Assembly (NCBI GenBank): GCA_037444505.1 | Contig: JBBIMH010000013.1 | Span: forward strand, 51,972 to 115,971 | Direction of reading: 5' to 3' | Source of the DNA: Nitrospirota bacterium | GTDB lineage: Bacteria; Nitrospirota; UBA9217 | DNA length: 64,000 bases | Part shown: piece after piece, positions 1-64,000 of the stretch | Position numbering within the stretch: position 1 is the stretch's first letter | How the letters are laid out: every line of letters starts with the position of its first letter | Made by a program: the position numbers and the translations under genes | The notes under the pieces: model-generated | Told to the model about the DNA's origin: nothing | The model's input: the letters and a program-made list of their open reading frames with translations, nothing else | Database searches by the model: none

Positions 1-930
1 CTGGAGGGGTATCTTCTCCCTGATGTGATAGTCGTCGGGTATGGATGCAAGCAGCGCAGCAGTATATGGATGCTTCGATGACGTGGATGATGAAAGTATG
101 TCCTTTGCCGGGCCTGTTTCGACTACGGTCCCGCCGTACATCACCGCAACGCTGTCGGAAAGCCTGGAAATGATGCTTATGTCATGGCTGATGAGCATCG
201 TGGTCGTGCCGAGTTCGTGCTTCAGCTCGAGCAGGAGATCCACGATCTTTGACTGTATGGTCGCATCGAGGCCGGTGGTCGGCTCATCCGCAATGAGGAG
301 ATCGGGCTCGGATGCCAGAGCCATTGCTATCATCGCACGCTGACACATGCCTCCTGAAAGGCCGTAGGGGTAGTTGCCGAACCTCAGTCTTGGAGAGTCT
401 ATCTTGACGCGCTTGAGCCAGTAAACCGCCCTCTCCTCCGCCTCCTTCCGGTCTTTTATGCCGGTGTGGAGCATGATTGCCTCGGTAATCTGCCCGCCAA
501 CTGTCATAAAGGGGTTCAGGGCGGCCTTGGGGTTCTGGAAGATCATCGATATCTCTCCACCCCTGATACCCTGCATGATCTCCTCTGAGCGCCGCTCCCA
601 TCCGATGACATCTTTCTTCACGGACATTATCCTGCCGTTCTCCTGCGTTATTTCCACGAAGTCCTGAAGGCCATCGAGCAGGTTCTTCCTATCGCTGTTC
701 GTCATGAATTCTATCGAGCCTGTGATGACGCCCGGGCCTCCCGTGACAAGGCCCATTACCGACAAGGCGGTGACGCTCTTTCCGCTGCCGCTCTCGCCCA
801 CGATGCCGAGAGTCTCGCCCTTTCTGACCTCGAGCCGAACCCCGTCCACAGAGCGGATGAACGCCTGCTTGCTTCGCGAATAGAAGTATGTCCTTAGGTC
901 GTTTATCTTGAGCAGAGGCCCTTCCATCAT
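1..930 (-). CDS. Oligopeptide/dipeptide ABC transporter ATP-binding protein (DppD/OppD-like), 3' end truncated at window start
   Basis: Minus-strand translation from the ATG at 930 gives MMEGPLLKINDLRTYF, Walker A GESGSGKS and the ABC signature LSGGMCQRAMIAMAL..DLLIADEPTT. The start overlaps the upstream permease stop (ATGA). The ORF runs off the window edge. Confidence 0.85.
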   Translation of the reverse strand, partial: MMEGPLLKINDLRTYFYSRSKQAFIRSVDGVRLEVRKGETLGIVGESGSGKSVTALSVMGLVTGGPGVITGSIEFMTNSDRKNLLDGLQDFVEITQENGRIMSVKKDVIGWERRSEEIMQGIRGGEISMIFQNPKAALNPFMTVGGQITEAIMLHTGIKDRKEAEERAVYWLKRVKIDSPRLRFGNYPYGLSGGMCQRAMIAMALASEPDLLIADEPTTGLDATIQSKIVDLLLELKHELGTTTMLISHDISIISRLSDSVAVMYGGTVVETGPAKDILSSSTSSKHPYTAALLASIPDDYHIREKIPLQ

Positions 931-1835
931 CTTCCCCTTCTGCCCTCGAGCATGTTGTTCAGGCCGTCGCCGAGCAGGTGGAATCCGAGGATCGTAAAGA
1001 GTATGGCCAGCGCAGGCGCCGTAGAGGGCCAGAACTTGCCCTGCATAAAATAATTGGCGCCCGCCTGGACCATGTTGCCCCATGACGGAGCCGGCTCCTG
1101 GACGCCGAAGCCCAGATAGGAGAGGGAGGTCTCCATAAGGATGGCCTCTGCCATGCCGAGCGTGGCCTGGATGATGAGCAGAGAGCGGCAGTTGTACCAG
1201 AGGATGTGCTTGAGGATGATGGTCCTTGCAGGCAACCCCAGTGCCTCCGCCGCCTCGACGAAGTTCTTCTGGCGCAAAAATTGTATCTTGCCCTTGATAA
1301 GCGAGGTGACGACAGGCACATTCGTAAGCCCCACGACGATCATGATATAGTAGATGTCGGGCTTGAAGGCGGCGATCACAAGGAGGATAAGCACGAGCCT
1401 GGGAAAGGAGTCAACAAGATTGGTGAAGTATGTTATCGCGGTCTCCCATCTCCCGCCCCTGTAGCCCGCGAGCACGCCCAATATGCTGCCTGTAAAAAGG
1501 GAGATGGATACAGCCAATATCCCCGGCAGGAAATATGCCTGTATGCCGACGATCAGCCGCGACAGGATGTCCCTTCCCATGAAGTCGGTGCCGAGTATGT
1601 GGCCTGCGGTGCCCGGAGGCGCCATCATGAGCTCGAGGTCTATTGCCTGAGGATCCCATTTAAGGAGATTCAATGCGCCCAGTATGTACGAGGCTATGAC
1701 CAGCGTGACGATGAGGCCTCCATAAGCGACATATAGGAGGTCCGCGATGCCCACCTTCTTCCAGAACGGAAGGTCCGAAAACTCGCCTATCTCTCCGGTT
1801 ATCTGCGTATAGGAATTCATAATCTGAAAGGACAC
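927..1835 (-). CDS. Peptide ABC transporter permease (DppC/OppC-like)
   Basis: 302-aa polytopic membrane protein with the binding-protein-dependent transport inner-membrane motif (EAAEALGLP...). Sits between a second permease and the ATPase. Confidence 0.85.
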   Translation of the reverse strand: MSFQIMNSYTQITGEIGEFSDLPFWKKVGIADLLYVAYGGLIVTLVIASYILGALNLLKWDPQAIDLELMMAPPGTAGHILGTDFMGRDILSRLIVGIQAYFLPGILAVSISLFTGSILGVLAGYRGGRWETAITYFTNLVDSFPRLVLILLVIAAFKPDIYYIMIVVGLTNVPVVTSLIKGKIQFLRQKNFVEAAEALGLPARTIILKHILWYNCRSLLIIQATLGMAEAILMETSLSYLGFGVQEPAPSWGNMVQAGANYFMQGKFWPSTAPALAILFTILGFHLLGDGLNNMLEGRRGR

Positions 1836-1880
1836 CGGTCATGTGGCAGATGGTGCTGCCGCAAGCTATGCCCTATTCTC

Positions 1881-2837
1881 TCACTCCTTCGACGCCCTCG
1901 GGTTCACTATGACATACACCACCTTCTGGAACATGCCGCCCATGCGCACGAATACAGCCGCCAAGATGGCGATGCCCATTATTACAGGGTAATCCCTGTC
2001 CTGCGCAGCCTGCCAGGCCATCCTGCCCATGCCGGGCCAATTGAACACCTGCTCCACAATGACCGCCCCTCCGAGTATGAAGGGGATCTTTGATGCGACG
2101 ATCTCGGTAACCGGTATGAGCAGCCCTTCTTTGAATGAATGCTTCCATATGGACGCACCCTTAGCCCTGGCCGTGCGTATATAGTCTTCGGACATGACCC
2201 TGCCCATCTCGTCTCGCAGAAAACGTATGACCTCGCTTATGGTGCCGTTGCCCACGCCCAGGACGAACACCGGAAGGAGCGATGATAGAAGGCTCGCCTT
2301 ATGACCGATGCCGGAGAAGACGGGGAACACCCCAAAACTGTGCATGAAGAAATAGATGACGATATACCCGAACCAAAAGATCGGCAGCGCAGAGACCACG
2401 TAGGCGAACATGGTGAGCGCCCACGTGATGCCCGATGCGCCCCTCCTCGCGGAATACACCGCGATCGGTATGGCGATCGCGAGGGTGACGAGCAGGGAGC
2501 TCAAAGTGAGCGCAAGCGTATTGAGCCCCACCCTGACGAGCTCGCCCGCCACAGGCAGGCCCGTCCTGATGGATGAGCCGAAATTCCCCCGTGCCATGTT
2601 GCCGAGCCAGGATAGATACTGCAGGTACCATGCCCTGGGCACATCGAGAGCTTCGCGTATGCCTGCCTGCGCCTCGGACGGAGACATCTGGCCCTCGAGC
2701 AGGACGCTGAAAGGATCTCCAGGCGAGAGATACAAGATCACGAACACCACGAAGCTCACCCCGATGAGCAACAGCAGCGTTATCGTGGTCTCCCTCGCGA
2801 TCATGAGGGCTATGGAACGAAGTCCGGCAAGTTTCAT
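1881..2837 (-). CDS. Peptide ABC transporter permease (DppB/OppB-like)
   Basis: 318-aa membrane protein with the typical DppB N-terminus and EAA loop (YIRTARAKGAS). Operon context. Confidence 0.85.
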   Translation of the reverse strand: MKLAGLRSIALMIARETTITLLLLIGVSFVVFVILYLSPGDPFSVLLEGQMSPSEAQAGIREALDVPRAWYLQYLSWLGNMARGNFGSSIRTGLPVAGELVRVGLNTLALTLSSLLVTLAIAIPIAVYSARRGASGITWALTMFAYVVSALPIFWFGYIVIYFFMHSFGVFPVFSGIGHKASLLSSLLPVFVLGVGNGTISEVIRFLRDEMGRVMSEDYIRTARAKGASIWKHSFKEGLLIPVTEIVASKIPFILGGAVIVEQVFNWPGMGRMAWQAAQDRDYPVIMGIAILAAVFVRMGGMFQKVVYVIVNPRASKE

Positions 2838-2873
2838 AATCCGCGTGCATGGCTAAGGCGTTGCGAGTCCATG

Positions 2874-4487
2874 CTATTTCTGGTCTCCTTCCGGAATAAA
2901 CCACTCATCTGCAAAAGAGAAGAACTTGTACGGATGGATCGCCACCCGCCTCACCTTCTTGTGATAAGCGGCGTAGTTCGTGAGCGTCCATAGGAACGTA
3001 TACGGATTCTCGTCTGCGAGCAGGGCATGGAGCTTCCTGTTTATGGTCCTCCTCTTTTCGTGGTCGAGCGTGAGCTTGCTCTCATTTATGAGGCCGTCCA
3101 CCTCCGGGTTGGAATAACCGATGAAATTGTTCTTCCACGGCCCTATCTCTCCAGAGTGGAAGAGCGAGGAGATGTCGGCCGAGTCATCGAATACCCAGGA
3201 GGCGAAGACAACGTCGAAGTCGTGCTCCAGGAACACGTCCTCCTTCCACGCCTGCCATTCTTTGAACTCGACGCGTATGTCAACACCCACATTCTTAAGA
3301 TAGTTCTTGAATGCAAGCACCACGCGCTTCACCGCCTCGCTCTCTTTCTCTATCGGGACCTTGAGAGAGAGCGAAAGCCTCTGCCCAGCCTTCTGCATGA
3401 TGCCGTCCGGCCCGGGGGTGAAGCCCGCCTCTGCGAGAAGGGCTTTGGCCTTCTGCGGATCGAACGGAAGCGGCTGCACATCCAGGTTATACGCCCATGA
3501 ACCTGGTGCGAACGGCCCTGAGATGACGGTTCCCCGGTTATTGAAGAAGGACTCGAGCATCTCCTGCCTGTTCACCGCATAAGTGAACGCCTTCCTCACC
3601 CTCTTGTCCGAAAGAAGGGGATTGCGCAGGTTGTACCCGAAGAAGGAATAGGAAAGCGCATTGTACGGCTGCAAAATGAATCTCTTGTCTCCCTCTATCT
3701 CGGGGATGTCGCGCGGGTTCACGAGCACGATCATGTCGATGGCATTGAACATGAGGGCCTGGGTCATGATGTTCTGGTCCGCGAAGGGCTTCGATATGAA
3801 CTTGTCTATGTGCGGCCTGCCCTTGAAGTAGTTTTCGTTCGCCACGAGTATGATCTCCCTGTCCGCCGTGATGTTCTTCAGCATAAACGGTCCGGTGCCT
3901 ATGGGGTTCTGGACGAATGGATCCTCCCTCGTAAGATAGAGCGGATTGGCCGGGCCGTGGCGCGGGATGATCTTGAAGCTGAACTTTGCAAGGGCATTCA
4001 GTATCGGCCTCTTCAATGTGAACTTCACGGCATAGTCGTCTATCTTCTCCACGCCTTCGATGAATTCGTACCTCACCTTGAGCGGGGTGATGGTCTTCGG
4101 GTGCATCATTATCTTGTATGTGAATATCACATCATCGGCCGTGAAGGGCTTCGGCTCCTCGCCTTCCCTGGCATGCCATGTGACGTCTTTTCTCAGAAAG
4201 AACGTGTACGTCCGGCCGTCGGGGGAGACCTCCCAGCGCTCTGCCAGCTCGGGCACTATCTCCTGCTTTTCGTTTATACCGACCAGGCCGTTGAATATCA
4301 GCTCGGTGATCCGCAATGATATCATCTCATTGCTCGTAATGGGATCGAGCGTAGCCGGCCTGCCGTACTCTCCGTAGCTCAATACGCCGCCGTCCGGCCT
4401 TCCGTCCTTCTTTCTGGCGGCCCATGCAGGAAGCGTAAGGACCGCTGTAATAGCCGCTATGACGAGAATCTGCAATATCCGTTTCAT
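2874..4487 (-). CDS. ABC transporter substrate-binding protein, family 5 (DppA/OppA-like), secreted
   Basis: 537 aa with a signal peptide (MKRILQILVIAAITAVLTLPAWA) and family-5 SBP-like sequence. First gene of the SBP-permease-permease-ATPase operon. Confidence 0.85.
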   Translation of the reverse strand: MKRILQILVIAAITAVLTLPAWAARKKDGRPDGGVLSYGEYGRPATLDPITSNEMISLRITELIFNGLVGINEKQEIVPELAERWEVSPDGRTYTFFLRKDVTWHAREGEEPKPFTADDVIFTYKIMMHPKTITPLKVRYEFIEGVEKIDDYAVKFTLKRPILNALAKFSFKIIPRHGPANPLYLTREDPFVQNPIGTGPFMLKNITADREIILVANENYFKGRPHIDKFISKPFADQNIMTQALMFNAIDMIVLVNPRDIPEIEGDKRFILQPYNALSYSFFGYNLRNPLLSDKRVRKAFTYAVNRQEMLESFFNNRGTVISGPFAPGSWAYNLDVQPLPFDPQKAKALLAEAGFTPGPDGIMQKAGQRLSLSLKVPIEKESEAVKRVVLAFKNYLKNVGVDIRVEFKEWQAWKEDVFLEHDFDVVFASWVFDDSADISSLFHSGEIGPWKNNFIGYSNPEVDGLINESKLTLDHEKRRTINRKLHALLADENPYTFLWTLTNYAAYHKKVRRVAIHPYKFFSFADEWFIPEGDQK

Positions 4488-4707
4488 AATTGCCCTCCCT
4501 TAGACGCTGTTCGTATTCTCAAGAACCAACCACGGAGCTCGCAGAGAAGGACCTGAATAAAGGAACAAAACCCCTCGGTGTCATCGCGTCGCCTCCGCCG
4601 CCTCTCATCAACGCTCCGTTTGCTTCTGTTTCGCATTCAACTCCATAAGACCACAGGGCGCTGAGAACATACCGGATATATATGATAATTCCCGAACGAC
4701 CCGGCCA

Positions 4708-6189
4708 TCAGAATATCTTCACGTCTCCAGCGCTCTTGTGCTCCATGGAATATACGCCCTGCAGCGCCTCCTGCAACTGGCGCACCTCCGGGAACTGTTT
4801 GCTCATCTCGAAGAATATCTCGAGCGCCTCGGAGAATTTCTTCGTCCTGTAGTACGCCTCCGCGAGGTCGACGAGCATGGCAGGGTCGTTGAATTCGATA
4901 CGGTTCTTGTTCCCCTTGTCCCTGCCCGCCTCGAGATAAAATACGGCCTTCGAGTAGTCCCTCTTTGAGAGATGGTATGAGCCCAACGCGATATTGAGTA
5001 TCGCATACTTCCTGCCTTCGCCGGCCTCTGCCAGGGCTGCAGCCTTGTTCGCCACCTTGGGGCAGTCCACCCTGATCCTGCTGCAAGAAAAGAGAACATC
5101 GGCGATGACCTCGGGGTCTTGAGGCTGTTTCTGAGAGAGCTCGTCCCACACGGAAATGGCATCGATCCGATTGCCGCGCTGATAGTGGCTTGCGGCCTGC
5201 CTGGCGGACGCCCTGTCTCTGAGCTGCTGCGGCATCCGGGTCTGCGAGATGAATGCCGCCGTGACCTTTATGGACTGCTCTATTCTGCCTGCCAGCGCCA
5301 GCGCCTCTCCGAGATAGAAGTTGGCGGTATCCTTGAGACGCGCGTCGGCTGCAGCCTTCTCTATCTCCTTAACCGCCGCCTGGAGATACAGGTCCGCCAA
5401 ATCGGAAAGCAAAGACAGATCATAAAAATTTATAACCTTGCTCCTGCCTATGGACTCTCTGTAGGAAAACGCCTTCAGGTCCGCGCTGCCTGCCAAGGCA
5501 ATCCCTTTCTCGGTGAGTCCCGCCATAACATAAACAGAGAGTGCATTCTTGATAAGCCGCATGGATAAAGGCCTGCCTGTCTTCTTCGCCTCTGCCAAGG
5601 CCTCGTCCACGAGAGCAACAGGGTTTCTGTCCATCATCCTGGCCTTCGCATAAGCAGCAGCAAGCTGCGCCTTTATCTCGAGGGCTGACCGTTCCACGCC
5701 TGACCACATCTCCTCCGCCCTCGGGGCGTCACCCTTCAATGCATGCACGAGACCGAGGTCTATCTTTGCAAATGCCTTCTCGCGTTCCGGCGCAGCGGGG
5801 TCGGCAATAAACCTCTCCAGAGCCGATACAGCGAGATCGGTCTTTCCAACCTCGATGAAAATCTCTCCGAGATACATATCCGCCAGTTTGCTCCTGCTCT
5901 TACCGCCCCTCGAAGAGAGCCTGCCGAGGTAGTCCGCATAGACGGAAGAGGACATGCGATAGAGCCTCTTGTGGAGCTCTGCATTCTTAAGGTAGTTCAT
6001 ACCAAGCGTAAGACGGGCGTCAGACAGCCTCGATGCATCAATGGACGGCATCTCCGAGCGCAAAAGGGCTGCGGCATCTGCATATCTGTGCCTTTCATAC
6101 AGTTTCATGGCGCGTGCAACTGGGTCTTCGGCAGGCTGCGCAACGCCTGCCGCAAGGACCATCACTGCTATAAAGACAAAGCGTATCAT
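4708..6189 (-). CDS. Secreted tetratricopeptide-repeat protein
   Basis: 493 aa with an N-terminal signal peptide (MIRFVFIAVMVLAAGVAQP). Repeated A/L/Y-rich helical TPR-like units run throughout. Confidence 0.7.
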   Translation of the reverse strand: MIRFVFIAVMVLAAGVAQPAEDPVARAMKLYERHRYADAAALLRSEMPSIDASRLSDARLTLGMNYLKNAELHKRLYRMSSSVYADYLGRLSSRGGKSRSKLADMYLGEIFIEVGKTDLAVSALERFIADPAAPEREKAFAKIDLGLVHALKGDAPRAEEMWSGVERSALEIKAQLAAAYAKARMMDRNPVALVDEALAEAKKTGRPLSMRLIKNALSVYVMAGLTEKGIALAGSADLKAFSYRESIGRSKVINFYDLSLLSDLADLYLQAAVKEIEKAAADARLKDTANFYLGEALALAGRIEQSIKVTAAFISQTRMPQQLRDRASARQAASHYQRGNRIDAISVWDELSQKQPQDPEVIADVLFSCSRIRVDCPKVANKAAALAEAGEGRKYAILNIALGSYHLSKRDYSKAVFYLEAGRDKGNKNRIEFNDPAMLVDLAEAYYRTKKFSEALEIFFEMSKQFPEVRQLQEALQGVYSMEHKSAGDVKIF

Positions 6190-6231
6190 ACATATCCCCT
6201 CTATCTTGAAATCCGCCGGCTTTCCTGCAAG

Positions 6232-7452
6232 TCATTTCAGCCCTGCGATGAATATCTGGTCCCACTGCTCCACCTGCGCCCTGAACACAATCGTGCCCTC
6301 GGATGAGCAAGATACATCGTGGTTCATCTTGGTGTTTGTCTTGAGCAGCAGGGACGTGTGTGAGTTCACATCTACAACATAGATAGGATTATACTCATGC
6401 TTGTCGTTCTTCACATAGACGATACGGTTGCTGTCCGGCATCCACGCAGGGCCGCGCTCCACATCCGGAATGACGTCAGAAGCGACTATTTTAGAAGCAA
6501 GGCCTTCTCCGCCCACAGGATCGGAGCCATCTGCGGAGACCACGGCGATGGACCAGATCTTAGGGTCTCCCACCTGATTGTAGTTCGTATAGAAGGCGAT
6601 CTTCTTCCCGTCTGGAGACCAGATGGGCCTAAGGTCGTCTGCGGTCCAAGAAGTCAGTTGTTTCATGGACTCGGCAGGCTTCGAGACATCGTTGATTACG
6701 TATATATCATGATTTTCGTTCGTGCCGTGCATAACCGCGATCCTCTTTCCGTCCGGCGACCACTGGGGATACAGATACGGCCTGCCTCCCTGAGTGAGCC
6801 TGGTGAGGCCGCGTGTGATCACGTCCATCAGGTACACATCTCCCTTGGCTGTGCGACCGGAGACAAAGGCTATCGTATTGCCGACAGGAGACCAATGGGC
6901 CTGGCCGTCTTTTTCCTTGTGGTCCGTGAGCCTCGTGGTAGTCTTCCCCCCGAGTTCGCGCAGATACAAGTCATAGTTTCCCTCTCCGCCGTTGCTCATG
7001 AATACAAAGCGGTCTCCGCTCGGCGCCCAGCTCATGCCTGCATTGTAGCTTACTTCCTCGAACACGCCGGGAAAGAAGAATTTCATCTCACCCTTGTCTT
7101 CTGATAGCTGATAATATATGGTCTGGACCACGGCGCCTTCGGGATTAGTAATGATAATCTCCTTCTTGTCTCCCTTGCTGCGCTCGAATGCGATGAGCCG
7201 GCCCGAAGGCGACCAAGTGGGATTCGAGTCGTTCCTGCCGGCCTCTATCTTAAGCAGCGGCCTGATGAACACGGGCTCTATCTCTGGTCTCTCCTTCTCT
7301 TCTTTTTCTACCGCAGCCTGCCCTTCTTCCTGCCTCTGCTCGATCTGAGCGGCTGGGGTGTCAACGACGGGGGGCTGCTGCCCGTATACACTCGAAATGC
7401 CCGAGGCCGAAACAAAGACCGCGGAGACAAAAATATACCGTCTGAAATCCAC
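6232..7452 (-). CDS. TolB-like periplasmic beta-propeller (PD40/WD40-like repeat) protein
   Basis: Signal peptide plus repeated WSPDG..IAF / DIYV motifs typical of TolB C-terminal propeller blades. Confidence 0.7.
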   Translation of the reverse strand: MDFRRYIFVSAVFVSASGISSVYGQQPPVVDTPAAQIEQRQEEGQAAVEKEEKERPEIEPVFIRPLLKIEAGRNDSNPTWSPSGRLIAFERSKGDKKEIIITNPEGAVVQTIYYQLSEDKGEMKFFFPGVFEEVSYNAGMSWAPSGDRFVFMSNGGEGNYDLYLRELGGKTTTRLTDHKEKDGQAHWSPVGNTIAFVSGRTAKGDVYLMDVITRGLTRLTQGGRPYLYPQWSPDGKRIAVMHGTNENHDIYVINDVSKPAESMKQLTSWTADDLRPIWSPDGKKIAFYTNYNQVGDPKIWSIAVVSADGSDPVGGEGLASKIVASDVIPDVERGPAWMPDSNRIVYVKNDKHEYNPIYVVDVNSHTSLLLKTNTKMNHDVSCSSEGTIVFRAQVEQWDQIFIAGLK

Positions 7453-7466
7453 TGAACCCTCCCATT

Positions 7467-10034
7467 CTACATCAGGTCTTTTATCTGATCCCAGTACTTC
7501 TGAGCCGCATCTCTGCTCTGCTCATAGGTCGCCTTGCCCTCGAGCTTCTTCGGGAAGAAATCGAAATAATCCCTCCACGCAAGATTGGCGCTGTTTAATA
7601 TCTGAGACTTCTTGGTTATGAGATAGAGCTTGTGATATGACAGGGCCAGATAGTAGTAGGTATCGTGCACTGCCTCGTCATAGTGCAGGTTCGGGAAGAA
7701 GCGCGTGTTCTGCTTGGCGGCCTGAAGGTTCTGGATCGCCTTTGCAAAACTCTGGGCGGCGGCGTCCTTGTCCTTCTGTACGAGGGTATTACCCTTTTCG
7801 TAATATGCATGGCCGAGGTTGGTGAAAGCCACTGCATACTGTTTGTATATGAGCTGTTGGTTCTCGGGGAGCGAGAGCACATTCTCGAACTCTCTGATGG
7901 CAGCGTCGTAGTCCTCTTTCTCGTCGAGATATATCTGGGCAAGTCTATGGTGCGCCTCTGAATAGTCAGGGTGCCCTTTCTCCGTGCTCGCGTAGGCCTT
8001 TATCGCGCCTTCTATGTCGCCATTCTGCTCGGCCCGCTCGCCTATCTTGAGATAGTCCTTCTGGAGCACGATCTTCCTGTCGCCTGTGCGATCCTCCACT
8101 TTGGATGCGAACTCCATCACCTCTTCCCAGTCTCGATAGTCGCCGCCCACGCTCACCCTTACTGTGTGGAAACCGAGAGGCACGAGCTTGTCGGTAATGG
8201 GCGTCTTGCCGCTTTTTTCTCCGTCAATATAGACCTCAGCGGAAGACGGCGTGGATTCCATCTTGAAGAGTGCATTATTGACCTGGAGCACATATTCCTT
8301 CACATCTCCCCTCTTATCCGCCTTCACCTTTTCGCTCACCTGCTGGTATCCGTGGCGATAGAGGACAAGATTATAATTCTTGCCGAGCCTAACAGGCACC
8401 TCTGCCTGGCCGTTGGAGCCGGTAGAGCCGATCCATTCTTCATTGAGATAGATATTCACGCCTGCAAGAGGAGAGACATCAGGAGGGACGCCCCCCTTCG
8501 CAGAGAGGATGAAGAAGTTCTGCTGGCCTTCGGCTTCGCCCTCACGATATATGTGCCTCACTACACGATCGCCGATATTCACCCTCTCGCCTTTCTTCAG
8601 GTCCTCCACCTCGAGCCACGAAGCAGACGCCTCGACCTTCCTCACCTTGAGCCTCCCCGTCTCTCTGTAACCCGCTATTTTCCCCGATTCGTCGAGACGC
8701 GCAGCCATGAGAATGAAGTCCGTTCCCTTCCTGATGCCGTAATCCGCCTTGCCGATGTTTATCTGAACCCTCTCATCCTCTTTAGCGAGCACAGTGCCTT
8801 CGAAGGGGAACTTCTCCTTTACCGCTGCAGCGATCTCCTTTGCCGCGCTGTTGATGTCGCCCATGCCTCTCGCACGAGTGATATGGCTCAAGATCAGCCT
8901 GCCGGAAGAGGTATAGAACTTGGTCTCTATGAGGAAGCCCTTTTCATCCTTGGCTACACTGCCCATGACTATCATATCGACCGTCCTCTGCAAAGACGTA
9001 TCCCTCCAGCCCTTCGCCACCGCCTTCTCGATGCTGATCCGCGCCCTCTTTACCTCCGCCTGGAGCGCGTCGCTCGGCACGCGTTTAAATGCGCCGAACT
9101 TGAACAGGTGATTCTCGAGCGCCGATTCCGTCTGACTGACTACGTCTTTGAGGTCCACGCCCGGTGTATTGCCGATGAATCGGTATATCCCTGTCCTTAT
9201 AGGCTTCGGGGTCGTGGGATAGAAATAGCGCTGGATGTTCACCCCGCCTTCTAGGGTCACCTGGGTCTTCCAGCTCGAGGGTATATATCCCGGCGCGGAC
9301 AGCGCCAAGGAGATCTTCTTGCCAGGCTCGCCGTCATAGCTGTATGTATATAGGCCCTTCTGGTCTGTCCTGCCCACGACCTTCTTGTCTATGCTTACGG
9401 TGACGCCGGGCAGGCCGCTCTCCTTTCCATATTCTTCTGTAAGCGCTGCAACATCGATCAATATGCGCTTCGACAAGGAAGCCTCGATCCTATCGCCAGG
9501 CGTCAGTTCCCCTGTCTTCTTCCATGTGGTGTATCCGCTCTTCGTGACGACGAGATCCGCCCCTCCTTTCGGGAGGTCTTTGTATTCATACACGAACTCT
9601 CCCTTTGCATCGGTCTTTCCGACCTCCTTATTGAATGCCTTGACCTCTGCATCAGGCACGGGAGCGCCCTTTTCAGTCGCCACAATGGTGACATATCTTG
9701 ATGCGATAAGCTCTGCGTCGAATGAATACTTGTCCATGTTCTTTTTTGGCAGCTTCATCAAGAAAGAGCCCTTCCAGGGCTGGATCCTGTACCCCGGCAT
9801 CTCCTTCGTAACGACAATCTCCACGTCGGCCCCTGGCTTTTTACGGATTATCTTATTGAATACGCCGTTCGTATCAGTGACGCCGAGCTCCTTTCCGTCC
9901 ACGACCACCTTTGCATCGGCGGCGGGCCCACCGTCCATACGCGCCTTCACCTCGAGCTCGAGCTTCTCACCGCAGGCGGAGAGCATAAGCGACGAAAACA
10001 GCAACAAGATTATAGGCATCACACGCTTGTACAT
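7467..10034 (-). CDS. Large multidomain lipoprotein with carboxypeptidase-regulatory-like repeats, a PEGA-like domain and a C-terminal TPR region
   Basis: Lipobox (LMLSAC) after MYKRVMPIILLL. Three repeats of the form VxVDGKxxGxTDxxG.. (CarboxypepD_reg-like). A PEGA-like segment (SAEVYIDGEKSGKTPIT..VRV). TPR-like C-terminus. The start was chosen at MYKRV, 51 nt inside the longest ORF. Confidence 0.65.
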   Translation of the reverse strand: MYKRVMPIILLLFSSLMLSACGEKLELEVKARMDGGPAADAKVVVDGKELGVTDTNGVFNKIIRKKPGADVEIVVTKEMPGYRIQPWKGSFLMKLPKKNMDKYSFDAELIASRYVTIVATEKGAPVPDAEVKAFNKEVGKTDAKGEFVYEYKDLPKGGADLVVTKSGYTTWKKTGELTPGDRIEASLSKRILIDVAALTEEYGKESGLPGVTVSIDKKVVGRTDQKGLYTYSYDGEPGKKISLALSAPGYIPSSWKTQVTLEGGVNIQRYFYPTTPKPIRTGIYRFIGNTPGVDLKDVVSQTESALENHLFKFGAFKRVPSDALQAEVKRARISIEKAVAKGWRDTSLQRTVDMIVMGSVAKDEKGFLIETKFYTSSGRLILSHITRARGMGDINSAAKEIAAAVKEKFPFEGTVLAKEDERVQINIGKADYGIRKGTDFILMAARLDESGKIAGYRETGRLKVRKVEASASWLEVEDLKKGERVNIGDRVVRHIYREGEAEGQQNFFILSAKGGVPPDVSPLAGVNIYLNEEWIGSTGSNGQAEVPVRLGKNYNLVLYRHGYQQVSEKVKADKRGDVKEYVLQVNNALFKMESTPSSAEVYIDGEKSGKTPITDKLVPLGFHTVRVSVGGDYRDWEEVMEFASKVEDRTGDRKIVLQKDYLKIGERAEQNGDIEGAIKAYASTEKGHPDYSEAHHRLAQIYLDEKEDYDAAIREFENVLSLPENQQLIYKQYAVAFTNLGHAYYEKGNTLVQKDKDAAAQSFAKAIQNLQAAKQNTRFFPNLHYDEAVHDTYYYLALSYHKLYLITKKSQILNSANLAWRDYFDFFPKKLEGKATYEQSRDAAQKYWDQIKDLM

Positions 10035-10097
10035 AAGCGCCTCCTTGCACACAGCATAAAAAAGGTGCGGATTGACTATGGACATGTCTGAACCGCC

Positions 10098-10547
10098 TTA
10101 CATGGTCGGCGGTTGGATATTCACCTCTCCCGGATTTATGATCTTGTCCTCATCCGATTTGGAGCCTTCGATGGTCTTGCGCTTTCCTTCCCGTATCTTC
10201 TTGAGCTTGAAGTCCACCTTCTTGCGCGTGAACTTCTTGATCTCCACTGTCTGCGTCTCGGTCATATATCCGATTCGGTTTGCCTCGACCTTGTAGATGC
10301 CCGGCGTGATCCTGTCTTTTTGCGACTCGAATTTTCCTTCGGCATCCACTGTCACGGCGTGAGAGGCCTGTTCGATAGTCGAAGTGGTGTTGATCATGTT
10401 TACTACCGTCCCTTGAGGATTGTCCTTCGTGGCTGGAATCGGCTGCATGTTGAGATCCACGAGCTGCACTGTCCCGTATATCTTGGGTGAGCATGCAGCA
10501 AGCAGCACTGCGACGGCGCATAGTAGAAGATTCCGTTTGATATTCAT
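10098..10547 (-). CDS. Small lipoprotein with a carboxypeptidase-regulatory-like domain
   Basis: MNIKRNLLLCAVAVLLAACSP lipoprotein signal. A TVDAEGKF..PGIYKV segment resembles the repeats of the downstream large lipoprotein. Confidence 0.55.
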   Translation of the reverse strand: MNIKRNLLLCAVAVLLAACSPKIYGTVQLVDLNMQPIPATKDNPQGTVVNMINTTSTIEQASHAVTVDAEGKFESQKDRITPGIYKVEANRIGYMTETQTVEIKKFTRKKVDFKLKKIREGKRKTIEGSKSDEDKIINPGEVNIQPPTM

Positions 10548-11067
10548 AATGTATCCCCCTCCGGCGTCAGAATGGTATAGGGCTATATCCACACAGGAAT
10601 CTTAGCATAAAATCTTTCGAGCAGGTGTATTTTTTAGGCTAATCCAGAGTCCATAAATGAAAAAACCGCCAAAGTGCATGTATATGGAGAATTTTTCCCT
10701 ATATACTGAATCTTTGGCGGCCCGACCGGCGTATAAAACAGAAATCCGCCCCTCTTAGGCGCGGCAATCACAGATTCCTGTTTTATGTAGCCTCGAAGCT
10801 CTGCGTCCCCAGGTTTCCCTGGGTTTGCTCTGAGCAAAGTCAGCAATTGGTTATAATGTAGGCAGACGACGGTAAAAATGTATCATTACTCGGCCCGCTT
10901 GTCAAGTGGTTGAAAGGCGGCAAAATGAAAAGATTGTTCAAGCCTGGGGCGGTGCTCCAAACGGTTTCACCCCCCTCTTTATCGACGCGGCCTAAATTTT
11001 AGGAAGGGTGTTCGTCCCCTGTTGGGCATACCCAGAAGCTGAGCAAAACGGACCGCTCGACTCCAGA

Positions 11068-11096
11068 TTGACAGCGCTGCCTCGGTAGTGTATACT
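11068..11096 (+). promoter_or_regulatory. Sigma70-type promoter: TTGACA, 17 nt spacer, TATACT
   Basis: Exact -35 and near-exact -10 with 17-nt spacing, about 55 nt upstream of the ATG at 11155. Followed by the hairpin ccggactaatccgg and the RBS GAGGAGG. Confidence 0.5.
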
Positions 11097-11154
11097 AGAT
11101 AAAAACCGGACTAATCCGGTGTTATATCACTGACAGTTTGAGGAGGACTACGGC

Positions 11155-11628
11155 ATGAATACAGCGGCGGCGGCTATTTGGGAATACAAGAACGATTTCT
11201 TTTCGATTGTAATTCGCGAGCATGAGGAGAAGCCCGGCAGTTTCATCTTCTGCAGCGGTGTCAGCATCCCCATGTTCAACCCCCTCTGTTGGAGAAAGAC
11301 GGGCATATGCTCCAATCCTGCATTCAAGGGGCTGCAGCTTATGCGTGCAAATGTCTCTCATTATGCTATCTCGCGCGGGATGAAGACGCAAAGAGCGGAT
11401 GCGGAATGTCCGCATGAAATCGGACGCGGCGACGGCTGGTATCAGGAGAGCCCGCTTTTGATCGAGGGCGCGTCCTACGAAGATGTACAGGATATTCTTA
11501 ATTTCAGCGCGCGAGACCTCATCCAGTCTGTGCTCAATGCATGCCAGATAGATGCGGGTATCCCAGAGGGAGAGATGGCGCCCGAAAAGATGCAGCGGTT
11601 CCTGGAATCGTTGGTAAAGCCGGCTTGA
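11155..11628 (+). CDS. Hypothetical cysteine-containing protein (157 aa), no family recognised
   Basis: Clean ORF with a strong RBS and a consensus promoter. Convergent with mnmA. Five Cys residues. Confidence 0.5.
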   Translation: MNTAAAAIWEYKNDFFSIVIREHEEKPGSFIFCSGVSIPMFNPLCWRKTGICSNPAFKGLQLMRANVSHYAISRGMKTQRADAECPHEIGRGDGWYQESPLLIEGASYEDVQDILNFSARDLIQSVLNACQIDAGIPEGEMAPEKMQRFLESLVKPA

Positions 11629-11762
11629 TGCCTTGATAGAAGCCTGTTAGATCCGCAAGAGGGCGCAGAGGTACATAGAATATCCGCGCCTTTTTTAATC
11701 TCTGCGGAAGGTCAAGTCGTGAAGATATAATAGGAGAAGATGCATTGAATTCCGGATGTGTT

Positions 11763-12803
11763 TCAAACGGCTGATTCAATTATCCCCCCTCCTACGACCA
11801 TATCGCCGTCATAGAACACAGCGGCCTGGCCGGGACAGACGCCGGAGACAGGATGGTCGAAGACGATGCGGACCCTCCTCTTTCCCACAGGCTCGATGAC
11901 CGCCGGAACGAACGGAGATCGGTAGCGGATCTTGACTGTAACATGCATACGTTCTTTCAGTTCGTCGAACGGAATAAAGCAGGCATCTGCAGCAAAGGCC
12001 TCTGATGTTAAGAGGTCGTCGTACCTGCCGAGCACCACCCTGTTCGTCTCCGCTTCGATGCGCACCACGTAAAGTCTCGATCCCGCCGAGACGCGGAGTT
12101 TTCTCCTCTGGCCTATGGTGAAGAAGGCTACACCCTCGTGCCTTCCCACAACAGTGCCGCCCACCATTACCATCTCGCCGGGCATGAGCGCCTCAGGTGC
12201 ATATTCCTTGAGGAAGGCGCGATAGTCGTTGCCAGGTATAAAGCAGACCTCTTGGCTATCGGGCCTCTCCGCCGTAGGCAGGTTCCTGCCTCTTGCGAGT
12301 CTGCGCACATCCGCCTTTTTATACCCCCCCAGCGGGAAGAGCACATGCTTCATCTGGTCCTGGGTCATGCGGTAGAGAAAATAGCTCTGGTCCTTGGCCT
12401 CATCAATGCCCCTTTTGAGTAGGGCACGTCCGGTCTTTTCATCGCGTTCAATGCGGGCATAGTGGCCTGTGGCAAGCCTATCGAAACCATGCTCGACTGC
12501 ATAATCGAGCAGCAGCCGGAATTTCACGATGTCATTGCACCTTATGCATGGGTTGGGCGTGCGGCCGATGCGATACTCTGAGACGAAGTTATCTATGATC
12601 TCCCGCTCGAAGGCATCCTGCACATCGAGAATCATGTGGGGAATGCCGAGGTGTTCGCACACCGCCATTGCGGAGGCGATGTCGCAGCACACGCCAGCGG
12701 CGAGCTTCATAGTGACCCCGGCCACATCGAGGCCCTGCTGTTTGAGGAGCGCCGCGGTCGCTGAACTGTCAACCCCGCCGCTCATTGCAATTAGAACACG
12801 CAT
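11763..12803 (-). CDS. mnmA: tRNA-specific 2-thiouridylase MnmA
   Basis: PP-loop MRVLIAMSGGVDSS, and the overall MnmA-like sequence is recognisable throughout. The start was chosen at MRVL, not the longer upstream ATG. Confidence 0.9.
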   Translation of the reverse strand: MRVLIAMSGGVDSSATAALLKQQGLDVAGVTMKLAAGVCCDIASAMAVCEHLGIPHMILDVQDAFEREIIDNFVSEYRIGRTPNPCIRCNDIVKFRLLLDYAVEHGFDRLATGHYARIERDEKTGRALLKRGIDEAKDQSYFLYRMTQDQMKHVLFPLGGYKKADVRRLARGRNLPTAERPDSQEVCFIPGNDYRAFLKEYAPEALMPGEMVMVGGTVVGRHEGVAFFTIGQRRKLRVSAGSRLYVVRIEAETNRVVLGRYDDLLTSEAFAADACFIPFDELKERMHVTVKIRYRSPFVPAVIEPVGKRRVRIVFDHPVSGVCPGQAAVFYDGDMVVGGGIIESAV

Positions 12804-12877
12804 GGTCATGCAAGATACTCGACAGCTACGAATCAGCATGGATGGACGCGGAAATCTTCGGGGACAAGATTGACAAG

Positions 12878-12995
12878 CTCGTAAAAAAGCATTTGCACCG
12901 CCGAGAGCGCCGAGGGCACGGAGAAAAACGTCTATCTTTTGAATGGGCTCTCGGCGCTCTCCGCGATCTCTGCGGTAAATCGAACTTTTTACGAG
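12878..12995. repeat. Palindromic MITE/REP-like intergenic repeat, copy 1
   Basis: ctcgtaaaaaag...caccgcc at the left end and ctctgcggtaaat...ctttttacgag at the right end. Same family as the copies at 38297, 40262 and 40390. Confidence 0.6.
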
Positions 12996-13077
12996 TTCAT
13001 CAATATTCCCAGCCCCAAAGGCCGCTTCTTATCCGTGTTTATCCGTATGCAACAGTGGTAAAAGATTGTTTATCATT

Positions 13078-13818
13078 TTAAGCTTTTTCCCACTTAATGA
13101 CAAGGAGGATGACCGAGCCGGCAGCAAAGAGGACCGCACCCACGAGCGCCCAGATTGCTCCGGGGTCTTTGTTGACCATGAGGACGGCGGAAGGCCCGGC
13201 CTCGAAGGCAAGGCTTTTAAGATACACGCCCGTCCCCTTGTAGAAGAGCGGGCTGTTCGGCCCGAGCATGCCCGCCTTCACCCTCTTGCCGTCTTCGAAC
13301 ACATATACCTCGGCGGACCAGTCCGTAAGATAACCCGCGTCGTCCACCTTCGCGCGGATCTCGCGGAGGTAGAGCCCCCGGTCTTCTGGCAGCCGCGCGA
13401 AGGCGCCCTCGGGCATGACGCCGGAGAGACGGTATCCCCACACCGCCCCCATGAGGTGTGCAAGAAGGATGAACAGGAACCCGATGTGGATGATTTGAGG
13501 CGAAATGCGGAGAAGAAAGTCCCTTCGTGTCCACCGGCCCTTTACAGTCTGGATGCTGCAGACGAGAGTGTTGATGGTAAGAATGACAAGAGCGGCGACG
13601 GAGGCGAAGAACCACCAAGTCTGCCACAGGTGCCTCGCGCCCGCCTCGGCAGCCCACTCAAAGAGCAGGGCGCTGTTCATGGGGCCAAAGACCTCGCGGT
13701 ACGCGGGCATCATGTACGAGCCGATGAAAAAAAGGGCAATGAGCGCCACGAGCGTCCAGACCGTAGTCTTGAGGGAGATGAAGAAGTCCTTCATGATAAA
13801 TCGATAGGCATATTGCAC
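13078..13818 (-). CDS. Short ResB/Ccs1-like cytochrome c biogenesis membrane protein
   Basis: N-terminal and C-terminal transmembrane segments with ResB-like motifs but a much shorter periplasmic region. An alternative start MKDFF at 13794 overlaps the stop of the upstream fragment (ATGA). Confidence 0.55.
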   Translation of the reverse strand: MQYAYRFIMKDFFISLKTTVWTLVALIALFFIGSYMMPAYREVFGPMNSALLFEWAAEAGARHLWQTWWFFASVAALVILTINTLVCSIQTVKGRWTRRDFLLRISPQIIHIGFLFILLAHLMGAVWGYRLSGVMPEGAFARLPEDRGLYLREIRAKVDDAGYLTDWSAEVYVFEDGKRVKAGMLGPNSPLFYKGTGVYLKSLAFEAGPSAVLMVNKDPGAIWALVGAVLFAAGSVILLVIKWEKA

Positions 13819-14027
13819 GGGGCAGAGAGCTCTGTTTTTACGCTATGCTCTCTGCTCAATGTCATTTGCCGTCCCTTAAAACTCATGCGAGTTTTCATCA
13901 AAAGCCAGACACCCGCGCATAGAAACATGACGATAATGAAACCAGAGATGCCCATCCATGAAATAAGACGACCGCCTCGGATATAAGGATTCTTTCCCGG
14001 ATGTAGTACAACACGGCTTATTGAATC
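13791..14027 (-). pseudogene. Duplicated 3' fragment of ccsA (CcsA C-terminus remnant)
   Basis: Minus-strand frame encodes ..VVLHPGKNPYIRGGRLISWMGISGFIIVMFLCAGVWLLMK.., against the CcsA C-terminus YLHARLIKGWSGRPVSWMGIAGFVIVMFLYAGVGLLMK. About 75% nucleotide identity to 16815-16950. An in-frame TAA lies upstream and there is no convincing start. Confidence 0.45.
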
Positions 14028-14158
14028 TTACACGAACTGCGGAAAAACAGCAACCCGAGAAATGCTTCGTGGCATATGACGGACACCAACGGTTCGAGAC
14101 AGCGCCCTATACATTGCCCTCTCCCTGCCGGGGGAGAGGATGAGCGTAAGAGGAATTG

Positions 14159-14821
14159 TCACTTCTTTGCATATTCCTCGATCTTCCCGTTCTTCATGAC
14201 GAGCTTCCGATCGGCGAGCCGATCGGCCTGACCTGCGTCGTGGGTTGTAATAATGATGGTACGGCCGTGCTGTTGCTTGAGCCTCGTGATTATGCCTTCG
14301 ATGATCTCCGTGTTCTCCTGATCTACCGAGGCCGTAGGCTCGTCGAGGAAAAGGATTTCCGGTTCGATGGCCAGCGCCCGTGCGATGCCGAGCCTCTTGG
14401 TCTCGCCGCTCGAGAGGGTCAGCGCCCGCTGGTCCCGCTTCGTATCGAGACCGACGAAGGCGAGTGCATTCATTGTCCGCTCTTTCAGTTCATGTCTTTT
14501 AGTTCCGCGTACGGCAAGACCATATGCGACGTTCTTAAACACTGTGGTGTTGAACACGCCGACCTGCGGCAGCACGAGAGTGATCCTGCGGCGGAGCGCC
14601 ATGTCCCTCGGCATCTCCTGATCGCCGGAAAAATACCGCACCTCTCCCCCGTCCTGTTGCTCGAGGAGCGCGCATATCCTGAGGAACGTTGACTTGCCGC
14701 TCCCGTTAGGCCCAGTGAGCACATATGTCGTTCCTCCCTCGAAGGAAAAGGAACAGCCACGCAGCACGGGTCTGCCGCCGTAGCTCTTCGAGATTTGGGA
14801 TGCAATCAGTCTCAGGCTCAT
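14159..14821 (-). CDS. tupC: Tungstate/molybdate-type ABC transporter ATP-binding protein (TupC-like)
   Basis: Walker A GPNGSGKST, signature LSSGETKRLGIARAL, Walker B ILFLDEP. Immediately downstream of tupB. Confidence 0.75.
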   Translation of the reverse strand: MSLRLIASQISKSYGGRPVLRGCSFSFEGGTTYVLTGPNGSGKSTFLRICALLEQQDGGEVRYFSGDQEMPRDMALRRRITLVLPQVGVFNTTVFKNVAYGLAVRGTKRHELKERTMNALAFVGLDTKRDQRALTLSSGETKRLGIARALAIEPEILFLDEPTASVDQENTEIIEGIITRLKQQHGRTIIITTHDAGQADRLADRKLVMKNGKIEEYAKK

Positions 14822-14823
14822 GA

Positions 14824-15525
14824 TTACGCGTGCACTCCTCCCCTTCTCTGGACGATGTGCAGCACCGCATTGATCGCAAACGATAGCGCGAGAAGGATGG
14901 TCCCGAGCGCTAGGGCAAGTTCGAAATTCCCCTTGTCCGTCTCGAGGGCGATCGTCGTGGTCATCACCCGTGTGGAGCCTGCAATGTTACCGCCCACGAT
15001 CAGGATCGCGCCCACCTCGGCCATGACCCTGCCGAAGGCTGCGATCACCGCCGACAAAATCCCATACCGCGCTTCCCTGATAATCGTTATTATGGTCTGG
15101 AAGGGAGTTGCCCCGAGAGAGACCGCGGCCTGTCTAACCGCCTGATCCACGGCGACAACGGCAGAATGGCAAAGGGCCGCGACGATGGGCAAGGCAAGGA
15201 CGGTCTGGGCGATGACCATGGCCGACGGCGTATAGAGAAGTCCCATAAAACCCAGAGGCCCGCTCCTCGAAAGAAGCAGGTAGACGAAGAGCCCCACGAC
15301 GACAGGCGGAAGGCCGGTGAGTGTGTTCATGACGCTGATGACGAAGCCTCGGCCCGGGAACCGCGCCAGCCCCGTCGCCGCTCCCGCAGGGACCCCGCCG
15401 ATGACGGACAGGAGGAGCGCGACGCCCGAGACCTCGAAGGTGAGCAGAATGATCCCGATGAGCTCGGCGTCAAGGTGAACAATCAGGCCGAAGGCCTTTA
15501 TGAAGCCCTGGGTGATGGAGTCCAT
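14824..15525 (-). CDS. tupB: Tungstate ABC transporter permease (TupB-like)
   Basis: 233-aa polytopic permease directly 3' of the binding protein, with a 3-bp gap to the ATPase. Confidence 0.75.
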   Translation of the reverse strand: MDSITQGFIKAFGLIVHLDAELIGIILLTFEVSGVALLLSVIGGVPAGAATGLARFPGRGFVISVMNTLTGLPPVVVGLFVYLLLSRSGPLGFMGLLYTPSAMVIAQTVLALPIVAALCHSAVVAVDQAVRQAAVSLGATPFQTIITIIREARYGILSAVIAAFGRVMAEVGAILIVGGNIAGSTRVMTTTIALETDKGNFELALALGTILLALSFAINAVLHIVQRRGGVHA

Positions 15526-15636
15526 AAAAACTTCATTTTAACCGCTGATGTACGCAGATTCACATGGATAAAAAATTTCAATACTCCATGTCAGTCTGTC
15601 ATGCGAATTCATCCGTGTTCATACGTGATAAATAAA

Positions 15637-16443
15637 TCACTTTGCGTTCGGCTTGAACAGCACGATTCCGTTTTTGTCCTTGAACGACGCAATGGCCGTC
15701 TGGCCTTCCTTCGAGACGAGCCAGTTCACGAACTCCCTAGCTTCCTTGTACTTCACGTGCTTGTGCTTCGCCGGGTTCACAACCATTACGCCGTACTGAT
15801 TGAAGAGCGAAGGGGCACCCTCGAAAACCATGACCATATCGAGCTTGTCCTTCGTGGCAAGCCATGTGCCGCGGTCCGTGAGCGTGTAGGCCCGCTTTTC
15901 ATCGGCGATCCGCTGAGTCTTCTCCATTCCCTGGCCGGCCTCAAGATACCACTTCTGACCCGCAGGATCAATCCCTGCAGCCTTCCAGAGGGTAAGCTCT
16001 TTCGTGTGGGTGCCTGATTTGTCGCCGCGGGAAACGAATAGCGCACCTGCTCTCGCGATCTTCCGGAGCGCATCTACTGCCGTCGTTGCGCTTTTGAGCT
16101 TCGCGGGGTCATGCGGCGGGCCGATGATCACGAAGTCATTGTACATCACGTCGTGCCGGTCCACAAACCAGCCCTCCTCCACAGCCTTGAGCTCCTGCTC
16201 CTTCGCATGGACCAGGACAACGTCTGCGTCGCCACGCTTACCGATCTCGATGGCCGCGCCCGTACCCACGGCGATCAGGTCCACTCTGATGCCAGTTTTC
16301 TTTTCGAATAGCGGCAGGATGTAATCAAACAACCCCGAATTCTGCGTGCTCGTCGTCGAAGCGCAGCGGATTCTCGGCTGTTCTGTAAGGGCCGCGCATG
16401 TTGATGCTGCCAGTATAATCAGTACCGGCAACGCTCTCTTCAT
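15637..16443 (-). CDS. tupA: Tungstate ABC transporter substrate-binding protein (TupA-like)
   Basis: Signal peptide. Anion-binding motif TTSTQNSGL near the N-terminus, which is characteristic of TupA. Confidence 0.75.
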   Translation of the reverse strand: MKRALPVLIILAASTCAALTEQPRIRCASTTSTQNSGLFDYILPLFEKKTGIRVDLIAVGTGAAIEIGKRGDADVVLVHAKEQELKAVEEGWFVDRHDVMYNDFVIIGPPHDPAKLKSATTAVDALRKIARAGALFVSRGDKSGTHTKELTLWKAAGIDPAGQKWYLEAGQGMEKTQRIADEKRAYTLTDRGTWLATKDKLDMVMVFEGAPSLFNQYGVMVVNPAKHKHVKYKEAREFVNWLVSKEGQTAIASFKDKNGIVLFKPNAK

Positions 16444-16804
16444 GATCGTCTCCTTTTTTGTATGAGTATGACAAGCAGTCTTATTTGCTTATGCGCGAGA
16501 AATCTCTTTAAATCGTTATGGAACTTCCAGAGCAGATCGATTGCTCGTTCCCCCGCCTCAGGCACCTGTCCGCTACCTACCACTTGCATCCTGTGGCAAG
16601 TTCCGCAAAGGGTTTTTCGGCCTGGCGGTTAATGGAATCCTCGATGTCCAAAGCGCGGCGACATGTCATTTCCATGGACTCAGCCGCTGACTGACTAATC
16701 GAATATGACGCGGACTTTTTTGTCACCAGCGGGCTCGATGACCCCCGGAGCGAACAATGAGCGGTAACGGACCCTAGCTGTTACATGCCTGTCTCTCCTC
16801 ACAT

Positions 16805-17512
16805 CTACGGATAGAACTCATGCGAGCTCTTCATCAAAAGCCCGACTCCCGCATAAAGAAACATGACTATAACGAAGCCCGCTATGCCCATCCAGGAGAC
16901 AGGACGCCCACTCCACCCCTTTATGAGCCTTGCATGAAGATAGAGGCTGTACCATAACCAAACAATAGTCGTCCAGAGCTCCTTGGGTGTCCAGAGCCAG
17001 TAGGTCCCCCAGGCAAGATGCGCCCATATGCCGCCGAATATCATCCCGACCGAGAATATGACATAACCGACCAGGATGAGGCGGTACTGGTTCCGCTCGG
17101 AGTTTTGCTCGTTTCCACAGAGATGCAACAGACCCCAGACAGCGGCGATGCCGAAGAGCGCATATGCTACGAAAGTCAATACGACGTGCAGCTCGAACCA
17201 TAACGTTTTCAAGACCGGCGGCAGCGGAGCCTGCATCTGCGGCGCGTATGCTGAGAACACAAGAAGCGCCAGAATGAGAGGGACGGAGATGTAGGTGAAT
17301 AGATCGCGCCTGCGTCTCCAGGCAAATACTGCATAGACTGCAGCAAGGGCAAAGGTGAGAAAGCCCAAGGTATCATGAAGACCGACAAGAGGTATGCGGC
17401 CGTATTCTACGGCACTTTGTGCGATTGCGACTGCATGCAGTAGAAGTCCGACAACGACCAACCGCGGCCTGTACATCGCGGCGCAGTAGAGAAAGGGAAT
17501 GATTATTTCCAT
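16805..17512 (-). CDS. ccsA: Cytochrome c-type biogenesis protein CcsA/ResC
   Basis: WWD-type motif WAHLAWGTYWLWTPKELW with conserved His residues. Polytopic membrane protein. Confidence 0.8.
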   Translation of the reverse strand: MEIIIPFLYCAAMYRPRLVVVGLLLHAVAIAQSAVEYGRIPLVGLHDTLGFLTFALAAVYAVFAWRRRRDLFTYISVPLILALLVFSAYAPQMQAPLPPVLKTLWFELHVVLTFVAYALFGIAAVWGLLHLCGNEQNSERNQYRLILVGYVIFSVGMIFGGIWAHLAWGTYWLWTPKELWTTIVWLWYSLYLHARLIKGWSGRPVSWMGIAGFVIVMFLYAGVGLLMKSSHEFYP

Positions 17513-17529
17513 AACAGGCGAAGACTAAA

Positions 17530-17557
17530 AAGGCATCCCGTATCATGGGGATGCCTT
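17530..17557 (-). terminator. Rho-independent terminator downstream of hup
   Basis: On the minus strand AAGGCATCCC-catgatac-GGGATGCCTT is followed by TTTTAG, a perfect 9-10 bp stem. Confidence 0.6.
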
Positions 17558-17590
17558 ATACCAGCAGCATTAATGAATCCGCTGTATTGT

Positions 17591-17878
17591 CTATTTCTTA
17601 CCGAGAATCGCCTCTTTGGCAGCCTTGGCGACGCGGAACTTGACCACCTTCTTCGCGGGTATCTTGATGGCCTCGCCGGTCTGGGGGTTCCTGCCCATGC
17701 GCGCCTTGCGGTTTACGAGGACGAGTTTCCCGAGGCCGGGAAGCGTGAAGGCGTTCTTGGCCTCCTTGTAAGCAAGGTTTGCCAGCTCCTCGAGAAACTG
17801 GACAGCCACCTTTTTCTTGATGTCCACCTTCTTCGCCAGGTAGTCCGCAATCTGGGACTTTGTCATGGCTTTTGCCAT
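17591..17878 (-). CDS. hup: HU/IHF-family nucleoid-associated DNA-binding protein
   Basis: MTKSQIADYLAKK...GLGKLVLVNRKARMGRNPQTGEAIKIPAKKVVKFR is canonical HU sequence. Confidence 0.9.
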   Translation of the reverse strand: MAKAMTKSQIADYLAKKVDIKKKVAVQFLEELANLAYKEAKNAFTLPGLGKLVLVNRKARMGRNPQTGEAIKIPAKKVVKFRVAKAAKEAILGKK

Positions 17879-18133
17879 AAACTTTCCTCCTTGAATGATG
17901 AAATGAGAATGTTATTTCGACTGCCGTGGCAGATATGCCGCAATTTTCGTTTAAAGTATATCCATTCTCCGCAAAAATAGCAAGCAAAATTTTAAAAAAC
18001 TTTTTGTGGCTGGATGACTGCTCACGATGGACCTTTTTCTGAGTTGACTTGCGTATCCGATTTATGTTAATTTATGCGACGATTCGACGGACCGCGTCTG
18101 TTGAAGCAGCTATTTTATTTCACAAGGAGGCGG

Positions 18134-18262
18134 ATGATGGCCACGAAGACGAATTTCATACTCAAGGTGCAAGATGCAAAGCTCGCGGATGTTCAGAAGG
18201 CGCTCAAGGATGCGAACATAAATGTGATCAGCATCCTGGAAATCCATAAGGAAGAGGCTTAG
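18134..18262 (+). CDS. Hypothetical 42-aa miniprotein
   Basis: GGAGG RBS 6 nt upstream of an ATG inside a longer ORF. Predicted beta-alpha-beta pattern. No family recognised. Confidence 0.3.
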   Translation: MMATKTNFILKVQDAKLADVQKALKDANINVISILEIHKEEA

Positions 18263-18361
18263 CTTTTAAAATCGTAAGGCTTTTTCGTACAACCGGCTGC
18301 ATGATAAGTCCCACAGCTGGAACGATATATTATACTCTTATTAGGCGGCGAAAACAGCGTT

Positions 18362-18619
18362 ATGAAGGTCACGCTCGATGATCTCGAACAAGTCGCACAG
18401 AGCCTCCAGGTCAAGGTGACCTATGACGATCTGAGGACGTCGAGAGGGGGCTCTTGCAGGGTGATGGAAACACACAGGATAATAATCAACAAACGCCTGC
18501 CCGCCTCCGAAAAGGCGAGCATCCTCGCCAGGGAGCTTGCCGCCTTCGACTTGAATGGCCTTGACATCCCTGAAAAAGTGCGAAAGAGGATAATGTTCGA
18601 GGCAGGACGCCGGGGATGA
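18362..18619 (+). CDS. Hypothetical 85-aa protein resembling a degenerate ImmA/IrrE (M78) peptidase core
   Basis: LQVKVTYDDL..GGSCRV..HRIIINKRL..ILARELAAF resembles the M78 core, but RELAA replaces HEXXH. Confidence 0.35.
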   Translation: MKVTLDDLEQVAQSLQVKVTYDDLRTSRGGSCRVMETHRIIINKRLPASEKASILARELAAFDLNGLDIPEKVRKRIMFEAGRRG

Positions 18620-18675
18620 GCGAAGCTCGTTTTATTTGATTTCGGGCGGTCTGTTCATCTACAACAGGGCATTCT

Positions 18676-19170
18676 ATGAGCCGGTTCATCCTTATATCAT
18701 GCATGGCGCTCATGCTCAATGCATGCCCATACTCCATCTCCAAATCTGTAGTTGTCAAGGCGGACACTTCTATCCAATTTGAAAAACTCGTCAGCACCCC
18801 TGATGACTACAAAGGAAAGGTTTTGATTTTGGGCGGCACTATCGTCAGGGCGGCGCAGACCGAGCAGGGGACACTGCTCGAGGTCATACAGAAAGAACTC
18901 GATTACTGGGGGAGGCCGCGAAACACCTATAGAACAGGCGGAAGGTTTCTGGTGCTGATTCGCACGGCCTCCGAAGGCTACGTTTTTAAACAGGAGATCG
19001 TAGTCGCGGGTGAAGTGATAGGGTCCGGCAAGGGCATCGACGGCACCGGGCCGTATCCTGTGCTTCGGCCCTTAGAGATAAGGATATGGCCGGTGGAGCG
19101 CGCTTCTGAAAGGCCTGCCTGGTTGGATCCGCTCTATGACCCTGCCGGCTCCGGCAGGCCAGGCTGGTAA
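18676..19170 (+). CDS. Slp/YeaY-family outer-membrane lipoprotein, paralog 1
   Basis: Lipobox LMLNAC. The DDYKGKVLILGGTIV core is typical of the Slp family. Confidence 0.65.
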   Translation: MSRFILISCMALMLNACPYSISKSVVVKADTSIQFEKLVSTPDDYKGKVLILGGTIVRAAQTEQGTLLEVIQKELDYWGRPRNTYRTGGRFLVLIRTASEGYVFKQEIVVAGEVIGSGKGIDGTGPYPVLRPLEIRIWPVERASERPAWLDPLYDPAGSGRPGW

Positions 19171-19616
19171 ATACGGCCCTCCGACTTATGACGAAAACCT
19201 GCGAGATCTGGTCTTGCATCAGGCCTCGCTGAGAAGCAGCACTCAAAAAACAGTAGGCTTTTCCCTTGGGTTTTAGAGATTCGAACCGACAAGACCTTAC
19301 AATAATAATCGATAAACCTGCTTTCGGTCCGGCCCATTTCGGTGTAAAATATTTATAATAGCACATAGGTAATGTTAAAAGTTTCAAAAAAAGAGGATAA
19401 GAAGTGGAACCACAGACGCCATAGAGGTAATTGCTTGAGTAGAATGCTCCACATTCTCATGGATTTTTTGATACAAGGTAAAAAGAGACAGGGATGATAA
19501 AGGAAAAGAGGAGAGGCGGAGCAAGGACGCCGACGAATTTTATATTTTCGTTTATGTCTTTCTTTGTGGGCTCTGGGGTTAGTTTTTGACACTACGGCAA
19601 TATAGAGGTCTCAGGC

Positions 19617-20105
19617 ATGAAAAAAGCGGTGTGGTACATAGCGTTTATTTCCGCGCTGGTCGCAGCGGCCTGCGCACCGCCGTTTCCGAAAGAGATGCTC
19701 AGAGATGTAGATCGAGGCATATCTTTCAAGGAGTTGAAAGAGGATCCAGAGAGATTCATGGGCAGCATCGTGCTATTGGGCGGTGTGGTAATCGAGACGC
19801 GGAACTCGAAGGAAGGCACATATGTCGAGATACTTCAGCGCAGGCTCGACTCACAGGCCAGGCCTGTGGAATCGGACGAGACAGAGGGCAGATTCATCGT
19901 GTTCACAAAAGAGTTCCTGGATGCCGCCATCTATCACAGGGGCAGGCGGATCACAGTCATAGGAGAGGTTGCAGGCCAGAGGATGCAATTGCTCGGAGAA
20001 GTCCAGTATCGCTATCCATATATAATTGCGAAGGCCGTTCATCTGTGGGAGCCGTATAGGGGGCCGAGCTTCCATATAGGAATAGGTGTGTGGCGCGCGC
20101 TGTAA
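19617..20105 (+). CDS. Slp/YeaY-family outer-membrane lipoprotein, paralog 2
   Basis: Lipobox AAAC. The FMGSIVLLGGVVIE core is homologous to paralogs 1 and 3. Confidence 0.65.
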   Translation: MKKAVWYIAFISALVAAACAPPFPKEMLRDVDRGISFKELKEDPERFMGSIVLLGGVVIETRNSKEGTYVEILQRRLDSQARPVESDETEGRFIVFTKEFLDAAIYHRGRRITVIGEVAGQRMQLLGEVQYRYPYIIAKAVHLWEPYRGPSFHIGIGVWRAL

Positions 20106-20154
20106 GACATCGGCTGCGAGCCGGTCAATTCCGAGACGAAACAACGAGGATTTT

Positions 20155-21978
20155 ATGAAAAAAGGCACTCAAGTATTCTTCTATCTGATGCTGTTTATCG
20201 CATTGATTAGCATGTTCAGGCTCTTCTCCGTCCCAGTCGAGGAGGAGATACCCTACAGCAAGTTCAAGTTGCTCATAGCTGAAAAGAAAGTGAAGGACAT
20301 TGTGATCACCCCCGAGCTGATCCGAGGGACCATGCTGCCTGAAGGCGACCAAGCGAAAGAGAAGGCCTTCAAAGTGGTGCGCGTGGACGACGTTGATCTC
20401 GTGAAGTCGCTCGAGGCCGCGGGCATCACGTACAAAGGAGAGGTTACGAGCAACTGGTTCAGGGACTTTCTCCTTACATGGATACTTCCGCTCATACTCC
20501 TCTTGGCCATATGGAGTTTCATCTTCAGGCGGATGGGCGCAGGCGGCCCGGGCGAGATGTTCATGAGCTTCGGCAAGTCCAGGGCGAAGATATACGGAGA
20601 GAGCGATGTAAAGGTGACGTTTAACGATGTGGCCGGCGTTGAAGAGGCGAAAGAGGAATTGATCGAGGTGGTTGAGTTCCTTCGGCATCCGGATAAATTC
20701 ACCAAGCTCGGCGGCAGAATACCAAAGGGTGTGCTGCTCGTAGGGCCTCCAGGTACAGGCAAGACCCTTCTCGCAAGGGCTGTGGCGGGCGAAGCGAAGG
20801 TGCCGTTCTTCTCGATGAGCGGCTCTGAATTCGTCGAGATGTTCGTGGGTGTGGGCGCATCGCGGGTGCGCGACCTTTTTCAGCAGGCTGTACAGAAGGC
20901 ACCGTGCATAATATTCATAGACGAGCTCGATGCCCTCGGCCGCGCCCGTGGAATAGGCATCGCAGGAGGCCATGAGGAGCGTGAGCAGACGCTGAATCAG
21001 CTCCTTGCCGAGATGGACGGGTTCGACCCCAAAAAGGGCGTGATAATCATGGCTGCGACAAACAGGCCCGAGATATTAGATCCCGCGCTGCTCAGACCCG
21101 GAAGGTTCGACCGGCATGTGCTTGTCGACAGGCCGAATATCAAGGACCGGGAAGACATATTGAAGATTCATACCCGTGGGGTGAAGCTGTCAAAGAACGT
21201 GGACCTGTCCGTTCTCGCTGCGAGGACGCCAGGATTCGTAGGGGCCGACCTTGCAAACATGGTGAATGAGGCGGCCCTTCTGGCGGCCAGGAAGAACAAG
21301 AACGAGGTGGAGATGTCGGACTTCGAGGCGGCCATCGACCGCATAGTGGCGGGCCTCGAGAAGAAGCGCCGGGTGATGAGCAAACGTGAAAAGGAGATCG
21401 TCGCCTTCCATGAAAGCGGCCACACGATCATCGCAGAGCTGCTGCCAACGACCGACCCGGTGCACAGGGTCTCTATTGTACAGAGGGGCATTGCCGCACT
21501 CGGATACACGCTCCAACTCCCGACAGAAGACAGGCACCTCATGACCAGGACGGAACTTCTGGACAAGCTGTGCGTAATGCTAAGCGGCCGCGTCGCAGAA
21601 GAGATTATATTCAACGAGGTGTCCACAGGCGCGCAGAACGACCTACAGAGGGCTACAGACATAGCGCGTAGCATGGTCACGGAATACGGCATGAGCGAGC
21701 GCTTCGGACCCCTGACCTTCGAAAAGGAGCGGAGACCTTTATTCCTCGACGTGGGCCTTCCTTCGGGACCCAAGGAATACAGCGAGGAGACCGCCCGACA
21801 GATAGACGAAGAAGTGAGGCGGTTCATCGAAGATTCGTACAGGCGAGTGAAGGAGATGCTCACGGCGAATCAGGACAAGCTTAGGTCTCTGGCCGCGGTG
21901 CTGCTCGAAAAGGAGACCTTGGAAGGCGAGGAGATCAGAAAGATACTCGGCATAGAAAAGAAGAAGTCCGCAGAGTGA
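20155..21978 (+). CDS. ftsH: ATP-dependent zinc metalloprotease FtsH
   Basis: N-terminal transmembrane segments, AAA Walker A GPPGTGKT, second region of homology, and the HEXXH zinc site (FHESGHT). The start was chosen at MKKGTQ with its RBS. Confidence 0.95.
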
Positions 21979-21979
21979 T

Positions 21980-22975
21980 TTATTGCCTGAAGAGGGTCCT
22001 GTCCAGATAGACATTCCTGCCGCTATTGCTCTTCTGCGTGTAAGAGCCTGCAAGTGTCCTACCGTCATCGGACAGAGAAAGGTCATAGGTCTCGACCTTC
22101 CAATATCTGGTAACAGTAGTCATCCGCCAGTCGAGAGTGAGTTTCACCTTACGGTCTGTAACGACGAATTCAGGGATCGTGGCCTCTGTATCAGCCCCGC
22201 GCTTAGGCGGCGCCGCCACAAGGTCGCCATTTTCATTTTTGGAAATGGTGAATGCATGCACCGTGACGGTCTCGCCCCTCAGCTCATCCTTATAGTACCA
22301 TGCCCCTTCGAGGCTCGCAGCCTTTGCCTTGAGCTCCGTAGGAATTGCAGCGATCTTGAGCCTCTTGACGGGTTCTATCGAGAGCCTTGGAAGGCCAGGT
22401 GTCTGCTCCTTCGCGGCCACTGCCTGCGAAGCACGGCCTGCTGCAACCTCTTCCACATCCACCTCAAGTGCATATATCTGGTTTTTCACTTCCCGTGCGT
22501 TCTTCGCATTGGGAGCGGCTAAAAGATAGAGCTTCAGGCTCTGAATCGCCTCGGCATAGAGCCCTGCCTTTTCTTGCGCAACACCGAGGTTGTAATATGC
22601 GGTCGCAAGCCAAGGCGCTGCATCCGCAGCCGCCTGGAACTCGTCAATAGCCTTCTTGTAGGCCGTTGCATCAGTCGCCTTCGTAAAGAAGGCAACCCCT
22701 CTTACAATATGCCGCTCCGCTTCCTCGGAGATAGTGGGTGCAGGTTTCATTTTGAGTGCGGTCTTTATGATCTTCTCTCTGAGTGCAATATCATCAGGAC
22801 TCCGCCTTAGCTCTTCAGTAAGCTGCCTAAGCTGCTTATTGCTATCACCCGAGGAGACACCTGGCCAGAGACCGACGCAAACAATAGTCAATAGAAGGAC
22901 TGCATGTCTAAGCACATGAATAAACATTTCCCCATCCACCCTGTTCATGAAAAGATTCCGCGCCCAGCGCCGCAA
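21980..22975 (-). CDS. Secreted TPR-containing hypothetical protein
   Basis: Signal-like N-terminus followed by a TPR-like region. Start uncertain among three in-frame Met codons. Confidence 0.55.
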   Translation of the reverse strand: MRRWARNLFMNRVDGEMFIHVLRHAVLLLTIVCVGLWPGVSSGDSNKQLRQLTEELRRSPDDIALREKIIKTALKMKPAPTISEEAERHIVRGVAFFTKATDATAYKKAIDEFQAAADAAPWLATAYYNLGVAQEKAGLYAEAIQSLKLYLLAAPNAKNAREVKNQIYALEVDVEEVAAGRASQAVAAKEQTPGLPRLSIEPVKRLKIAAIPTELKAKAASLEGAWYYKDELRGETVTVHAFTISKNENGDLVAAPPKRGADTEATIPEFVVTDRKVKLTLDWRMTTVTRYWKVETYDLSLSDDGRTLAGSYTQKSNSGRNVYLDRTLFRQ

Positions 22976-23360
22976 GCTAACATCCTTTTATTTCTTTGAA
23001 TAAATCCACAGCCGCAGCGCTCTCACAAAAAAATTATAACTAAAACCTTCCGCTGAGTCAAGGCCCTTGGAGTACATCGTCAAGACAAAATTGAGATACG
23101 ATTCAGGTCCTCTCATAGTCTTTTTTTTATCAAGGGAAGACGAGAGATGACGCAATGAGCGTTTCTTTGTTTCATCGCTGCATATCCTGAAGTGGAAGGC
23201 TGTATTTCATCTGAAGAAACTCTTAAAGACACAACCTAAGAGCTGCATCGAGAAACAAGGAAGGCGCCCAACAGAGACCGAAAAGGAAGATGAAACGGCC
23301 TGAGAGACGGCCATGCCTGGTTTCGATATTCCGAGACCAGGCACGGCCCAGTCTAATATC

Positions 23361-23912
23361 TCAAAAATATAGATTCAAACCCGCAGCAACTGTTAACACG
23401 TCCCCATCCAGTTTAGGGCTGAGTGTATAAGTCACACCACCCGTCTCTGTTTCGTCATAGCTGATGAAACGATAGATACCGGCAAGATTCAACGCTACTT
23501 GTTGATTGAAGAAATGCTCAAGTCCCACTCCAAGATTAAACCCGCTGCCCGTCAATTTGGCTGAAGGATCTTCTAAGGTATACGCCCCGAGGCCTATCAA
23601 TGCATATACTTGATCCGGATCATTGGTCTGGGAAAAGGATATCCTCGCATCCACAGAAGCACCTGATAAATCGACATCTATATAACCGGTTGCCGAATGT
23701 GTTGACTTGAAAATATTTCCCTCAATTGCTATAGAGCCGAAATTATAACCAACCTTTATTCCAAGACCACCTGCTGAATCGTAATAATCAAAATCCGACC
23801 CTTGAATTGTATTATATACCAGATCAGCCCCCAGATACACCCCCTCCTTCGCCATCGCCGGGGTGGCGATGAGCGCTGCTGCCAGTACCGACAAAACCAG
23901 AAGCTTCTTCAT
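23361..23912 (-). CDS. Small outer-membrane beta-barrel protein (OmpW/OmpA-N-like)
   Basis: Signal peptide MKKLLVLSVLAAALIATPAMA, alternating hydrophobic beta-strands, C-terminal Phe. Confidence 0.7.
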   Translation of the reverse strand: MKKLLVLSVLAAALIATPAMAKEGVYLGADLVYNTIQGSDFDYYDSAGGLGIKVGYNFGSIAIEGNIFKSTHSATGYIDVDLSGASVDARISFSQTNDPDQVYALIGLGAYTLEDPSAKLTGSGFNLGVGLEHFFNQQVALNLAGIYRFISYDETETGGVTYTLSPKLDGDVLTVAAGLNLYF

Positions 23913-24177
23913 GGAAATCTCCTTTCTTTTTTTAAGTTAAAAAACATGGTCAGAATATAGCAAATCCAGCGGTACTGTCAAGGTAATATTATCCGGCGCT
24001 AAATCAAAAGTTTGCCACAAAGAACTTCAGGGTGCTTTGTCGAGCCGCTTCATGGCGACAAAGAAAATCGATCGGTTTAGCTTGTGAGCTCAGTTAACTG
24101 GGCGAATTTCGTGTCTGCGACGAAAGATTTTGATAATAAGAATATAACAAGGTAGTCCGGCATATTTATAAATGCCA

Positions 24178-24206
24178 CTGATTGGGCGGTCTGCATAAGA
24201 AACCGC
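24178..24206 (-). terminator. Putative Rho-independent terminator downstream of Slp paralog 3
   Basis: On the minus strand CCGCC-ctatgcgtggta-GGCGG is followed by TTTCTTAT. Confidence 0.4.
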
Positions 24207-24764
24207 CTACCACGCATAGGGCGGCGGATAGAGTCTCCATCTCGTGTCCCACCATGGGTCGTACCACCATGGAGGGTATCTGTAGTACCAGGGATATGGA
24301 GGGTACGGGTAATAGTCCCTGTGCTCTTCCCATAGATAGAGCTCGGAGATCTCGAAGACAGGATAGACATATTCCATCTCGTCTATCTTGCCTTTTCTCA
24401 GCTCCACGAAGACGCCCGCAAATGTAATCTCGCGCCCTTTTCTGTAGATGACTGGGTCGAGCAAACCTTTATCCTTTGAATAAAGCGCCAGCACCCTGCC
24501 CTCGTACGGCCTGTCATACCTGAGATAGCCATAGCGGTCGACCTCTACTGCCAATGCCTCGATGAGTGAACCCTTTTCAGTGACCTTCGTCTCCACGATC
24601 ATTCCGCCCAGCACGAAAAGCCTGCCCTTCCATGCCTCCGGCGATTCCCTGAGCTGAGAAAGCGAAACGTCCCGATGTGCCTCCCTCATGGCCTGACTGC
24701 TCAAGACCGGAGCGCAGCCGAAAAGGAGCAGCAGGGCTGATATGAAGTACAGCATCTTCATCAT
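24207..24764 (-). CDS. Slp/YeaY-family lipoprotein, paralog 3, with an aromatic/proline-rich C-terminal tail
   Basis: Lipobox LLFGCAP and core WKGRLFVLGGMIVE. The C-terminus is YYPYPPYPWYYRYPPWWYDPWWDTRWRLYPPPYAW. The start was chosen at MMKML. Confidence 0.6.
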   Translation of the reverse strand: MMKMLYFISALLLLFGCAPVLSSQAMREAHRDVSLSQLRESPEAWKGRLFVLGGMIVETKVTEKGSLIEALAVEVDRYGYLRYDRPYEGRVLALYSKDKGLLDPVIYRKGREITFAGVFVELRKGKIDEMEYVYPVFEISELYLWEEHRDYYPYPPYPWYYRYPPWWYDPWWDTRWRLYPPPYAW

Positions 24765-24863
24765 ATCTATAATTGTACCACCTCGGCTTTTTGCTTGTCC
24801 GGTCGCGACAACGCTTTTATCTTTCAATAAACTGGAAAGGTTTCGTCCTGTGTGACAGCCACG

Positions 24864-25292
24864 CTATGTGTCGTGTCTGCCGAACTTCTTCTGTCTGAAT
24901 CCGTTAAGCGACACGACCTGTGCGCCTGTGCTATCTTGATCCCCCTCTTGATCAATATGCACCGGAGCCTGCCCCATGTCCGTCCTCACGAACTGCACAC
25001 TCGCCTCGGGCGAGAATACGGACACTATATCATCGTGGTGAATGAATACGTCTTCCCTTCTGGCGCCAAAGGCGAGCACGCACGACATGTTTCCTTCTTC
25101 ATCCCAATCGAGCTTGTTGTTCGTCCTGTTGTTGAAGACCAAAACGAGGCCCCGTTGTTTTTCTTCGTTAGAAAAACCACGCTTGCCGATGACCGTCCTG
25201 TCAGAGTACTTCACGAGTATATAGACAGAGCCGAAGTCATTCCAAATGTCATAGAACAGTCTCTGGAGGTATTCCACCTGCTTTTTCATCAA
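24864..25292 (-). CDS. SspB-like ClpXP adaptor (stringent starvation protein B family)
   Basis: LQRLFYDIWNDF..VLVFN..AFGARREDVFI parallels SspB LLRAFYEWL..VLNI..ARFGG. Moderate similarity. Confidence 0.5.
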   Translation of the reverse strand: MMKKQVEYLQRLFYDIWNDFGSVYILVKYSDRTVIGKRGFSNEEKQRGLVLVFNNRTNNKLDWDEEGNMSCVLAFGARREDVFIHHDDIVSVFSPEASVQFVRTDMGQAPVHIDQEGDQDSTGAQVVSLNGFRQKKFGRHDT

Positions 25293-25316
25293 ACCGCCTG
25301 TCTCAAACTGGGTGTG

Positions 25317-25742
25317 TTATTTCGCCTCTGTCTTTACGAGGTCAAGGGTCTTTTTGGCATCCGGGATCAGGCCGCTATCCGGATACTGCTTCATGAATTC
25401 TTCGAGCTCTTTGACCGCAGAGGCGCTGTCGCCTGAAGCGGCGATGTCCACTGCTTTCTTGAACTTACTGAGCTCCTCTTCGGTAACTACCTCCTCTCCC
25501 TTTTTCCCCTTCCAGTAGAGCTTGACCTGGCCATCCTCTTTCGCTCCCCTTACACCTGCGACACCTGTTGTGACATGAAGCGACTTCTTGGGCATAATCT
25601 GCTCTATCTTCTTCTGAAGGGCCTTCAGCCACTCCGAGATAGCAGCCCCCTGGCCATGCTGTTGCTGGTCTTCTGCAAAGGCAGCCCCGCAGAAGGCGAC
25701 AACAACGCCAAGGATAGTCAGTTTTCTTATCATATAAGCCAC
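25317..25742 (-). CDS. Secreted hypothetical protein (141 aa)
   Basis: Signal peptide MIRKLTILGVVVAFCGAAFA. Charged helical mature region. Confidence 0.5.
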   Translation of the reverse strand: MAYMIRKLTILGVVVAFCGAAFAEDQQQHGQGAAISEWLKALQKKIEQIMPKKSLHVTTGVAGVRGAKEDGQVKLYWKGKKGEEVVTEEELSKFKKAVDIAASGDSASAVKELEEFMKQYPDSGLIPDAKKTLDLVKTEAK

Positions 25743-25788
25743 CTCCCTCTCTTTGAACTACACATCGAGAGCAGACGCATCTCCTCGA

Positions 25789-28700
25789 TCACTTGCCGAC
25801 CCCAAGGCCTGTAGTCAGATCTGTGTACTGTCTCAAGACCCTCGGATCTATGTCAGCCGCCTGGAGGAATACTTTTTTCGCCTCTTCCTTTTTGCCCATC
25901 AGCATAAGGACCCTGGCGAGATTGCACATAATGCCAGGGTCGTCAAGAGAAGACTTGAGCGCGGACTCGTACGCCTGTCTTGCGTCATCGAGCCTTTCTT
26001 GAAGCAGGCTGATATTGCCGATATTGTTCAGTGCAATCGGATTAGTCTTGTCTATGGAAAGCATCCTCTGGAACTGCTCGAGCGCCTCTGTGTAGAGGCC
26101 GTTCTCTCCGTAGAGTATGCCGAGCTGACCCAGGGCATGGATGTCATCTGGGTTCTTCTTGAGCGCCTCTGTGTATTCGGCAGAAAGATAGGAAAGCCTC
26201 TGTCTCGCCAGTGACTCGAGCTCTCCCTTGAACCTCGCCTCGATCTCCTGCCGAGTAACCTTGATGGCTCTGCTTTCTGCGCCGGGGAGCGTGACGGGCT
26301 TGAACTCCTCCCAGGCCTTCTGTATCTCTATTATCTCGAGCCCCTTCTTTGCGGACCAATCTCTATACTGCTCCGCTCCTTTCTGCCATGCCTTTGTGAA
26401 CGATGAGCCCACAAGCGTCATCTCCACAGGTATCCATACGAATCCTCTGTGCACGACCAGTCTTTCATCAGGGAAGCCGAGCGTCTTCTTTTCGGCCTCC
26501 GTGACGCCGGTATTGAAGATAACGAATACATGGCCGGGCACGTCAACAAGCGCAGCAGCAATACCGATGTTCTCCAGTGCAGCGGCGAACAGGACCGACA
26601 GGTCATCGCAGTCTCCGCTCTTTCTGTTTATCGTGTCCCTCGGGTATTGCAAATAATCCACGCGGGCCGTATTCTCGGAAAATTCCTGATACGGACTCGT
26701 GGGATCCACGATATACGACAACCCATAGATCCCGAGGGCTGCGAACAACGCGCGTCCGTAGACGATGTTGGCGTGCAGGTTCGGATATGCATCCACATAC
26801 TGCTGTACCACTGACCTGCTGAAGTCCGCTACTATGGGGTCGCGCGGGGTCACGAATGCCGCCGCCTTTTCCTTCCTGTCCCACGTCATGGCATGCCGCT
26901 CATAAAGGGTTATCGGAAATGAGCGGGCAACTGTGCGCGGCTCGCCTGCAACGTGATATGTCAGAGATATCTCGCTTTGGACCGATGTGTTCTCCGTTAT
27001 GTCGAGAATGCGGTTGCAGAATACCGGCTTGATGTCGAAGACCATCTCCTGCTTAGGCGGAATCTGCTCTATTTCTATCTCTGTCGGGTAATCCATTATC
27101 CTTTTTATGGTGAAACCGAGCTTCACCTTGGGATAGACACTGTCTGTATTGTTCCTTATGGCGACCCTTCCGAGGGGCCTTACCTCATAGTGCTTGTATG
27201 CAGAGGCGAATATCTCACCCATCTCAACCTTTGCGATCTCAAGAGGCGGTACTGTAAGGGATGCCTTCGGCGTGGTTGCGAAGACCACCTCGCTCGGCTG
27301 GCTCTCGTCTCCTTCTTTGCCGACGGCCGTTATCTGGTAGTAATAGAGGGTCTCGTCCGCCAGAGGGCTGTCCACGAACACTGTCTTGTCAGACTTCTGC
27401 AAAAGCTCGAATCCCGACGAAAGCTGCCTGGTCCTGTAGATATTATAGTGGCTTACAAACGGCTCTGTATTCGGCAGCCATGCCAGTGTAATCTGTTTTT
27501 CTGTCGCCTGTATCTGGGGTTTCTTCGGCGAAGAGGGAACGAGCCTCGGGGTGACAGCGGATACGGTTTCGGACAAGGCGCTCTCGTTTCCCGAAGAGGC
27601 CTTGCTGCTTATTCTATAGTGAAAGGCGCGGTTGCTAGGAAGGTTTCTGTCTATATAGAACGGCTCTGTACTCGTTGCAATAAGCCTGAATTCATCTCCG
27701 GGTGATTCCGCGCGAAAGATCCTGTATTGCTCGAGATATGTCTCCTGATTCGGCCTCCAGCTCAATTGTATCTCGTTCACCCTACCCTGGGCAGCGACAC
27801 CTTGCGGCACGGATGGAGTATGCCTAAGGATGAATACCTGGACGCGGTTGTTCCCGCTGTCTCCAACATACAGTCTTATCCCTTCTTCGAGCGCCATGCC
27901 GCGCGGAGAGCGGAATTCGCCCGGTCCCTTGCCTCTGCTCCCGAATTTTCTCAAGTACTTTCCGGTCGTCGCATCGAAGACCTGTATCCGAGAATTCCCA
28001 GAATCGAGGACATATATCTCATCGTCGGCGGAGACTATTATACTCTCGGGTTTATCGAACTGGCCTGGACCGCTGCCGGTCTTTCCGACCTCCCACAAGA
28101 GCACCCCTGTGTCGTCGTATTTCGCAATACGGTCGTTGCCGCGATCGACGACATATATATTCTCATGCGCATCCACTGCAAGATCAACAGGCTCCCACAA
28201 CTGACCAGTAAGTCTGCCGGGCTTACCGAATGCGCCTAGGAACATGCCCTTCGGGCTAAACACCTGGATGCGTCTGTTGCCTGTATCTGCAACGCAGATA
28301 TTTCCCCTCGGACTGATTGCAACGGCCCAGGGAGATTCGAACTCTCCCTCGCCTGTTCCGGGCTTTCCGATTACCTGAAGGAGGTTTCCCTCGAGGCTGA
28401 ATTTCTGAAGCCTGTCATTGCCGGTATCCGCCACCCAGAAATTGCCCCTACCGTCCACAGCGATTCCGTGAGGCTTTCTGAGGCGGCCGGGTTCTGAGCC
28501 TGTCTGGCCTATCTTTCTGCCGTCAATCACACCCACTGCAACGAGTGCATCTTCGACTATCCCCCACGCCCTCTTTTCGAATGCGATGCCGCTTATCCCT
28601 CCGTGCGGCAATGGGATCTCCTTCAACAGCCCCACGGATGCAAGCGGCGAAGCCTTCGATAGAGGCACAGCATCGCCCTTCTCGCATGCGAATATCTGGA

Positions 28701-29601
28701 GCGTATTTTTTCTGGAATCGAGCACATAGACATTGGCCTCCTCATCAACGTCTATGCCACGAGGCTCGCGGAACTGGCCCGGTCCGTCTCCTTCCGTGCC
28801 GAGCGAGCCAAGGAGCCTTCCCTGGAAATCGAACTTCTTGAGCTTGAAATTCTCCGTATCAGAAACGAATATCCGTCCGTATATATCGACCGCAATACCC
28901 GAGGGCTCGTTGAATCCGTCCGTCCCATTGCCCTTCGTTCCGAAGGAGTTGATCTGGCCTCCGGAGGCGTCGAATATACGCACGCGTCCGGCCTTGGAAT
29001 CGAGTACATATATCCTGTTCTGCCGGTCCACAGCGACATCTATCGGCCCTTTCATCACGTCCGTCTTTGTTCGGAAAGTAATCTCGCCTAGGTATATGCC
29101 GTCAACAGTGAGGGTCTGCACCCTTTCATTATCGGTATCCGCAACATACAGAATGCCCTTGGACACGTCTATGCCGGATGGATTGCTGAATTGCTTGGGG
29201 CCTGAGCCTTTCCCGCCGATGCTCCTGATGAATGCTCCGTCTTGAGTAAAGACCTGTATACGGCTATTTCCGCTGTCCGCTACATACACCATGCCGTCTT
29301 CGTCAACGGCGATCCCGGACGGCGCCTTGAACTGGCCGTTCCTATCCCCCTTAGAACCCCAACTCTGGATCGTCTTTCCGTTTCTGTCCAGGACGAGTAT
29401 GCGGTTTGCGTCCGTATCCGCAATATAGAGTCTGCCGTGTGTGACTACAATCCCCCTCGGCCCGTTCATGAGCCGTTGCCCTGCAGGCCTCCCATATTCG
29501 CCGATCTCTTTAATAAACTCTATTTGCTGATAGGAAAATGCAGGAACCGCGAGGATGGACAGGCAGAGCAGGATGATAATAAGGTATGCCAAGCGAAGCA
29601 T
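25789..29601 (-). CDS. Giant secreted protein: NHL-repeat beta-propellers + two fibronectin-III-like domains + transglutaminase-like core + C-terminal TPR
   Basis: Signal peptide. Eleven or more NHL-type repeats (GQF..P.GIAVD..G..YVAD). fn3-like segments. A transglutaminase-like core (GDCDDLSVLFAAAL..GHVFV..WIPVE). TPR tail. Confidence 0.75.
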   Translation of the reverse strand: MLRLAYLIIILLCLSILAVPAFSYQQIEFIKEIGEYGRPAGQRLMNGPRGIVVTHGRLYIADTDANRILVLDRNGKTIQSWGSKGDRNGQFKAPSGIAVDEDGMVYVADSGNSRIQVFTQDGAFIRSIGGKGSGPKQFSNPSGIDVSKGILYVADTDNERVQTLTVDGIYLGEITFRTKTDVMKGPIDVAVDRQNRIYVLDSKAGRVRIFDASGGQINSFGTKGNGTDGFNEPSGIAVDIYGRIFVSDTENFKLKKFDFQGRLLGSLGTEGDGPGQFREPRGIDVDEEANVYVLDSRKNTLQIFACEKGDAVPLSKASPLASVGLLKEIPLPHGGISGIAFEKRAWGIVEDALVAVGVIDGRKIGQTGSEPGRLRKPHGIAVDGRGNFWVADTGNDRLQKFSLEGNLLQVIGKPGTGEGEFESPWAVAISPRGNICVADTGNRRIQVFSPKGMFLGAFGKPGRLTGQLWEPVDLAVDAHENIYVVDRGNDRIAKYDDTGVLLWEVGKTGSGPGQFDKPESIIVSADDEIYVLDSGNSRIQVFDATTGKYLRKFGSRGKGPGEFRSPRGMALEEGIRLYVGDSGNNRVQVFILRHTPSVPQGVAAQGRVNEIQLSWRPNQETYLEQYRIFRAESPGDEFRLIATSTEPFYIDRNLPSNRAFHYRISSKASSGNESALSETVSAVTPRLVPSSPKKPQIQATEKQITLAWLPNTEPFVSHYNIYRTRQLSSGFELLQKSDKTVFVDSPLADETLYYYQITAVGKEGDESQPSEVVFATTPKASLTVPPLEIAKVEMGEIFASAYKHYEVRPLGRVAIRNNTDSVYPKVKLGFTIKRIMDYPTEIEIEQIPPKQEMVFDIKPVFCNRILDITENTSVQSEISLTYHVAGEPRTVARSFPITLYERHAMTWDRKEKAAAFVTPRDPIVADFSRSVVQQYVDAYPNLHANIVYGRALFAALGIYGLSYIVDPTSPYQEFSENTARVDYLQYPRDTINRKSGDCDDLSVLFAAALENIGIAAALVDVPGHVFVIFNTGVTEAEKKTLGFPDERLVVHRGFVWIPVEMTLVGSSFTKAWQKGAEQYRDWSAKKGLEIIEIQKAWEEFKPVTLPGAESRAIKVTRQEIEARFKGELESLARQRLSYLSAEYTEALKKNPDDIHALGQLGILYGENGLYTEALEQFQRMLSIDKTNPIALNNIGNISLLQERLDDARQAYESALKSSLDDPGIMCNLARVLMLMGKKEEAKKVFLQAADIDPRVLRQYTDLTTGLGVGK

Positions 29602-29781
29602 ATGATACCTCCAAGGGCCTTAAAAAGCGCTGCTGCGACGGAAAACATCTACAGAATGATTATAGCATGATTATCTGCGAATCAAGAAAATTATGTGCTA
29701 CATTTTTTTAATTGTCAAGGTATTTTTCCCTTGCATGTTGCGACATGCTGCAACAACGGTATGCGGAAGCCTTCGAAGCGC

Positions 29782-31413
29782 TCAGATCTCGCATACCATA
29801 TTTGCGATCTCTTTTGAGAAGGTCTCGTAATTGACGCTGTAGTCGATGGGGCATTCTATGACGGCAGGCCTTTTTTCATCGAATGCCTTGCAAAGGAGCT
29901 TCGAGAGATCGTCTCCCTCCTTAAGCTTCATCCCCAGGCATCCGAAGCTTTCTGCGTAGCGTGCGAAATCCGGATTGCCGTAGTCGAGGCAGAACGACGG
30001 AAAGCCTTTCGCCTGCTGCTCCCATTTGACGAATCCGTAGGAGTTGTCGTTCAGGATCAGGACGACGACCGGTATATTCCGTCTGAGTGCGGTCTCGAGC
30101 TCCTGCGAACTCATCATAAAGCCTCCGTCTCCGACCACTGCAAGCACCTTTTTGGCCGGATTGAGCATCTTCGCGGCGATCGCAGCAGGGAGCCCTGCTC
30201 CCATGGTTGCGAGTGCGTTGTCGAGCAGGAAGGTATTGGGCCTGAAGGTCTTGTACAGTCTCGAAAACCAGAGTTTGTAGATGCCATTGTCGAGGGTGAG
30301 GATGTCGTCTTCGGACAGTACATTACGCACATGCCAAACTACGTCCTGCGGCAGAGGAGGGTGCCTCTCGGTCGGGGATATGAACAGCTTCTTGATCAAA
30401 AACCGGCGGATGGACTCGAAGTAGGCGATGTCTTTCTTCTTTATCTTGGCTGACAGGGCCTGGAGCGCGGATGCTATGTCGCCTATGACCTCTACAGCGG
30501 GATTATAGTACCTGTCGCACTCCGCCTCGGTGAAGTCGATATGCACGATCTTCTTGTCGAGATTCCTGTTCCAAACATATGGAGGATATTCTACAACGCT
30601 GTAGCCGATCGTGATAACGAGGTCCGCGCGGTCTATGCCGCAGTTTACGTAATCGTGCCTGTGTATGCCTGTTGCAAACAGGCTTCGCTCTGACGCATCG
30701 CTGAGCACGCCTTTGCCCATCTGCGTGTGTACGGCATACAGTCCAGTTGCATCGAGAAACCCGGTTATCTCTCTCGTGACGAGGTTGCGGTTCGCACCGG
30801 AGCAGAGCATTACAAGAGGGTGCTTCGAATTGTTTATCAAAATCGCCGCCTGCTCAATTGCCCCATGATCAGGGACGGCTCTGCGGACAGAGCCCCTTTG
30901 CTGTATCTGCGCTGCTGTATCAGACTCAGCAACGTCCTCCGGAAGCTCTATGTGAACGGCACCCGGTCTCTCCGCCTGGCTCAGCTTGAATGCATTCCGT
31001 ACTACAGTGGGGATCGTGTCCGGATCCGAGATGGATACACTCTTCTTGACGATCGGCTTCATGAGGCCAACGACATCCACGAGCTGGAACCTGGCCTGCC
31101 AGTTGTGTCTCAAGGCCTTTTGGCCGGTGATAGCAACGAGCGGTGCGCCTACGAGCTGAGCATGTGCAATGCCTGTGACGAGATTGGTGGCGCCCGGGCC
31201 GAGTGTCGAGAAGCATACTCCCGCCCTGCGCGTGAGCCTTCCGTATGTGGCCGCCATGAAGGCTGCTGCCTGTTCGTGCCGAGTGATGATCACCTTTATC
31301 TTGGATGTACGGAGCGACTCGAGGAGGTCGAGCGTCTCTTCCCCCGGAAGGCCGAATATGTACTCAACCCCTTCTTCCTCGAGCTGTCTTACGAACAGGT
31401 CGGATGCCTTCAT
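29782..31413 (-). CDS. Thiamine-pyrophosphate enzyme of the acetolactate synthase large-subunit family
   Basis: N-terminal TPP-pyrimidine-binding domain (GVEYIFGLPGEETLDL..ITRHEQAAAFMA), FAD-type middle domain, C-terminal TPP-binding domain (GDGGFMM). Confidence 0.8.
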   Translation of the reverse strand: MKASDLFVRQLEEEGVEYIFGLPGEETLDLLESLRTSKIKVIITRHEQAAAFMAATYGRLTRRAGVCFSTLGPGATNLVTGIAHAQLVGAPLVAITGQKALRHNWQARFQLVDVVGLMKPIVKKSVSISDPDTIPTVVRNAFKLSQAERPGAVHIELPEDVAESDTAAQIQQRGSVRRAVPDHGAIEQAAILINNSKHPLVMLCSGANRNLVTREITGFLDATGLYAVHTQMGKGVLSDASERSLFATGIHRHDYVNCGIDRADLVITIGYSVVEYPPYVWNRNLDKKIVHIDFTEAECDRYYNPAVEVIGDIASALQALSAKIKKKDIAYFESIRRFLIKKLFISPTERHPPLPQDVVWHVRNVLSEDDILTLDNGIYKLWFSRLYKTFRPNTFLLDNALATMGAGLPAAIAAKMLNPAKKVLAVVGDGGFMMSSQELETALRRNIPVVVLILNDNSYGFVKWEQQAKGFPSFCLDYGNPDFARYAESFGCLGMKLKEGDDLSKLLCKAFDEKRPAVIECPIDYSVNYETFSKEIANMVCEI

Positions 31414-31498
31414 GCGCGATCAAGCCTCTCTGTGAAGTGATTATTCTTGATTCCCTGCACCTTCAACCATATCTGTTTCAGGCGGCCTGCCCTGCTTA

Positions 31499-32860
31499 CT
31501 ACTTCACCACCACACTCTTGATGTTCACGAACTCCTTGAGCCCGTAGTGGGAAAGTTCCCTTCCTATGCCTGACTTCTTGACGCCTCCAAACGGCAGTCT
31601 TGGATCAGACCTAACCATATCGTTGACCGCAATGAAGCCCGCCTCGATCCTCTTGGCGAGCCTCTCTGCACGCTCCGTGTCCCTGCTCCAGATCGCCGCC
31701 CCGAGTCCGTATTCGGTATCGTTCGCGACTCGCACCGCTTCATCTTCGTCTTTCACAGTGATTATCGGCGCGATCGGCCCGAATACCTCCTCTGTCATTA
31801 TCTTCATGCCGGGTTTAGGATTGAGCACGACAGCAGGCGGGAAGAAGTAACCCTTCTTAGAGGCGTATTCGAGCCGGATGACCTGGCCTCCCTTCGCCTG
31901 GGCATCGCGGAGCTGCTCCCTCAAAGTATTGAGTATCTCCCTCTTCGCCACAGGCCCGATATCGGTTGTCTCGTCCATCGGGTCCCCGATCTTGAGCTCT
32001 TTGAGCTGCTCTATGAAGTGTTTCTTGAATTCCTCTGCGACAGACTCCATCACGATGAACCGCTTTGCAGCGATGCAGCTCTGGCCCGTGTTTATCATGC
32101 GCGCCCTGGCGGCCGTCCTCGCGGCCTTTTCTATGTCCGCATCATCAAGCACGATGAATGCGTCGGATCCGCCGAGCTCGAGCACAAAGGGCTTTATCCT
32201 GCCGCCCGCCGCGGCGCCCACCTGCTCGCCGGCCTTGTTGCTCCCTGTAAGAGAGACCGCGTCCACCTTGTCCTCATCCACAAGCCTCAAGGCCATTTCC
32301 GGATCGATCAACACTGTCTTCATCACGTTCTCCGGGAAGCCTGCCGAGCGGAACGCCTCCTCGATTGCTATGGCCGTCGTCGGCACGTTCGAGGCATGTT
32401 TGAGGAGCACGACATTGCCTGCCGCCACCGCGGGCACCCCGAATCTGAACGCCTGCCAGAACGGGAAGTTCCAGGGCATGATCGCAAGCACTACCCCCAG
32501 AGGTTCAAATGCGACATAACTCCTCTTCGCCTCGGTCTGAACATTTTCAGGAGCGAGAAACCTCTCTGCGTTGTCAGCATAATAGTCGCAGAGCCATGCG
32601 CATTTCTCTATCTCCGCCAGGGAGTCCTTTATGGGCTTGCCCATCTCCTTTGTGATGAGCTCTGCATACCTTCTCTTCTCGGTCCGAAGGTGCTCCCCAA
32701 GCCTTTTTACGAGCCCTGCCCTCTCGGCTATGGACGTGTCCCGCCATGCGTTGAACGCCGTGCGCGAGGATTCGATTATCATATCCAGCTCGCGCTGTCT
32801 GAGAAGCGGATACTCTTTCATCACCTCTTCTGTATATGGATTTACGGACTGAATCTTCAT
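31499..32860 (-). CDS. NAD(P)-dependent aldehyde dehydrogenase (succinate-semialdehyde dehydrogenase-like)
   Basis: ALDH motifs (PWNFPFWQ, GQSCIAAKRF, ELGGSDAF). The start was chosen at MKIQSVNPY, because the longer ORF would overlap citrate synthase. Confidence 0.85.
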   Translation of the reverse strand: MKIQSVNPYTEEVMKEYPLLRQRELDMIIESSRTAFNAWRDTSIAERAGLVKRLGEHLRTEKRRYAELITKEMGKPIKDSLAEIEKCAWLCDYYADNAERFLAPENVQTEAKRSYVAFEPLGVVLAIMPWNFPFWQAFRFGVPAVAAGNVVLLKHASNVPTTAIAIEEAFRSAGFPENVMKTVLIDPEMALRLVDEDKVDAVSLTGSNKAGEQVGAAAGGRIKPFVLELGGSDAFIVLDDADIEKAARTAARARMINTGQSCIAAKRFIVMESVAEEFKKHFIEQLKELKIGDPMDETTDIGPVAKREILNTLREQLRDAQAKGGQVIRLEYASKKGYFFPPAVVLNPKPGMKIMTEEVFGPIAPIITVKDEDEAVRVANDTEYGLGAAIWSRDTERAERLAKRIEAGFIAVNDMVRSDPRLPFGGVKKSGIGRELSHYGLKEFVNIKSVVVK

Positions 32861-32988
32861 CAGTCTTGCTGTATGTCTTATAGCCCTTGTTCTCATCTTA
32901 TTCACCCCCTTTTCCGCTGTGGGCGGCGACTTCCGCGCCGCAAAACCTTTTTTTCTCATACCCTCACCCTTCCTCCAAGCCGATCTAA

Positions 32989-34209
32989 TCATCTTTTGTC
33001 GACAGGGACGTAAACGCAACCCGTCTTTCCGCAATAGTTGCCTATGTAATCGGACAGGGGCCTGTACAGCGCAGGCTTCTCCTGCGCGTCTCCGAATTTC
33101 TCTTCGATGATATGGGCTGTCCAGCCGGCGACCCTGGCGACGGCGAAGACCGGCGTCATCAGATCAGCCGGGATACCCATCATATAATATACAGGCGCGC
33201 TGTAGAAGTCCACATTCGGCTTTATGCCGCTTTTGCCCCGCCTCTCGAATTCCAAGACAGCAGCCTGCTCCACCTCTCCAAGAATGCGGCACCATCGGGA
33301 CTGGCCGGTCTTCATACCCAGCCTCATGCACATCTCCTTCAGGAACTTCGCCCTCGGGTCGGTAGTCTTATATACGGCATGGCCCATACCCATTATCTTC
33401 CTGCCGCTATCGAGCTCCCTCCTCACCCAGGCAGATATATTCTCCTCGCCGTCAAGCTCGAATATCATCTTCATCACCTCTTTATTGGCACCCCCATGCA
33501 GGCTGCCGGAGAGGGCGCCCACCGCAGCTGCAACGCCTGCGTACATGTGTGCCCTTGTAGAGACCACCTCCCTTGCCGCGAAAGTCGAGGGATTGAATGT
33601 ATGGTCTGCATGGAGCACAAGACAGGTGTCGAGGTCGCGTGCGGTCTCCGCGTCCGGATGAACGCCGTGAAGCATCCAGAGGAAGTTCGCAGCATGGGAC
33701 AGATTCTCATCCGGAGGTACCGGATCGAACCCCTGCCTTATCCTGTGCCAGGCCGCCACCATCACAGCCGTGCGGGAGATGAGATTTGCCGCCTTTTTGA
33801 GATTGCCCTCTCTCGATTCGTCCGAAAGTTCGGGATCTATGGTCGCGAGAAGCGGCACAGCCGCCTGCAGCACATCCATCGGGCCGCTCTCTTTCGGGAG
33901 TTTCTTGAGTACCTCGAATACGAATCCAGACAGAGACCGAGCTTCGACCAGCCTCGCCCTGAATTCCTCGAGCTCTTTATCCGACGGCAGTTTGTCGTGA
34001 AGCAGCAGATACGCTGTCTCCTCGAAGCCGGAATTAACTGCAAGGTCTTCTATCCTGTAGCCTCGGTATATCAATATGCCGCTCTCGCCGTCTATGTGGC
34101 TTATTTTTGTATCGGCCACAGTCACGCCGCGCAGGCCTATGTTCTTGACTTTTATGGCCCCTCCCGGCCGCTGACCTGTTTGCCCTTTTATATCCACATT
34201 CACCGCCAT
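32989..34209 (-). CDS. Citrate synthase
   Basis: LVLHADHTFNPSTFAAREVVSTRAHMY and GALSGSLHGGANKEVMKM catalytic regions. Confidence 0.85.
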   Translation of the reverse strand: MAVNVDIKGQTGQRPGGAIKVKNIGLRGVTVADTKISHIDGESGILIYRGYRIEDLAVNSGFEETAYLLLHDKLPSDKELEEFRARLVEARSLSGFVFEVLKKLPKESGPMDVLQAAVPLLATIDPELSDESREGNLKKAANLISRTAVMVAAWHRIRQGFDPVPPDENLSHAANFLWMLHGVHPDAETARDLDTCLVLHADHTFNPSTFAAREVVSTRAHMYAGVAAAVGALSGSLHGGANKEVMKMIFELDGEENISAWVRRELDSGRKIMGMGHAVYKTTDPRAKFLKEMCMRLGMKTGQSRWCRILGEVEQAAVLEFERRGKSGIKPNVDFYSAPVYYMMGIPADLMTPVFAVARVAGWTAHIIEEKFGDAQEKPALYRPLSDYIGNYCGKTGCVYVPVDKR

Positions 34210-34255
34210 GACACAGCTCCTTTCCGACTACACGGGCCTCTCCGGCATTTTCAGA

Positions 34256-36199
34256 TCACGCCGCCTTCTTGATCTCTTCTTTGATGTAATTCAGCGTCCC
34301 TCCTGCAAGAAGATGTCTGCGCTGTCTTTCGGAGACATCGAGCAACGTAATAATAATCCGCCCATCAACAACAACCGGAATCTCCCCCTCACCCTTCTCT
34401 ATGCGGGCCTTGAGATCCGAGAATTCCATCTTCATACCGGGCTCTATCCTGTCATAGTCTTCGGGGTACTTGAATGTAAGTGGAAGTATTCCGAAGTTGA
34501 TGAGATTGGCCCTGTGTATGCGTGCAAAGCTCTTTGCAATCTTGACCCTGACGCCGAGATATCGGGGCGCAAGCGCTGCGTGCTCGCGGCTCGAGCCCTG
34601 GCCGTAGTTCTCTCCGCCGATTATGACCGCATTTCCCGCAGCCCTGCACCTTCTCGGAAACTCAGGGTCTATCTGGGTATACACGAATCCGCTTATCGCC
34701 TCTATGTTGGATCTGAACGGAAGCACCTCGTTTCCTGCAGGCATTATCGTATCCGTGGATATATTGTCGCCCACCTTGAGCACAACCTTCGCAGTCAAAA
34801 TATCAGGAAGTGGATCAAGCACAGGAAGGGGCTTGATATTGGGTCCACGGATTATCGCGGTCTTTCGACCTTCTTCTGAGGGGAATATGATGGAGCGTTC
34901 ATCGATGAGGTATCTCTGCGGGTCTGTGATCTCTGGGTACTCCATCTCTTTGGACAGCTCGCGCGGATCAGTGATGACCCCTTTTATCGCCGATGCAGCA
35001 GCGGTCTCGGGCGAGCAGAGATATATGCGATCGTCCTTCGTGCCTGATCTTCCCGGGAAATTGCGCGGAAACGTCCTCAGGCTCACCCAACCCGAGCCGG
35101 GGGCCTGGCCCATGCCGATGCAGCCCTGGCAACCCGGCTCATGAACCCTCGCGCCGGCCATGAGAAAGGACAACAGCCCGTTCTGTCTCGCCACGTTCTC
35201 GAGGACCTGTCTGCTGCCTGGATTGATATGAAAATGGACATCAGGATGCGCATGCCTGCCTTCCACTATTTTCGCCGTCATCATCAGATCTCGGAAGGAT
35301 GAATTCACACTGCTTCCCACTATCACCTGGTCCACCTTCATACCTGCGACCTCGCGCACAGGCACCACATTTCCAGGAGACGGCGGAAGCGCGATGAGCG
35401 GCTCCAGCCCGGACAGGTCTATTTCATCGTATTCATCATATTCAGCGTCTTCATCAGCCTTCAACTCGATCCATACATGCCCCCTGCCCTGGGCCTTAAG
35501 GTATTCCCTTGTCCTCTCATCAGACGGGAATATGGTGCTTGTCGCACCCAGCTCGGCACCCATGTTGCCGATGGTCTCCCTGTCCGTAGCAGACAGATTC
35601 GCTACGCCCGGGCCGTAATACTCGATGATCTTGCCGAGGCCGCCTTTCACGCCATGCCTCCTAAGCATTTCGAGTATAACGTCCTTGGCGCTCACCCAGT
35701 CGGGCAATTTCCCCACCAGCTTCACACCCAGCACCTTCGGGCATTCGAGACGATAAGGATAGCCCGCCATGGCCAGCGCGACATCCAGACCTCCTGCGCC
35801 GATCCCCAGCATAGAGACGCCTGCCGCACCCGTCGTATGGCTGTCCGCCCCGAGCAATATCTTTCCTGGCACGCCGAACCGCTCCATATGCACCTGATGA
35901 GACACGCCGTTTCCCGGACTGCTGAAGTGGATGCCGAATCGAGCGGAGGCGGTCTGGAGGAACCTGTGATCGTCGGCGTTCTTGTTGTCGGTCTGAAGAA
36001 GATTATGGTCCACGTACTGGACCGCCGTCTCCACCTTGACACACTCGATGCCCAAGGCCTCGAATTCGAGCAGGGCAAGCGTGCCGGTCGCGTCTTGCAG
36101 CAGGGTCTGGTCTATCCTTATTCCTATCTCCCTGCCGGGGACAAGCTCTCCCTCCACGAGATGCGACTCGAGGATCTTATATGCGAGATTCTTCGGCAT
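34256..36199 (-). CDS. Aconitate hydratase (aconitase-family, about 650-aa fused form)
   Basis: GADSHTT, Fe-S ligand region CQGCIGMGQAP, and a C-terminal swivel domain. Confidence 0.85.
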   Translation of the reverse strand: MPKNLAYKILESHLVEGELVPGREIGIRIDQTLLQDATGTLALLEFEALGIECVKVETAVQYVDHNLLQTDNKNADDHRFLQTASARFGIHFSSPGNGVSHQVHMERFGVPGKILLGADSHTTGAAGVSMLGIGAGGLDVALAMAGYPYRLECPKVLGVKLVGKLPDWVSAKDVILEMLRRHGVKGGLGKIIEYYGPGVANLSATDRETIGNMGAELGATSTIFPSDERTREYLKAQGRGHVWIELKADEDAEYDEYDEIDLSGLEPLIALPPSPGNVVPVREVAGMKVDQVIVGSSVNSSFRDLMMTAKIVEGRHAHPDVHFHINPGSRQVLENVARQNGLLSFLMAGARVHEPGCQGCIGMGQAPGSGWVSLRTFPRNFPGRSGTKDDRIYLCSPETAAASAIKGVITDPRELSKEMEYPEITDPQRYLIDERSIIFPSEEGRKTAIIRGPNIKPLPVLDPLPDILTAKVVLKVGDNISTDTIMPAGNEVLPFRSNIEAISGFVYTQIDPEFPRRCRAAGNAVIIGGENYGQGSSREHAALAPRYLGVRVKIAKSFARIHRANLINFGILPLTFKYPEDYDRIEPGMKMEFSDLKARIEKGEGEIPVVVDGRIIITLLDVSERQRRHLLAGGTLNYIKEEIKKAA

Positions 36200-36414
36200 A
36201 CTACCCCCTAATCAGGAGTACAAAAGTCTTATTTTATTTCGCGCTTTTTTCTCTCTTGTATCCGTAATTATTATTTTATCACTACAGACCGGATTGTCAA
36301 TTGACCCTAAAGGTGTAGGCAGGGCGAATGGGCAATAAATCAGCCGGAAACCCACAAGTCACGAAAGGAAGAGTCAAAGAAGACGGCTTGACCCGGGACG
36401 GCGTAAGATGCGGA

Positions 36415-37026
36415 TCAGTCCCCGTCTGTGATGATCTTTCGCACCCGGAGAAACTCCCTGTTCTTCATCGAATCAAGGGACATTCTCGCGAGCTCGAGCA
36501 CATTTCTGTATATGGCGAAATTCTCCGCAAGCTCCTTGAAGATGTCGCCTTGTGTATACTCCGCCGCCAGACTGTAGGAGCGCCTGCCCTGGAGCTGGTA
36601 GTGCTCGAAAAGGGTGGAACCAGGGACTATGAGGCTTCCGAGTATGAACTCCTTTCCGCGCTTTCTGAACAAGGCCATGGGAAACATTCCGAGCATGAAG
36701 AGGGTATAGTCTCCGATATGCTTGTGCACCTGGAACTCTCGGTCCACCTCGGCGTCCCTGGGGCGCACATCTCCTTCGGCGAGCATATCGGCTATGTCTT
36801 CTAAGTTCCGGCCGAGGGAGTCTTTTATCTTATACAGGTTGTCTGTATGTATGAACTCGCAAAGTATATGCTCCTCGATGTACTCGCCTGCCTCCGGCTT
36901 GGATTGGGGATTCGCGCGCAGCCCGAACTCAAGCGCACGCCTGAAAAGCCTTCTTAGGGGATGTTCCGGTCTGATCTCCGCCCTTCTCACCATAAAACGC
37001 ACCTCCTTGACGAGAAGGTTTTTCAA
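36415..37026 (-). CDS. Hypothetical protein (203 aa)
   Basis: ORF with no recognised family. Start uncertain (MVRRAEI alternative). Confidence 0.35.
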   Translation of the reverse strand: MKNLLVKEVRFMVRRAEIRPEHPLRRLFRRALEFGLRANPQSKPEAGEYIEEHILCEFIHTDNLYKIKDSLGRNLEDIADMLAEGDVRPRDAEVDREFQVHKHIGDYTLFMLGMFPMALFRKRGKEFILGSLIVPGSTLFEHYQLQGRRSYSLAAEYTQGDIFKELAENFAIYRNVLELARMSLDSMKNREFLRVRKIITDGD

Positions 37027-37373
37027 TGGTCATTTTACCGCAAGCAGGCGGCCGTGTCAAACCAGCATGGGTGCATCCAAAGATTGTTTTTCAAGCGCCG
37101 GCCTTGTCTTAATCTGAGCGAATGATCCGACAGATGAGACAACGCTTGATCGCATAGGCCGTGGATAGCTATGTGGATCTATAACCCAATATCGTCCACT
37201 GTATGCGGCTTCATAATTCGACGATCAGTATAGTCACGAAGGCCGGGAAACAGTACCCAAACGGCAACACCTGATCACCATCTGTAAATCGTTAGAGACG
37301 ACGCTGCCTTTGCCCCGCGGGCCGGGTTATTCCAACTTAGAATGGACGTTTTAAGGACACGTACTATGGGAGG

Positions 37374-38213
37374 CTACGACAATTTTCTGATGCCATTCTT
37401 GCAGATCGGCTCTCTCTGCTCCATACGCCGTTTAAGTATCGAAAGATTATGCTGGTACTTATCATTATTAAAGCTCCAAGTAGAACCGTGCCAGAGATGA
37501 AATACAATCGCGAGCCCCCTTACGCTCTTGAGCTGTCCGCCGTAATTCTGCACGCGCACCCCGATATCGTTATCCTCTATGGATCCGTCAACAAAATCTT
37601 CGTCGCAACCGTTAATTGCGATAAACAGGTCTTTGTACAGGCTGAAATTGCAACCCCAAAGACCGTCTTTAGGAATACGGTCTCGATGCATCAGGCGTCT
37701 CAACATGGCGCTTTTGATAGGTATCGCCTCTAATACACGACGTGAATGAAATGGGTCCTTGCTCATGGAGCTTATCAGCAGGCGAAGATTTATGTTATTC
37801 ATTACTTCATCTCTTTGGATAAGTCGGTCGGTCAATGCCTTGCCTATCTCGACACGTCTACCGCACAGAGCGACATCAGGCGAGGAATGCCTGATATGGC
37901 TTGAGATAAAATCCCTGTGCGCCATGCAATCGCCATCTATAAAAATAAGATAATCCCCGGACGCCTGCACGACCGCCTTGTTGATAATATGCGGTTTTCT
38001 AAAACCAATGTCTTCCTGCCACACATGGACTATACCAAAATGTTTCTCTGCGGCCGCCTGCATTTCCTTGACCACTGCCTCAGTTTCCGAACCGCTGCCA
38101 TCATCGGCGATAACGACTTCATTTGGGGGCACACTTTGCTGCATCAATGATTTTATGCATAATTTAAGTGCATGCGGCCGATTATATGTAGGGACAATTA
38201 CGCTTATTTTCAA
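37374..38213 (-). CDS. Family-2 glycosyltransferase
   Basis: ISVIVPTYNRPHAL...IADDGS.. and DGD motif (IFIDGDCM). Noticeably AT-richer than the flanks. Confidence 0.75.
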   Translation of the reverse strand: MKISVIVPTYNRPHALKLCIKSLMQQSVPPNEVVIADDGSGSETEAVVKEMQAAAEKHFGIVHVWQEDIGFRKPHIINKAVVQASGDYLIFIDGDCMAHRDFISSHIRHSSPDVALCGRRVEIGKALTDRLIQRDEVMNNINLRLLISSMSKDPFHSRRVLEAIPIKSAMLRRLMHRDRIPKDGLWGCNFSLYKDLFIAINGCDEDFVDGSIEDNDIGVRVQNYGGQLKSVRGLAIVFHLWHGSTWSFNNDKYQHNLSILKRRMEQREPICKNGIRKLS

Positions 38214-38296
38214 AATACCTCCTCAAAAACCACGATGGCATTTGAGCCTGCAGTAAACAAAAGCATGGAATTATACCCATGTTAATATACGACAAA

Positions 38297-38383
38297 CTCG
38301 TAAAAAAGCTTTTCACCGCAGAGCGCAAAGATTTTGAATAGGTTCTCTCCGCGCACTCAGTGGTAAATTCGGCTTTTTACGAA
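38297..38383. repeat. Palindromic MITE/REP-like intergenic repeat, copy 2
   Basis: ctcgtaaaaaagcttttcaccgcagag ... ggtaaattcggctttttacga. Confidence 0.6.
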
Positions 38384-38588
38384 TGCATCATACATAATAC
38401 CTTTTCAGAGAATGAGACATCATCCATAGTACCGCCGCTTATAGACCTGAATGGTTGAACAAACCCTTTTATCAAAAACCCTTCCCGCATCATAATATGC
38501 CGTGTCGAATTCTCATCGAGGGAAAGGTCTAAAAGCCTTCTACAAGAAAAAAGTGGAGACCAAACAGTCACAGCTGCATTTGAACAAA

Positions 38589-39194
38589 TTATCTTTCACG
38601 CACAATGCCTTTCTCAACCAGAAGGCGCAATACCATATCAGTGGCTTGTTCGATTGACACCGTATTAGTCTCTATAACCAGATCCGGCACATGCGGTTCT
38701 TCGTATAAAGATGATATCCCCGTAAAATTACTGATCTCTCCTTTCAAGGCCTTTCGATAAAGGCCCTTCACATCGCGTCGTTGGCATATATTTATTGGAC
38801 ACTTGCAATATATCTCTAAAAAATCCAGCTCTCCAAGCAAACGACGCACCCATAACCTATCTGAACGAAATGGCGAAATAAACGCGGTCATGATGATCAT
38901 GCCCGCATCGACAAATAGCTTCGCCACCTCTCCAATGCGCCTGATGTTCTCAGTGCGGTCATTATCGGAAAATCCTAAGTCCGAGCACAAGCCATGGCGG
39001 ACATTATCTCCGTCCAATACATAAGTCCTATACCCCATCGAGTAAAGCTTCTCCTCAGTAACATGGGCAATAGTTGATTTCCCTGAACCGGATAAGCCCG
39101 TGAACCACAAACATACGCTTTTGTGACCGTTGATCGCCTCTCTATGGCTACGATTGACTGTGGCATGATGCCAATGAACATTATTATTTTTCAT
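38589..39194 (-). CDS. cysC: Adenylyl-sulfate (APS) kinase
   Basis: WFTGLSGSGKSTIA..LDGDNVRHGL..DNDRTENIRR is canonical CysC. The start was chosen at MKNNNVHWH. Confidence 0.85.
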   Translation of the reverse strand: MKNNNVHWHHATVNRSHREAINGHKSVCLWFTGLSGSGKSTIAHVTEEKLYSMGYRTYVLDGDNVRHGLCSDLGFSDNDRTENIRRIGEVAKLFVDAGMIIMTAFISPFRSDRLWVRRLLGELDFLEIYCKCPINICQRRDVKGLYRKALKGEISNFTGISSLYEEPHVPDLVIETNTVSIEQATDMVLRLLVEKGIVRER

Positions 39195-39262
39195 CACACG
39201 CATAAACTCTCCAACATCTCTTTGGAGTAAGCTAAATATCTGCATTAAACTACCGCATCAAT

Positions 39263-39964
39263 CTATCCTATTGGCACATGAACAATTCCAATCCCATAAC
39301 CCGTCTGATTCGGATCGTGTATAAACTCCTCAGTCTGCACTTCTTTTTTCAGTTCCTGCCAAAAATAATAAACCTGATTTGTTGAAAGATGCTGTTTCTT
39401 TATAATATCATGAAAGGCGATTATCCCCCCGGGGCGCACAAATCTTTTATAAGCGTGATAGTCTGCGGCAACTCCGCTCTCTGAGTGATCGCCGTCGATG
39501 AACAAAAAATCGACGCGCTTTCCGTTTAATTGCATAGCGACCTGCTCTTTCATCGCATCTGTATGCGAATCTCCAGTAAGAAGGGTAACACGACACCCAG
39601 ATGATGGCGGAGGGAATGATTTATACAGAAGAGCAGCAAGGCCCTTGTTTTCAATATCACAGCTGATCACGCGCTCGGTTGCAAGATGCGACCAAATGAA
39701 AAGGGTGCCGCCATAGGCCGTGCCTATTTCCAAAATAGTGCGAGGCTTCAAACTTTCAACAGCCCTGGCCAAGGCTACTATCTCTGAATATATTTGCATT
39801 GTTCTTACCTTAAAATATCCGTGTCCGCCGAATGTCAGCGACATATTTACAATCTCTTCTATCGTCCTCTGTTTGCTGTGAAACTGTTTGAGCTTTCTAA
39901 AAGACTGGAATGCATTGAAGGGCGCCCCTAAAACATATTCTATTTTCCTGACAACCTTACTCAT
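39263..39964 (-). CDS. Class I SAM-dependent methyltransferase (CmcI/TylF-like sugar or small-molecule O-methyltransferase fold)
   Basis: ILEIGTAYGGTLF SAM motif I, DFLFIDGDH, IIAFHDI. Confidence 0.7.
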   Translation of the reverse strand: MSKVVRKIEYVLGAPFNAFQSFRKLKQFHSKQRTIEEIVNMSLTFGGHGYFKVRTMQIYSEIVALARAVESLKPRTILEIGTAYGGTLFIWSHLATERVISCDIENKGLAALLYKSFPPPSSGCRVTLLTGDSHTDAMKEQVAMQLNGKRVDFLFIDGDHSESGVAADYHAYKRFVRPGGIIAFHDIIKKQHLSTNQVYYFWQELKKEVQTEEFIHDPNQTGYGIGIVHVPIG

Positions 39965-40261
39965 TAATTAACCTCTGCAATAATTATCGAAGGTAGTTTA
40001 TTTCATCACGCATTGAACTTCAGAGCAAGTTTTCAGGCCGCCGCTTTAGCGCAACGGGCGGTACTGATTTTGGAAGTCACTTCACATGCGCAATTCAGTG
40101 AGTGTCTTGTCGTACAATCTGCGCGGAGCGTTCTTTTTCACGCCCATTTATATCATATATTTATGCCTATATCAACACGATTTTACTAAGATTAGCACTC
40201 TAAGCAATCTACGTCTCTGTTTTAATCTTCCCTGTCTTTTTCTTATTTCAATCTTGATGAA

Positions 40262-40370
40262 CTCGTAAAAAGTCCCATTTCACCGCAGAGGCCGCCGAGA
40301 TCGCCGAGAAAGGCTCTGAATGAAAACGCATTTTTTCTGCGTGCTCGGCGGTAAGGTTGACTTCTTACGA
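40262..40370. repeat. Palindromic MITE/REP-like intergenic repeat, copy 3 (right end diverged)
   Basis: ctcgtaaaaagtcccatttcaccgcagag...ggcggtaaggttgacttcttacga. Tandem with copy 4, including the flank caatcttgatg. Confidence 0.55.
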
Positions 40371-40389
40371 TGCCATCAATCTTGATGCA

Positions 40390-40496
40390 TTCGTAAAAAA
40401 CCGAATTTACCGCAGAGATCTCAGATAACGCAGAGAGAGCCCATTCACGTTTTTCTCGGCGCCCTCAGCATCATCTGCGGTGAAAAGCTTTTTACG
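40390..40496. repeat. Palindromic MITE/REP-like intergenic repeat, copy 4
   Basis: tcgtaaaaaaccgaatttaccgcagag ... atctgcggtgaaaagctttttacg, near-perfect terminal inverted repeats. Confidence 0.6.
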
Positions 40497-40657
40497 TGTT
40501 AATCGATATTGCATAGAACTCATTTTCCGCGTCACAGATTGTGTATAATACCATGACATCTTTAACAATTATGTTAAGTTATCTTCGACCCGGATGAGAC
40601 CGTTGAACCCTTATCTTTCAATCTCCGCGGGCATTCCGCTTGGCAGAGATACATAGG

Positions 40658-42607
40658 TCAAGCCTCTCCGCCGAATATTTCGATAACCTTTTTGACAAGC
40701 ATCGGAAGCGAGGGGTCGCGCGCTCCCATGATAAGTATGCAGTCGCCCTGTCTCGCGTCATTCTTCAGCATATCGATCAAGCCGTCTCTGTCTTTCACCG
40801 CCTCTGCATTGAACGAGACAGGGGCCAGTCCTTTTATAATGTCGTCGGAAGATATGTCCTTTTGAGCGGTTCCGCCTGCATAGTATATCGGCAGGAGATA
40901 GAGCGAGTCGCCGGGCCGGAGGGCCGAGCGGAAACTACGGATATATTCATCCTTGAGAAACCGCGTAGGGCCGAAGCCGTGGGGCTGATATACAGCGATG
41001 ATCCGGTCGGACAGGCCGCGTGCAGTAGATACGGCTGCGGAGATCTTCGCAGGGTTATGAGCGAAGTCGTCCACTACATAGACCCCGCGCCTCGTTAAAG
41101 CCGTTTCGAATCTCCTCGCCACTCCCTCAAACTTCTTCGTCGCATCCGAAAGCCGCCTATCATCGCAGCCGAGCGCTTCGCATACCGAGAGGGCGGCCAT
41201 GAGATTCTCGAGATTGTGCCTACCCGGAAGGGGAAGCGTGTATTCCACCCCTCCTTTCACGAGTCTCGCGGACAGGGGCATGAGCTCCTCGTAATCAGGC
41301 CTCCAAGATGCCTGTGCGTTTCTGCCGAATCTGATCCGCGCGCGAATAGGGGCGAGGAGAGGCTCGTCCGCGTTTATTACCGTAAGTGACGAGTTTCCTG
41401 CAAGGGTCATGAAGAGCCTCTGGAGCTCATCTACGCCTTTGTGGTCCTTGGATATGTTCAGTATGACGGCTATCTCCGGTCTGTATTTGACTATGCTCCC
41501 GTCGCTCTCATCCGCCTCCACAACCAATAGCTCGGATCCGCCGCTGTAGGCGTTCCCGATAAGCCCCTTTCTCTCGAGCTTCAAGAGGGAAGCACCGCTT
41601 ATGAGCGACGGTGACTTTCCGCATGCATCGAGGAATTCGAATATCATAGCGGTGACAGTCGATTTTCCACTCGTCCCTGCCACTGCTATAGTTTTCTTTG
41701 CAGAGATTAACGCTGAGAGGACATCGGATCTGTGAAGTATTGGTATGCCCCGGCGCCGGGCCTCCAGGATATCGGGATTTCCTTCCTCTATGGCGGTCGA
41801 AATGCAGACAATGTCCGTATATTCATCTATCCCTGAGCCGTCCTGGGGCGCGATGACGCAGCCGAGTGCTTCGAGGCCGCGCCTGATGGATGCAGTATCG
41901 TCGCTGTGATGGAACCTGTCCGAGCCCGAGACCCATATACCCTGGAACCTGAGATACTGGGCGACGGCGCTCATGCCGCTACCGAATACCCCTACAAGAT
42001 GCAGGCTGCGGCATCCATGCCCGGCGACGTTCAACGGCGGAGGGTCTATATATACGAGCGTGCCTTCCGGAACCAGGTCGAAGAGCCGGATGATGTCGTC
42101 ATTTCTCATGCAGACGCAGCCGTGAGACATGGGGGCGCCGATGAGGTCTTCACGACCTGTGCCGTGTATGTAGATATAGCGCTCGTATGAATCCACGCCC
42201 GGGCCTTTGTTTATACCGGGTTCGAGCCCTTCGAGCCGCAGGATGCGGCTCAGAATAAGATTATCTCCATTGTCTCCCGGTTTCCAGTCCTCTCCTGTAT
42301 CTTCCCTGTCCCTGAAGATGCGGCCGGCCGGCGCACCTGCCCCATATTTTTCTATGACCCTATGGATGCCGGGCGGCGTCTTGAGAGAGTTCTCTCTGTT
42401 GCCGATCCCGAGACGCGAGGTCGAACATGAGTACTCATTCAGTATATCCTCCCCTCTGCATAGAAAGAGCCTCTGGCGCTCCACCGAGACGAGGATATAG
42501 TGAGAGCCGCTGTCGGACATGAATCGTTGAAGCCTCTTATGGATTCTCTTGAGCAAGGATCCGTCCATAACCCGCCAAAGGCCTCTCAAAAGGCCTGCCG
42601 TATTCAT
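40658..42607 (-). CDS. Fusion protein: N-terminal L,D-transpeptidase (YkuD) catalytic domain + C-terminal MurC/Mpl-family Mur ligase, no signal peptide
   Basis: Residues about 40-190 carry HYILVSVERQRLFL...YIYIHGTGREDLIGAPMSHGCVCMRNDD (the H..SHGC(V)R L,D-transpeptidase motif). Residues about 200-649 carry GSGMSAVAQYL..VSGSD, P-loop IAVAGTSGKSTV and the Mur ligase middle and C-terminal domains. Confidence 0.8.
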   Translation of the reverse strand: MNTAGLLRGLWRVMDGSLLKRIHKRLQRFMSDSGSHYILVSVERQRLFLCRGEDILNEYSCSTSRLGIGNRENSLKTPPGIHRVIEKYGAGAPAGRIFRDREDTGEDWKPGDNGDNLILSRILRLEGLEPGINKGPGVDSYERYIYIHGTGREDLIGAPMSHGCVCMRNDDIIRLFDLVPEGTLVYIDPPPLNVAGHGCRSLHLVGVFGSGMSAVAQYLRFQGIWVSGSDRFHHSDDTASIRRGLEALGCVIAPQDGSGIDEYTDIVCISTAIEEGNPDILEARRRGIPILHRSDVLSALISAKKTIAVAGTSGKSTVTAMIFEFLDACGKSPSLISGASLLKLERKGLIGNAYSGGSELLVVEADESDGSIVKYRPEIAVILNISKDHKGVDELQRLFMTLAGNSSLTVINADEPLLAPIRARIRFGRNAQASWRPDYEELMPLSARLVKGGVEYTLPLPGRHNLENLMAALSVCEALGCDDRRLSDATKKFEGVARRFETALTRRGVYVVDDFAHNPAKISAAVSTARGLSDRIIAVYQPHGFGPTRFLKDEYIRSFRSALRPGDSLYLLPIYYAGGTAQKDISSDDIIKGLAPVSFNAEAVKDRDGLIDMLKNDARQGDCILIMGARDPSLPMLVKKVIEIFGGEA

Positions 42608-42947
42608 TACCCTTAGGGAGGAAAAGATAACTTATTTTATCAAGAAGGACAAGCAAAAAAGCCGGTTGAGACAATGTCTTGCATTATTCATTCTATGATG
42701 TAATATGTAATAAAGAAACGAGGCATGGCCATGGACATCCTCATCAAGAAGAAGACCGGGCGAGAAATGGCGGGGAAGGAGAAGGCAGCGGGCCAAGGCC
42801 TTTCGCGCAACGATTTTGACGCATGCAGATGCAAAGAGGTCTCGCAAATGAGCCTTTCCGGACTCCTTAGGCTGATGATGAAAGACCTCTCTATATGGAA
42901 GAGGCGCAGGAAGTAATCATCGTTGGGTTATATATGAGAGGTGAAGA

Positions 42948-43550
42948 ATGGGCGAAAGACAGGTTTTCCAGCCATTGACCAGGGAAGACAGGGTGACTGT
43001 TTTTCTCTACAGGACAGGTATCTTGCTTGCGGCTGTTTTCATGAGCTGGCTCGCATATCTATTTCTGTCGGCGGGCGCTTCTGATTCGAAGACCCCCCCG
43101 CTAATCATGGATAACATCATCCTTGGGCTCTATTTTTCAGCGGGGCTCTCTGTCTTCTTCATTCATCTATACATAACGAGGCTCAAAGTATATTTGAAAT
43201 ATCTTTATTATATCGGCCTCCTCTCCCTTGCAGCACTTGTGTATATAGGAGGGGGTTCTCCGACCCGCGCTGTTATGACTGCGCCCGCAAGCCTGATGCT
43301 GCTGCTGCCGCTCTCGGGCTGCATCGGGTTCGTAACTGCGAAGGAGGCCTTCTGCTTCAGGCTTATCGAGGGGTATCTGCTCGCCATGCTCATGCCGCTC
43401 TTTTTGCTCGCGGCCTCGGCAGGCGTCTTGCGGGAGACAGGCGCCGGATACGCCCTGGGCCTGACTGCCGTGTTGATGATCATATTCACGCTACGCAAGG
43501 TCTTTATGCCGATCGCCTATGACATCGGCGACAAGTCGGCCTATCAATGA
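42948..43550 (+). CDS. Integral membrane protein (5-6 TM), function unknown
   Basis: 200-aa hydrophobic ORF with an RBS. Confidence 0.5.
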   Translation: MGERQVFQPLTREDRVTVFLYRTGILLAAVFMSWLAYLFLSAGASDSKTPPLIMDNIILGLYFSAGLSVFFIHLYITRLKVYLKYLYYIGLLSLAALVYIGGGSPTRAVMTAPASLMLLLPLSGCIGFVTAKEAFCFRLIEGYLLAMLMPLFLLAASAGVLRETGAGYALGLTAVLMIIFTLRKVFMPIAYDIGDKSAYQ

Positions 43551-43575
43551 TCTGTCACGATAGATATATCAGGAG

Positions 43576-44136
43576 GTGGATATGTCGAAGGTTGTCGTGC
43601 TTTTTGCGGAAGGGTTCGAAGAGGTCGAGGCCATGGCCGTAGTGGACATCCTGCGCAGGGCGGATATCGAGACGGTCATCGCAGGACTCCATGACGGCTA
43701 TATCGAGAGCGCCAGAAAGGTCAAGGTCGTCCCTGATACCGTCATCGACAAACTAAATGCGGACGACTTCGATATGCTTGTGCTGCCGGGAGGGCAGCCC
43801 GGGTCGGACAATCTGAATAGGGACGGAAGGGTCAAGGCCCTCATCAAATCCTTCGCTGAGAAGGGAAAGCTTACAGCCGCCATATGCGCCGCGCCGTACG
43901 TCCTCGGCGGCGCGGGCGTACTCGAAGGGAAGAAGGCCACCGCCTATCCATCCTACAAGGAGAGGTTGACTGGCGCGGTATATACAGACAGGCCTGTTGT
44001 TTGGGATGGAAATGTGCTCACGAGCAAGGGGCCTGGAACCGCCTTATGCTTCGGCCTGGCGCTCGTAGAGAGGCTTTCCGGCAGAGAAAAGGCGATGAAG
44101 ATAAAAGAGGCCATGCTCATCGCAGATCCCTGCTGA
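43576..44136 (+). CDS. DJ-1/PfpI-family protein
   Basis: MSKVVVLFAEGFEEVEA...LVLPGG...AICAAP nucleophile elbow. Confidence 0.8.
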   Translation: MDMSKVVVLFAEGFEEVEAMAVVDILRRADIETVIAGLHDGYIESARKVKVVPDTVIDKLNADDFDMLVLPGGQPGSDNLNRDGRVKALIKSFAEKGKLTAAICAAPYVLGGAGVLEGKKATAYPSYKERLTGAVYTDRPVVWDGNVLTSKGPGTALCFGLALVERLSGREKAMKIKEAMLIADPC

Positions 44137-44217
44137 GAGCGATTATAGCGTGTAGACTTTGTAGGGCTTGATTCCATCTTCACAACTTCGTGTCATAATC
44201 GGAAATGTGGTTTTGAG

Positions 44218-45513
44218 ATGAAAACCGGTCGCAAAGACATCTCTAATCTCCCCTCTCTCATTGTGAGCGATCAAAACGGGAATCTATTCGACCTACCCGA
44301 GTACGGCCTTGCGGTGAGGCACGGCGTCGAATTCAGGCCGCCGGAAAAAGAAGAGATCATTCCCCTTCCCCACGGAAGCGAGCTGCATATGCTTCCCGAC
44401 AGACTGCCAGTCGGCATAGACAGAAGGACAGGTAGTGCCGTAGTCATAGCGAGCTATAAGGGGATCAGGCTCAGGCCGGCATCTGCATTTGTAGCGCCAG
44501 CCTATACAGTTCTTTATCACGCGGCATATAGACGCGAAAACAAGGCTGTAACCCTGCCCCTATTCTCGTATGCGCCGCTCGGTTTCAACGGTAAGGGATT
44601 CGTCACCACCGCCGTCCGCGTCGATAGGGACAAGAGGCAGGATGCCGAAAACTTCGATCAGAGAGAGATTATCAGGCGCGGCAGGGAGATTCTCAAGAAG
44701 CACCCGAAAAACAGGCTGGTGCATCACCTCATCCATAACTGTGCCTTCACATATCTCTGTCCTGCTGCAAGGAACTGGGTCATGGCCAGATGGGAGGCGC
44801 CGATCCCCACCTCGGTCTCCTGCAACTCCTCGTGTCTCGGTTGCATATCGAGCCAGCCCAAGGAAAGCAAAGTGCCGGCGACACAACCGAGGATCACATT
44901 CATCCCGAGCGTGGATGAGATAGTGGAATATACCGTGCCCCATCTCAGGACCGCGCCCCGCGCCATAGTGAGCTTCGGCCAGGGATGCGAGGGAGAGCCT
45001 CTCACGCGCGGCGAGCTCATAGAAGAAGCGGTGCGGGCGATGCGGGCGCTCACAAAGATGGGTACAATAAACCTGAATACCAATGCCTCCTTGCCGGAAA
45101 GGGTAGAGCGCATCTGCAAGGCCGGGCTCGACAGCATGCGCGTGTCATTGAACAGCGCCAGGCCCGGGATATACGAGGCATATTATCGGCCACGCGGATA
45201 CGGGCTGAAAGAGGTGCTAGAATCCATAAAGATCGCCAAGGCTCACGGCGTCTGGGTGTCTCTCAATTATCTGATCTTCCCCGGGCTTTCAGACACCAGG
45301 ACAGAGATGAATGCCTTGAAAGGTCTGGTGTCTAAGTATTCCATTGACATGATCCAGATGCGCAATCACAATATAGATCCGGATTGGTACATAGGTGCTT
45401 TCGGCACAGGTATCACGCAGGAGAAGCCCTCGGGCATTATCGAGTGGATGAGAGAGATGCGGCGTGCAAAGCCGTCTCTTGTATTCGGATATTTCAATCC
45501 GTATCTCGGCTGA
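44218..45513 (+). CDS. Radical SAM protein with an uncharacterised roughly 200-aa N-terminal domain
   Basis: CNSSCLGC (CX3CX2C) at residue about 203. GQGCEGEPL glycine-rich SAM motif downstream. Confidence 0.65.
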   Translation: MKTGRKDISNLPSLIVSDQNGNLFDLPEYGLAVRHGVEFRPPEKEEIIPLPHGSELHMLPDRLPVGIDRRTGSAVVIASYKGIRLRPASAFVAPAYTVLYHAAYRRENKAVTLPLFSYAPLGFNGKGFVTTAVRVDRDKRQDAENFDQREIIRRGREILKKHPKNRLVHHLIHNCAFTYLCPAARNWVMARWEAPIPTSVSCNSSCLGCISSQPKESKVPATQPRITFIPSVDEIVEYTVPHLRTAPRAIVSFGQGCEGEPLTRGELIEEAVRAMRALTKMGTINLNTNASLPERVERICKAGLDSMRVSLNSARPGIYEAYYRPRGYGLKEVLESIKIAKAHGVWVSLNYLIFPGLSDTRTEMNALKGLVSKYSIDMIQMRNHNIDPDWYIGAFGTGITQEKPSGIIEWMREMRRAKPSLVFGYFNPYLG

Positions 45514-45607
45514 GCCTTTTTCAAGGGGCTTGACAATTCTATGTACGCTTGTTAAGGTTAGAGCATGCGGCAGGAGTCCACGTTATATTCATTTTTAGGA
45601 GGAGAGG

Positions 45608-46012
45608 ATGAAGATATTCGGAGCTGTAGTTGCGGTCTGTATTTTTCTCTTTTCCGGCCATGTATCCGCCGGAGACGCAATGAAGGAAGGTCTTTGGGAG
45701 GTGACGGTTAGCATGGATATGCCAGGCATGCCGATGAAGATGCCGGGCCAGACCTATAAACAATGCCTCACGAAGAAAGACATGATCCCTCAGAAAGAGG
45801 AGAAAGACAAGAAGTGCAGGTTGATTAAGAATGAGAAGAAGGGCGACACAGTCATATGGTTGATGGAGTGCAAGGATGATGACGGGACGACCACTATTAG
45901 CGGCAAGGCCACATACAAGGGAAGCAGCTTCAAGGGCACGGTAAAGGTCAAGCATGCCAAAGGCGACTTTACCCAGCACCTCTCGGGCAGGTGGATCGGC
46001 CAGTGCAAGTAG
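45608..46012 (+). CDS. Secreted DUF3617-like small protein
   Basis: Signal peptide. GLWEVT motif and paired Cys residues. Confidence 0.5.
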   Translation: MKIFGAVVAVCIFLFSGHVSAGDAMKEGLWEVTVSMDMPGMPMKMPGQTYKQCLTKKDMIPQKEEKDKKCRLIKNEKKGDTVIWLMECKDDDGTTTISGKATYKGSSFKGTVKVKHAKGDFTQHLSGRWIGQCK

Positions 46013-46105
46013 GGCGAGAGGGTGTCGTTTTCGGTTGGAGGCATCGAGTCATAAGGGCTCGGGCGTGGATCGAGATGCCCAGCCGGACAGCCGAGATTTG
46101 ATGTT

Positions 46106-47491
46106 ATGACTGAATATAGAACGGAAAAGGATTCAATGGGCGAAGTGAGGGTGCCGCGGGACGCGCTCTATGGTGCGCAGACGCAGAGGGCGGTGGATAA
46201 CTTTCCTGTAAGCGGTATCCGTTTTCCGCGCGTCTTCATCAGGGCACTCGGTCTCATCAAGGCGGCTGCCGCAGAGGCGAACATGGAATTCGGCCTCCTC
46301 AATCCAAAAAACGCGGCGGCGATTAGACAGGCCGCCATGGAGGTCGCGGACGGAAAGTGGGACAAAGAGTTCCCGGTGGATGTATTCCAGACAGGTTCAG
46401 CAACATCCACTAACATGAACGCCAACGAGGTCATTGCTAATCTCGCCTCTCGGATATTGAACTCTCCAGGCGCCCTGCATCCCAATGACCACGTTAACAT
46501 GTCACAGTCGACGAATGATGTTATTCCCTCTGCAGTTCATCTGAGTGCCTGTTTCATCCTTCATGAATCCCTCCTGCCCTCTCTTCTTCACCTGCGAGAT
46601 GCCATGCAGAAGAGGGCGATGGAGCTGATGGACGTAGTTAAGACAGGCCGCACCCACCTGAGGGATGCGATGCCCATCAGGCTCGGCCAGGAGATAAGCG
46701 GTTGGGCCTATCAGACGGCCCAGTCCGTAGAAAGACTGGAATCCTGTCTCCCGAGGCTCTATATGCTCGCCATGGGCGGCACCGCAGTCGGCACAGGTGT
46801 GAATGCGCCGCCTGGTTTCGGAGCAAAGGTCGCTGAGAAACTTTCCAAGCTTACAGGGCTTCCGCTCCGGGAGGCGGAGAATCATTTCGCAGCCCAAGCG
46901 GCCATGGACACCGCAGTAGAGCTTTCAGGCCATCTCAAGACCGCGGCGACCGCTTTTATCAAGATCGCGAACGACATCAGAATCATGAGCAGCGGCCCGG
47001 TTGCCGGGTTCGGAGAAATAGAGCTGCCCGGCCTCCAGCCCGGCTCGAGCATCATGCCAGGAAAGGTGAACCCTGTCATCTGCGAGGTCTTGATGATGGC
47101 GTGCGCCCAGATAATCGGAAATGACACGGTCATCACCGTTTCGAATCAGCACGGCAACTTTGAGCTCAATACCATGCTGCCGGTGATTGCATATAACCTC
47201 ATCCAGTCCATGACACTGCTTGCCAATTCTTCGAGGCTTTTCTCGGACATGGTCGTTTCCGGCTTTACCGCGAACAAGAGCCGCATGGAGTCCCTTCTCG
47301 AGAAGAACCCGATAATAGTCACCGCGCTCGCGCCTGTAATCGGCTATGACAAGGCCGCAGAGATCTCGGGAAAGGCATACAGGGAAGGCCGCTCAGTCAA
47401 AGAGATAGCCGCAGAGACGACGAGCCTGTCCAAGGAGGAGCTGGACAGGATTCTTGATCCCAAAGGCATGACCGGCGGGGAAATTCGGTGA
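46106..47491 (+). CDS. fumC: Class II fumarate hydratase
   Basis: EKDSMGEVRVP, GSSIMPGKVNP signature. Confidence 0.95.
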   Translation: MTEYRTEKDSMGEVRVPRDALYGAQTQRAVDNFPVSGIRFPRVFIRALGLIKAAAAEANMEFGLLNPKNAAAIRQAAMEVADGKWDKEFPVDVFQTGSATSTNMNANEVIANLASRILNSPGALHPNDHVNMSQSTNDVIPSAVHLSACFILHESLLPSLLHLRDAMQKRAMELMDVVKTGRTHLRDAMPIRLGQEISGWAYQTAQSVERLESCLPRLYMLAMGGTAVGTGVNAPPGFGAKVAEKLSKLTGLPLREAENHFAAQAAMDTAVELSGHLKTAATAFIKIANDIRIMSSGPVAGFGEIELPGLQPGSSIMPGKVNPVICEVLMMACAQIIGNDTVITVSNQHGNFELNTMLPVIAYNLIQSMTLLANSSRLFSDMVVSGFTANKSRMESLLEKNPIIVTALAPVIGYDKAAEISGKAYREGRSVKEIAAETTSLSKEELDRILDPKGMTGGEIR

Positions 47492-47509
47492 TGGGCGAAA
47501 GGAGAGATC

Positions 47510-48175
47510 ATGTCATTCGCTTCCAATCCGGCGAGAAAGATGGTCATGGCCCTCACCGGCCAGGCCATGGTGCTCTTCGTCGCTGTTCATCTGCTCGGCA
47601 ATCTCACCATCTTTTTCGGAGATCTGAATGCCTATGCAGCTTCGTTGGCCGGGATGCCCTGCATCCAGTGGCCTGTTCGCATATTTATGTCAGTGATGCT
47701 CTGCCTGCACATCTATCTCGGCGTCATCATCACCCTCGAGAACCGAGGGGCAAAGCCGGACTCATATGCAATCAGCGCTCATCTCAAGTCCACCTTCGCC
47801 GGCAGGAATATGATCTGGACAGGGTCGATCATCGCCGCGTTTCTTGTCTATCATCTGCTCCACTTCACATTTCAGGTCATATATCCCGAATTCTCCGCTG
47901 TGCGCCGCGTTGACTCATATGGCAGGCCTGATGTATTCATGATGGTAGTGGAGAGCTTCAGCCGCACCGCTGTCTCTGCGGCATATATGACCGGTTTGGC
48001 AGGGCTCGGACTGCATCTGCTGCACGGGCTGCAAAGCTCCATCCAGACTCTGGGCCTAAACAATGACAGGATGCTGCCGATAGTCGTGAAATCCGGAGCG
48101 ATCGCCTCGCTCGCCATATTTCTGTCGTATTCGGCGATACCGGTCGCGATCATAACAGGCATATCGAAACATTGA
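47510..48175 (+). CDS. sdhC: Succinate dehydrogenase/fumarate reductase di-haem cytochrome b membrane anchor (single-subunit type B)
   Basis: About 220 aa, five TM helices with conserved His residues. Immediately upstream of the flavoprotein. Confidence 0.7.
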   Translation: MSFASNPARKMVMALTGQAMVLFVAVHLLGNLTIFFGDLNAYAASLAGMPCIQWPVRIFMSVMLCLHIYLGVIITLENRGAKPDSYAISAHLKSTFAGRNMIWTGSIIAAFLVYHLLHFTFQVIYPEFSAVRRVDSYGRPDVFMMVVESFSRTAVSAAYMTGLAGLGLHLLHGLQSSIQTLGLNNDRMLPIVVKSGAIASLAIFLSYSAIPVAIITGISKH

Positions 48176-48257
48176 AAACATCTCTCACTAAGACGGTGGA
48201 TCGGAATGATTATCTGATGCCACTTGCGCGATGCCACAGCATCTAAGTCGGACTTGT

Positions 48258-50168
48258 ATGCTTCTTGACGGAAAAATCCCATCAGGCCCGCTTCACGAGA
48301 AGTGGGACAAGCGCAAGGCGGAGCTGCGGCTCATAAGCCCTGCTAACAAACGCAAGTACCGCATAATAGTCGTAGGTACTGGACTCGCTGGTGCGTCTGC
48401 GGCTGCGTCTCTCGGAGAGTTGGGATATAATGTCCTGGTATTCTGTACGAACGACTCGCCGCGCAGGGCGCACAGCATAGCGGCCCAAGGTGGGATAAAC
48501 GCGGCCAAGAATTATCCGAATGACGGAGACAGCATCTGGAGGCTGTTTTACGAGACGATCAAAGGAGGGGACTTCCGGTCGCGCGAGGCGAATGTCTATC
48601 GCCTCGCCCAGGTCAGCGGAAACATCATCGACCAGTGCGTCGCACAGGGTGTGCCTTTCGCGAGGGACTACGCAGGCTATCTCGAGACGCGGTCTTTCGG
48701 TGGCGCCCTTGTGTCCCGCACATTCTATGCGCGAGGCCAGACAGGGCAGCAGCTTCTGCTCGGCGCATACAGCGCCTTGATGAGACAGGTGAGAATCGGC
48801 TCGGTCAGGGTGCATCCTCGCACCGAGATGCTCGACCTCGTCGTGATCGATGGAGAGGCGAAGGGGATCGTGGCGCGTGACCTCGTTTCCGGCAGGATAG
48901 AGGCCATCGCAGCGGATGCAGTCGTGCTTGCAACCGGAGGATACAGCAATGTCTATTTCCTCTCGACTAACTCCATGACAGGTAATGTCACCGCGGCATT
49001 CAGGGCATACAAGAGAGGGGCTTTCTTCGCAAACCCCTGCTTCACTCAGATACATCCCACCTGCATACCCGTATCCGGCGTGCACCAGGCGAAGCTCACC
49101 CTCATGTCCGAGTCCTTGAGAAACGATGGAAGGGTCTGGGTGCCCAAGAAGAAGGGCGACATCCGAAGACCGAATGAAATACCAGAGCATGAGCGGGACT
49201 ATTATCTCGAGCGGCTCTATCCTTCATACGGAAATCTGGCGCCCCGGGACATTGCCTCGAGGGCGGCGAAGGCAGTATGCGACCAGGGTCTCGGCGTAGG
49301 CCCCGGCGGCCGTGGTGTGTATCTCGACCTTTCGAACGCCATTAAGAGGCTGGGAAGAGAGAAGATCCGAGAGCGCTACGGAAATTTATTCGACATGTAC
49401 GAGCGCATCACCGGAGAGAACGCATACGAGGCGCCTATGCGAATATATCCCGCTCCTCACTATGCAATGGGCGGACTCTGGGTGGATTACAATCTCGAGA
49501 GCAATATACGCGGCCTGTTCGTCATAGGCGAGGCTAATTTCTCTGACCACGGCGCAAACCGCCTCGGTGCGAGCGCTCTGATGCAGGGCCTAGCCGACGG
49601 CTATTTCATCCTGCCTTACACCATCGCCGACTATCTCGCAACAACGCAGCCCGGAAGGTTCTCATCAGAGCATGAGGAATTCAAAGGAGCTTTGAAGAAT
49701 GTCGAGTCCTTCGTGGCGAGGCTGCTTTCTATGAAAGGCAGAAGAACAGCCTCTGAATTCCACAGAGAGCTCGGCCGGGTCATGTGGGACAATGTCGGTA
49801 TGGAGAGGAGCGCAGAAGGGCTCAGAAAGGCCTTGAACAGGATAGAGGAGATCAGAGAGGAGTTTTGGCGGGACCTGATAGTTCCTAACGTGTCCGACCT
49901 GAACCAAGAGCTCGAAAAGGCCGGCCGCGTCGCCGACTTCCTCGAGTTTGCGAAACTGATGGTGAGGGATGCCTTGCACAGAAACGAATCGTGCGGGGCG
50001 CATTTCCGGCTCGAATATCAGGAAAAGGACGGAGAGGCGCTCCGCGACGACGCAAATTTTTCCTATGTCGCCGCATGGCAGTACAACGGAGAAAACAGCG
50101 AACCCATGCTGCACAAAGAGATATTGACCTTCGAGTATGCAAAGCCGGAAGCGAGGAGCTACAGGTAA
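48258..50168 (+). CDS. sdhA: Succinate dehydrogenase/fumarate reductase flavoprotein subunit
   Basis: [14 protein letters not shown] dinucleotide fold, covalent-FAD His region ([14 protein letters not shown]). The start was chosen at MLLDGKIP. Confidence 0.9.
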
Positions 50169-50499
50169 AATACGAAGCGGTGATATACGAGGCTTGAACA
50201 ATCTTGAAACCCGGCCATCTCGAATTCGTAGAAATTATTTCGGCTCCTCACGGATAATGGGGCAAATCATGATTTCAGATAAAGCCTGGCAGGGCATGCC
50301 TTCATGACTTTTAGAACGCGATGAATATTTTATCTTTGTATTGTGAATATATTATCCTCGGCCTCATGGATTAGAGCTGTGTTTGTTATGCTGATTTCCA
50401 CCTTAGGTATCGCTCTAAAAGTCATTCCGGCACACCCTGCCGGCCTGCACTAAAAAATCGTGATGAGCTGAAATTTCATTTACGATAGGTTTTTAAGAG

Positions 50500-51246
50500 G
50501 TGATTATGGACCTTACCCTATATGTCTGGCGACAGAAAGGACCTGATGACAAGGGCCGCCTCGTGAAGTACGAGGCAAGGGACATCGTACCGGAGATGTC
50601 ATTCCTCGAGATGCTGGATAAGGTGAATGAAGGTCTCGTCAAGAAAGGAGAAGAGCCGATCGCCTTCGACCATGACTGCAGAGAAGGCATCTGTGGGTCA
50701 TGTTCTCAGGTCATAAACGGCATCCCCCATGGACCACGGCGTGGGACCACGGTATGCCAACTTCACATGCGCCACTTCAAGGACGGCGATGCCGTCTATA
50801 TAGAGCCTTTTCGTGCAAAGGCGTTTCCTGTAATCAAAGACCTCATCGTCGATCGAAGCAGCCTGGACAGGATCATCCAGGCGGGCGGATATATATCGGT
50901 TCATACTGGCGGCGCGCCTGATGCAAATTCGATATTGATCCACAAGGAGGATGCAGCGAGGGCTATGGAGGCGGCTGAGTGCATCGGCTGCGGGGCATGC
51001 GTCGCAGCCTGCCCGAACGGATCCGCCATGTTGTTTACAGCGGCCAAGGTCTCTCACCTCGCTGCCTTGCCGCAGGGAAGGATAGAGGCCGCGCAGCGTG
51101 TATGCGCCATGGCGGAGGAGATGCAGAGGCAGGGCTTCGGGGGCTGCAGCAATCACTACGAATGCGAGGCGGTCTGTCCAAAGGGCATCAAGGTGCGGTT
51201 CATAGCGAAATTGAACAGGGAGTTTATCAAGGCGAAGATAAGATAG
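50500..51246 (+). CDS. sdhB: Succinate dehydrogenase/fumarate reductase iron-sulfur subunit
   Basis: 2Fe-2S ligands CREGICGSC and 4Fe-4[13 protein letters not shown]. Confidence 0.9.
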
Positions 51247-51272
51247 TCTATCCATCGCCTCCGCTTAGATTA

Positions 51273-53012
51273 TCAAGAGCGGCCTTTGCCTTTCGACCTG
51301 CATATCTTGAGCCTTCTGATGACCTGTTCGTACGGCAATGTATTCAGCACATCCTTCTTCTCCACCCATCCCCTCCTTGCCACAGAGACGCCGTATGACA
51401 TGAAGTCGAACTGGTCGATCGTGTGGGTATCGGTGCTTATAACGAGCATGACCCCGTATTCTTTCGCGAGCCTGATGTGCTGGTCATTGAGATCGAGTCG
51501 CAGAGGATATGCATTGATCTCCATGGCGACACCGTGCCTCGCTGCCTCTTTGAGCACTGCATCCATATCCACTTCGTATGCATCCCTCTCTCCGATGAGC
51601 CTGCCTGTCGGATGGGCTATCACGCTGACGCAAGGGTTTCTGATCGCGCTTATCAGCCGCCTTGTAATCTGCTCCTTTGACTGCTTGAAACCGGAGTGTA
51701 TGGAGGCGACTACAATATCGAGTCCAGAGAGCGCCTCATCAGGGAGGTCGAGGCTCCCGTCCGAGCGGATGTCTATCTCGGTACCTTTCAAGACCCTGAA
51801 GCCCGATATCCTTTCATTCGCCTTGTCTATGAGCTTCATCTCGTCCGCAAGCCTCTTCTCATCCAGACCGTGGGCGACTCCAAGACCCTTTGTGTGATCC
51901 GTAATCGCTATATACTCATAACCCTTTTTTCGTGCAGCTTCAATAATCCCTTCGAGGTCATGGCCCCCGTCCGACCAGTTCGTGTGGACATGAAGATCTC
52001 CCTTAATGTCCTCGAGGGATATGAGCCTCGGCAGCCTGTCTGCCGAAGCAGCCTCTATCTCACCCGCGTCTTCCCTCAACTCCGGTGGTATCCAGGGCAG
52101 GCTCAGGGCCTTGTACATCTCCTCCTCTGTCCTGCCTCCGATCCTCTTTTCCCCGGCCACCTTGAACACGCCGTATTCATTCAGCTTGAGCCCCGCCTTG
52201 ACGGCCATCTCGCGGAGCTTGATATTGTGCTCTTTGCTCCCTGTGAAGTACTGGAGCGCTGCGCCGAACGAATCTTCATCCACCACTCGAAGATCGACCT
52301 GTATGCCGTCTTCCGTGACCACGGAAGACTTCGTCGGGCCGTGTGCAAGCACCCTCTTTACCTGGGGCAGGCGGACAAAGGCCTCCATGACCCCTTCCGG
52401 TTTTTTGGAGGTAGTAAGGATATCTATGTCCTTCACAGTCTCCTTCATCCTGCGGATGCTGCCTGCGACCTCTATTCTCCCTACAGGAGCCACTTGTTTG
52501 AGACGGCTCACTATTGACTGCGCAAGCGGAAGCACCCTTCCCAGGGGTCTGCGTTCGCTTCCGCGCCTTATGAGCTCAATGCCCTTAAGTATATTGTCTA
52601 TGGTCTTCTCTTGTATTCCAGGCAGGCCCTTGAGCCTGCCGCCTTTTGCAGCGCTCTCGAGCTCATCTATGCCCTTTATGCCGAGGGTCTCATAGAGCTG
52701 CTTCGCCTTCTTCGGCCCGAGCCCGGGCACATTCAGAAGCTCGAGCACGCCTGATGGGATGTCTTTTTTGAGCTCTTCGTGCTTCGCGATTTTGCCTGTA
52801 GATATATACTCTTTGATCTTTCCCGCGAGGTCCTTCCCGATTCCGGGCAGCGCCGTGAGCTCTTCATCGGAGAGGTCGGTGACGTCCTTCGGAAGGCTGT
52901 CTATGGTCTGGCCGGCGCGGCGATATGCGCGTATGCGGAATACATTCTCGCCCTTGAGCTCTAGGAGCTCCGCCATTTCGTTGAATATCTTTGCGATCTG
53001 CTGATTTTTCAT
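51273..53012 (-). CDS. polX: DNA polymerase X family protein with C-terminal PHP domain
   Basis: N-terminal Pol beta-like HhH (GIGKDLAGKI) and the PHP His motifs (DLHVHTNWSDG). Confidence 0.85.
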   Translation of the reverse strand: MKNQQIAKIFNEMAELLELKGENVFRIRAYRRAGQTIDSLPKDVTDLSDEELTALPGIGKDLAGKIKEYISTGKIAKHEELKKDIPSGVLELLNVPGLGPKKAKQLYETLGIKGIDELESAAKGGRLKGLPGIQEKTIDNILKGIELIRRGSERRPLGRVLPLAQSIVSRLKQVAPVGRIEVAGSIRRMKETVKDIDILTTSKKPEGVMEAFVRLPQVKRVLAHGPTKSSVVTEDGIQVDLRVVDEDSFGAALQYFTGSKEHNIKLREMAVKAGLKLNEYGVFKVAGEKRIGGRTEEEMYKALSLPWIPPELREDAGEIEAASADRLPRLISLEDIKGDLHVHTNWSDGGHDLEGIIEAARKKGYEYIAITDHTKGLGVAHGLDEKRLADEMKLIDKANERISGFRVLKGTEIDIRSDGSLDLPDEALSGLDIVVASIHSGFKQSKEQITRRLISAIRNPCVSVIAHPTGRLIGERDAYEVDMDAVLKEAARHGVAMEINAYPLRLDLNDQHIRLAKEYGVMLVISTDTHTIDQFDFMSYGVSVARRGWVEKKDVLNTLPYEQVIRRLKICRSKGKGRS

Positions 53013-53080
53013 GTCAGGCGGCGGATATGCACTATGAAACTACATCGCATGCCGATGCCACGATTATGATGTACTCGACT

Positions 53081-53332
53081 TCATGAGCGTTTAACAACGC
53101 AAGCAGCTCGCTGAAGTCTTTCTAAACTTCCACAATATTCCATCCGCAAACCCTCGACAGCGGCTATACGCTCTTCAGGCGGTCTTGACAACCAATAAGG
53201 GAGATTCTCTTTTATTTCAGAGAAACCACTCAGGCTACCCTTTCGCACCGTCTTTTTAAGCATCTTCCTTCCCTTATAGTTATCAACAGGAACAATATCA
53301 TGATCTAAACCATAAGATGAACTATAGGCCAC
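53081..53332 (-). CDS. Hypothetical small protein (83 aa) in an AT-richer pocket
   Basis: ORF only, no family recognised. Could be a gene fragment. Confidence 0.25.
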   Translation of the reverse strand: MAYSSSYGLDHDIVPVDNYKGRKMLKKTVRKGSLSGFSEIKENLPYWLSRPPEERIAAVEGLRMEYCGSLERLQRAACVVKRS

Positions 53333-53540
53333 TATCGGTCAATTTGTCAAGAGGATGTGCGGGCATGCTGATTACATAATCGACTTCCAACCTTGCAAGG
53401 CCGAGGAAGGCAATAAGCAGACTCATCCGGAGGTACAGTCATCTCGAACACCGTGGGTGTGAAGGCTGGATATAGAGATGAACCCTTGCAAGCTATAGAT
53501 ATAATGACTCCGTGAGACGCCGACTGCACGAGGCAGGCTG

Positions 53541-54284
53541 CTACAAGGGGCTTTTGGAGAGCACGGCTGCATCCGTACCGTTCTGCAGAAGATCCAGCAT
53601 CCTGGCTATAGAGAGCTCGTGCAGCGTTTCGATGAGCCCCCTGTCCAGGCCGCGCTTCCTCTTTTTATTAAGAAGGGAGAGAAATACCATGCCCTTGTAG
53701 ATGCGCTTGTTCGTCTTTACCGAGAACAGATATGTATGGAGCGACCTCTCGAGCAGGAGGTCGTTTCTGCGTTGGACCGCCTTGCTGAATGTGACGGACT
53801 GAAACCAGTACGTCTTTCTGATTATACTGTCCGCTTTCATCTCCATCCATGCGTGCTCTATGTTCTGCATGTCCTCGGTGAGCGTCTCATGCGCAACCGT
53901 GTCCGCAGCCAGATGGGAAAGATATCCATAGGCGAAGGCCTTCTCAGGCCAGGCCTTCGCCTGGGAGAGGAGGTTCAGGCCGACTTCCCATGAATGGGAT
54001 GTCTTGTTGTCGGGCAGATATTTTTTCCCTATAATGCTGTCCGCCATGAGGTTGCCGTATAGATAATCCTGCCTGTACTTGCGTATGAGCGAGTATATGC
54101 CCGCCGGGATGAGAGGTGCGCATGAGAATATCTCGTTGCCGAGAAATATGTGGGTCATCGGACCCCATGCATACGATACAGAAGGGATGAGGATGAAACC
54201 GAGCAGAATAAGTAAGGCCAACATTAATACGCCTCTTGCAAAAAAATCAGACCGGCGCCGATCCTTCGGAGCCGGCCTGAACAA
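53541..54284 (-). CDS. Zinc-dependent phospholipase C-family / S1-P1 nuclease-like membrane-anchored protein
   Basis: N-terminal TM segment then AWGPMTHIFLGNE (the W..H zinc-binding start typical of the family) and conserved His/Asp positions (HLAADTVAHE). Confidence 0.5.
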   Translation of the reverse strand: MFRPAPKDRRRSDFFARGVLMLALLILLGFILIPSVSYAWGPMTHIFLGNEIFSCAPLIPAGIYSLIRKYRQDYLYGNLMADSIIGKKYLPDNKTSHSWEVGLNLLSQAKAWPEKAFAYGYLSHLAADTVAHETLTEDMQNIEHAWMEMKADSIIRKTYWFQSVTFSKAVQRRNDLLLERSLHTYLFSVKTNKRIYKGMVFLSLLNKKRKRGLDRGLIETLHELSIARMLDLLQNGTDAAVLSKSPL

Positions 54285-54403
54285 TTATTTTATAACCCCT
54301 TAAATACCTTATAGTCAATATAAAATAAAACCCTTGGCCATCAAAGACTGATGGTAAGTATAGCATAATCTACGAGCAGCTGCCGTAGAGGGCGAATACT
54401 TCA

Positions 54404-55597
54404 TTATTTCAATGCATTCCAGTCTCTGATCAGGTGGAATGTGCCGTCTTTTATGAATGTCGGATATACCGTCTGGGAGCCTTGGTGGTTCTGATCCGAG
54501 AAGCCTATGACATTGCCCGCCTGAATGTCCAGGTCGCGGACAGCCTCCGCGGTACGGATGAAACCTTCCCGAGTGAGCTCTTTGCCTGCTCTTTTGAGTA
54601 TCTCCACGAAAACCTTTGCCGCGAGATAGCCCTCGAGGCTCACCGAGCCGGGCCTGGTCTGCGGAGAGTATTTCCTGAGCGACTCGACATATTCCACGAC
54701 AGCCGGATAGTTGGCACCGGCCTGTATCGGAGGCACCACCTGCGTCACGACCACCCTTTCGCCGTACTTATCTAAGAGCTCTGCGAGCTTATTCGGTCCC
54801 ACAAAAGAGACGTTCATAAAAATGGGGATGTCGCTCTCCTTTTTGCCCTTTATGAATGCCTGGCGCTTCCAACCTGAAATGAACTTCGCGCATGCACTAT
54901 ATGTGCCGGCCATGACCACAGCATGGGGCTTTGCAGCCATGAGGGTCTCCTGTGCGTTATATACATCCTCTAAGTTTCTCGTATATGTGCCTGTGGCAAC
55001 AGGTGAAAGGCCGCGCCTGGCGAGGGCATGCCTCGTCGCATCGAGCACCGCCTGGCCATATGCATCGTCCTGATAGAAGACCCCAATCCTTTTAAGGCCC
55101 AGCGTATCAACCAATCCCTGTATGAACACCTCGACTTCCTGATTGTAGCTTGCACGATAATTGAGAATATATCTCGATACAGGGTTGCGCAACGATTCGG
55201 CGCCTGTAAACGGAGCGAAGAGCGGCACCTTCTCCTGCTCTAAAAAAGGCTTCACCGCAACGGTGGTAGGGGTGCCGACATTTCCGAATAGGCAGAAGAC
55301 GTGGTCCTTTTTTATGAGCCTTGTCACATTCTCCACCGCGGCCTTCGGCTCATAGCCGTCGTCATATACAATGAGCTTGAGCTTTCTGCCGTTAATGCCG
55401 CCCCCTTCATTCACCCTGTTGAAATACGCCTCTGCGCCCACCCTGAAATCAATGCCAAGAAACGAAGCAGGACCTGTCAGCACCGTAGACATGCCGATGG
55501 TTATCTGGTTGTTCGTCACCCCCTGCTCTGCATCGGACGGAGCGGCGATGAATAAGACCGCCAAAATAAAACTCAATGCTATCAAGCGCTTTCCCAT
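54404..55597 (-). CDS. Branched-chain amino acid ABC transporter substrate-binding protein (LivK/LivJ family), orphan
   Basis: Signal peptide, QITIGMSTVLTGPASFLG family motif. Confidence 0.8.
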   Translation of the reverse strand: MGKRLIALSFILAVLFIAAPSDAEQGVTNNQITIGMSTVLTGPASFLGIDFRVGAEAYFNRVNEGGGINGRKLKLIVYDDGYEPKAAVENVTRLIKKDHVFCLFGNVGTPTTVAVKPFLEQEKVPLFAPFTGAESLRNPVSRYILNYRASYNQEVEVFIQGLVDTLGLKRIGVFYQDDAYGQAVLDATRHALARRGLSPVATGTYTRNLEDVYNAQETLMAAKPHAVVMAGTYSACAKFISGWKRQAFIKGKKESDIPIFMNVSFVGPNKLAELLDKYGERVVVTQVVPPIQAGANYPAVVEYVESLRKYSPQTRPGSVSLEGYLAAKVFVEILKRAGKELTREGFIRTAEAVRDLDIQAGNVIGFSDQNHQGSQTVYPTFIKDGTFHLIRDWNALK

Positions 55598-55736
55598 TGA
55601 AATCCTCCCCTGAAAAATACTGTCGTGGCACAATTATATATGATGGCGTTGCAAAAAGCAATCGGAAGCAGAAGGCCTGACGCCCGCAGCGGTCTTGATA
55701 TGGATTCGGCTTTATACAACCCTCCTCCGCTGACCA

Positions 55737-57341
55737 TCAACGTGATCTCATGAGAACAAAGACGACCCCAGCCGCAAAGACCGCTGCCGCTCCGGCGGCA
55801 ACGAAGCCTTCCCGCGCCAGGCCGTTCACATAAAAAAGCGCGGAGACCGTACCCGCGCCGACACTGAGAATCGCGAGGATGAAACCCCTGCCCAGCCTCG
55901 ATATCTTTTTGAGCTCTCCTGCGATATCCTCAGAGGTGATCTCCACCCGAGTCTCTCCTCTCGAGGCTTGAGCGAGAAACTCCAATAGCATCCTCGGCAT
56001 CGATAGGAGGTCTTTGCCCGCTGCTGTCGCCTGCGAAAGGATGCCGGTCTCGGGCTTAATGAACTTCTTAGCGAACGGCGCCGCGATCTCGATTATGTTC
56101 GTCTCCGGATCGAGCCTCGAGCCCAGACCGTTCAGCATACCCACCACCCTGCCGAAGAGGATGAAGTCGTTCGGAATCTGGATGGAGGGGTTGAGCTGGA
56201 GGGCCCTCTGGATGTCCAAGCCTATCTCCTGTATGTCCATTGCCTTGAATTCCTTCGGGGTTATGTCTCTGTATTTTTCGAAGAGCCGCTCTACGAACTG
56301 CACAAGCGGTCTTATGTCCTTCGTCAGGGGGATGAACCCCATATCGACGAGGGCGCGGACCACGGCGAGGCTGTCGCGCTGCACAATCGCCGTGAATGCG
56401 CGCCTAAGCCCCTCGCGCATGGGTCTCGATATCCTGTCCACCATGCCGAAGTCGACTAGAACGACCTCGGGCCCTTCACGGACAAAGATATTGCCCGGAT
56501 GCGGGTCTCCGTGAAAGACGCCGTCGACAAAGAACATCTGGGCGTATGCCTCTGCAAGGATACGCGCCGTCTCCTTCTTGTCTATCCCCCGGGCGTCGAT
56601 CTCATCGAAATCCGTGATCTTGATCCCTTCCAGATATTCGAGGGTCAGCACCTTAGTCGTCGTGAAGGGCCAGTACACAAGCGGTATCTTGATCCGCGGG
56701 TTTTCTGCAAAGTTCCGGGCAAATGTCTCTGCGTTCCTTCCCTCCTGGACATAGTCGAGCTCCTCCCTCACCACGCGCGAGAACTCGGAGTAGATCACAT
56801 CCAGATTTATGTGAGGATAGAGCCGTTTCAGGATGTTTATGACGAAGTTCAATGTCCTTATGTCCGCCGAAATCACGTCCTCGATGCCCGGGTACTGGAC
56901 CTTCACCACCACACAGTCCCCGTCTCTGAGGCATGCCTTGTGCACCTGGCCGAGGGAGGCCGAGGCGATGGGCGTTGGGTCGAAGGACGAAAAAACCTCA
57001 TCCACCGGCCCGAGCTCCTCTCTTATTCTCTCTGCAATGTCGGAGAATGGCGCAGGAGGCACCTGGTCCTGAAGCTTCGACAGTTCGTCCGTATATTCTT
57101 CCGGAAGGATGTCAACCCGGGACGACAAAAACTGGCCGATCTTGATGAACACGCCTTTGAGCTCGAGCATCTGCTCCCGGAGCATGAGGGCGTTCTTCTT
57201 GTGGAGAAGCCTGAGCCCCTTTTTTTTCCGGCTGGAAGAGGCGAATAGATTGCGAAGTGCGAAGAGCCGGTAGCTCAAAAGTACACGAAGGAAGAGGCAT
57301 ACGCCTTGTACGAACCTGCCCCTGTGACTGGAGATGGCCAT
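55737..57341 (-). CDS. ubiB: ABC1/UbiB-family atypical kinase
   Basis: GVFIKIGQFLSSRVDILPEEY, ASLGQVHKA, HGDPHPGNIF motifs. C-terminal TM. Confidence 0.8.
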   Translation of the reverse strand: MAISSHRGRFVQGVCLFLRVLLSYRLFALRNLFASSSRKKKGLRLLHKKNALMLREQMLELKGVFIKIGQFLSSRVDILPEEYTDELSKLQDQVPPAPFSDIAERIREELGPVDEVFSSFDPTPIASASLGQVHKACLRDGDCVVVKVQYPGIEDVISADIRTLNFVINILKRLYPHINLDVIYSEFSRVVREELDYVQEGRNAETFARNFAENPRIKIPLVYWPFTTTKVLTLEYLEGIKITDFDEIDARGIDKKETARILAEAYAQMFFVDGVFHGDPHPGNIFVREGPEVVLVDFGMVDRISRPMREGLRRAFTAIVQRDSLAVVRALVDMGFIPLTKDIRPLVQFVERLFEKYRDITPKEFKAMDIQEIGLDIQRALQLNPSIQIPNDFILFGRVVGMLNGLGSRLDPETNIIEIAAPFAKKFIKPETGILSQATAAGKDLLSMPRMLLEFLAQASRGETRVEITSEDIAGELKKISRLGRGFILAILSVGAGTVSALFYVNGLAREGFVAAGAAAVFAAGVVFVLMRSR

Positions 57342-57525
57342 GCCTGATTATACCAGAAGCATCTCCGAGAGTATACAGTTGGATGACGCGACAGCGGCGT
57401 TCAAGCGGCCGGCCCCGCCATGGTGTTGTTAAGTGATGGGTTGTTGATAAGCCGTATGAGAGCGCAGCCGAGCACTCCAAGAGGCGGTATCCCGACCGCC
57501 CCGAAGTTGAGATTGCAACAAAAGG

Positions 57526-59007
57526 TCAGGCATTTACCACACGTACGATGGAGTTGCTTTCGTTAAGGCCGTCGATAATCGCGCCGAGGCCTGACATGTT
57601 ATTCACATACTCGATGGCCTCCTTGGATATCTCCTCGCCTGGTACCAAAAGCGGAATGCCCGGCGGATAGACAGTGACAATCTCAGAAGCGATGCGGCCT
57701 GCTGCCTCGGCTATGGGAACCATCTCCGTCCTGCTGTAGAACGCCTCCCTCGGGGTCATCACGGCCCTATTCCTGAGAAGCGGCGGGCGCACCCTATCCA
57801 GGGGCAGGAGCGAGCCCTGCAGACCTGTCTCTGAGGCCAGCACGCGGAGGGCGTCAACGAGCCCCTGAAGGTCTTCGCTCCTATCGCCGATGGATACGAT
57901 GACGAGGATATGAAACGGATCGGCCATCTCCACCTGTATGCCGAAGCGAGTATTGAGTATCTGAGACACATGGTATCCGGAAAGACCGAGGTCGGAGACA
58001 CGGATCGCAAGTTTGGTGACGTCCATATCGGCCATGCCTGCGGCGCGGGCCCGCTCCTTTGTGAGGCAATAGAGCCCTGGAATCTTGTTTATTTCCACCC
58101 TTGCATCCTCGGCAAGCCTTAATGCGCGGTTCAGAAGCTTTTTACCCTCCGTCGCCATCTGCATGCGTGCGAGATCCAGCGAGGCCATGAGTATGTAAGA
58201 AGGGCTCGTCGTATGAAGGAGCTTCAGGACATTGGTTAAGCGATCGATGTCCACCCTCCCTGCCCTTGCGTGCAGCATTGAGGCCTGGGTCATGCCGCCC
58301 ACGATCTTGTGCGTGGACTGCACACACAGGTCTGCACCCGCATCCATGGCGCACTTGGGCAGTTTAGGATTGAATTTGAGGTGAGGCCCATGGGCCTCGT
58401 CTACAAGCACCTTCAGCCCCTTGTCATGCGCATAGCCGATGATCCTTTCGAGATCTATGCACAGACCGTAGTAGTTTGGCGAGGTAATCAGCAATGCCCT
58501 TGCATCGGGATTTGCATCTATGGCCTCGCGGGCAGAATCAAAAGTAATGTTCAGTGTAAGCTTGAGATCCGGATCGAACTCGGGGTGGAAAAAAACAGGC
58601 CGTGCGCCGCTTATGATAAGGCCCGTAAGAACGGAGCGGTGGCAGTTTCTGGCTATCAGTATCTTGTCGCCGGGCGCGGTCGTCGCCGCCACCATTGCAT
58701 GGTTGCCGACGGTGGTGCCGTTTACGAGAAAGTAGGAGCGGTCTGCGCCTGCCGCCTTCGCAGCAAGCTCCTGGGCCTCTTTGATCACACCTGTGGGGTT
58801 CTGGAGGGAGTCCACCTCGTCGAGGGTGGTGAGGTCTATGGTGAATATCTTGGGGCCGACGAACTTTCTGAAACGCGTGGATATACCTTTGCCGCTCTTG
58901 TGGCCGGGCGTGTGAAAAGAGACCTTGCGGCTCTCTGCAAGGTTCACCATCGCATCGAAAAGGGGTGTGCGGCTCTGTTCCTCGTCGGCTCTGGGAGGCG
59001 GGCTCAT
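57526..59007 (-). CDS. PLP-dependent Orn/Lys/Arg decarboxylase (fold type I, SpeA/YaaO-like)
   Basis: HTPGHKSG..., STHKIVGGMTQASMLH (PLP lysine). Confidence 0.8.
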   Translation of the reverse strand: MSPPPRADEEQSRTPLFDAMVNLAESRKVSFHTPGHKSGKGISTRFRKFVGPKIFTIDLTTLDEVDSLQNPTGVIKEAQELAAKAAGADRSYFLVNGTTVGNHAMVAATTAPGDKILIARNCHRSVLTGLIISGARPVFFHPEFDPDLKLTLNITFDSAREAIDANPDARALLITSPNYYGLCIDLERIIGYAHDKGLKVLVDEAHGPHLKFNPKLPKCAMDAGADLCVQSTHKIVGGMTQASMLHARAGRVDIDRLTNVLKLLHTTSPSYILMASLDLARMQMATEGKKLLNRALRLAEDARVEINKIPGLYCLTKERARAAGMADMDVTKLAIRVSDLGLSGYHVSQILNTRFGIQVEMADPFHILVIVSIGDRSEDLQGLVDALRVLASETGLQGSLLPLDRVRPPLLRNRAVMTPREAFYSRTEMVPIAEAAGRIASEIVTVYPPGIPLLVPGEEISKEAIEYVNNMSGLGAIIDGLNESNSIVRVVNA

Positions 59008-59013
59008 AGCTTT

Positions 59014-59934
59014 TCAGTGATACGTAAAAAGCGGGGCATTGTCTTCTATAATGCGCGTCTCCGCCTCTAATGCAGTACGGATATGCTTGGGCAGATTGAA
59101 AAGGCCGATATGTGCAATGCCGTCATAGAAGCGCGGCTCGCCCTTGATCCGCTTCGAGATCATTTCATCCACCTCGTGCGGAGTCCATGCCCTGGGATCC
59201 CTGTTCTTGGATGCGAGCGTAAAGCCCCAAGGCAGTCCGAAAGACGGGATGGGGATATCGTAGGGCGCGACGATGGGAAACACCGTTGCCAGCGTCTTGT
59301 TCACCGACGTAAAGTTCAAAAGCTGATGGAGCGCTGTAGTTCCCGCCTGAAGCGATATCACACCATCGGAAGAAAGCCTTTCCTTCACGATTTCGTAAAA
59401 CTCGCGTGTAAATAGGAGATAGGCTGGGCCTTCCTCGACTGGCTCTGAAATATCTATTATGATGACATCATAGGTGTCCGAGGTTTCCTCGAGGTACTTT
59501 CTGGCGTCCATGAACCTGAGATCCGTCCGCGGGTCGTCGAAGGCGCCCTGGTGCCATTCGGGCAGGAACTGCCTGCATTTTTCCACGACCTCCTGGTCGA
59601 TGTCCACCATCATGCAGTATTCGACGGACCTGTGTTTGAGCACCTCCCTGAGGGTGGCGCCCTCGCCTCCGCCCACTATGAACACGCGTTTGGGATCCGG
59701 GTGGGTAAGCATGGCGGGATGGACCAGGGCCTCATGATAGATGAATTCATCCGTAATGGATGACTGTATCTTGCCGTCCAGCACGAGGCATTTGCCATAG
59801 CTGCCGGTCTCCATGATGTCCATCCGCTGGTATTTCGTCTGGCTGGAGTAATAGGTATTGCGGATGCCATGGAGATGGCCCTCCTCGGGGCTCGTGTACT
59901 CGATAAACCACTTGTAGCTCTTCGGCTCTATCAT
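59014..59934 (-). CDS. speE: Spermidine synthase
   Basis: VFIVGGGEGATLREVLKH, DIDQEVVE, IIDISEP motifs. Confidence 0.9.
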   Translation of the reverse strand: MIEPKSYKWFIEYTSPEEGHLHGIRNTYYSSQTKYQRMDIMETGSYGKCLVLDGKIQSSITDEFIYHEALVHPAMLTHPDPKRVFIVGGGEGATLREVLKHRSVEYCMMVDIDQEVVEKCRQFLPEWHQGAFDDPRTDLRFMDARKYLEETSDTYDVIIIDISEPVEEGPAYLLFTREFYEIVKERLSSDGVISLQAGTTALHQLLNFTSVNKTLATVFPIVAPYDIPIPSFGLPWGFTLASKNRDPRAWTPHEVDEMISKRIKGEPRFYDGIAHIGLFNLPKHIRTALEAETRIIEDNAPLFTYH

Positions 59935-60332
59935 GCGCAGGCCATCTCCTGGACCGATGTAATCTTATGGGGCAGCTTCTCGTGGCCGAGGATGCCCCTC
60001 TTCATCTCCACGATGCTCGGGTTCTTGGATTCGAACTGCTCAATGAGATACTTCGCGGCCACCTGAGGCTTGATGAGGTCGCCACAGGTAAAGACATCCA
60101 CAGCGGCATACCCGTATTCTGGCCAGGTGTGGATGGCGAGGTGAGATTCGGCTATCACGACCATTCCGCTGATGCCGAAAGGGCTGAATTCATGGAAAGC
60201 GACCTCAACTATCGTCGCCTTCGCTGCCAAAGCGGCGTTCTTCATCGCTTGCTGCACAAATTCCAAATTGCTTAGGGTTTTGGGGTTACAGTCCCGCAAC
60301 TCTAACAGCAGGTGAGTCCCCAATGCGTGCAA
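59931..60332 (-). CDS. speH: S-adenosylmethionine decarboxylase proenzyme (class 1A, SpeH)
   Basis: HLLLELRDC..LAIHTWPEYGYAAVDVFTCG with a processing serine (ESHL). 4-bp overlap with speE. Confidence 0.85.
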   Translation of the reverse strand: MHALGTHLLLELRDCNPKTLSNLEFVQQAMKNAALAAKATIVEVAFHEFSPFGISGMVVIAESHLAIHTWPEYGYAAVDVFTCGDLIKPQVAAKYLIEQFESKNPSIVEMKRGILGHEKLPHKITSVQEMACA

Positions 60333-60691
60333 CCTCTTTGCCTCCTTCTCCGCCCGCCGAACCGCTTTCTCCCGTCCGTTTTGGAGTCTCTGCGAGCACC
60401 GCCTCCCGCTCCTCTTGCGGAAGGGCTGTCGTGTGAATCCATATCCGTTCCGACCTCGAACGGCGCTTCCAACGAATTTATTAAACCGTCATTTAGCAAA
60501 AATGCTGCGGTTTGTCAAGAATAAAATCATCTGAGAGTGATTTTTTTTATCGCAGGTCGGCTGACGTCGAAAATATGACGCGACAAACAGAAAAAAGTCT
60601 TTACACGGAGGATACAGAGTTTTAAAATTGTCGCTGTGAGTGGCTATTGAATTCCAGAAACGGGCCGCATTTCTCGGAGCGGAGGGTTTTG

Positions 60692-61366
60692 ATGGATTTG
60701 GAAGAGAGTTTTGTAGAGATAGGCTCCGTCCTCGTCAATCCGGAGATATTCACGAGGCCTTATGTATGCGATGTGGAAAGGTATGGTTGCAGGTCGATGT
60801 GCTGCTACCGCTCCTGTATTGTGCCGGATGCAGAGGCAAAGAGGGTAGAGGAGCATATTGACGGCATACTGCCCTACCTTCCGGTTGAAAACAGGGAGGC
60901 CGTCAGAAAAAACCAGGGGATACTTGCTGCATGCGCAAAGCAATGCCCGGCAGGCTGCGTGATCCACGACGACGAGGCGAGGGCAATCAGGCGGAACTTC
61001 GGGGGCAAGGAATTCCGCTGCGTGCTGCTGTTCAATAATGACTGCGTGCTGCTCTACACGAACAGCCGCGGGCTCAGGTACTGCGCAGTCCATTCCTATG
61101 CAATCGAAAAGGGGATGGTATGGGAGGAGTTCAAGTTTTCCGACTGTGTGCAGTATCCGCTGTCCGTCTATATCAATGACAAGGGGAAAAAGGTGTTGTC
61201 CATCCAGAACACCCCATATCTGAGCCACATCCCCTGCATGAAGGAGCCTGCAGGAGAGCCCATGTACCTTAGCCTCAGAAAGACCATAGAGACCCTGCTC
61301 GGCCAGGAGTTCTACAAAGAGCTTTCGGCTTATGCGGAAAAAAGGCGGAAAAGGCCCGGTCGATAA
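60692..61366 (+). CDS. Cysteine-rich hypothetical protein (DUF3109-like)
   Basis: About 224 aa with multiple Cys pairs (CRSMCCYRSC, CAKQCPAGC). RBS GGAGGG before ATG 60692. Confidence 0.5.
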   Translation: MDLEESFVEIGSVLVNPEIFTRPYVCDVERYGCRSMCCYRSCIVPDAEAKRVEEHIDGILPYLPVENREAVRKNQGILAACAKQCPAGCVIHDDEARAIRRNFGGKEFRCVLLFNNDCVLLYTNSRGLRYCAVHSYAIEKGMVWEEFKFSDCVQYPLSVYINDKGKKVLSIQNTPYLSHIPCMKEPAGEPMYLSLRKTIETLLGQEFYKELSAYAEKRRKRPGR

Positions 61367-61378
61367 CCCGGATCTTTT

Positions 61379-62167
61379 TTGTATAATCTATTCCATATGG
61401 GCAATCTATTCTTAAGTTTCGGTATCGCCGTCGGAGCAGCGATCGGCCTCGTATATCTCAGCAGGGCGCTCGACCTCGAGTTCTATACAAGCCGGATATT
61501 CCCCCTTATACCCATTCTCTATGCCATTGTATATGAGGCCGTGGAAAGGGCCAAGACCGGAAAGGCTAGGCCCATTCCGCCTTCCCAGGCGAAGGAAGAA
61601 CTCAAGGCCGGCGTAAAGAAGATATTCGAAAACGTGACGACAAGCCGGGTAATCAGCGCCATAGGCGTGAGCTTTTGCATAAAGATACTCTTCGAGATCC
61701 TATTCGTCGTGCTCTATGTCGGACTGCGAGGAGATTATCTCACAAAACTGTACGGAAGCTTCGGGATAGAGACCATAGGCAGATTTCTCAAGGGTGAGCA
61801 TCCCTGGCTTTCCGGAAGCGATGGCTTCTACCTACTTTCTCTCATCGCAATCGTTACGAGCTTCGGCACCGGCCTCTGGATCGGTTTTACATCAAAGGGC
61901 AGCGCTGTGATAGAGGCGGTCTTCGCCGGAGCCGCGGTAACGCTTGTCACTGCAATGACCAACATGCTCATCTTCTACAGAAGGATAGAGGAGATAGCCA
62001 ACCAGATGGCGGTCTCCCTGGGATACGGCATGCGGATAGGCTTCGTAGTGGTGATAGGGCTTCAGGTGCTCATGTACGGCATCTGGGCCGCCATTGCAGA
62101 GAAAGCCAAACAAGACCGCCTGAGGAGGGCGGCGCTCAAGAAGGGCATAAAGAGGGAAAGAAGGTAG
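61379..62167 (+). CDS. Hypothetical integral membrane protein
   Basis: Multiple TM helices. Basic C-terminus. Confidence 0.45.
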   Translation: MYNLFHMGNLFLSFGIAVGAAIGLVYLSRALDLEFYTSRIFPLIPILYAIVYEAVERAKTGKARPIPPSQAKEELKAGVKKIFENVTTSRVISAIGVSFCIKILFEILFVVLYVGLRGDYLTKLYGSFGIETIGRFLKGEHPWLSGSDGFYLLSLIAIVTSFGTGLWIGFTSKGSAVIEAVFAGAAVTLVTAMTNMLIFYRRIEEIANQMAVSLGYGMRIGFVVVIGLQVLMYGIWAAIAEKAKQDRLRRAALKKGIKRERR

Positions 62168-62218
62168 CCTCGAGAAATATCTTGATTTTTCTTCCGCCTA
62201 CCTGCTATAGTTCCGTCC

Positions 62219-64000
62219 ATGAAACATAAGGTGACCTTTCTTACAGACAATATCACTGTAGAAGTGGAGCCGCAGACCAGCCTCTTTAAGGCGGCCAAGG
62301 CGGCGGGCGTATACGTGCTTTCGTCCTGCGGCGGCAAGGGCAACTGCGGAAAATGCAAGGTGGTGATAAAAAGCGGACAGGTCGAGCCCGGCAGGTCTCG
62401 GTCATTCCTCACCGCAGAGGAGAACGAGAGAGGCTATGTGCTCGCCTGCCATTCGGTCATCACAGAAGACATAACAGTCGAGATCCCGCCTGAGTCCCGC
62501 ATGCAGGCGAAGCACAAGATCGCGACGGGCGCGAAGACAGAGGAGCTTTTCAGTATCCTGGAGTCGGCTGGAGGCTGTCTCGAATCCCGTATAAATAGGC
62601 TGTATCTCGAGCTCAGCCCGCCGACTTTGGACGACAATATATCGGACTATGAACGCATAAGAAGGGCCCTCGAGCAGGCCGGTTTCGACGCCTCTAATCT
62701 CCACATGAACTACCTCGTCCTCAAAAAGCTCGCTCAGGTCCTGAGAGAGTCCGGCTGGCGTGTAACCGTCTCCATTGCGGCCGCAGGCAGGGTCCTGGAG
62801 GTGCTCGATATATTCCCAGGCGATGCGACAAAGACGAGATACGGCGCAGCAGTGGACATAGGCACCACGACCGTCGTCGTCTATCTCGTCGACATGACGA
62901 CCGGCAAGGTTCTGGGCTCCGCCTCCACCTATAACAGCCAGGTCAACTGCGGAGACGATGTTATCACGCGCATCGTATATGCCACGGAAAAGAACGGCCT
63001 TTCCGAGCTCCAGGGGCTTGCCGTGGGAAACATCTCTTCGATGCTCTCGGAGCTCGCTGCAAGACACAATATCCAACCCGGAATGATAGACTACATCGTG
63101 GTCGCCGGAAACACGACAATGACGCATCTATTTTACGGCGTCAATCCCGAGTATATCCGCCTGGAGCCGTACATACCCACGGCCACCTTCTTTCCGCTCG
63201 TACGCGGAAAGAACATAGGGCTTTCTATTGACCCGCAGGCTATAATCTATGCCATGCCGAGTGTAGCAAGCTATGTAGGCGGAGACATAACAGCAGGCGT
63301 GCTCGTCTCGCAGATACACAAACAGGAAAAGCTGTCGCTGTTCATCGACGTCGGTACGAACGGAGAGATAGTGCTCGGCAACAGAGACTGGCTCGTGACC
63401 GCCGCCTGCTCCGCAGGCCCTGCCTTCGAGGGCAGCGGCATCAAATTCGGCATGCGTGCGATGGAAGGCGCCATAGAAGAAGTGGAAATAGATCCAAAGA
63501 CGTATGATGTGAATTACAGGGTCATCGGCGATGTGAAGCCCATCGGTATCTGCGGCTCCGGCATGATAGACGCCCTGGCAGAGATGTATCTCACCGGCGT
63601 CATCGACCAGAAGGGAAAGATGAGGGAGGAGATCGGCTCGAAGCGCATCCGCAGAGGAGAAAGCGGTCTCGAGTATGTCCTCGCCTGGCGAGTGGAAAGC
63701 GCCGTTAACAAGGAGATTGTGATAACAGAAGTAGACCTCGACAATCTCATCAGGGCGAAGGCCGCCATATATGCGGGATTCTCCACACTGCTCGGCCATA
63801 TGGGAGTGGGCTTCGCCGATGTAGACAAGATATATATCGCCGGGGGGTTCGGCAGATACATCGACGTCGAACGCGCCATAACAATAGGCATGCTGCCGGA
63901 TCTTCCTGTAGAGAAGTTCGTGTTCCTCGGAAACACATCCATAATAGGCGCCTATTATGCCCTCTTGTGCGACAGGCTGAGGCACGAGGCTGAGGAAATC
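62219..64000 (+). CDS. 2Fe-2S ferredoxin domain + ASKHA-fold protein (RACo-like corrinoid-activation family), 3' end beyond window
   Basis: N-terminal plant-type ferredoxin SCGGKGNCGKCKV..GYVLAC. ASKHA phosphate motifs DIGTTTVVVYL and DVGTNGEIVLG. Open to the window end. The ORF is missing from the supplied track because it has no stop inside the window. Confidence 0.7.
   Translation, partial: MKHKVTFLTDNITVEVEPQTSLFKAAKAAGVYVLSSCGGKGNCGKCKVVIKSGQVEPGRSRSFLTAEENERGYVLACHSVITEDITVEIPPESRMQAKHKIATGAKTEELFSILESAGGCLESRINRLYLELSPPTLDDNISDYERIRRALEQAGFDASNLHMNYLVLKKLAQVLRESGWRVTVSIAAAGRVLEVLDIFPGDATKTRYGAAVDIGTTTVVVYLVDMTTGKVLGSASTYNSQVNCGDDVITRIVYATEKNGLSELQGLAVGNISSMLSELAARHNIQPGMIDYIVVAGNTTMTHLFYGVNPEYIRLEPYIPTATFFPLVRGKNIGLSIDPQAIIYAMPSVASYVGGDITAGVLVSQIHKQEKLSLFIDVGTNGEIVLGNRDWLVTAACSAGPAFEGSGIKFGMRAMEGAIEEVEIDPKTYDVNYRVIGDVKPIGICGSGMIDALAEMYLTGVIDQKGKMREEIGSKRIRRGESGLEYVLAWRVESAVNKEIVITEVDLDNLIRAKAAIYAGFSTLLGHMGVGFADVDKIYIAGGFGRYIDVERAITIGMLPDLPVEKFVFLGNTSIIGAYYALLCDRLRHEAEEI

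What the first reader, a model, noticed from the sequence alone, without database searches (positions are those of the whole stretch)
12878..40496. Family of roughly 100-120 bp palindromic MITE/REP-like elements (four copies)
Four intergenic copies were found at 12878-12995, 38297-38383, 40262-40370 and 40390-40496. They share termini cgtaaaaa(a/g)...(c/t)accgcagag on the left and ctctgcggt(a/g)aa...tttttacg on the right. The two ends are inverse complements of each other. Each element can therefore fold into a long hairpin. Copies 3 and 4 are tandem and include duplicated flanks (caatcttgatg). All copies sit between convergent or tandem gene ends. This fits a REP/MITE-like element that may act as a terminator, an mRNA stabiliser or a recombination hotspot. 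Two copies bound the low-GC islet.
Basis: seen in the sequence. Interest (0 to 1): 0.6.

Follow-up and report, generated by a model that had tools for sequence, protein, structure and literature searches.

The report
Small transposon relics between genes
The four palindromic repeats are real and are non-coding miniature transposons (MITEs). They share their 20-bp ends and 4-bp insertion scar with a 1.9-kb IS1182-like insertion sequence, so they are an ordinary kind of selfish DNA in a family that seems not to have been described.

Summary
The window holds exactly four copies of an imperfect palindrome of 101-132 bp, at 12871-13002, 38290-38390, 40255-40378 and 40383-40505. All four lie between genes on the minus strand.

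They are MITEs, not REP elements.
- The ends are TGATGnnnTCGTAAAAAG...CTTTTTACGAnnnCATCA.
- Each is flanked by a 4-bp target-site duplication. It is perfect (ATCT) for copy 3 and 3 of 4 for the other three.
- Across related copies, 14 of 42 duplications are perfect, against 0.8 expected by shuffling.

The family occurs in at least 90 genome loci from Nitrospirota, Thermodesulfobacteriota and other former Deltaproteobacteria, and Pseudomonadota.

The same 20-bp ends and 4-bp duplication flank a 1.9-kb insertion sequence. It encodes one DDE transposase of 575-584 aa that is closest to the IS1182 family. One copy sits in a Thermodesulfovibrionales MAG. This IS is the likely mobiliser.

The arms carry CGCNGAG heptamers every 8-9 bp. 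Their variable positions do not pair, so nothing indicates a selected RNA or DNA hairpin. No Rfam family matched, and no canonical terminator or promoter was found.

The tandem pair (copies 3 and 4) fits a general habit of inserting exactly 4 bp from an existing end. I found 12 such junctions.

Verdict: a new member of a known kind, of modest interest.

The parts
12871..13002 (+). MITE copy 1 (132 bp). Its ends are TGACAagcTCGTAAAAAAG ... CTTTTTACGAgttCATCA. Each arm carries three CGCNGAG heptamers. Strand here means arm A (AAGCATTTGC spacer) lies on the left.
12867..12870 (.). Left target-site duplication of copy 1 (AGAT). The right one is ATAT at 13003-13006, so 3 of 4 bases match.
   Evidence: read
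13003..13006 (.). Right target-site duplication of copy 1 (ATAT).
38290..38390 (+). MITE copy 2 (101 bp). It is internally deleted, with only about one and a half heptamers per arm. Its left terminus has decayed to CGACA.
38286..38289 (.). Left target-site duplication of copy 2 (TATA). The right one is TACA at 38391-38394, so 3 of 4 bases match.
38391..38394 (.). Right target-site duplication of copy 2 (TACA).
40251..40254 (.). Left target-site duplication of copy 3 (ATCT).
40255..40378 (.). MITE copy 3 (124 bp). Its ends are TGATGaacTCGTAAAAAG ... CTTCTTACGAtgcCATCA. The duplication ATCT/ATCT is perfect. The arm type is ambiguous, so no orientation is assigned.
40379..40382 (.). ATCT. This is both the right duplication of copy 3 and the left flank of copy 4, so the two elements sit head to tail exactly 4 bp apart.
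40383..40505 (-). MITE copy 4 (123 bp). It is inverted relative to copies 1 and 2, with arm A on the right. Its right terminus has decayed to AATCG. The right flank is ATAT at 40506-40509.
40506..40509 (.). Right flank of copy 4 (ATAT, against ATCT on the left; 3 of 4 bases match).

Best explanation

Structure. Each copy is a non-coding DNA of about 100-135 bp. Its outer 20 bp on each side (TGATGnnnTCGTAAAAAG(T/A)) form the terminal inverted repeat.

Mechanism (inferred). A DDE transposase supplied in trans recognises these ends, excises or copies the element, and joins it to a target cut with a 4-nt stagger. Repair of the stagger leaves the 4-bp duplication. The preferred target is A|ANNT|T. 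This resembles the junction CATCA-NNNN-TGATG between two abutting elements, which explains insertion exactly 4 bp from an existing end, as in copies 3 and 4.

Likely transposase. It is the single 575-584 aa protein of a 1.9-kb IS1182-like insertion sequence that has the same ends and the same duplication length.

Interior. The heptamer arrays are not derived from that IS. The same ends flank many unrelated palindromic interiors.

Status of each step. Shown: the repeat family, its ends, the duplication, a filled/empty site pair in a sister type, the shared ends with the IS, and the transposase domains. Inferred: that this transposase mobilises the window's type, the chemistry of the cut, and any effect on neighbouring genes.
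For: Copies and ends.

Target-site duplication.
- The duplicated 4-mer lies exactly 9 bp outside CGTAA. 14 of 42 are perfect at that offset, against 3 or fewer at any other offset.
- Shuffled flanks give a mean of 0.8 perfect, with a maximum of 5 in 10,000 shuffles. 112 of 168 positions match, against 59.6 +/- 5.5.
- Target consensus: A at -5 in 34 of 42, T at +5 in 38 of 42.

Spread. 126 elements were found in 90 of 116 genome loci. None were found in viral contigs or plasmids.

Same ends on other elements. The ends flank 59 MITE-size elements with other interiors, 28 of them with perfect 4-bp duplications, against a shuffle mean of 1.8 and maximum of 8.

Filled and empty site. In L186, 4222-4333 is filled and 5365-5478 is empty, and AAAT is duplicated.

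Autonomous elements.
- L238 2477-4378 has the duplication ACCT/ACCT, and L180 has AGTT/AGTT.
- L213, L134 and L244 are further copies.
- L245 is a copy in a Thermodesulfovibrionales MAG.

Transposase. Pfam finds DDE_Tnp_1_6, DUF772 and DDE_Tnp_1. NCBIfam finds IS1182 with E 1e-49 over profile positions 40-485 of 488. Every IS-size element that is framed by both ends and carries a 3-of-4 or perfect duplication encodes a homologue at 57-84% identity.

Tandem junctions. 12 have exactly 4 bp between the ends, against 0-3 for every other spacing from 0 to 11. The window's pair is one of the 12.

Window taxonomy. The window is from a Nitrospirota bacterium, the phylum of the MAG that carries the IS.
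Against: - No transposase of this type lies in the 64-kb window or in the 116 genome loci that carry the heptamer type. Co-residence of this MITE type and the IS in one genome is therefore not shown.
- Only the outer 20 bp are shared with the IS.
- The transposase scores below NCBIfam's trusted cut-off for IS1182 (169.8 against 270 bits).
- Three of the four window copies have imperfect duplications (3 of 4), and the copies are only 58-67% alike. Mobility in this genome is ancient at best.
- The filled/empty pair is from a sister type with a different interior.
- Taxonomic labels on 2-kb MAG contigs are unreliable.
Confidence: 0.8

Rival explanations
1. REP or REPIN-type elements. These are short palindromes spread by a RAYT (IS200/IS605-like Y1 transposase) acting on single-stranded hairpins.
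For: The elements are palindromic, intergenic, sometimes in tandem pairs, and fold into hairpins.
Against: REPs leave no target-site duplication, whereas this family has a 4-bp one. The ends are shared with a DDE-transposase IS. The elements are 100-135 bp, not 20-40 bp. No RAYT gene turned up among the recurring ORF clusters of 816 kb of element-bearing loci; nine ORFs from six of those clusters were put through Pfam. The window's ORFs were not all screened.
Confidence: 0.03
2. The element is primarily a functional RNA structure, such as a terminator, attenuator or mRNA-stabilising hairpin, kept by selection on the transcript.
For: Folding energy is strong for most copies (z down to -6.4). 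All window copies lie between co-oriented genes and would be transcribed if read-through occurs. Related loci show a mild excess between convergent genes: 17 of 64, against 17.5% of all intergenic gaps in the same loci.
Against: Paired positions are invariant in sequence (CGC and GAG), while the variable N and spacer positions are Watson-Crick in only 18-49% of copies, so there is no covariation. G:T and A:C mismatches are about equal (126 against 105), so there is no strand preference. Both orientations occur in the window. No T-run directly follows the G+C-rich stem, and the scan found no canonical terminator. No Rfam family matched. My rough chi-square on the counts gives p of about 0.1, so the orientation bias is not significant.
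Confidence: 0.05
3. The inverted arrays of CGCNGAG heptamers, spaced about one helical turn apart, are binding sites for a host DNA-binding protein. The elements would then persist because they are co-opted as regulatory or nucleoid sites, and the transposon ends would be incidental.
For: The heptamer sequence is conserved across phyla while the positions between heptamers drift. In the window, heptamer pairs occur almost only inside the elements: 9 of the 11 matches (one mismatch allowed), against 0.66 expected by chance.
Against: No candidate protein was identified. The same ends carry dozens of unrelated interiors. Copy 2 has lost most of its heptamers. Conservation may simply reflect descent from master copies.
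Confidence: 0.07

Closest known systems
IS1182 family insertion sequences (including IS1272)
   Same: The partner IS is 1.89-1.90 kb and has one transposase ORF with DUF772 and DDE_Tnp_1_6 domains. Its best NCBIfam match is IS1182, aligned over nearly the whole profile. It has terminal inverted repeats. Some members of the family are reported to target palindromes (PMC5678879, citing Siguier et al.). Here the target consensus is itself palindromic and resembles abutted ends.
   Different: The score is below the trusted cut-off (169.8 against 270 bits). IS1272 replaces stem-loops and leaves no duplication (PMC5678879), whereas this IS leaves a clean 4-bp duplication.
ERIC / IRU elements of enterobacteria (from my own knowledge and Table 1 of PMC3184786)
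   Same: They are imperfect palindromes of about 127 bp, intergenic, found across several genera, with longer variants that carry internal insertions.
   Different: The sequences are unrelated and the hosts differ. From memory, ERIC duplicates TA and has no identified transposase. Here the duplication is 4 bp and a partner IS is identified.
Correia elements (CREE) of Neisseria (PMC10969869, PMC3184786)
   Same: They are MITEs of 100-160 bp with terminal inverted repeats, abundant, intergenic, and often co-transcribed with neighbouring genes.
   Different: From memory, Correia elements duplicate TA, carry an IHF site and promoter elements, and have no known autonomous partner. None of these features was found here.
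Chunjie MITE of Geobacter uraniireducens (PMC3184786, PMC10969869)
   Same: It is a MITE in a former deltaproteobacterium that forms very stable hairpins and sits in intergenic or operon positions.
   Different: Chunjie is 178-235 bp with 21-bp inverted repeats and 9-bp direct repeats (PMC3184786). Here the elements are 100-135 bp with 4-bp duplications and different ends.
REP / BIME / REPIN elements with RAYT transposases
   Same: They are palindromic, intergenic and clustered in pairs.
   Different: They leave no target-site duplication, are much shorter, and have an HUH/Y1 partner. See the membership test.

Membership tests
MITE (miniature inverted-repeat transposable element) | Small (under about 500 bp) and non-coding | tested here: met
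   The elements are 101-132 bp and lie in intergenic gaps.
MITE | Terminal inverted repeats | tested here: met
   The ends TGATGnnnTCGTAAAAAG / CTTTTTACGAnnnCATCA are conserved in all subfamilies.
MITE | Target-site duplication of fixed length | tested here: met
   The duplication is 4 bp. 14 of 42 are perfect against 0.8 expected, and 28 of 59 in sister types. In the window it is perfect for copy 3 and 3 of 4 for the others.
MITE | Many dispersed copies | tested here: met
   There are 4 in the window and 126 in 90 genome loci.
MITE | Ends shared with an autonomous insertion sequence | tested here: met
   Elements of 1.9 kb with the same 20-bp ends and 4-bp duplication encode a DDE transposase.
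MITE | Presence/absence polymorphism at a site | tested here: inconclusive
   A filled/empty pair was found for a sister type with the same ends (L186). None was found for the heptamer type or for the window's own sites. The contig of the 96% relative ends at the site.
REP / REPIN (RAYT-mobilised) | No target-site duplication | tested here: not met
   A 4-bp duplication is present.
REP / REPIN (RAYT-mobilised) | Associated RAYT (Y1/HUH) gene flanked by the repeats | not tested
   The source genome beyond the 64 kb is not available. No recurring Y1-type ORF appeared in the element-bearing loci, but only nine ORFs from the recurring clusters were put through Pfam.
IS1182 family (for the partner IS) | Transposase reaches the family profile's trusted score | tested here: inconclusive
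   NF033551 gives E 1e-49 and 169.8 bits over profile positions 40-485 of 488, but the cut-off is 270. It is the best of all IS profiles, with ISNCY_1 next at 65 bits.
IS1182 family (for the partner IS) | Single ORF, terminal inverted repeats, length about 1.3-1.95 kb (length range from memory of ISfinder) | tested here: met
   The elements are 1,885-1,902 bp, with one ORF of 575-584 aa and 20-bp inverted repeats.
Intrinsic terminator | G+C-rich stem followed directly by a T-run | tested here: not met
   The T-run is separated from the G+C-rich stem by a 9-nt internal loop. The scan found only small hits at the chance rate.
Any Rfam RNA family | Covariance-model match | tested here: not met
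   No match reached the gathering score. The relaxed search gave only chance hits, the best at E 0.018 to U6.

The most novel reading that the evidence does not exclude
One IS1182-like transposase lineage has had its 20-bp ends coupled again and again to unrelated palindromic interiors: heptamer arrays, GTCATTCCGGC...GCCGGAATGAC hairpins, AT-rich hairpins and nested modules. The resulting MITE superfamily has spread across at least three phyla. That would imply a mechanism, such as insertion targeted to ends or hairpins, that captures or builds palindromes between transposon ends. The periodic CGCNGAG arrays might then be sites for a protein rather than hairpin formers.
Probability: 0.25. Interest if true: 0.55.

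Novelty: new member of a known kind. Interest (0 to 1): 0.3.

Why it matters
- For annotation, it explains a recurrent 100-135 bp palindrome in the intergenic DNA of Nitrospirota, Thermodesulfobacteriota and some Pseudomonadota MAGs. Such repeats break assemblies: many copies sit at contig ends, and the partner IS is mostly found on contigs of about 2 kb.
- For mobile-DNA biology, it links a MITE superfamily to an IS1182-like transposase with a clean 4-bp duplication and a target that mimics abutted ends. IS1182 insertion behaviour is poorly documented, so this gives a tractable case.
- It has no evident bearing on the function of the neighbouring genes in this window.

Tried and rejected
- Rfam, at gathering and relaxed thresholds, found nothing for the elements.
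- Literature search by sequence words and by taxon plus MITE found no description. Chunjie was checked and differs, with 9-bp repeats and 178-235 bp.
- The plasmid collection gave only a 27-nt chance match. Viral contigs gave 6 pattern hits, none real.
- Clustering of ORFs near the elements, to find a transposase, turned up only sigma-54 activators, histidine kinases and housekeeping genes.
- Arm pairs 0.6-4 kb apart in the genome loci turned out to be chance matches or separate elements.
- An exact look-up of the window's aconitase found no record. The contig of the 96% relative stops about 50 nt short of the copy 2 site, so it gives no empty-site comparison.
- Orthologous pairs among the genome loci differ by other, end-less palindromic modules, not by this MITE.
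- The test for RNA strand bias (G:T against A:C) was negative.
- The idea that copy 2 and copies 3/4 form a composite unit carrying the low-GC genes was rejected. The outer duplications differ, and the low-GC stretch extends beyond the copies on both sides.
Full report
**1. The observation.**
An nhmmer profile built from them recovers exactly these four places in the 64-kb window, with E-values from 1e-22 to 1e-39. The next hit has E 0.27. The arm pattern CGTAAAAA-N7-12-ACCGCNGAG occurs five times, against none in 100 shuffles.

As single strands, copies 1, 3 and 4 fold better than all 200 shuffles in both orientations (z -3.8 to -6.4). The short copy 2 does so on the minus strand only (z -4.7), with z -1.75 on the plus strand.

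All four lie in gaps between minus-strand genes that run in tandem:
- MnmA | ResB-like
- family-2 glycosyltransferase | APS kinase
- CmcI-like methyltransferase | YkuD-Mur ligase fusion

The window comes from a Nitrospirota bacterium. Its aconitase is 76-79% identical to proteins named as Nitrospirota or Nitrospiraceae, and one unnamed relative is 96% identical.

**2. True boundaries and the insertion scar.**
It ends at TGATG on the left and CATCA on the right. Immediately outside these ends lies a 4-bp direct repeat.
- Of 42 elements with both arms recognisable, 14 have a perfect repeat at this offset, against 3 or fewer at any other offset.
- Shuffling the right flanks among elements gives a mean of 0.8 perfect, with a maximum of 5 in 10,000 trials.
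- 112 of 168 positions match, against 59.6 +/- 5.5.
- Non-palindromic 4-mers such as TAAA, TGTT, AAGA and ATCT are repeated directly, so this is a target-site duplication and not an extension of the inverted repeat.
- The target is biased. A stands just before the duplicated 4-mer in 34 of 42, and T just after it in 38 of 42. The consensus is A|ANNT|T.

In window coordinates:

| Copy | Element | Left 4 bp | Right 4 bp |
|---|---|---|---|
| 1 | 12871-13002 | AGAT | ATAT |
| 2 | 38290-38390 | TATA | TACA |
| 3 | 40255-40378 | ATCT | ATCT |
| 4 | 40383-40505 | ATCT | ATAT |

Copies 3 and 4 share the ATCT between them.

**3. The tandem pair.**
This arrangement is general. Across all fetched DNA, 12 head-to-tail junctions have exactly 4 bp between the two ends, against 0-3 for every other spacing from 0 to 11 bp. 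One of the 12 joins a full insertion sequence to a MITE (L245). The target consensus (Y)YA|ANNT|TRR resembles the abutted ends TCA-NNNN-TGA. An existing end therefore supplies half of a preferred target. That last step is inference.

**4. Distribution.**
The profile confirms 126 elements in 90 of them. By the record titles the 90 loci divide as follows:

| Label | Loci |
|---|---|
| Thermodesulfobacteriota MAGs | 31 |
| 'Deltaproteobacteria' MAGs | 18 |
| Desulfobulbaceae or Desulfuromonadales | 4 |
| Nitrospirota | 25 |
| Pseudomonadota | 7 |
| Other labels, on short contigs | 5 |

Long contigs make Nitrospirota (614 kb, 631 kb), Thermodesulfobacteriota (471 kb) and Pseudomonadota (92 kb, 1.04 Mb; degenerate copies) secure. 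The same pattern gave six hits in viral contigs, none of them real, and nothing in plasmids.

Copies within one Nitrospiria MAG are 96.8% alike, and the six inspected all have perfect duplications. The window's four copies are only 58-67% alike. The family was therefore recently active in some lineages and is old in this one.

**5. Anatomy.**
From the outside in, each arm has:
- the 20-bp end;
- a spacer of 8-12 nt that differs between the two arms of an element but is conserved within a subfamily, so the element has a defined orientation (copies 1 and 2 point one way, copy 4 the other);
- ACCGCAGAG followed by two more CGCNGAG heptamers at a period of 8-9 bp.

A short A+T-rich centre follows.

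When the arms are paired without gaps, the CGC and GAG triplets are complementary in 85-100% of elements. The N position is complementary in only 33%, and the spacer positions in 16-49%. The paired positions never vary and the varying positions do not pair. There is thus no covariation, and no sign that base pairing, as opposed to the motif itself, is maintained. G:T and A:C mismatches are about equal (126 against 105), so no strand is favoured as an RNA.

No Rfam family matches. The consensus scans found no promoter or terminator attributable to the element. In related loci the elements are intergenic. Convergent gaps show a mild excess that is not significant (17 of 64, against 17.5% of all intergenic gaps).

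**6. A superfamily, and its insertion sequence.**
The ends were searched in metagenomes with a pattern that excludes the heptamer type. The pattern requires a T at the position where every heptamer-type arm has A, C or G, and it excluded 0 of 70 local ends wrongly.

Most hits are 110-200-bp palindromes with the same ends and quite different interiors. 28 of 59 have perfect 4-bp duplications, against a shuffle mean of 1.8 and maximum of 8.

One contig holds a duplicated segment with and without such an element. In L186, 4222-4333 is filled and 5365-5478 is empty. The empty copy has a single AAAT where the filled copy has AAAT on both sides.

Several hits are 1.9-kb elements framed by the same ends:
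- L238 2477-4378 (ACCT/ACCT)
- L180 (AGTT/AGTT)
- L213 (3 of 4 match)
- L134

Each holds one ORF of about 580 aa with Pfam DDE_Tnp_1_6, DUF772 and DDE_Tnp_1. Its best NCBIfam match is the IS1182 family, with E 1e-49 over profile positions 40-485 of 488, but 169.8 bits against a cut-off of 270.

Homologues are very numerous in metagenomes, with 4,813 at E <= 1e-20. Most sit on contigs of about 2 kb, as expected of a collapsed multi-copy IS. Two homologues fetched from NCBI assemblies are framed by the same ends: L244 2-1903, and L245 135-2023 in a Thermodesulfovibrionales (Nitrospirota) MAG.

tblastn finds the transposase in all of these six framed elements and in two truncated loci. It finds none in the window or in the 116 genome loci.

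**7. Interpretation.**
The elements are MITEs.

The proposed mechanism is that a DDE transposase of the IS1182-like IS, acting in trans, recognises the 20-bp ends and inserts the element at a 4-nt staggered cut. This rests on identical ends, identical duplication length, the shared end-adjacent insertion habit, and presence of the IS in the same phylum. It is not shown in the same genome, and the chemistry is inferred from what is known of DDE transposases.

The literature held here says that the IS1182 family is heterogeneous and that some members target palindromes. IS1272 replaces stem-loops without a duplication (PMC5678879). The present IS differs in leaving a clean 4-bp duplication.

The interior of the window's type is not IS-derived. 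Its origin and the meaning of the periodic heptamers remain open.

**8. What it is not.**
- It is not a REP or REPIN element, because it has a duplication and a DDE partner.
- It is not Chunjie, which has 9-bp repeats and is 178-235 bp.
- It is not a duplicated gene fragment, because it is intergenic in 90 unrelated loci.
- It is not a demonstrable terminator or RNA.
- The low-GC stretch (about 37-41 kb) extends beyond the copies that flank the APS kinase and methyltransferase genes, and their outer duplications differ. A composite-transposon reading therefore has no support. An A+T-rich target preference would by itself place copies there.

**9. Verdict.**
The 'REP/TnpA' label and the functional suggestions are not supported. 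This is a new member of a known kind. No description was found in Rfam or in the searched papers, and ISfinder could not be consulted. Interest is modest. The points worth a specialist's attention are the breadth of the superfamily that shares one pair of ends, the end-adjacent insertion, and the non-pairing heptamer arrays.

Noticed in passing
window 10783-10839 (-): This is the only Rfam hit above the gathering score in the window: a c-di-GMP-I riboswitch aptamer (36.8 bits, cut-off 35). It lies upstream of the minus-strand ORF 10098-10592.
   Followed up: no
window 50227-50477: A second, larger imperfect palindrome of about 250 bp lies in the gap between plus-strand ORFs 48231-50168 and 50500-51246. 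Its outer arms are TTCGTAGAAATTATTTCGGCTCCTCACGG / TCGTGATGAGCTGAAATTTCATTTACGA, and an inner arm contains GTCATTCCGGC. DNA fold z is -4.2. It lacks the TGATG/CATCA termini. It may be a decayed sister-type element or may be unrelated.
   Followed up: partly
L114 1215-1528 against L094 214-356; also L110, L017, L025, L044, L057: At one orthologous site, one MAG has the plain 143-bp element and another has the same element with two further palindromic modules nested at its centre. These modules lack the TGATG ends. How they got there is unexplained.
   Followed up: partly
L125, L127, L150, L167, L182, L199 and many other metagenome loci: The commonest sister interior is a pair of hairpins of the form GTCATTCCGGCGAAAGCCGGAATCCAG ... 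CTGGATTCCGGCTTTCGCCGGAATGAC. From memory it resembles the ATTCCC-N8-GGGAAT dRS3 repeats of Neisseria. I did not test this resemblance.
   Followed up: no
L002 against L051; L011 100-300: Intergenic DNA of these Thermodesulfobacteriota and related MAGs holds further palindromic repeat modules without the MITE ends. Examples are AAAATCCCCCT..GGGGG blocks and AACATCGAACGCTGAACG arrays. They differ between orthologous sites.
   Followed up: no
window 28263-29436: Direct repeats of 26-44 nt, spaced at about 140 nt and multiples of that, lie inside the 1270-aa ORF 25789-29601 (-). The orthologue in L117 carries NHL and TPR repeat domains. These are therefore coding repeats of a repeat protein.
   Followed up: partly
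window 13894-13973 and 16830-16909: An 80-nt segment is repeated at 80% identity 2.9 kb apart, near the ResB-like gene. It probably marks paralogous membrane-protein genes, but I did not examine it.
   Followed up: no
L245 135-2182: In a Thermodesulfovibrionales MAG contig the full IS (135-2023) is followed after exactly 4 bp by a 155-bp MITE of another interior type (2028-2182). This shows IS and MITE side by side on one contig.
   Followed up: yes

What the first reader, a model, noticed from the sequence alone, without database searches (positions are those of the whole stretch)
13791..17512. Tungstate transporter tupABC sits between ccsA and a short resB-like gene, with a roughly 140-bp duplicate of the ccsA 3' end
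All five genes are on the minus strand in the order ccsA, tupA, tupB, tupC, then a CcsA C-terminal remnant, then the ResB-like gene. Region 13878-14015 is about 75% identical at nucleotide level to 16815-16950. It encodes ...RLISWMGISGFIIVMFLCAGVWLLMK, against CcsA ...RPVSWMGIAGFVIVMFLYAGVGLLMK. The stop of the remnant overlaps an ATG of the ResB-like gene (ATGA at 13791-13794), as a translationally coupled ancestral ccsA-ccsB pair would. This suggests the tup cassette inserted into, or recombined within, the 3' end of an ancestral ccsA directly upstream of ccsB and duplicated its last 140 bp or so. It is a rare visible scar of operon remodelling. It may also place tungsten import and cytochrome c maturation under one regulator.
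Basis: seen in the sequence. Interest (0 to 1): 0.6.

Follow-up and report, generated by a model that had tools for sequence, protein, structure and literature searches.

The report
Duplication-and-loss scars around relocated tupABC
A tungstate-uptake gene cluster was moved between two partner genes for cytochrome c assembly by an old duplication followed by deletions; three leftover gene fragments still mark the joints, which makes this a clear but mechanistically ordinary record of how bacterial gene order changes.

Summary
Window 13877-13973 repeats the ccsA 3' end (16812-16909): 97 nt, 81% identical, one 1-nt indel, alignment score 99 against 19±2.4 for shuffles. The further 42 nt claimed upstream match only at chance level.

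In 117 of 118 related Nitrospirota loci, ccsA lies no more than 251 nt upstream of the short resB. In 14 loci a ModE-like regulator plus tupABC lies downstream of mnmA. The cassette was therefore relocated.

I found two more scars:
- An mnmA fragment (16683-16804) sits directly after the ccsA stop. It is closest to this clade's own mnmA.
- A promoter-like box plus the first 10 codons of the ABC permease that follows tupC in relatives (13985-14068) abuts the ccsA remnant.

The closest relative (L137, about 88% nt identity) has the same joints and the same 1-nt deletion, so the event predates their split.

Best model: duplication of [ccsA 3' end–resB–mnmA–regulator–tupABC–permease 5' end], then complementary losses.

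The window lineage later deleted about 1.44 kb. This removed tup's own promoter and half of its regulator.

The remnant's ATGA overlap with resB results from the frameshift. The ancestral stop (13876-13878) lies 81 nt upstream, so ancestral translational coupling is not supported.

It is a good scar, but not a new kind of system.

The parts
17591..17878 (-). HU-type DNA-binding protein gene, the conserved upstream neighbour of ccsA
   Evidence: PF00216, E=7e-23. It is 88-93% aa identical and syntenic in the close relatives.
17530..17557 (-). Intrinsic-terminator-like hairpin after HU, ending about 17 nt before the ccsA ATG
   Evidence: 10-bp stem with 6 GC pairs and a T tail.
16805..17512 (-). 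Intact ccsA (short, 235 aa, CcsA/ResC-type heme-handling membrane protein). Its last roughly 100 nt are the parent-type copy of the repeat.
   Evidence: PF01578 at 115 bits; TIGR03144 at 155 bits, below its cut-off. Full-length alignment to relatives. It ends ...HEFYP*, two codons longer than relatives and L137 (...HEF*).
16683..16804 (-). Scar 1: mnmA pseudogene fragment (about codons 290-333 of 358) fused directly to the ccsA stop codon
   Evidence: tblastn MnmA residues 276-333, E=1e-9 to 1e-12, with in-frame stops. blastn 16699-16788 against 11857-11946: 72% over 90 nt, E=8e-8. The joint 'TAG ATGTGAGG' is shared with L137. The nearest sequences are the clade's own mnmA genes.
16440..16682 (-). 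Decayed 3' part of a small ModE-N-type regulator gene. About 45 N-terminal codons and the promoter are missing, and there is one frameshift. Its stop overlaps the tupA ATG. The deletion joint to the mnmA fragment is at 16682/16683.
   Evidence: The intact 126-aa gene is in L137 at 4036-4416 (TIGR00637 at 86.7 bits, PF00126) and upstream of tupA in 10 relatives. The window matches only residues 82-122 in one frame and about 46-78 in another. Window 16688-16725 corresponds to L137 2693-4167, a deletion of about 1.44 kb.
15637..16443 (-). tupA-like periplasmic oxyanion-binding protein
   Evidence: PF12849; NF041772 TupA is the best hit, E=4.5e-72, 243 bits, below the 400-bit equivalog cut-off.
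14824..15525 (-). tupB-like ABC permease
   Evidence: PF00528; NF041773 TupB at 175 bits, below cut-off.
14159..14821 (-). tupC-like ABC ATPase
   Evidence: PF00005; NF041774 TupC at 127 bits, among many ABC ATPase hits.
14117..14140 (-). 9-bp GC-rich hairpin just after the tupC stop, with no U tract
   Evidence: Present in L137 too, but not more stable than shuffles (z=-1.8 and -0.9).
13985..14068 (-). Scar 2: former downstream neighbour of tupC. It holds a promoter-like TTGCTG (14053-14048), 17 nt, TAAGAT (14030-14025), then the first 10 codons (GTG 14014 to CTT 13985) of a DppB-type ABC permease gene.
   Evidence: blastn to the tupC-downstream region of L006, L004 and L007: 78-88%, E=1.6e-5 to 8e-3. 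The alignment shows VLYYIRERIL against MLLYLLKRIL / MWRYVLKRVL. The L006 gene at 8635-9570 is PF19300+PF00528.
13876..13978 (-). Scar 3 (the reported finding): ccsA 3' remnant. It holds the last 32-34 codons plus the ancestral TAA (13876-13878), with a 1-nt deletion near 13891-13893. The duplication joint to the permease fragment lies within 13974-13985.
   Evidence: The same deletion and the same joint occur in L137 at 6870-6982.
13795..13875 (-). Ancestral ccsA-resB intergenic spacer with an imperfect hairpin. It is read through by the frameshifted remnant ORF (13791-13955).
   Evidence: 91% identical to L137. It shares the ...GCGTAAAA... motif and a hairpin with the spacers of L001, L004 and L011. 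Inverted repeat I3.
13078..13794 (-). Short ResB-like gene (238 aa from ATG 13794), the normal immediate downstream partner of ccsA
   Evidence: PF05140 at 53.7 bits. The ATG aligns with residue 1 of all close relatives, and none has a Shine-Dalgarno sequence.
11763..12839 (-). Intact mnmA, the parent-type copy of scar 1
   Evidence: PF03054, PF20259 and PF20258. The order HU-ccsA-resB-mnmA is conserved in the close relatives.

Best explanation
The region records a local gene-order change made by duplication followed by loss. It happened in the common ancestor of the window organism and its nearest known relative, L137.

The ancestral order, still seen in relatives, was HU - ccsA - short resB - mnmA - (spacer) - small ModE-like regulator - tupABC - DppB-type permease.

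Proposed steps:
1. A segment of about 5-7 kb was duplicated, most simply in tandem. One end lay inside ccsA, about 100 nt before its stop. The other lay about 30 nt into the permease gene. This created the new joint permease-5'|ccsA-3' (window 13974-13985).
2. The redundant resB and most of mnmA in the first copy were then deleted, from the ccsA stop codon to about mnmA codon 290 (joint at 16804/16805).
3. The regulator-tupABC of the second copy must also have been lost.

The net result is that [regulator-tupABC] and [resB-mnmA] swapped places. It left three non-functional fragments: psi-mnmA, the permease 5' end, and psi-ccsA-3'.

Later decay:
- A 1-nt deletion in psi-ccsA, shared with L137.
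- Stop codons in psi-mnmA.
- In the window lineage only, a deletion of about 1.44 kb between short CGGC-type microhomologies. It removed the end of psi-mnmA, two genes still present in L137, and the promoter and N-terminal half of the regulator.

What is shown: the fragments, their parentage, the shared joints, the ancestral order, and the absence of a second tup copy within this 64-kb window.

What is inferred: that the duplication was tandem, that the second tup copy was lost, and the consequences for expression. Those consequences would be that tupABC in the window is now read through from ccsA, and that resB-mnmA may be driven from the captured permease promoter.
For: - Repeat statistics for psi-ccsA.
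- Second repeat, mnmA against 16683-16804.
- Third fragment: permease promoter-like box plus 10 codons.
- Ancestral ccsA-resB adjacency in 117 of 118 loci.
- Regulator-tupABC downstream of mnmA on the same strand in 14 loci: L002, L003, L004, L006, L007, L013, L014, L051, L065, L075, L079, L089, L093, L094.
- A permease directly after tupC in L004, L006, L007 and L013.
- L137 has the same order, the same joints and the same 1-nt deletion, and its psi-mnmA runs on to mnmA's own stop codon.
- psi-mnmA matches the clade's own mnmA best: 111 bits against 72.5 or less for 38 other relatives.
- The two window ccsA ends share the derived 'GR..S' codons against 'GPKV.' in relatives.
- The two remnants from window and L137 group together at 86%.
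- No transposase, integrase or flanking inverted repeats were found.
Against: - No intermediate genome carrying both full copies was found. Only two members of the rearranged clade are known.
- No remnant of a second regulator-tupABC copy or of the permease is detectable downstream of the intact mnmA in the window, 10593-11762. The L137 contig ends inside mnmA. The predicted third loss is therefore unverified.
- The final structure is equally well produced by a non-tandem (template-switch) insertional duplication.
- Divergence between window and L137 is mosaic: the last 120 nt of ccsA are 67-78% identical, against about 90% in the flanks. Later recombination or gene conversion has therefore blurred the dating.
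Confidence: 0.8

Rival explanations
1. A tup cassette, mobile or horizontally acquired, inserted into the 3' end of ccsA and duplicated about 140 bp of the target.
For: The net effect is an insertion between ccsA and resB, with a direct repeat of the ccsA end on the far side.
Against: - ccsA is intact.
- The cassette's ends are fragments of the chromosome's own neighbouring genes, mnmA and the permease that follows tupC in relatives.
- There is no transposase, integrase or terminal inverted repeat.
- TupA and TupB are about as similar to relatives (73-78% aa) as the flanking genes are.
- A target duplication of about 100 nt is far longer than transposon target-site duplications (my background knowledge).
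Confidence: 0.05
2. The duplication was never tandem. A single replicative template-switch event (FoSTeS/MMBIR-like) copied [mnmA 3' end ... permease 5' end] into the ccsA-resB junction and re-copied about 100 nt of ccsA on switching back. The original tup copy downstream of mnmA was lost later.
For: It gives the same three fragments at the same joints. It needs one rearrangement plus one loss, instead of one duplication plus two losses.
Against: - Nothing distinguishes it from the tandem model in the present sequence.
- Microhomology at the old joints can no longer be read after 20-30% divergence.
- Tandem duplication is the commoner event in bacteria (my background knowledge).
Confidence: 0.25
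3. The remnant is no longer mere debris and now serves resB expression. The captured permease promoter and start codon (L137), or an internal ATG (window), open a leader ORF. Because of the shared 1-nt frameshift, this ORF runs through the old spacer and stops at ATGA on the resB start. That would give transcription and translational coupling to a resB that lacks a Shine-Dalgarno sequence. This reading is compatible with the best explanation.
For: - Both genomes keep an ORF that ends in ATGA at the resB ATG: window 13791-13955, and a 74-codon ORF from GTG 6841 in L137.
- The promoter-like block 13990-14109 is 92-95% identical between the two genomes, against 82-84% at third codon positions of the tup genes.
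- resB has no Shine-Dalgarno sequence.
Against: - pN/pS between the two remnant ORFs is 0.66, close to neutral.
- The two ORFs start at different codons and in different ways.
- resB lacks a Shine-Dalgarno sequence in all relatives, including those with 60-140-nt untranslated spacers, so coupling is not needed.
- The -35 box matches only 3 of 6 positions, and the promoter scan did not report the site.
- The chance of an open 27-codon frame ending at ATGA is roughly 0.1 (my estimate).
Confidence: 0.2
4. The similarity is a chance match or an independent small paralogue, not a scar.
For: None beyond the short length of the repeat.
Against: - The score lies 34 sd above shuffles.
- The remnant keeps the ancestral stop codon and is followed by the ancestral spacer and resB.
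- It contains a frameshift.
- The same fragment is present in L137.
Confidence: 0.01

Closest known systems
Tandem-duplication-random-loss (TDRL) rearrangements of animal mitochondrial genomes (one of the four standard rearrangement types, e.g. PMC3283314)
   Same: A block of genes changes order without inversion. Pseudogene fragments of the lost copies sit at exactly the positions the model predicts: a truncated gene at the duplication joint and a truncated gene at a deletion joint.
   Different: This case is in a bacterial chromosome and involves operon-sized blocks rather than tRNA genes. The second loss is not visible. A tandem intermediate is inferred, not observed.
System II cytochrome c biogenesis pair CcsA/ResC + CcsB/ResB
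   Same: Both Pfam families are present (PF01578, PF05140). The two genes are adjacent in 117 of 118 relatives.
   Different: - Both proteins are short (235 and 238 aa).
- The order is ccsA then resB, which is opposite to resB-resC of Bacillus (my background knowledge).
- The tryptophan-rich motif reads W-x-W-T-PKE in the whole clade, where I recall W-x-W-D.
- In the window and L137 the pair is split by 3.0-4.4 kb.
TupABC tungstate ABC transporter with a ModE-type regulator
   Same: Three-gene architecture of binding protein, permease and ATPase. The best NCBIfam hits are TupA and TupB. In relatives and L137, a small ModE-N-like gene lies directly upstream and overlaps tupA.
   Different: - Scores are below the equivalog cut-offs.
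- The regulator has only the DNA-binding domain (126 aa).
- In the window the regulator is a truncated, frameshifted pseudogene and the cassette has no promoter of its own.

Membership tests
Duplication-loss (TDRL-type) rearrangement | Order change without inversion relative to the ancestral order | tested here: met
   The ancestral order HU-ccsA-resB-mnmA-regulator-tupABC is seen in relatives. The derived order HU-ccsA-regulator-tupABC-resB-mnmA is seen in the window and L137. All genes are on the same strand.
Duplication-loss (TDRL-type) rearrangement | Truncated duplicate of the gene cut by the duplication boundary, located at the novel joint | tested here: met
   psi-ccsA 3' end (13876-13978) is joined to the permease 5' fragment (13985-14068).
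Duplication-loss (TDRL-type) rearrangement | Remnants of the lost copies that are paralogous to the retained copies of the same genome | tested here: met
   psi-mnmA at 16683-16804 has the clade's own mnmA as its best match. The psi-ccsA copies share derived codons with the window's ccsA.
Duplication-loss (TDRL-type) rearrangement | Loss of the second copy of the relocated block, or a surviving intermediate with both copies | tested here: inconclusive
   There is no second tup copy or remnant in the 64-kb window. The L137 contig ends in mnmA. No intermediate genome was found among 138 loci.
Mobile-element / integrative insertion | Transposase or integrase, terminal inverted repeats, short target-site duplication | tested here: not met
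   None appears in the Pfam scans of the neighbouring ORFs or in the repeat search. The direct repeat is about 100 nt and diverged.
System II CcsA (ResC-type) | Cytochrom_C_asm domain with the tryptophan-rich heme-handling motif and flanking histidines | tested here: inconclusive
   PF01578 scores 115 bits, above its gathering score. TIGR03144 scores 155, below its 187.6 cut-off. The motif is WGTYWLWTPKE, with Thr at the position where I recall Asp, in all 117 relatives. Histidines are present in WAHLAWG and YLHARL, as read directly from the sequence.
System II CcsB (ResB-type) | ResB domain protein encoded next to ccsA | tested here: inconclusive
   PF05140 scores 53.7 bits, above its gathering score, but covers only part of the 486-position profile. 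The protein is 238 aa and has no NCBIfam hit. Adjacency holds in relatives but is broken in the window.
TupABC tungstate transporter | TupA-type binding protein plus TupB permease plus TupC ATPase in one operon | tested here: inconclusive
   The architecture is met. NF041772 scores 243 bits (cut-off 400), NF041773 scores 175 (cut-off 320), and NF041774 scores 127 (cut-off 400).
TupABC tungstate transporter | Selectivity for tungstate over molybdate | not testable with these tools
   This needs binding or uptake assays.
ModE-type regulator | Intact ModE N-terminal DNA-binding domain | tested here: not met
   The L137 protein scores 86.7 bits against TIGR00637 (cut-off 98.5). The window copy lacks about the first 45 codons and is frameshifted.

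The most novel reading that the evidence does not exclude
The scars have been co-opted into a rewired expression unit. The fragment of the permease gene would supply a promoter and start codon. The frameshifted ccsA tail would act as a leader ORF coupled by ATGA to resB, which has no Shine-Dalgarno sequence. In the window lineage, deletion of the ModE-like repressor and its promoter would make tungstate uptake depend on read-through from ccsA. Metal-cofactor supply and cytochrome c maturation would then be expressed together.
Probability: 0.15. Interest if true: 0.5.

Novelty: new member of a known kind. Interest (0 to 1): 0.35.

Why it matters
Bacterial genomes usually delete non-functional DNA quickly, so the intermediate steps of operon reshuffling are rarely visible. 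Here three fragments and two genomes allow the event to be reconstructed joint by joint. The reconstruction shows duplication followed by complementary loss, not cut-and-paste or a mobile element.

It also gives a natural comparison:
- L137 keeps tup's own regulator and promoter.
- The window has lost both.

This pair could be used to test how a transporter cassette behaves after it lands inside another operon. The biology of the genes themselves is not new.

Tried and rejected
- **Riboswitch upstream of tupA (for example Moco/Tuco).** Rfam at E≤1 over 12500-18500 gave nothing.
- **Conserved tupA leader RNA.** The ~175-nt block 16512-16688, conserved upstream of tupA in five relatives, first looked like a cis-regulatory RNA. 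It proved to be the decayed 3' part of a small ModE-like protein gene that is intact in L137 and 10 relatives. The RNA idea was dropped.
- **Stop-codon mutation in ccsA.** I first read the intact ccsA's extra two codons (YP) as a mutated stop. Comparison with L137 shows a 6-nt indel next to the shared joint instead.
- **Second tup copy or remnants downstream of mnmA.** I searched with tblastn at relaxed E, blastn to all loci, and queries from the permease and the L137 insert genes. Nothing was found.
- **Closer relatives or intermediates.** Both large scans returned nothing above 68% aa identity. The protein search gave only L137 (74%) and L138 (71%, ancestral order). The window's own record could not be retrieved or named.
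- **Selection on the remnant peptide.** pN/pS is 0.66, so it is not a conserved protein.
- **Promoter and terminator scan.** It found no consensus promoter for ccsA, tupA or resB, and no terminator between ccsA and resB. It did find an mnmA-proximal promoter-like site at 13103-13075. The hairpin after tupC is not significant.
- **Dating from divergence.** I abandoned this as unreliable because window-L137 identity is mosaic.

Full report
**1. What is at the coordinates**

On the minus strand the window encodes, in order:
- an HU-type protein (17591-17878);
- a short CcsA (16805-17512; PF01578);
- a TupA/TupB/TupC-like ABC transporter (15637-16443, 14824-15525, 14159-14821);
- a short ResB-like protein (13078-13794; PF05140);
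- MnmA (11763-12839).

For the transporter, the best NCBIfam hits are TupA and TupB, below their equivalog cut-offs.

Between tupC and resB lies a copy of the ccsA 3' end. The figures for 13877-13973 against 16812-16909 are:
- 79 of 97 matches with one 1-nt gap;
- score 99 against 19.2±2.4 for shuffles;
- blastn E=3e-19;
- 80 nt at 80% without gaps.

The repeat is therefore real, but about 100 nt long rather than 140.

**2. The remnant's reading frame**

An alignment with 17 relatives shows that their ccsA genes end ...LLMKSSHEF-stop. The remnant keeps GAGTTT-TAA (stop at 13876-13878) but lacks one base after GATGAA. Its frame therefore shifts and runs through the old intergenic spacer to a TGA that overlaps the resB ATG.

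The ATGA overlap is thus a by-product of the frameshift. In the ancestral frame, the stop lies 81 nt before resB. That spacer shares a ...GCGTAAAA... motif and a hairpin with the 60-100-nt ccsA-resB spacers of relatives.

Only 11 of 118 relatives have a gap of 10 nt or less. None of the close ones has a Shine-Dalgarno sequence before resB.

**3. Ancestral arrangement**

Scans of species-representative genomes and of metagenomes with the ResB-like protein returned 136 loci. All are Nitrospirota/Thermodesulfovibrionia-type MAGs or contigs, and none is more than 68% identical at the amino-acid level.
- In every locus that carries both gene ends, ccsA lies directly upstream of resB (gap no more than 251 nt in 117 of 118).
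- The close relatives share u162-u164-u85-u62-HU-ccsA-resB-mnmA with the window.
- In 14 of them a tupABC cluster lies 0.6-5.6 kb downstream of mnmA on the same strand. In ten loci, nine of them among these 14 plus L090, a small ModE-N-like gene lies just upstream of tupA or, in L090, just after mnmA at the contig end (TIGR00637 at 86.7 bits).
- In L004, L006, L007 and L013, tupC is followed by a DppB-type permease.

The cassette came from the same neighbourhood.

**4. Two further scars**

- *Scar after ccsA.* Directly after the ccsA stop codon, 16683-16804 is a fragment of mnmA, about codons 290-333, with in-frame stops. tblastn gives E=1e-9 to 1e-12. blastn of 16699-16788 against 11857-11946 gives 72% over 90 nt, E=8e-8.
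- *Scar after tupC.* The segment 13985-14068 aligns with the tupC-permease spacer of L004, L006 and L007. It comprises a conserved TTGC(G/T)G-17-TAAGAT box and the first ten codons of the permease (VLYYIRERIL against MLLYLLKRIL). After these the sequence switches to the ccsA 3' end within 13974-13985.

The relocated block is therefore bounded on both sides by pieces of its former neighbours. The ccsA remnant sits at the joint between the end of that block and the start of resB's own upstream region.

**5. The nearest relative shares the rearrangement**

A protein search found one closer relative, L137 (Logan SRR24079446; ResB 74% aa; about 87-92% nt over most of the region). Its features are:
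- The order is HU - ccsA - psi-mnmA - Peptidase_M15_4 - PDDEXK_3 - intact 126-aa regulator - tupABC - permease fragment - psi-ccsA - resB - mnmA.
- The ccsA|mnmA joint (TAG ATGTGAGG...) matches the window's.
- The permease|ccsA joint matches the window's.
- The 1-nt deletion in psi-ccsA is the same.
- Its psi-mnmA is longer and runs to mnmA's own stop codon.

The next relative, L138 (71% aa, about 70-73% nt), has the ancestral HU-ccsA-resB-mnmA order. The event therefore happened once, on the branch leading to window + L137.

**6. Parentage of the fragments**

- psi-mnmA of L137 matches the window's mnmA best: 111 bits over 168 nt, against 72.5 bits or less for 38 other relatives.
- psi-mnmA of the window matches only the mnmA of L137 and of the window.
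- The two window ccsA ends share derived 'GR..S' codons, where relatives have 'GPKV.'.
- The two remnants group together at 86%.

The fragments are intragenomic paralogues, not foreign DNA. No transposase, integrase or flanking inverted repeats are present.

**7. Mechanism**

The simplest history is a duplication of [ccsA 3' end - resB - mnmA - ... - regulator - tupABC - permease 5' end], most simply in tandem. It was followed by deletion of resB and the 5' four-fifths of mnmA from the first copy, and loss of regulator-tupABC from the second copy.

This is the tandem-duplication-random-loss logic familiar from animal mitochondrial genomes (PMC3283314 lists it among the standard rearrangement types).

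*Shown:* the fragments, joints, parentage and ancestral order, and that no second tup copy lies within the window.

*Inferred:*
- That the duplication was tandem. A template-switch insertional duplication gives the same end state.
- The loss of the second tup copy. Nothing recognisable remains in 10593-11762, and the L137 contig ends in mnmA.

**8. Later decay in the window lineage**

Window 16688-16725 corresponds to L137 2693-4167. About 1.44 kb was deleted between short CGGC-type microhomologies. The deletion removed:
- the tail of psi-mnmA;
- the two L137-specific genes;
- the strong promoter-like TTGACT-17-TATATT site in front of the regulator (read);
- the regulator's first ~45 codons.

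The remaining piece is also frameshifted. The window's tupABC therefore has no regulator and no recognisable promoter of its own. No terminator is predicted between ccsA and resB.

Co-transcription of ccsA, tupABC and possibly resB is thus a reasonable inference, but it is untested.

**9. Is the remnant functional?**

For:
- Both genomes keep an ORF ending at ATGA on resB. In L137 it starts at the permease's own start codon.
- The promoter-like block is somewhat better conserved than third codon positions (92-95% against 82-84%).

Against:
- pN/pS is 0.66.
- The two ORFs start differently.
- The -35 box is weak and the scan did not report the site.
- resB is translated without a Shine-Dalgarno sequence or coupling in most relatives.

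I rate exaptation as possible but unproven.

**10. Caveats**

Identity between the window and L137 is mosaic:
- tupABC, mnmA and HU: 90-93%;
- last 120 nt of ccsA: 67-78%;
- much of resB: 65-72%.

Later recombination, or gene conversion with the remnant, may have occurred. I do not date the event beyond 'before the window-L137 split and after the split from about 70%-identical relatives'.

**11. Verdict**

It is wrong or incomplete in mechanism: this was not an insertion into ccsA, and the ATGA is not ancestral.

The feature is an unusually complete three-scar footprint of a duplication-loss gene-order change. It is instructive, but it belongs to a known kind of process.

Noticed in passing
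window 10783-10839 (-): A c-di-GMP-I riboswitch (RF01051, 36.8 bits, above the gathering score) lies in the 1.17-kb non-coding stretch downstream of mnmA. It sits ahead of a CarboxypepD_reg-domain protein (10098-10592) and an 872-aa PEGA/TPR protein.
   Followed up: no
window about 16990-17025 (CcsA motif WGTYWLWTPKE); all CcsA-like genes in L001-L138: The whole clade (117 relatives plus the window) has Thr in W-x-W-T-PKE, at the position where I recall the canonical WWD motif having Asp. This goes with unusually short CcsA (235 aa) and ResB (238 aa) proteins and a ccsA-then-resB order. It may be a distinct subfamily of System II-like proteins.
   Followed up: partly
window 16813-16932 and 13091-13630, compared with L137: Nucleotide identity to L137 drops to 65-78% in the last 120 nt of ccsA (exactly the part that has a duplicate) and across most of resB. 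The flanks are 90-97% identical. This suggests recombination, or gene conversion with the remnant.
   Followed up: partly
L137 2866-3926: L137 carries a Peptidase_M15_4 gene and a PDDEXK_3 gene between psi-mnmA and the regulator. Neither occurs in the window or in any other locus fetched.
   Followed up: partly
window 31502-37017 (-): The block of a 200-aa protein, aconitase, citrate synthase and aldehyde dehydrogenase follows mnmA directly in L138. In the window it lies about 19 kb away, on the other side of the locus. Further rearrangements have therefore occurred near mnmA.
   Followed up: no
window 17530-17557 (-) and 17513-17529: A strong terminator-like hairpin after HU ends only about 17 nt before the ccsA ATG. 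No consensus promoter or Shine-Dalgarno sequence precedes ccsA. How ccsA is transcribed is unclear.
   Followed up: no
L004 11012-11737, L007 11012-11737, L014 11111-11914; also L065, L075, L079, L094: Some relatives carry a second, about 47-50% identical TupA-like binding-protein gene just upstream of tupA.
   Followed up: no
window 13075-13103 (-): The best promoter-like site in the region (TTGTCA-17-TAAAAT, 10 of 12 matches) lies at the 3' end of resB, ahead of mnmA. The resB-mnmA spacer is 238 nt in the window against 112 nt in L137, with little similarity between them.
   Followed up: no

What the first reader, a model, noticed from the sequence alone, without database searches (positions are those of the whole stretch)
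37374..40496. AT-richer glycan-modification islet bounded by palindromic repeats
The GT2 glycosyltransferase, APS kinase and SAM-dependent methyltransferase lie on one strand. Read by eye, their base composition is clearly lower in GC than the TCA and polyamine genes on either side. APS kinase outside a cys operon suggests PAPS supply for a sulfotransferase, or for sulfated and methylated glycan or lipid synthesis. The block is punctuated by repeat copy 2 (38297-38383) and ends at the tandem copies 3 and 4 plus an AT-rich tract at 40130-40260. This pattern is consistent with horizontal acquisition, or with a mobile cassette that carries envelope-glycan decoration genes.
Basis: partly seen in the sequence, partly recalled or inferred. 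Interest (0 to 1): 0.55.

Follow-up and report, generated by a model that had tools for sequence, protein, structure and literature searches.

The report
Low-GC three-gene glycan-tailoring islet
A 3.6-kb AT-rich stretch in an uncultured Nitrospirota genome carries three intact genes (an O-methyltransferase, an APS kinase and a glycosyltransferase) that look like a detached piece of a sulfated-polysaccharide gene cluster, and the palindromic repeats around it are ordinary dispersed repeats of this lineage, not the ends of a mobile cassette.

Summary
Positions 37374-40496 have 44.1% GC against 54.6% and 54.3% in the 10-kb flanks, and this is the single most deviant segment of the window. The three minus-strand genes have GC3 of 0.45-0.51 against 0.68 +/- 0.06 for 42 other genes. 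They are a COMT-fold O-methyltransferase of the CmcI/Methyltransf_24 family, a bona fide APS kinase, and a GT2 resembling the first GT-A domain of chondroitin polymerase. All three are intact and under purifying selection (dN/dS 0.11-0.22).

Closer homologues of the methyltransferase (58-67% identity) sit next to an APS kinase and a CysQ-like gene inside exopolysaccharide loci. Two APS-kinase homologues chosen by similarity alone lie in polysaccharide loci with canonical sulfotransferases. This supports PAPS supply for glycan sulfation. However, the 64-kb window has no sulfotransferase, CysQ, ATP sulfurylase or export gene.

A relative with about 92% nucleotide identity has the same islet at the same place. 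There is no integrase, transposase, tRNA gene or att-like repeat. The palindromic repeats are MITE/REP-like elements of this Nitrospirota lineage. One copy lies far from the islet and none lies at the GT2 end, but copy number differs between the two relatives.

Verdict: an ordinary small polysaccharide-tailoring islet of probably foreign origin, acquired before these two lineages split.

The parts
39263..39964 (-). Cation-dependent, COMT-fold SAM O-methyltransferase (Methyltransf_24 / RMNT_CmcI family). It is the first gene of the islet.
   Evidence: PF13578 scores 60.2 bits and PF04989 scores 54.6 bits, both above their cut-offs. The AF2 model has pLDDT 91.9, and its best PDB folds are COMT, SafC, TomG and MycE O-methyltransferases. 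Motif I (LEIGTAYGG) and the FIDGDH/FHD residues are invariant in 31 homologues. dN/dS against the relative is 0.22. A GAGG Shine-Dalgarno sequence lies 9 nt upstream of the start.
38589..39203 (-). Adenylyl-sulfate (APS) kinase, CysC. The ORF is open up to 39245, but the annotated product of 204 aa starts at 39203.
   Evidence: PF01583 scores 222.5 bits. NF003013 scores 295.6 (cut-off 163) and TIGR00455 scores 265.1 (cut-off 138.7). The P-loop GLSGSGKST and the LDGDNVR and FISPF motifs are present. P0243 is 100% identical over 204 aa. dN/dS is 0.11.
37374..38213 (-). Family-2 (GT-A, inverting) glycosyltransferase with a Glyco_transf_7C-like C-terminal part. It has a TTG start and a strong GAGGAGG Shine-Dalgarno sequence.
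   Evidence: PF00535 scores 77.9 bits and PF02709 scores 29.2 bits. The best solved relative is E. coli K4 chondroitin polymerase, residues 94-328, E 1.9e-18. The ADDGS and IDGD (DXD) motifs are present. dN/dS is 0.16. A 66% homologue sits in a Wzz/Poly_export/O-antigen-polymerase locus.
38286..38390 (.). Palindromic repeat copy 2 (short form), in the 375-nt spacer between the APS kinase and the GT2.
   Evidence: nhmmer E 3.7e-20. Hairpin energy is -34 kcal/mol on the minus strand, z = -4.2. The copy is present in the relative, and both Logan contigs break at it.
40245..40377 (.). Palindromic repeat copy 3. It is absent from the orthologous spacer of the close relative, as a 128-nt indel.
   Evidence: nhmmer E 4e-32. 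Alignment A2 shows the indel. Fold z = -2.9.
40374..40505 (.). Palindromic repeat copy 4. It starts about 150 nt downstream of the stop codon of the YkuD-Mur ligase gene and is present in both relatives.
   Evidence: nhmmer E 1.6e-35. Fold z = -3.5 to -3.8. Alignment A2.
12873..13011 (.). Palindromic repeat copy 1. It lies outside the islet, between a ResB-like gene and mnmA.
   Evidence: nhmmer E 1.6e-39.
40147..40175 (-). Candidate sigma-70-type promoter for the methyltransferase-APS kinase pair, inside the 31%-GC tract: TTGATA, 17 nt, TATAAA. This is an inference only.
   Evidence: Read from the sequence. The stretch is identical in the relative L048. The consensus scan did not list it because position 6 of the -10 hexamer is A.
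40658..42607 (-). Native flank: a fusion of an L,D-carboxypeptidase/transpeptidase (YkuD/ElsL-like) domain and a MurC/Mpl-type ligase. GC3 is 0.65.
   Evidence: Homologues at 64-71% identity occur in Nitrospirota MAGs.
36415..37026 (-). Native flank: a conserved hypothetical protein of 203 aa, followed by aconitase and citrate synthase. GC3 is 0.70.
   Evidence: The same order is found in the relative L045.

Best explanation
The islet is a small fragment of a polysaccharide-biosynthesis locus with foreign composition. It sits between housekeeping genes of an uncultured Nitrospirota bacterium and was acquired before this lineage split from a relative with about 92% nucleotide identity. It has two parts.

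(i) A methyltransferase-APS kinase pair. This gene pair recurs in exopolysaccharide and capsule loci. The kinase converts APS to PAPS, the sulfate donor. The COMT-fold enzyme O-methylates a sugar.

(ii) A GT2 that adds a beta-linked hexose or hexosamine.

Together the three genes most likely tailor a surface glycan. The core machinery for that glycan (sulfotransferase, PAP phosphatase, ATP sulfurylase, flippase/polymerase/exporter) would be encoded elsewhere in the genome.

The palindromic repeats are MITE/REP-like elements native to this lineage. They have colonised the islet's unusually long, AT-rich spacers. They may act as hairpin terminators or mRNA stabilisers after the upstream genes, but they are not the ends of the islet.

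Shown: composition, gene identities, intactness and selective constraint, conservation of the locus in the relative, recurrence of the gene pair in EPS loci, and dispersal and copy-number polymorphism of the repeats.

Inferred: foreign origin, glycan sulfation and methylation as the function, the promoter, and any terminator role.
For: Composition:
- GC is 0.441 against 0.546 and 0.543 in the flanks.
- GC3 z-scores are -2.9 to -4.0.
- The islet is the most deviant tetranucleotide window in the 64 kb.

Gene identities and intact catalytic motifs.

Both junctions with housekeeping genes are real. They are reproduced in independently assembled Logan contigs. L048 carries Mur ligase, methyltransferase and APS kinase. 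L045 carries GT2, the 203-aa hypothetical gene, aconitase and citrate synthase. Nucleotide identity is 90-92%.

Purifying selection: dN/dS is 0.11-0.22 in the islet and 0.09-0.12 in the flanks.

The gene pair recurs:
- L049/L050 have methyltransferase, MT11, APS kinase, CysQ.
- L053/L054 have methyltransferase, APS kinase, CysQ.
- L055 has the methyltransferase, then an APS kinase and a CysQ-like gene within 5 kb.
- All of these lie inside MBOAT/AlgX/Poly_export/Wzz loci.

APS-kinase homologues picked by similarity alone:
- L075 has Wzz, Wzy, APS kinase, CysQ, a flippase and three Sulfotransfer_1/3 genes.
- L076 has a sulfotransferase directly upstream of the APS kinase in a GT2/Wzy/DegT locus.

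A GT2 homologue lies in an O-antigen/EPS locus.

Literature precedent exists for PAPS genes embedded in a sulfated-capsule cluster (PMC11766843).

Repeats:
- There are four copies in the window, one of them far from the islet.
- Weaker relatives with the same termini or the same CGCAGAG-type arms occur in other Nitrospirota loci: L020, L026, L041, L058 and L061.
- Copy 3 is a 128-nt indel between the two relatives.
- The Logan contigs break at copy 2.
Against: - No sulfotransferase, CysQ, ATP sulfurylase or export gene is present in the 64-kb window. No pseudogene remnants of them lie in the spacers.
- In a neighbour-joining tree the window's APS kinase sits on a long branch of its own, not inside the EPS-linked group.
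- Foreign origin rests on composition alone. No empty site was found, because every other relative is at most 71% identical at the protein level and has lost synteny on both sides.
- Named GT2 relatives are Nitrospirota at the same identity level as the flanking proteins.
- Nucleotide identity to the relative shows no step at the islet borders.
- None of the related EPS loci examined is AT-rich; their GC is 0.51-0.59. No donor is identified.
- The three-gene combination was seen only in this lineage.
Confidence: 0.55

Rival explanations
1. The three genes are long-resident native genes, not a horizontal acquisition. Their low GC reflects the well-known tendency of surface-polysaccharide genes to stay AT-rich and poorly codon-adapted. 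That tendency arises from diversifying exchange within the lineage, low expression or relaxed codon selection.
For: - The islet is conserved at the same site in the relative with about 92% nucleotide identity, with the same low GC.
- There is no step in identity at the borders.
- Named GT2 homologues are Nitrospirota at 63-66% identity, the same level as the flanking Mur ligase fusion at 64-71%.
- There are no mobility genes and no att sites.
- Another single low-GC envelope gene, an OMP beta-barrel at 23361-23912, exists in the window.
Against: - A GC3 deficit of 0.17-0.23 with no sign of amelioration is large.
- The genes sit alone among TCA and cell-wall housekeeping genes, not in a polysaccharide locus.
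- Named relatives of the methyltransferase and the APS kinase are mostly Pseudomonadota.
- The homologous EPS loci examined have 51-59% GC, so low GC is not intrinsic to these families.
Confidence: 0.25
2. The methyltransferase-APS kinase pair is a mobile cassette bracketed by MITE-like repeats (copy 2 on one side, copies 3 and 4 on the other). It would be mobilised in trans like a composite element, in the manner of integron mobilisation units.
For: - Repeat copies flank exactly this gene pair.
- Three of the four copies in the window lie in islet spacers, which hold only 16% of the intergenic DNA (P = 0.015 by copies, 0.07 by sites).
- Copy number at one border differs between close relatives, so the repeats are or were recently active.
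Against: - The methyltransferase-APS kinase adjacency is old. It occurs in unrelated EPS loci without these repeats.
- The pair was found in only one genomic context; its 90%-identity cluster has two members and both have the same neighbours.
- No target-site duplication surrounds the composite.
- The GT2 shares the foreign composition but lies outside the bracket.
- Repeats of this family occur at unrelated sites and in other Nitrospirota genomes.
- There is no match to known plasmids or phages beyond the conserved cysC core.
Confidence: 0.06
3. The APS kinase is simply the cell's assimilatory cysC, making PAPS for a PAPS reductase. Its position beside glycan genes would then be fortuitous.
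For: - No sulfotransferase or CysQ lies in the window.
- APS kinase is highly conserved, and the protein passes generic cysC models.
- It does not nest in the EPS-linked group in the neighbour-joining tree.
Against: - No sat/cysDN, cysH or sulfite reductase lies nearby.
- It is 17 nt downstream of, and apparently co-transcribed with, a methyltransferase whose nearest homologues are themselves followed by an APS kinase in EPS loci.
- Its foreign composition is shared with the two glycan genes.
Confidence: 0.15

Closest known systems
PAPS-supply genes embedded in sulfated capsule or EPS gene clusters, for example the Cobetia marina KMM 1449 CPS cluster (cysNC-cysD-cysQ plus sulfotransferases; PMC11766843) and the synechan xss cluster of Synechocystis (PMC8205485)
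   Same: A dedicated APS-kinase function sits next to glycosyltransferase and glycan-modifying genes. The homologous loci L075 and L076 have the full arrangement with sulfotransferases, and L075 also has CysQ.
   Different: Only three genes are present here. There is no sulfotransferase, CysQ, ATP sulfurylase, flippase, polymerase or exporter in 64 kb. The genes are isolated among TCA and cell-wall housekeeping genes.
Rhizobial nodPQ/nodH (a second, dedicated PAPS pathway for sulfating a glycan signal; cited from my own knowledge)
   Same: It would be an extra copy of a sulfate-activation enzyme, placed with glycan-tailoring genes on horizontally mobile DNA of atypical composition.
   Different: NodPQ includes ATP sulfurylase, and NodH is the adjacent sulfotransferase. 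Neither function is present here. Plasmid matches are limited to the conserved cysC/cysN core at 66-74% nucleotide identity.
Low-GC O-antigen and capsule gene clusters, a classic form of compositionally atypical surface-polysaccharide DNA (cited from my own knowledge)
   Same: GC is well below the genome average. The content is a glycosyltransferase plus sugar-modifying enzymes. Classical mobility genes are absent.
   Different: The islet is a three-gene satellite, not a complete wzx/wzy or ABC-type locus.
Small palindromic dispersed repeats and MITEs such as Neisseria Correia elements, enterobacterial ERIC and pneumococcal RUP (cited from my own knowledge)
   Same: The elements are 105-135 nt, non-coding and intergenic. 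They are whole-length imperfect palindromes with conserved termini (TTGATGaaCTCGTAAAAAG ... CTTTTTACGa..CATCAA). They occur in several dispersed copies and show insertion/deletion polymorphism between close strains.
   Different: There is no sequence relationship to those families and no Rfam hit. The arms are built of CGCAGAG-like heptads. The target-site duplication is unresolved and the partner transposase is unknown.
MITE-bracketed mobilisation units, for example integron mobilisation units (cited from my own knowledge)
   Same: Two MITE-like copies bracket a gene pair.
   Different: There is no flanking duplication, no second genomic context, and repeats of the same family occur elsewhere.

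Membership tests
Adenylyl-sulfate kinase (CysC; PF01583, TIGR00455, NF003013) | The profile HMM score is above the curated cut-off. | tested here: met
   PF01583 scores 222.5 bits (cut-off 21.1). NF003013 scores 295.6 (cut-off 163). TIGR00455 scores 265.1 (cut-off 138.7).
Adenylyl-sulfate kinase (CysC; PF01583, TIGR00455, NF003013) | The P-loop and the APS-binding motifs are present. | tested here: met
   GLSGSGKST, LDGDNVR and AFISPF were read in the translation.
Adenylyl-sulfate kinase (CysC; PF01583, TIGR00455, NF003013) | The protein has APS-to-PAPS kinase activity. | not testable with these tools
   An enzyme assay is needed.
Glycosyltransferase family 2 (GT-A fold, inverting) | The protein matches PF00535 above its cut-off and has the DXD and nucleotide-binding acidic motifs. 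| tested here: met
   PF00535 scores 77.9 bits (cut-off 23.3). ADDGS and IDGD are present. The best PDB match is the K4 chondroitin polymerase domain, E 1.9e-18.
Glycosyltransferase family 2 (GT-A fold, inverting) | The protein can be assigned to a named equivalog (EpsD, PglI, HpsN and others). | tested here: not met
   The best NCBIfam match is EpsD at 91.9 bits against a cut-off of 370. Donor and acceptor specificity remain unknown.
Cation-dependent class I SAM O-methyltransferase (Methyltransf_24 / RMNT_CmcI) | The profile HMM score is above the cut-off. | tested here: met
   PF13578 scores 60.2 (cut-off 26.3). PF04989 scores 54.6 (cut-off 23.2).
Cation-dependent class I SAM O-methyltransferase (Methyltransf_24 / RMNT_CmcI) | The protein has a COMT-like Rossmann fold with the glycine-rich SAM motif and metal-binding acidic residues. 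| tested here: met
   The AF2 model has pLDDT 91.9 and pTM 0.90. The top 50 PDB folds are all SAM-dependent methyltransferases, nearly all COMT-type O-methyltransferases, and none is a sulfotransferase. E79-I80-G81-T82, G86, D157-G158-D159-H160 and H185-D186 are invariant in 31 homologues.
Cation-dependent class I SAM O-methyltransferase (Methyltransf_24 / RMNT_CmcI) | The protein is an equivalog of rhamnosyl O-methyltransferase or NanM sugar O-methyltransferase. | tested here: not met
   NF045824 scores 19.1 (cut-off 400). TIGR04371 scores 24.8 (cut-off 44).
Horizontally acquired genomic islet | Base composition and codon usage are atypical. | tested here: met
Horizontally acquired genomic islet | The islet is absent from related genomes at the same site (an empty site exists). 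| tested here: inconclusive
   The islet is present in the only close relative, at about 92% nucleotide identity. It is absent next to the Mur ligase homologue in 44 loci and next to the 203-aa homologue in 14 loci, but those loci also lack the other flank.
Horizontally acquired genomic islet | Mobility hallmarks are present: integrase or transposase, a tRNA target, flanking direct repeats. | tested here: not met
   The window has no tRNA gene. No att-like direct repeats surround the islet. The spacers hold no recognisable ORFs and no remnants. No plasmid or phage match was found beyond the cysC core.
Horizontally acquired genomic islet | The best hits are phylogenetically discordant with the flanks. 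| tested here: inconclusive
   Named GT2 hits are Nitrospirota. Named methyltransferase hits are Thiobacillaceae, Thiobacillus and Pseudomonadota, plus one Nitrospirota. Named APS-kinase hits are mostly Gammaproteobacteria, plus one Thermodesulfovibrionales. All are at 55-69% identity. The neighbour-joining tree is unresolved.
MITE / small palindromic dispersed repeat | The element is short and non-coding, has terminal inverted repeats and occurs in multiple dispersed copies. | tested here: met
   Four copies of 105-135 nt are in the window, at two distant regions. The termini are conserved, and the same termini occur in L041 around a different interior.
MITE / small palindromic dispersed repeat | Related genomes differ by insertion or deletion of a copy. 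| tested here: met
   Copy 3 is a 128-nt indel relative to L048.
MITE / small palindromic dispersed repeat | A target-site duplication and a cognate transposase can be identified. | tested here: inconclusive
   The junction sequence TCAATCTTGATG is duplicated around copy 3, but it overlaps the element's own terminal palindrome. No transposase is encoded in the window.
Sulfated-polysaccharide biosynthesis locus | A PAPS-dependent sulfotransferase (PF00685, PF13469 or PF03567) is encoded in the locus. | tested here: not met
   No Pfam hit was found in any sizeable ORF of the window. tblastn with the three L075 sulfotransferases found nothing at E below 0.2.
Sulfated-polysaccharide biosynthesis locus | Polymerisation and export genes (Wzx/Wzy/Wza/Wzc or ABC type) are present. 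| tested here: not met
   None is present in the window.

The most novel reading that the evidence does not exclude
The methyltransferase-APS kinase(-CysQ) module might mark an unrecognised class of O-methylated, sulfated exopolysaccharides. These would be made by uncultured Nitrospirota and neighbouring lineages using MBOAT/AlgX-type loci. In the three methyltransferase-linked loci examined, no canonical sulfotransferase lies within the 10-12 kb retrieved. A non-canonical sulfotransferase could therefore be involved. One candidate is the unannotated 275-297-aa 'LFTDDDDWYHPQ' family, which lies just upstream of the module in L053 and occurs as three tandem copies in L046. Under this reading, the window's islet would be a portable 'PAPS + methyl' tailoring kit that plugs into a host EPS pathway.
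Probability: 0.08. Interest if true: 0.6.

Novelty: new member of a known kind. Interest (0 to 1): 0.3.

Why it matters
Sulfated bacterial exopolysaccharides are reported for relatively few bacteria (PMC8205485, PMC11766843). A dedicated APS kinase tied to glycan-tailoring genes hints that this Nitrospirota lineage decorates a surface glycan with sulfate and O-methyl groups. Such decoration could affect aggregation, metal binding and phage or grazer recognition in sediments and groundwater. As it stands, this is a modest annotation-level insight. The islet is small and lacks the sulfotransferase, and its origin cannot be pinned down. The repeat family is a useful marker of genome plasticity in this lineage, and it causes assembly breaks, but it belongs to a well-known kind of element.

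Tried and rejected
1. Empty-site test. The genome-contig scan with the Mur ligase fusion gave 44 loci at 25-71% identity. The metagenome-contig scan with the 203-aa flank gave 14 loci at 58-66% identity. In none was the opposite flank adjacent, so neither presence nor absence of the islet at this site can be read from them.

2. Exact look-ups of the window's GT2 and APS-kinase ORFs failed, probably because the deposited gene calls use different start codons. The source contig was identified only through 100%-identical cluster representatives.

3. Pseudogene remnants of CysQ, sulfotransferases or other EPS genes were sought in the three long spacers and across the window. None was found.

4. 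Rfam found nothing in 36900-40800 even at E <= 1. The repeats and the methyltransferase leader are not known RNA families.

5. The promoter/terminator consensus scan gave counts no higher than in shuffled sequence.

6. I tested whether the islet was exchanged more recently than its flanks. dS is lower in the islet (0.14-0.16 against 0.20-0.33). However, the sliding nucleotide-identity profile shows no step at the borders, so I do not claim this.

7. I tested whether the APS kinase belongs to a distinct EPS-linked clade. The neighbour-joining tree puts it on a long separate branch, so the question is unresolved.

8. I tested whether the CmcI-like protein could be a disguised sulfotransferase. 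This is rejected: it has a confident COMT fold and an intact SAM motif.

9. The apparent fifth repeat copy at 47355-47382 is a chance match inside the fumarase gene.

10. The islet has no similarity to plasmids or phages beyond the cysC core.

Full report
**Observation.**

The GC dip is real and sharp. The finding span 37374-40496 has 44.1% GC. The 10 kb on either side have 54.6% and 54.3%. The lowest-GC 3.1-kb window of the whole 64 kb starts at 37451.

The dip is also visible at the codon level. GC3 is 0.51, 0.48 and 0.45 for the three genes, against 0.679 +/- 0.057 for 42 other genes (z = -2.9 to -4.0). Codon-usage distance and tetranucleotide usage single out the same segment. Only one other gene in the window is comparably AT-rich, an outer-membrane beta-barrel gene at 23361-23912.

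**Gene identities.**

- 39263-39964(-) is a Methyltransf_24/CmcI-type methyltransferase.
- 38589-39203(-) is an APS kinase. It passes the curated cut-offs of NF003013 and TIGR00455 and has all catalytic motifs.
- 37374-38213(-) is a GT2. Its best solved relative is residues 94-328 of E. coli K4 chondroitin polymerase.

An AlphaFold model of the methyltransferase (pLDDT 91.9) matches cation-dependent COMT-type O-methyltransferases only.

**Flanks and source organism.**

The flanks are housekeeping genes.
- On the low-coordinate side lie a 203-aa conserved hypothetical gene, aconitase, citrate synthase, an aldehyde dehydrogenase and a TPP enzyme.
- On the high-coordinate side lie a YkuD-Mur ligase fusion, DUF2301, DJ-1, a radical SAM gene, fumarase and succinate dehydrogenase.

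The Mur ligase fusion places the organism among uncultured Nitrospirota, with best species-representative hits at 64-71% protein identity. The methyltransferase and APS kinase are 100% identical to proteins on an NCBI contig of 166,269 nt.

**The close relative.**

One independently assembled close relative exists, in Logan assemblies of SRR24079446.
- Contig L048 carries Mur ligase, methyltransferase and APS kinase.
- Contig L045 carries GT2, the 203-aa gene, aconitase, citrate synthase and further genes.
- Both are 90-92% identical to the window at the nucleotide level.

Three conclusions follow. Both junctions of the islet with housekeeping DNA are real and not a binning or assembly chimera. 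The islet predates the split of the two lineages. It has kept its low GC; the first kilobase of L045 has 46-47% GC.

All three genes are under purifying selection, with dN/dS of 0.11-0.22 against 0.09-0.12 for the flanks. Their dS is somewhat lower than in the flanks. However, a sliding identity profile shows no step at the islet borders, so I do not infer a separate, later transfer.

**More distant relatives.**

These are uninformative. In 44 genome loci with a Mur ligase homologue and 14 metagenome loci with a homologue of the 203-aa gene, neither the islet genes nor the opposite flank are adjacent. No empty site could be obtained.

**Where the genes come from.**

The best evidence is gene context.
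- Methyltransferase homologues at 58-67% identity lie inside exopolysaccharide loci. These loci encode MBOAT and AlgX-like O-acetylation genes, nucleotide-sugar genes, Poly_export, Wzz and CpsB.
- In three different lineages the methyltransferase homologue is followed by, or lies within 5 kb of, an APS kinase and an inositol-monophosphatase-family (CysQ-like) gene.
- Two APS-kinase homologues chosen only for similarity and contig length (67-68% identity) lie in polysaccharide loci with canonical Sulfotransfer_1/3 genes. One has three sulfotransferases plus CysQ. In the other, a sulfotransferase lies directly upstream of the kinase.
- A 66% GT2 homologue sits in a large Wzz/Poly_export/O-antigen-polymerase locus of a Nitrospirota MAG.
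- A more distant methyltransferase homologue (55%, Thiobacillaceae) is in a small glycan locus without an APS kinase.

The methyltransferase-APS kinase adjacency is therefore a recurrent module of polysaccharide loci. PAPS genes embedded in a sulfated-capsule cluster have precedent in Cobetia marina (PMC11766843).

There are three caveats.
- The trio of methyltransferase, APS kinase and GT2 was seen only in this lineage.
- The window's APS kinase sits on a long branch of its own in a neighbour-joining tree.
- The window contains no sulfotransferase, CysQ, ATP sulfurylase or export gene, and no decayed remnants of them.

The pathway therefore cannot be closed from this sequence.

**The repeats.**

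The four copies are at 12873-13011, 38286-38390, 40245-40377 and 40374-40505. They form one family of 105-135-nt whole-length imperfect palindromes. The termini are conserved (TTGATGaaCTCGTAAAAAG ... CTTTTTACGa..CATCAA) and the arms are built of CGCAGAG-like heptads.

They are not specific to the islet.
- Copy 1 lies between a ResB-like gene and mnmA, 24 kb away.
- No copy lies at the GT2 end of the islet.
- Related elements occur in other Nitrospirota loci that have nothing to do with the islet (L020, L026, L041, L058, L061). L041 shares the termini but has a different interior.

They are dynamic. The relative has one copy between the Mur ligase gene and the methyltransferase where the window has two, a clean 128-nt indel. 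Both Logan contigs end at copy 2, as expected for a multi-copy repeat.

Three of the four copies lie in islet spacers, which hold 16% of the window's intergenic DNA. This gives P = 0.015 counting copies and 0.07 counting sites. The enrichment is mild, and the islet's unusually long AT-rich spacers are enough to explain it.

No tRNA gene, integrase, transposase or att-like direct repeat is present, and there is no plasmid or phage similarity beyond the cysC core. The 'mobile cassette bounded by repeats' reading is therefore not supported. The narrower idea that copies 2 and 3/4 bracket the methyltransferase-APS kinase pair as a composite unit is not excluded, but nothing else speaks for it.

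**Likely mechanism (inferred).**

A promoter-like TTGATA-17-TATAAA lies in the 31%-GC tract (minus strand, 40175-40147) and is identical in the relative. It would drive the methyltransferase and the APS kinase, which are 17 nt apart (the full ORF) or 59 nt apart (from the annotated start at 39203). Copy 2, and a weak terminator-like hairpin after it, separate this pair from the GT2, which has its own strong Shine-Dalgarno sequence.

The kinase would raise PAPS supply for a sulfotransferase encoded elsewhere. The COMT-fold enzyme would O-methylate a sugar, and the GT2 would add a beta-linked residue. The overall effect would be tailoring of a surface glycan.

**Verdict.**

The islet is a small, compositionally foreign but established glycan-tailoring gene set of a known kind. 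It sits in spacers colonised by lineage-specific MITE/REP-like repeats. Interest is modest.

Noticed in passing
window 10783-10839 (-): A c-di-GMP-I riboswitch match lies just above Rfam's gathering score (36.8 against 35 bits). It is upstream of a run of CarboxypepD_reg/PEGA/TPR/PD40-repeat envelope genes at 10592-4708.
   Followed up: no
window 23361-23912 (-): A second isolated low-GC gene (GC 0.455, GC3 0.424, the lowest in the window) encodes an OMP beta-barrel protein. It may be another small foreign or fast-evolving envelope gene.
   Followed up: partly
window 40658-42607 (-): This gene fuses a YkuD/ElsL-like L,D-carboxypeptidase domain with a MurC/Mpl-type ligase, which looks like a one-protein peptidoglycan-recycling unit. 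It is conserved at 64-71% identity in many Nitrospirota MAGs and at 51-59% in MAGs labelled Fibrobacter, Fibrobacteraceae and Chitinispirillia.
   Followed up: partly
window 50283-50446: A different palindromic element (36-nt arms, 78% complementary) lies between the sdhA-like and sdhB-like genes. It carries a GTCATTCCGGC motif like the interior of the L041 repeat.
   Followed up: no
L046 3641-6238; L053 9062-9955: An unannotated family of 273-297-aa proteins with a conserved 'LFTDDDDWYHPQ' motif has no Pfam match. It occurs as three tandem paralogues in a Nitrospirota EPS locus and as one copy directly upstream of a methyltransferase-APS kinase-CysQ module.
   Followed up: partly
window 36415-37026 (-): A conserved 203-aa protein has no Pfam or NCBIfam match. 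Homologues at 58-66% identity occur in 14 metagenome loci. Here and in the close relative it lies upstream of aconitase and citrate synthase.
   Followed up: partly
window 18676-19170, 19617-20105, 24207-24827: Three Slp-family outer-membrane lipoprotein paralogues lie within 6 kb of one another.
   Followed up: no
window 13894-13973 and 16830-16909: An 80-nt direct repeat of 80% identity links the ResB-like region and the CcsA-like (Cytochrom_C_asm) gene. It probably reflects paralogous coding sequence rather than a mobile repeat.
   Followed up: no
L049 2994-3695 and 8001-8702; L053 7078-7770 and 10001-10699: The homologous EPS loci carry two CmcI-like methyltransferase paralogues each. The window's protein is most similar to the copy that is adjacent to the APS kinase.
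   Followed up: partly
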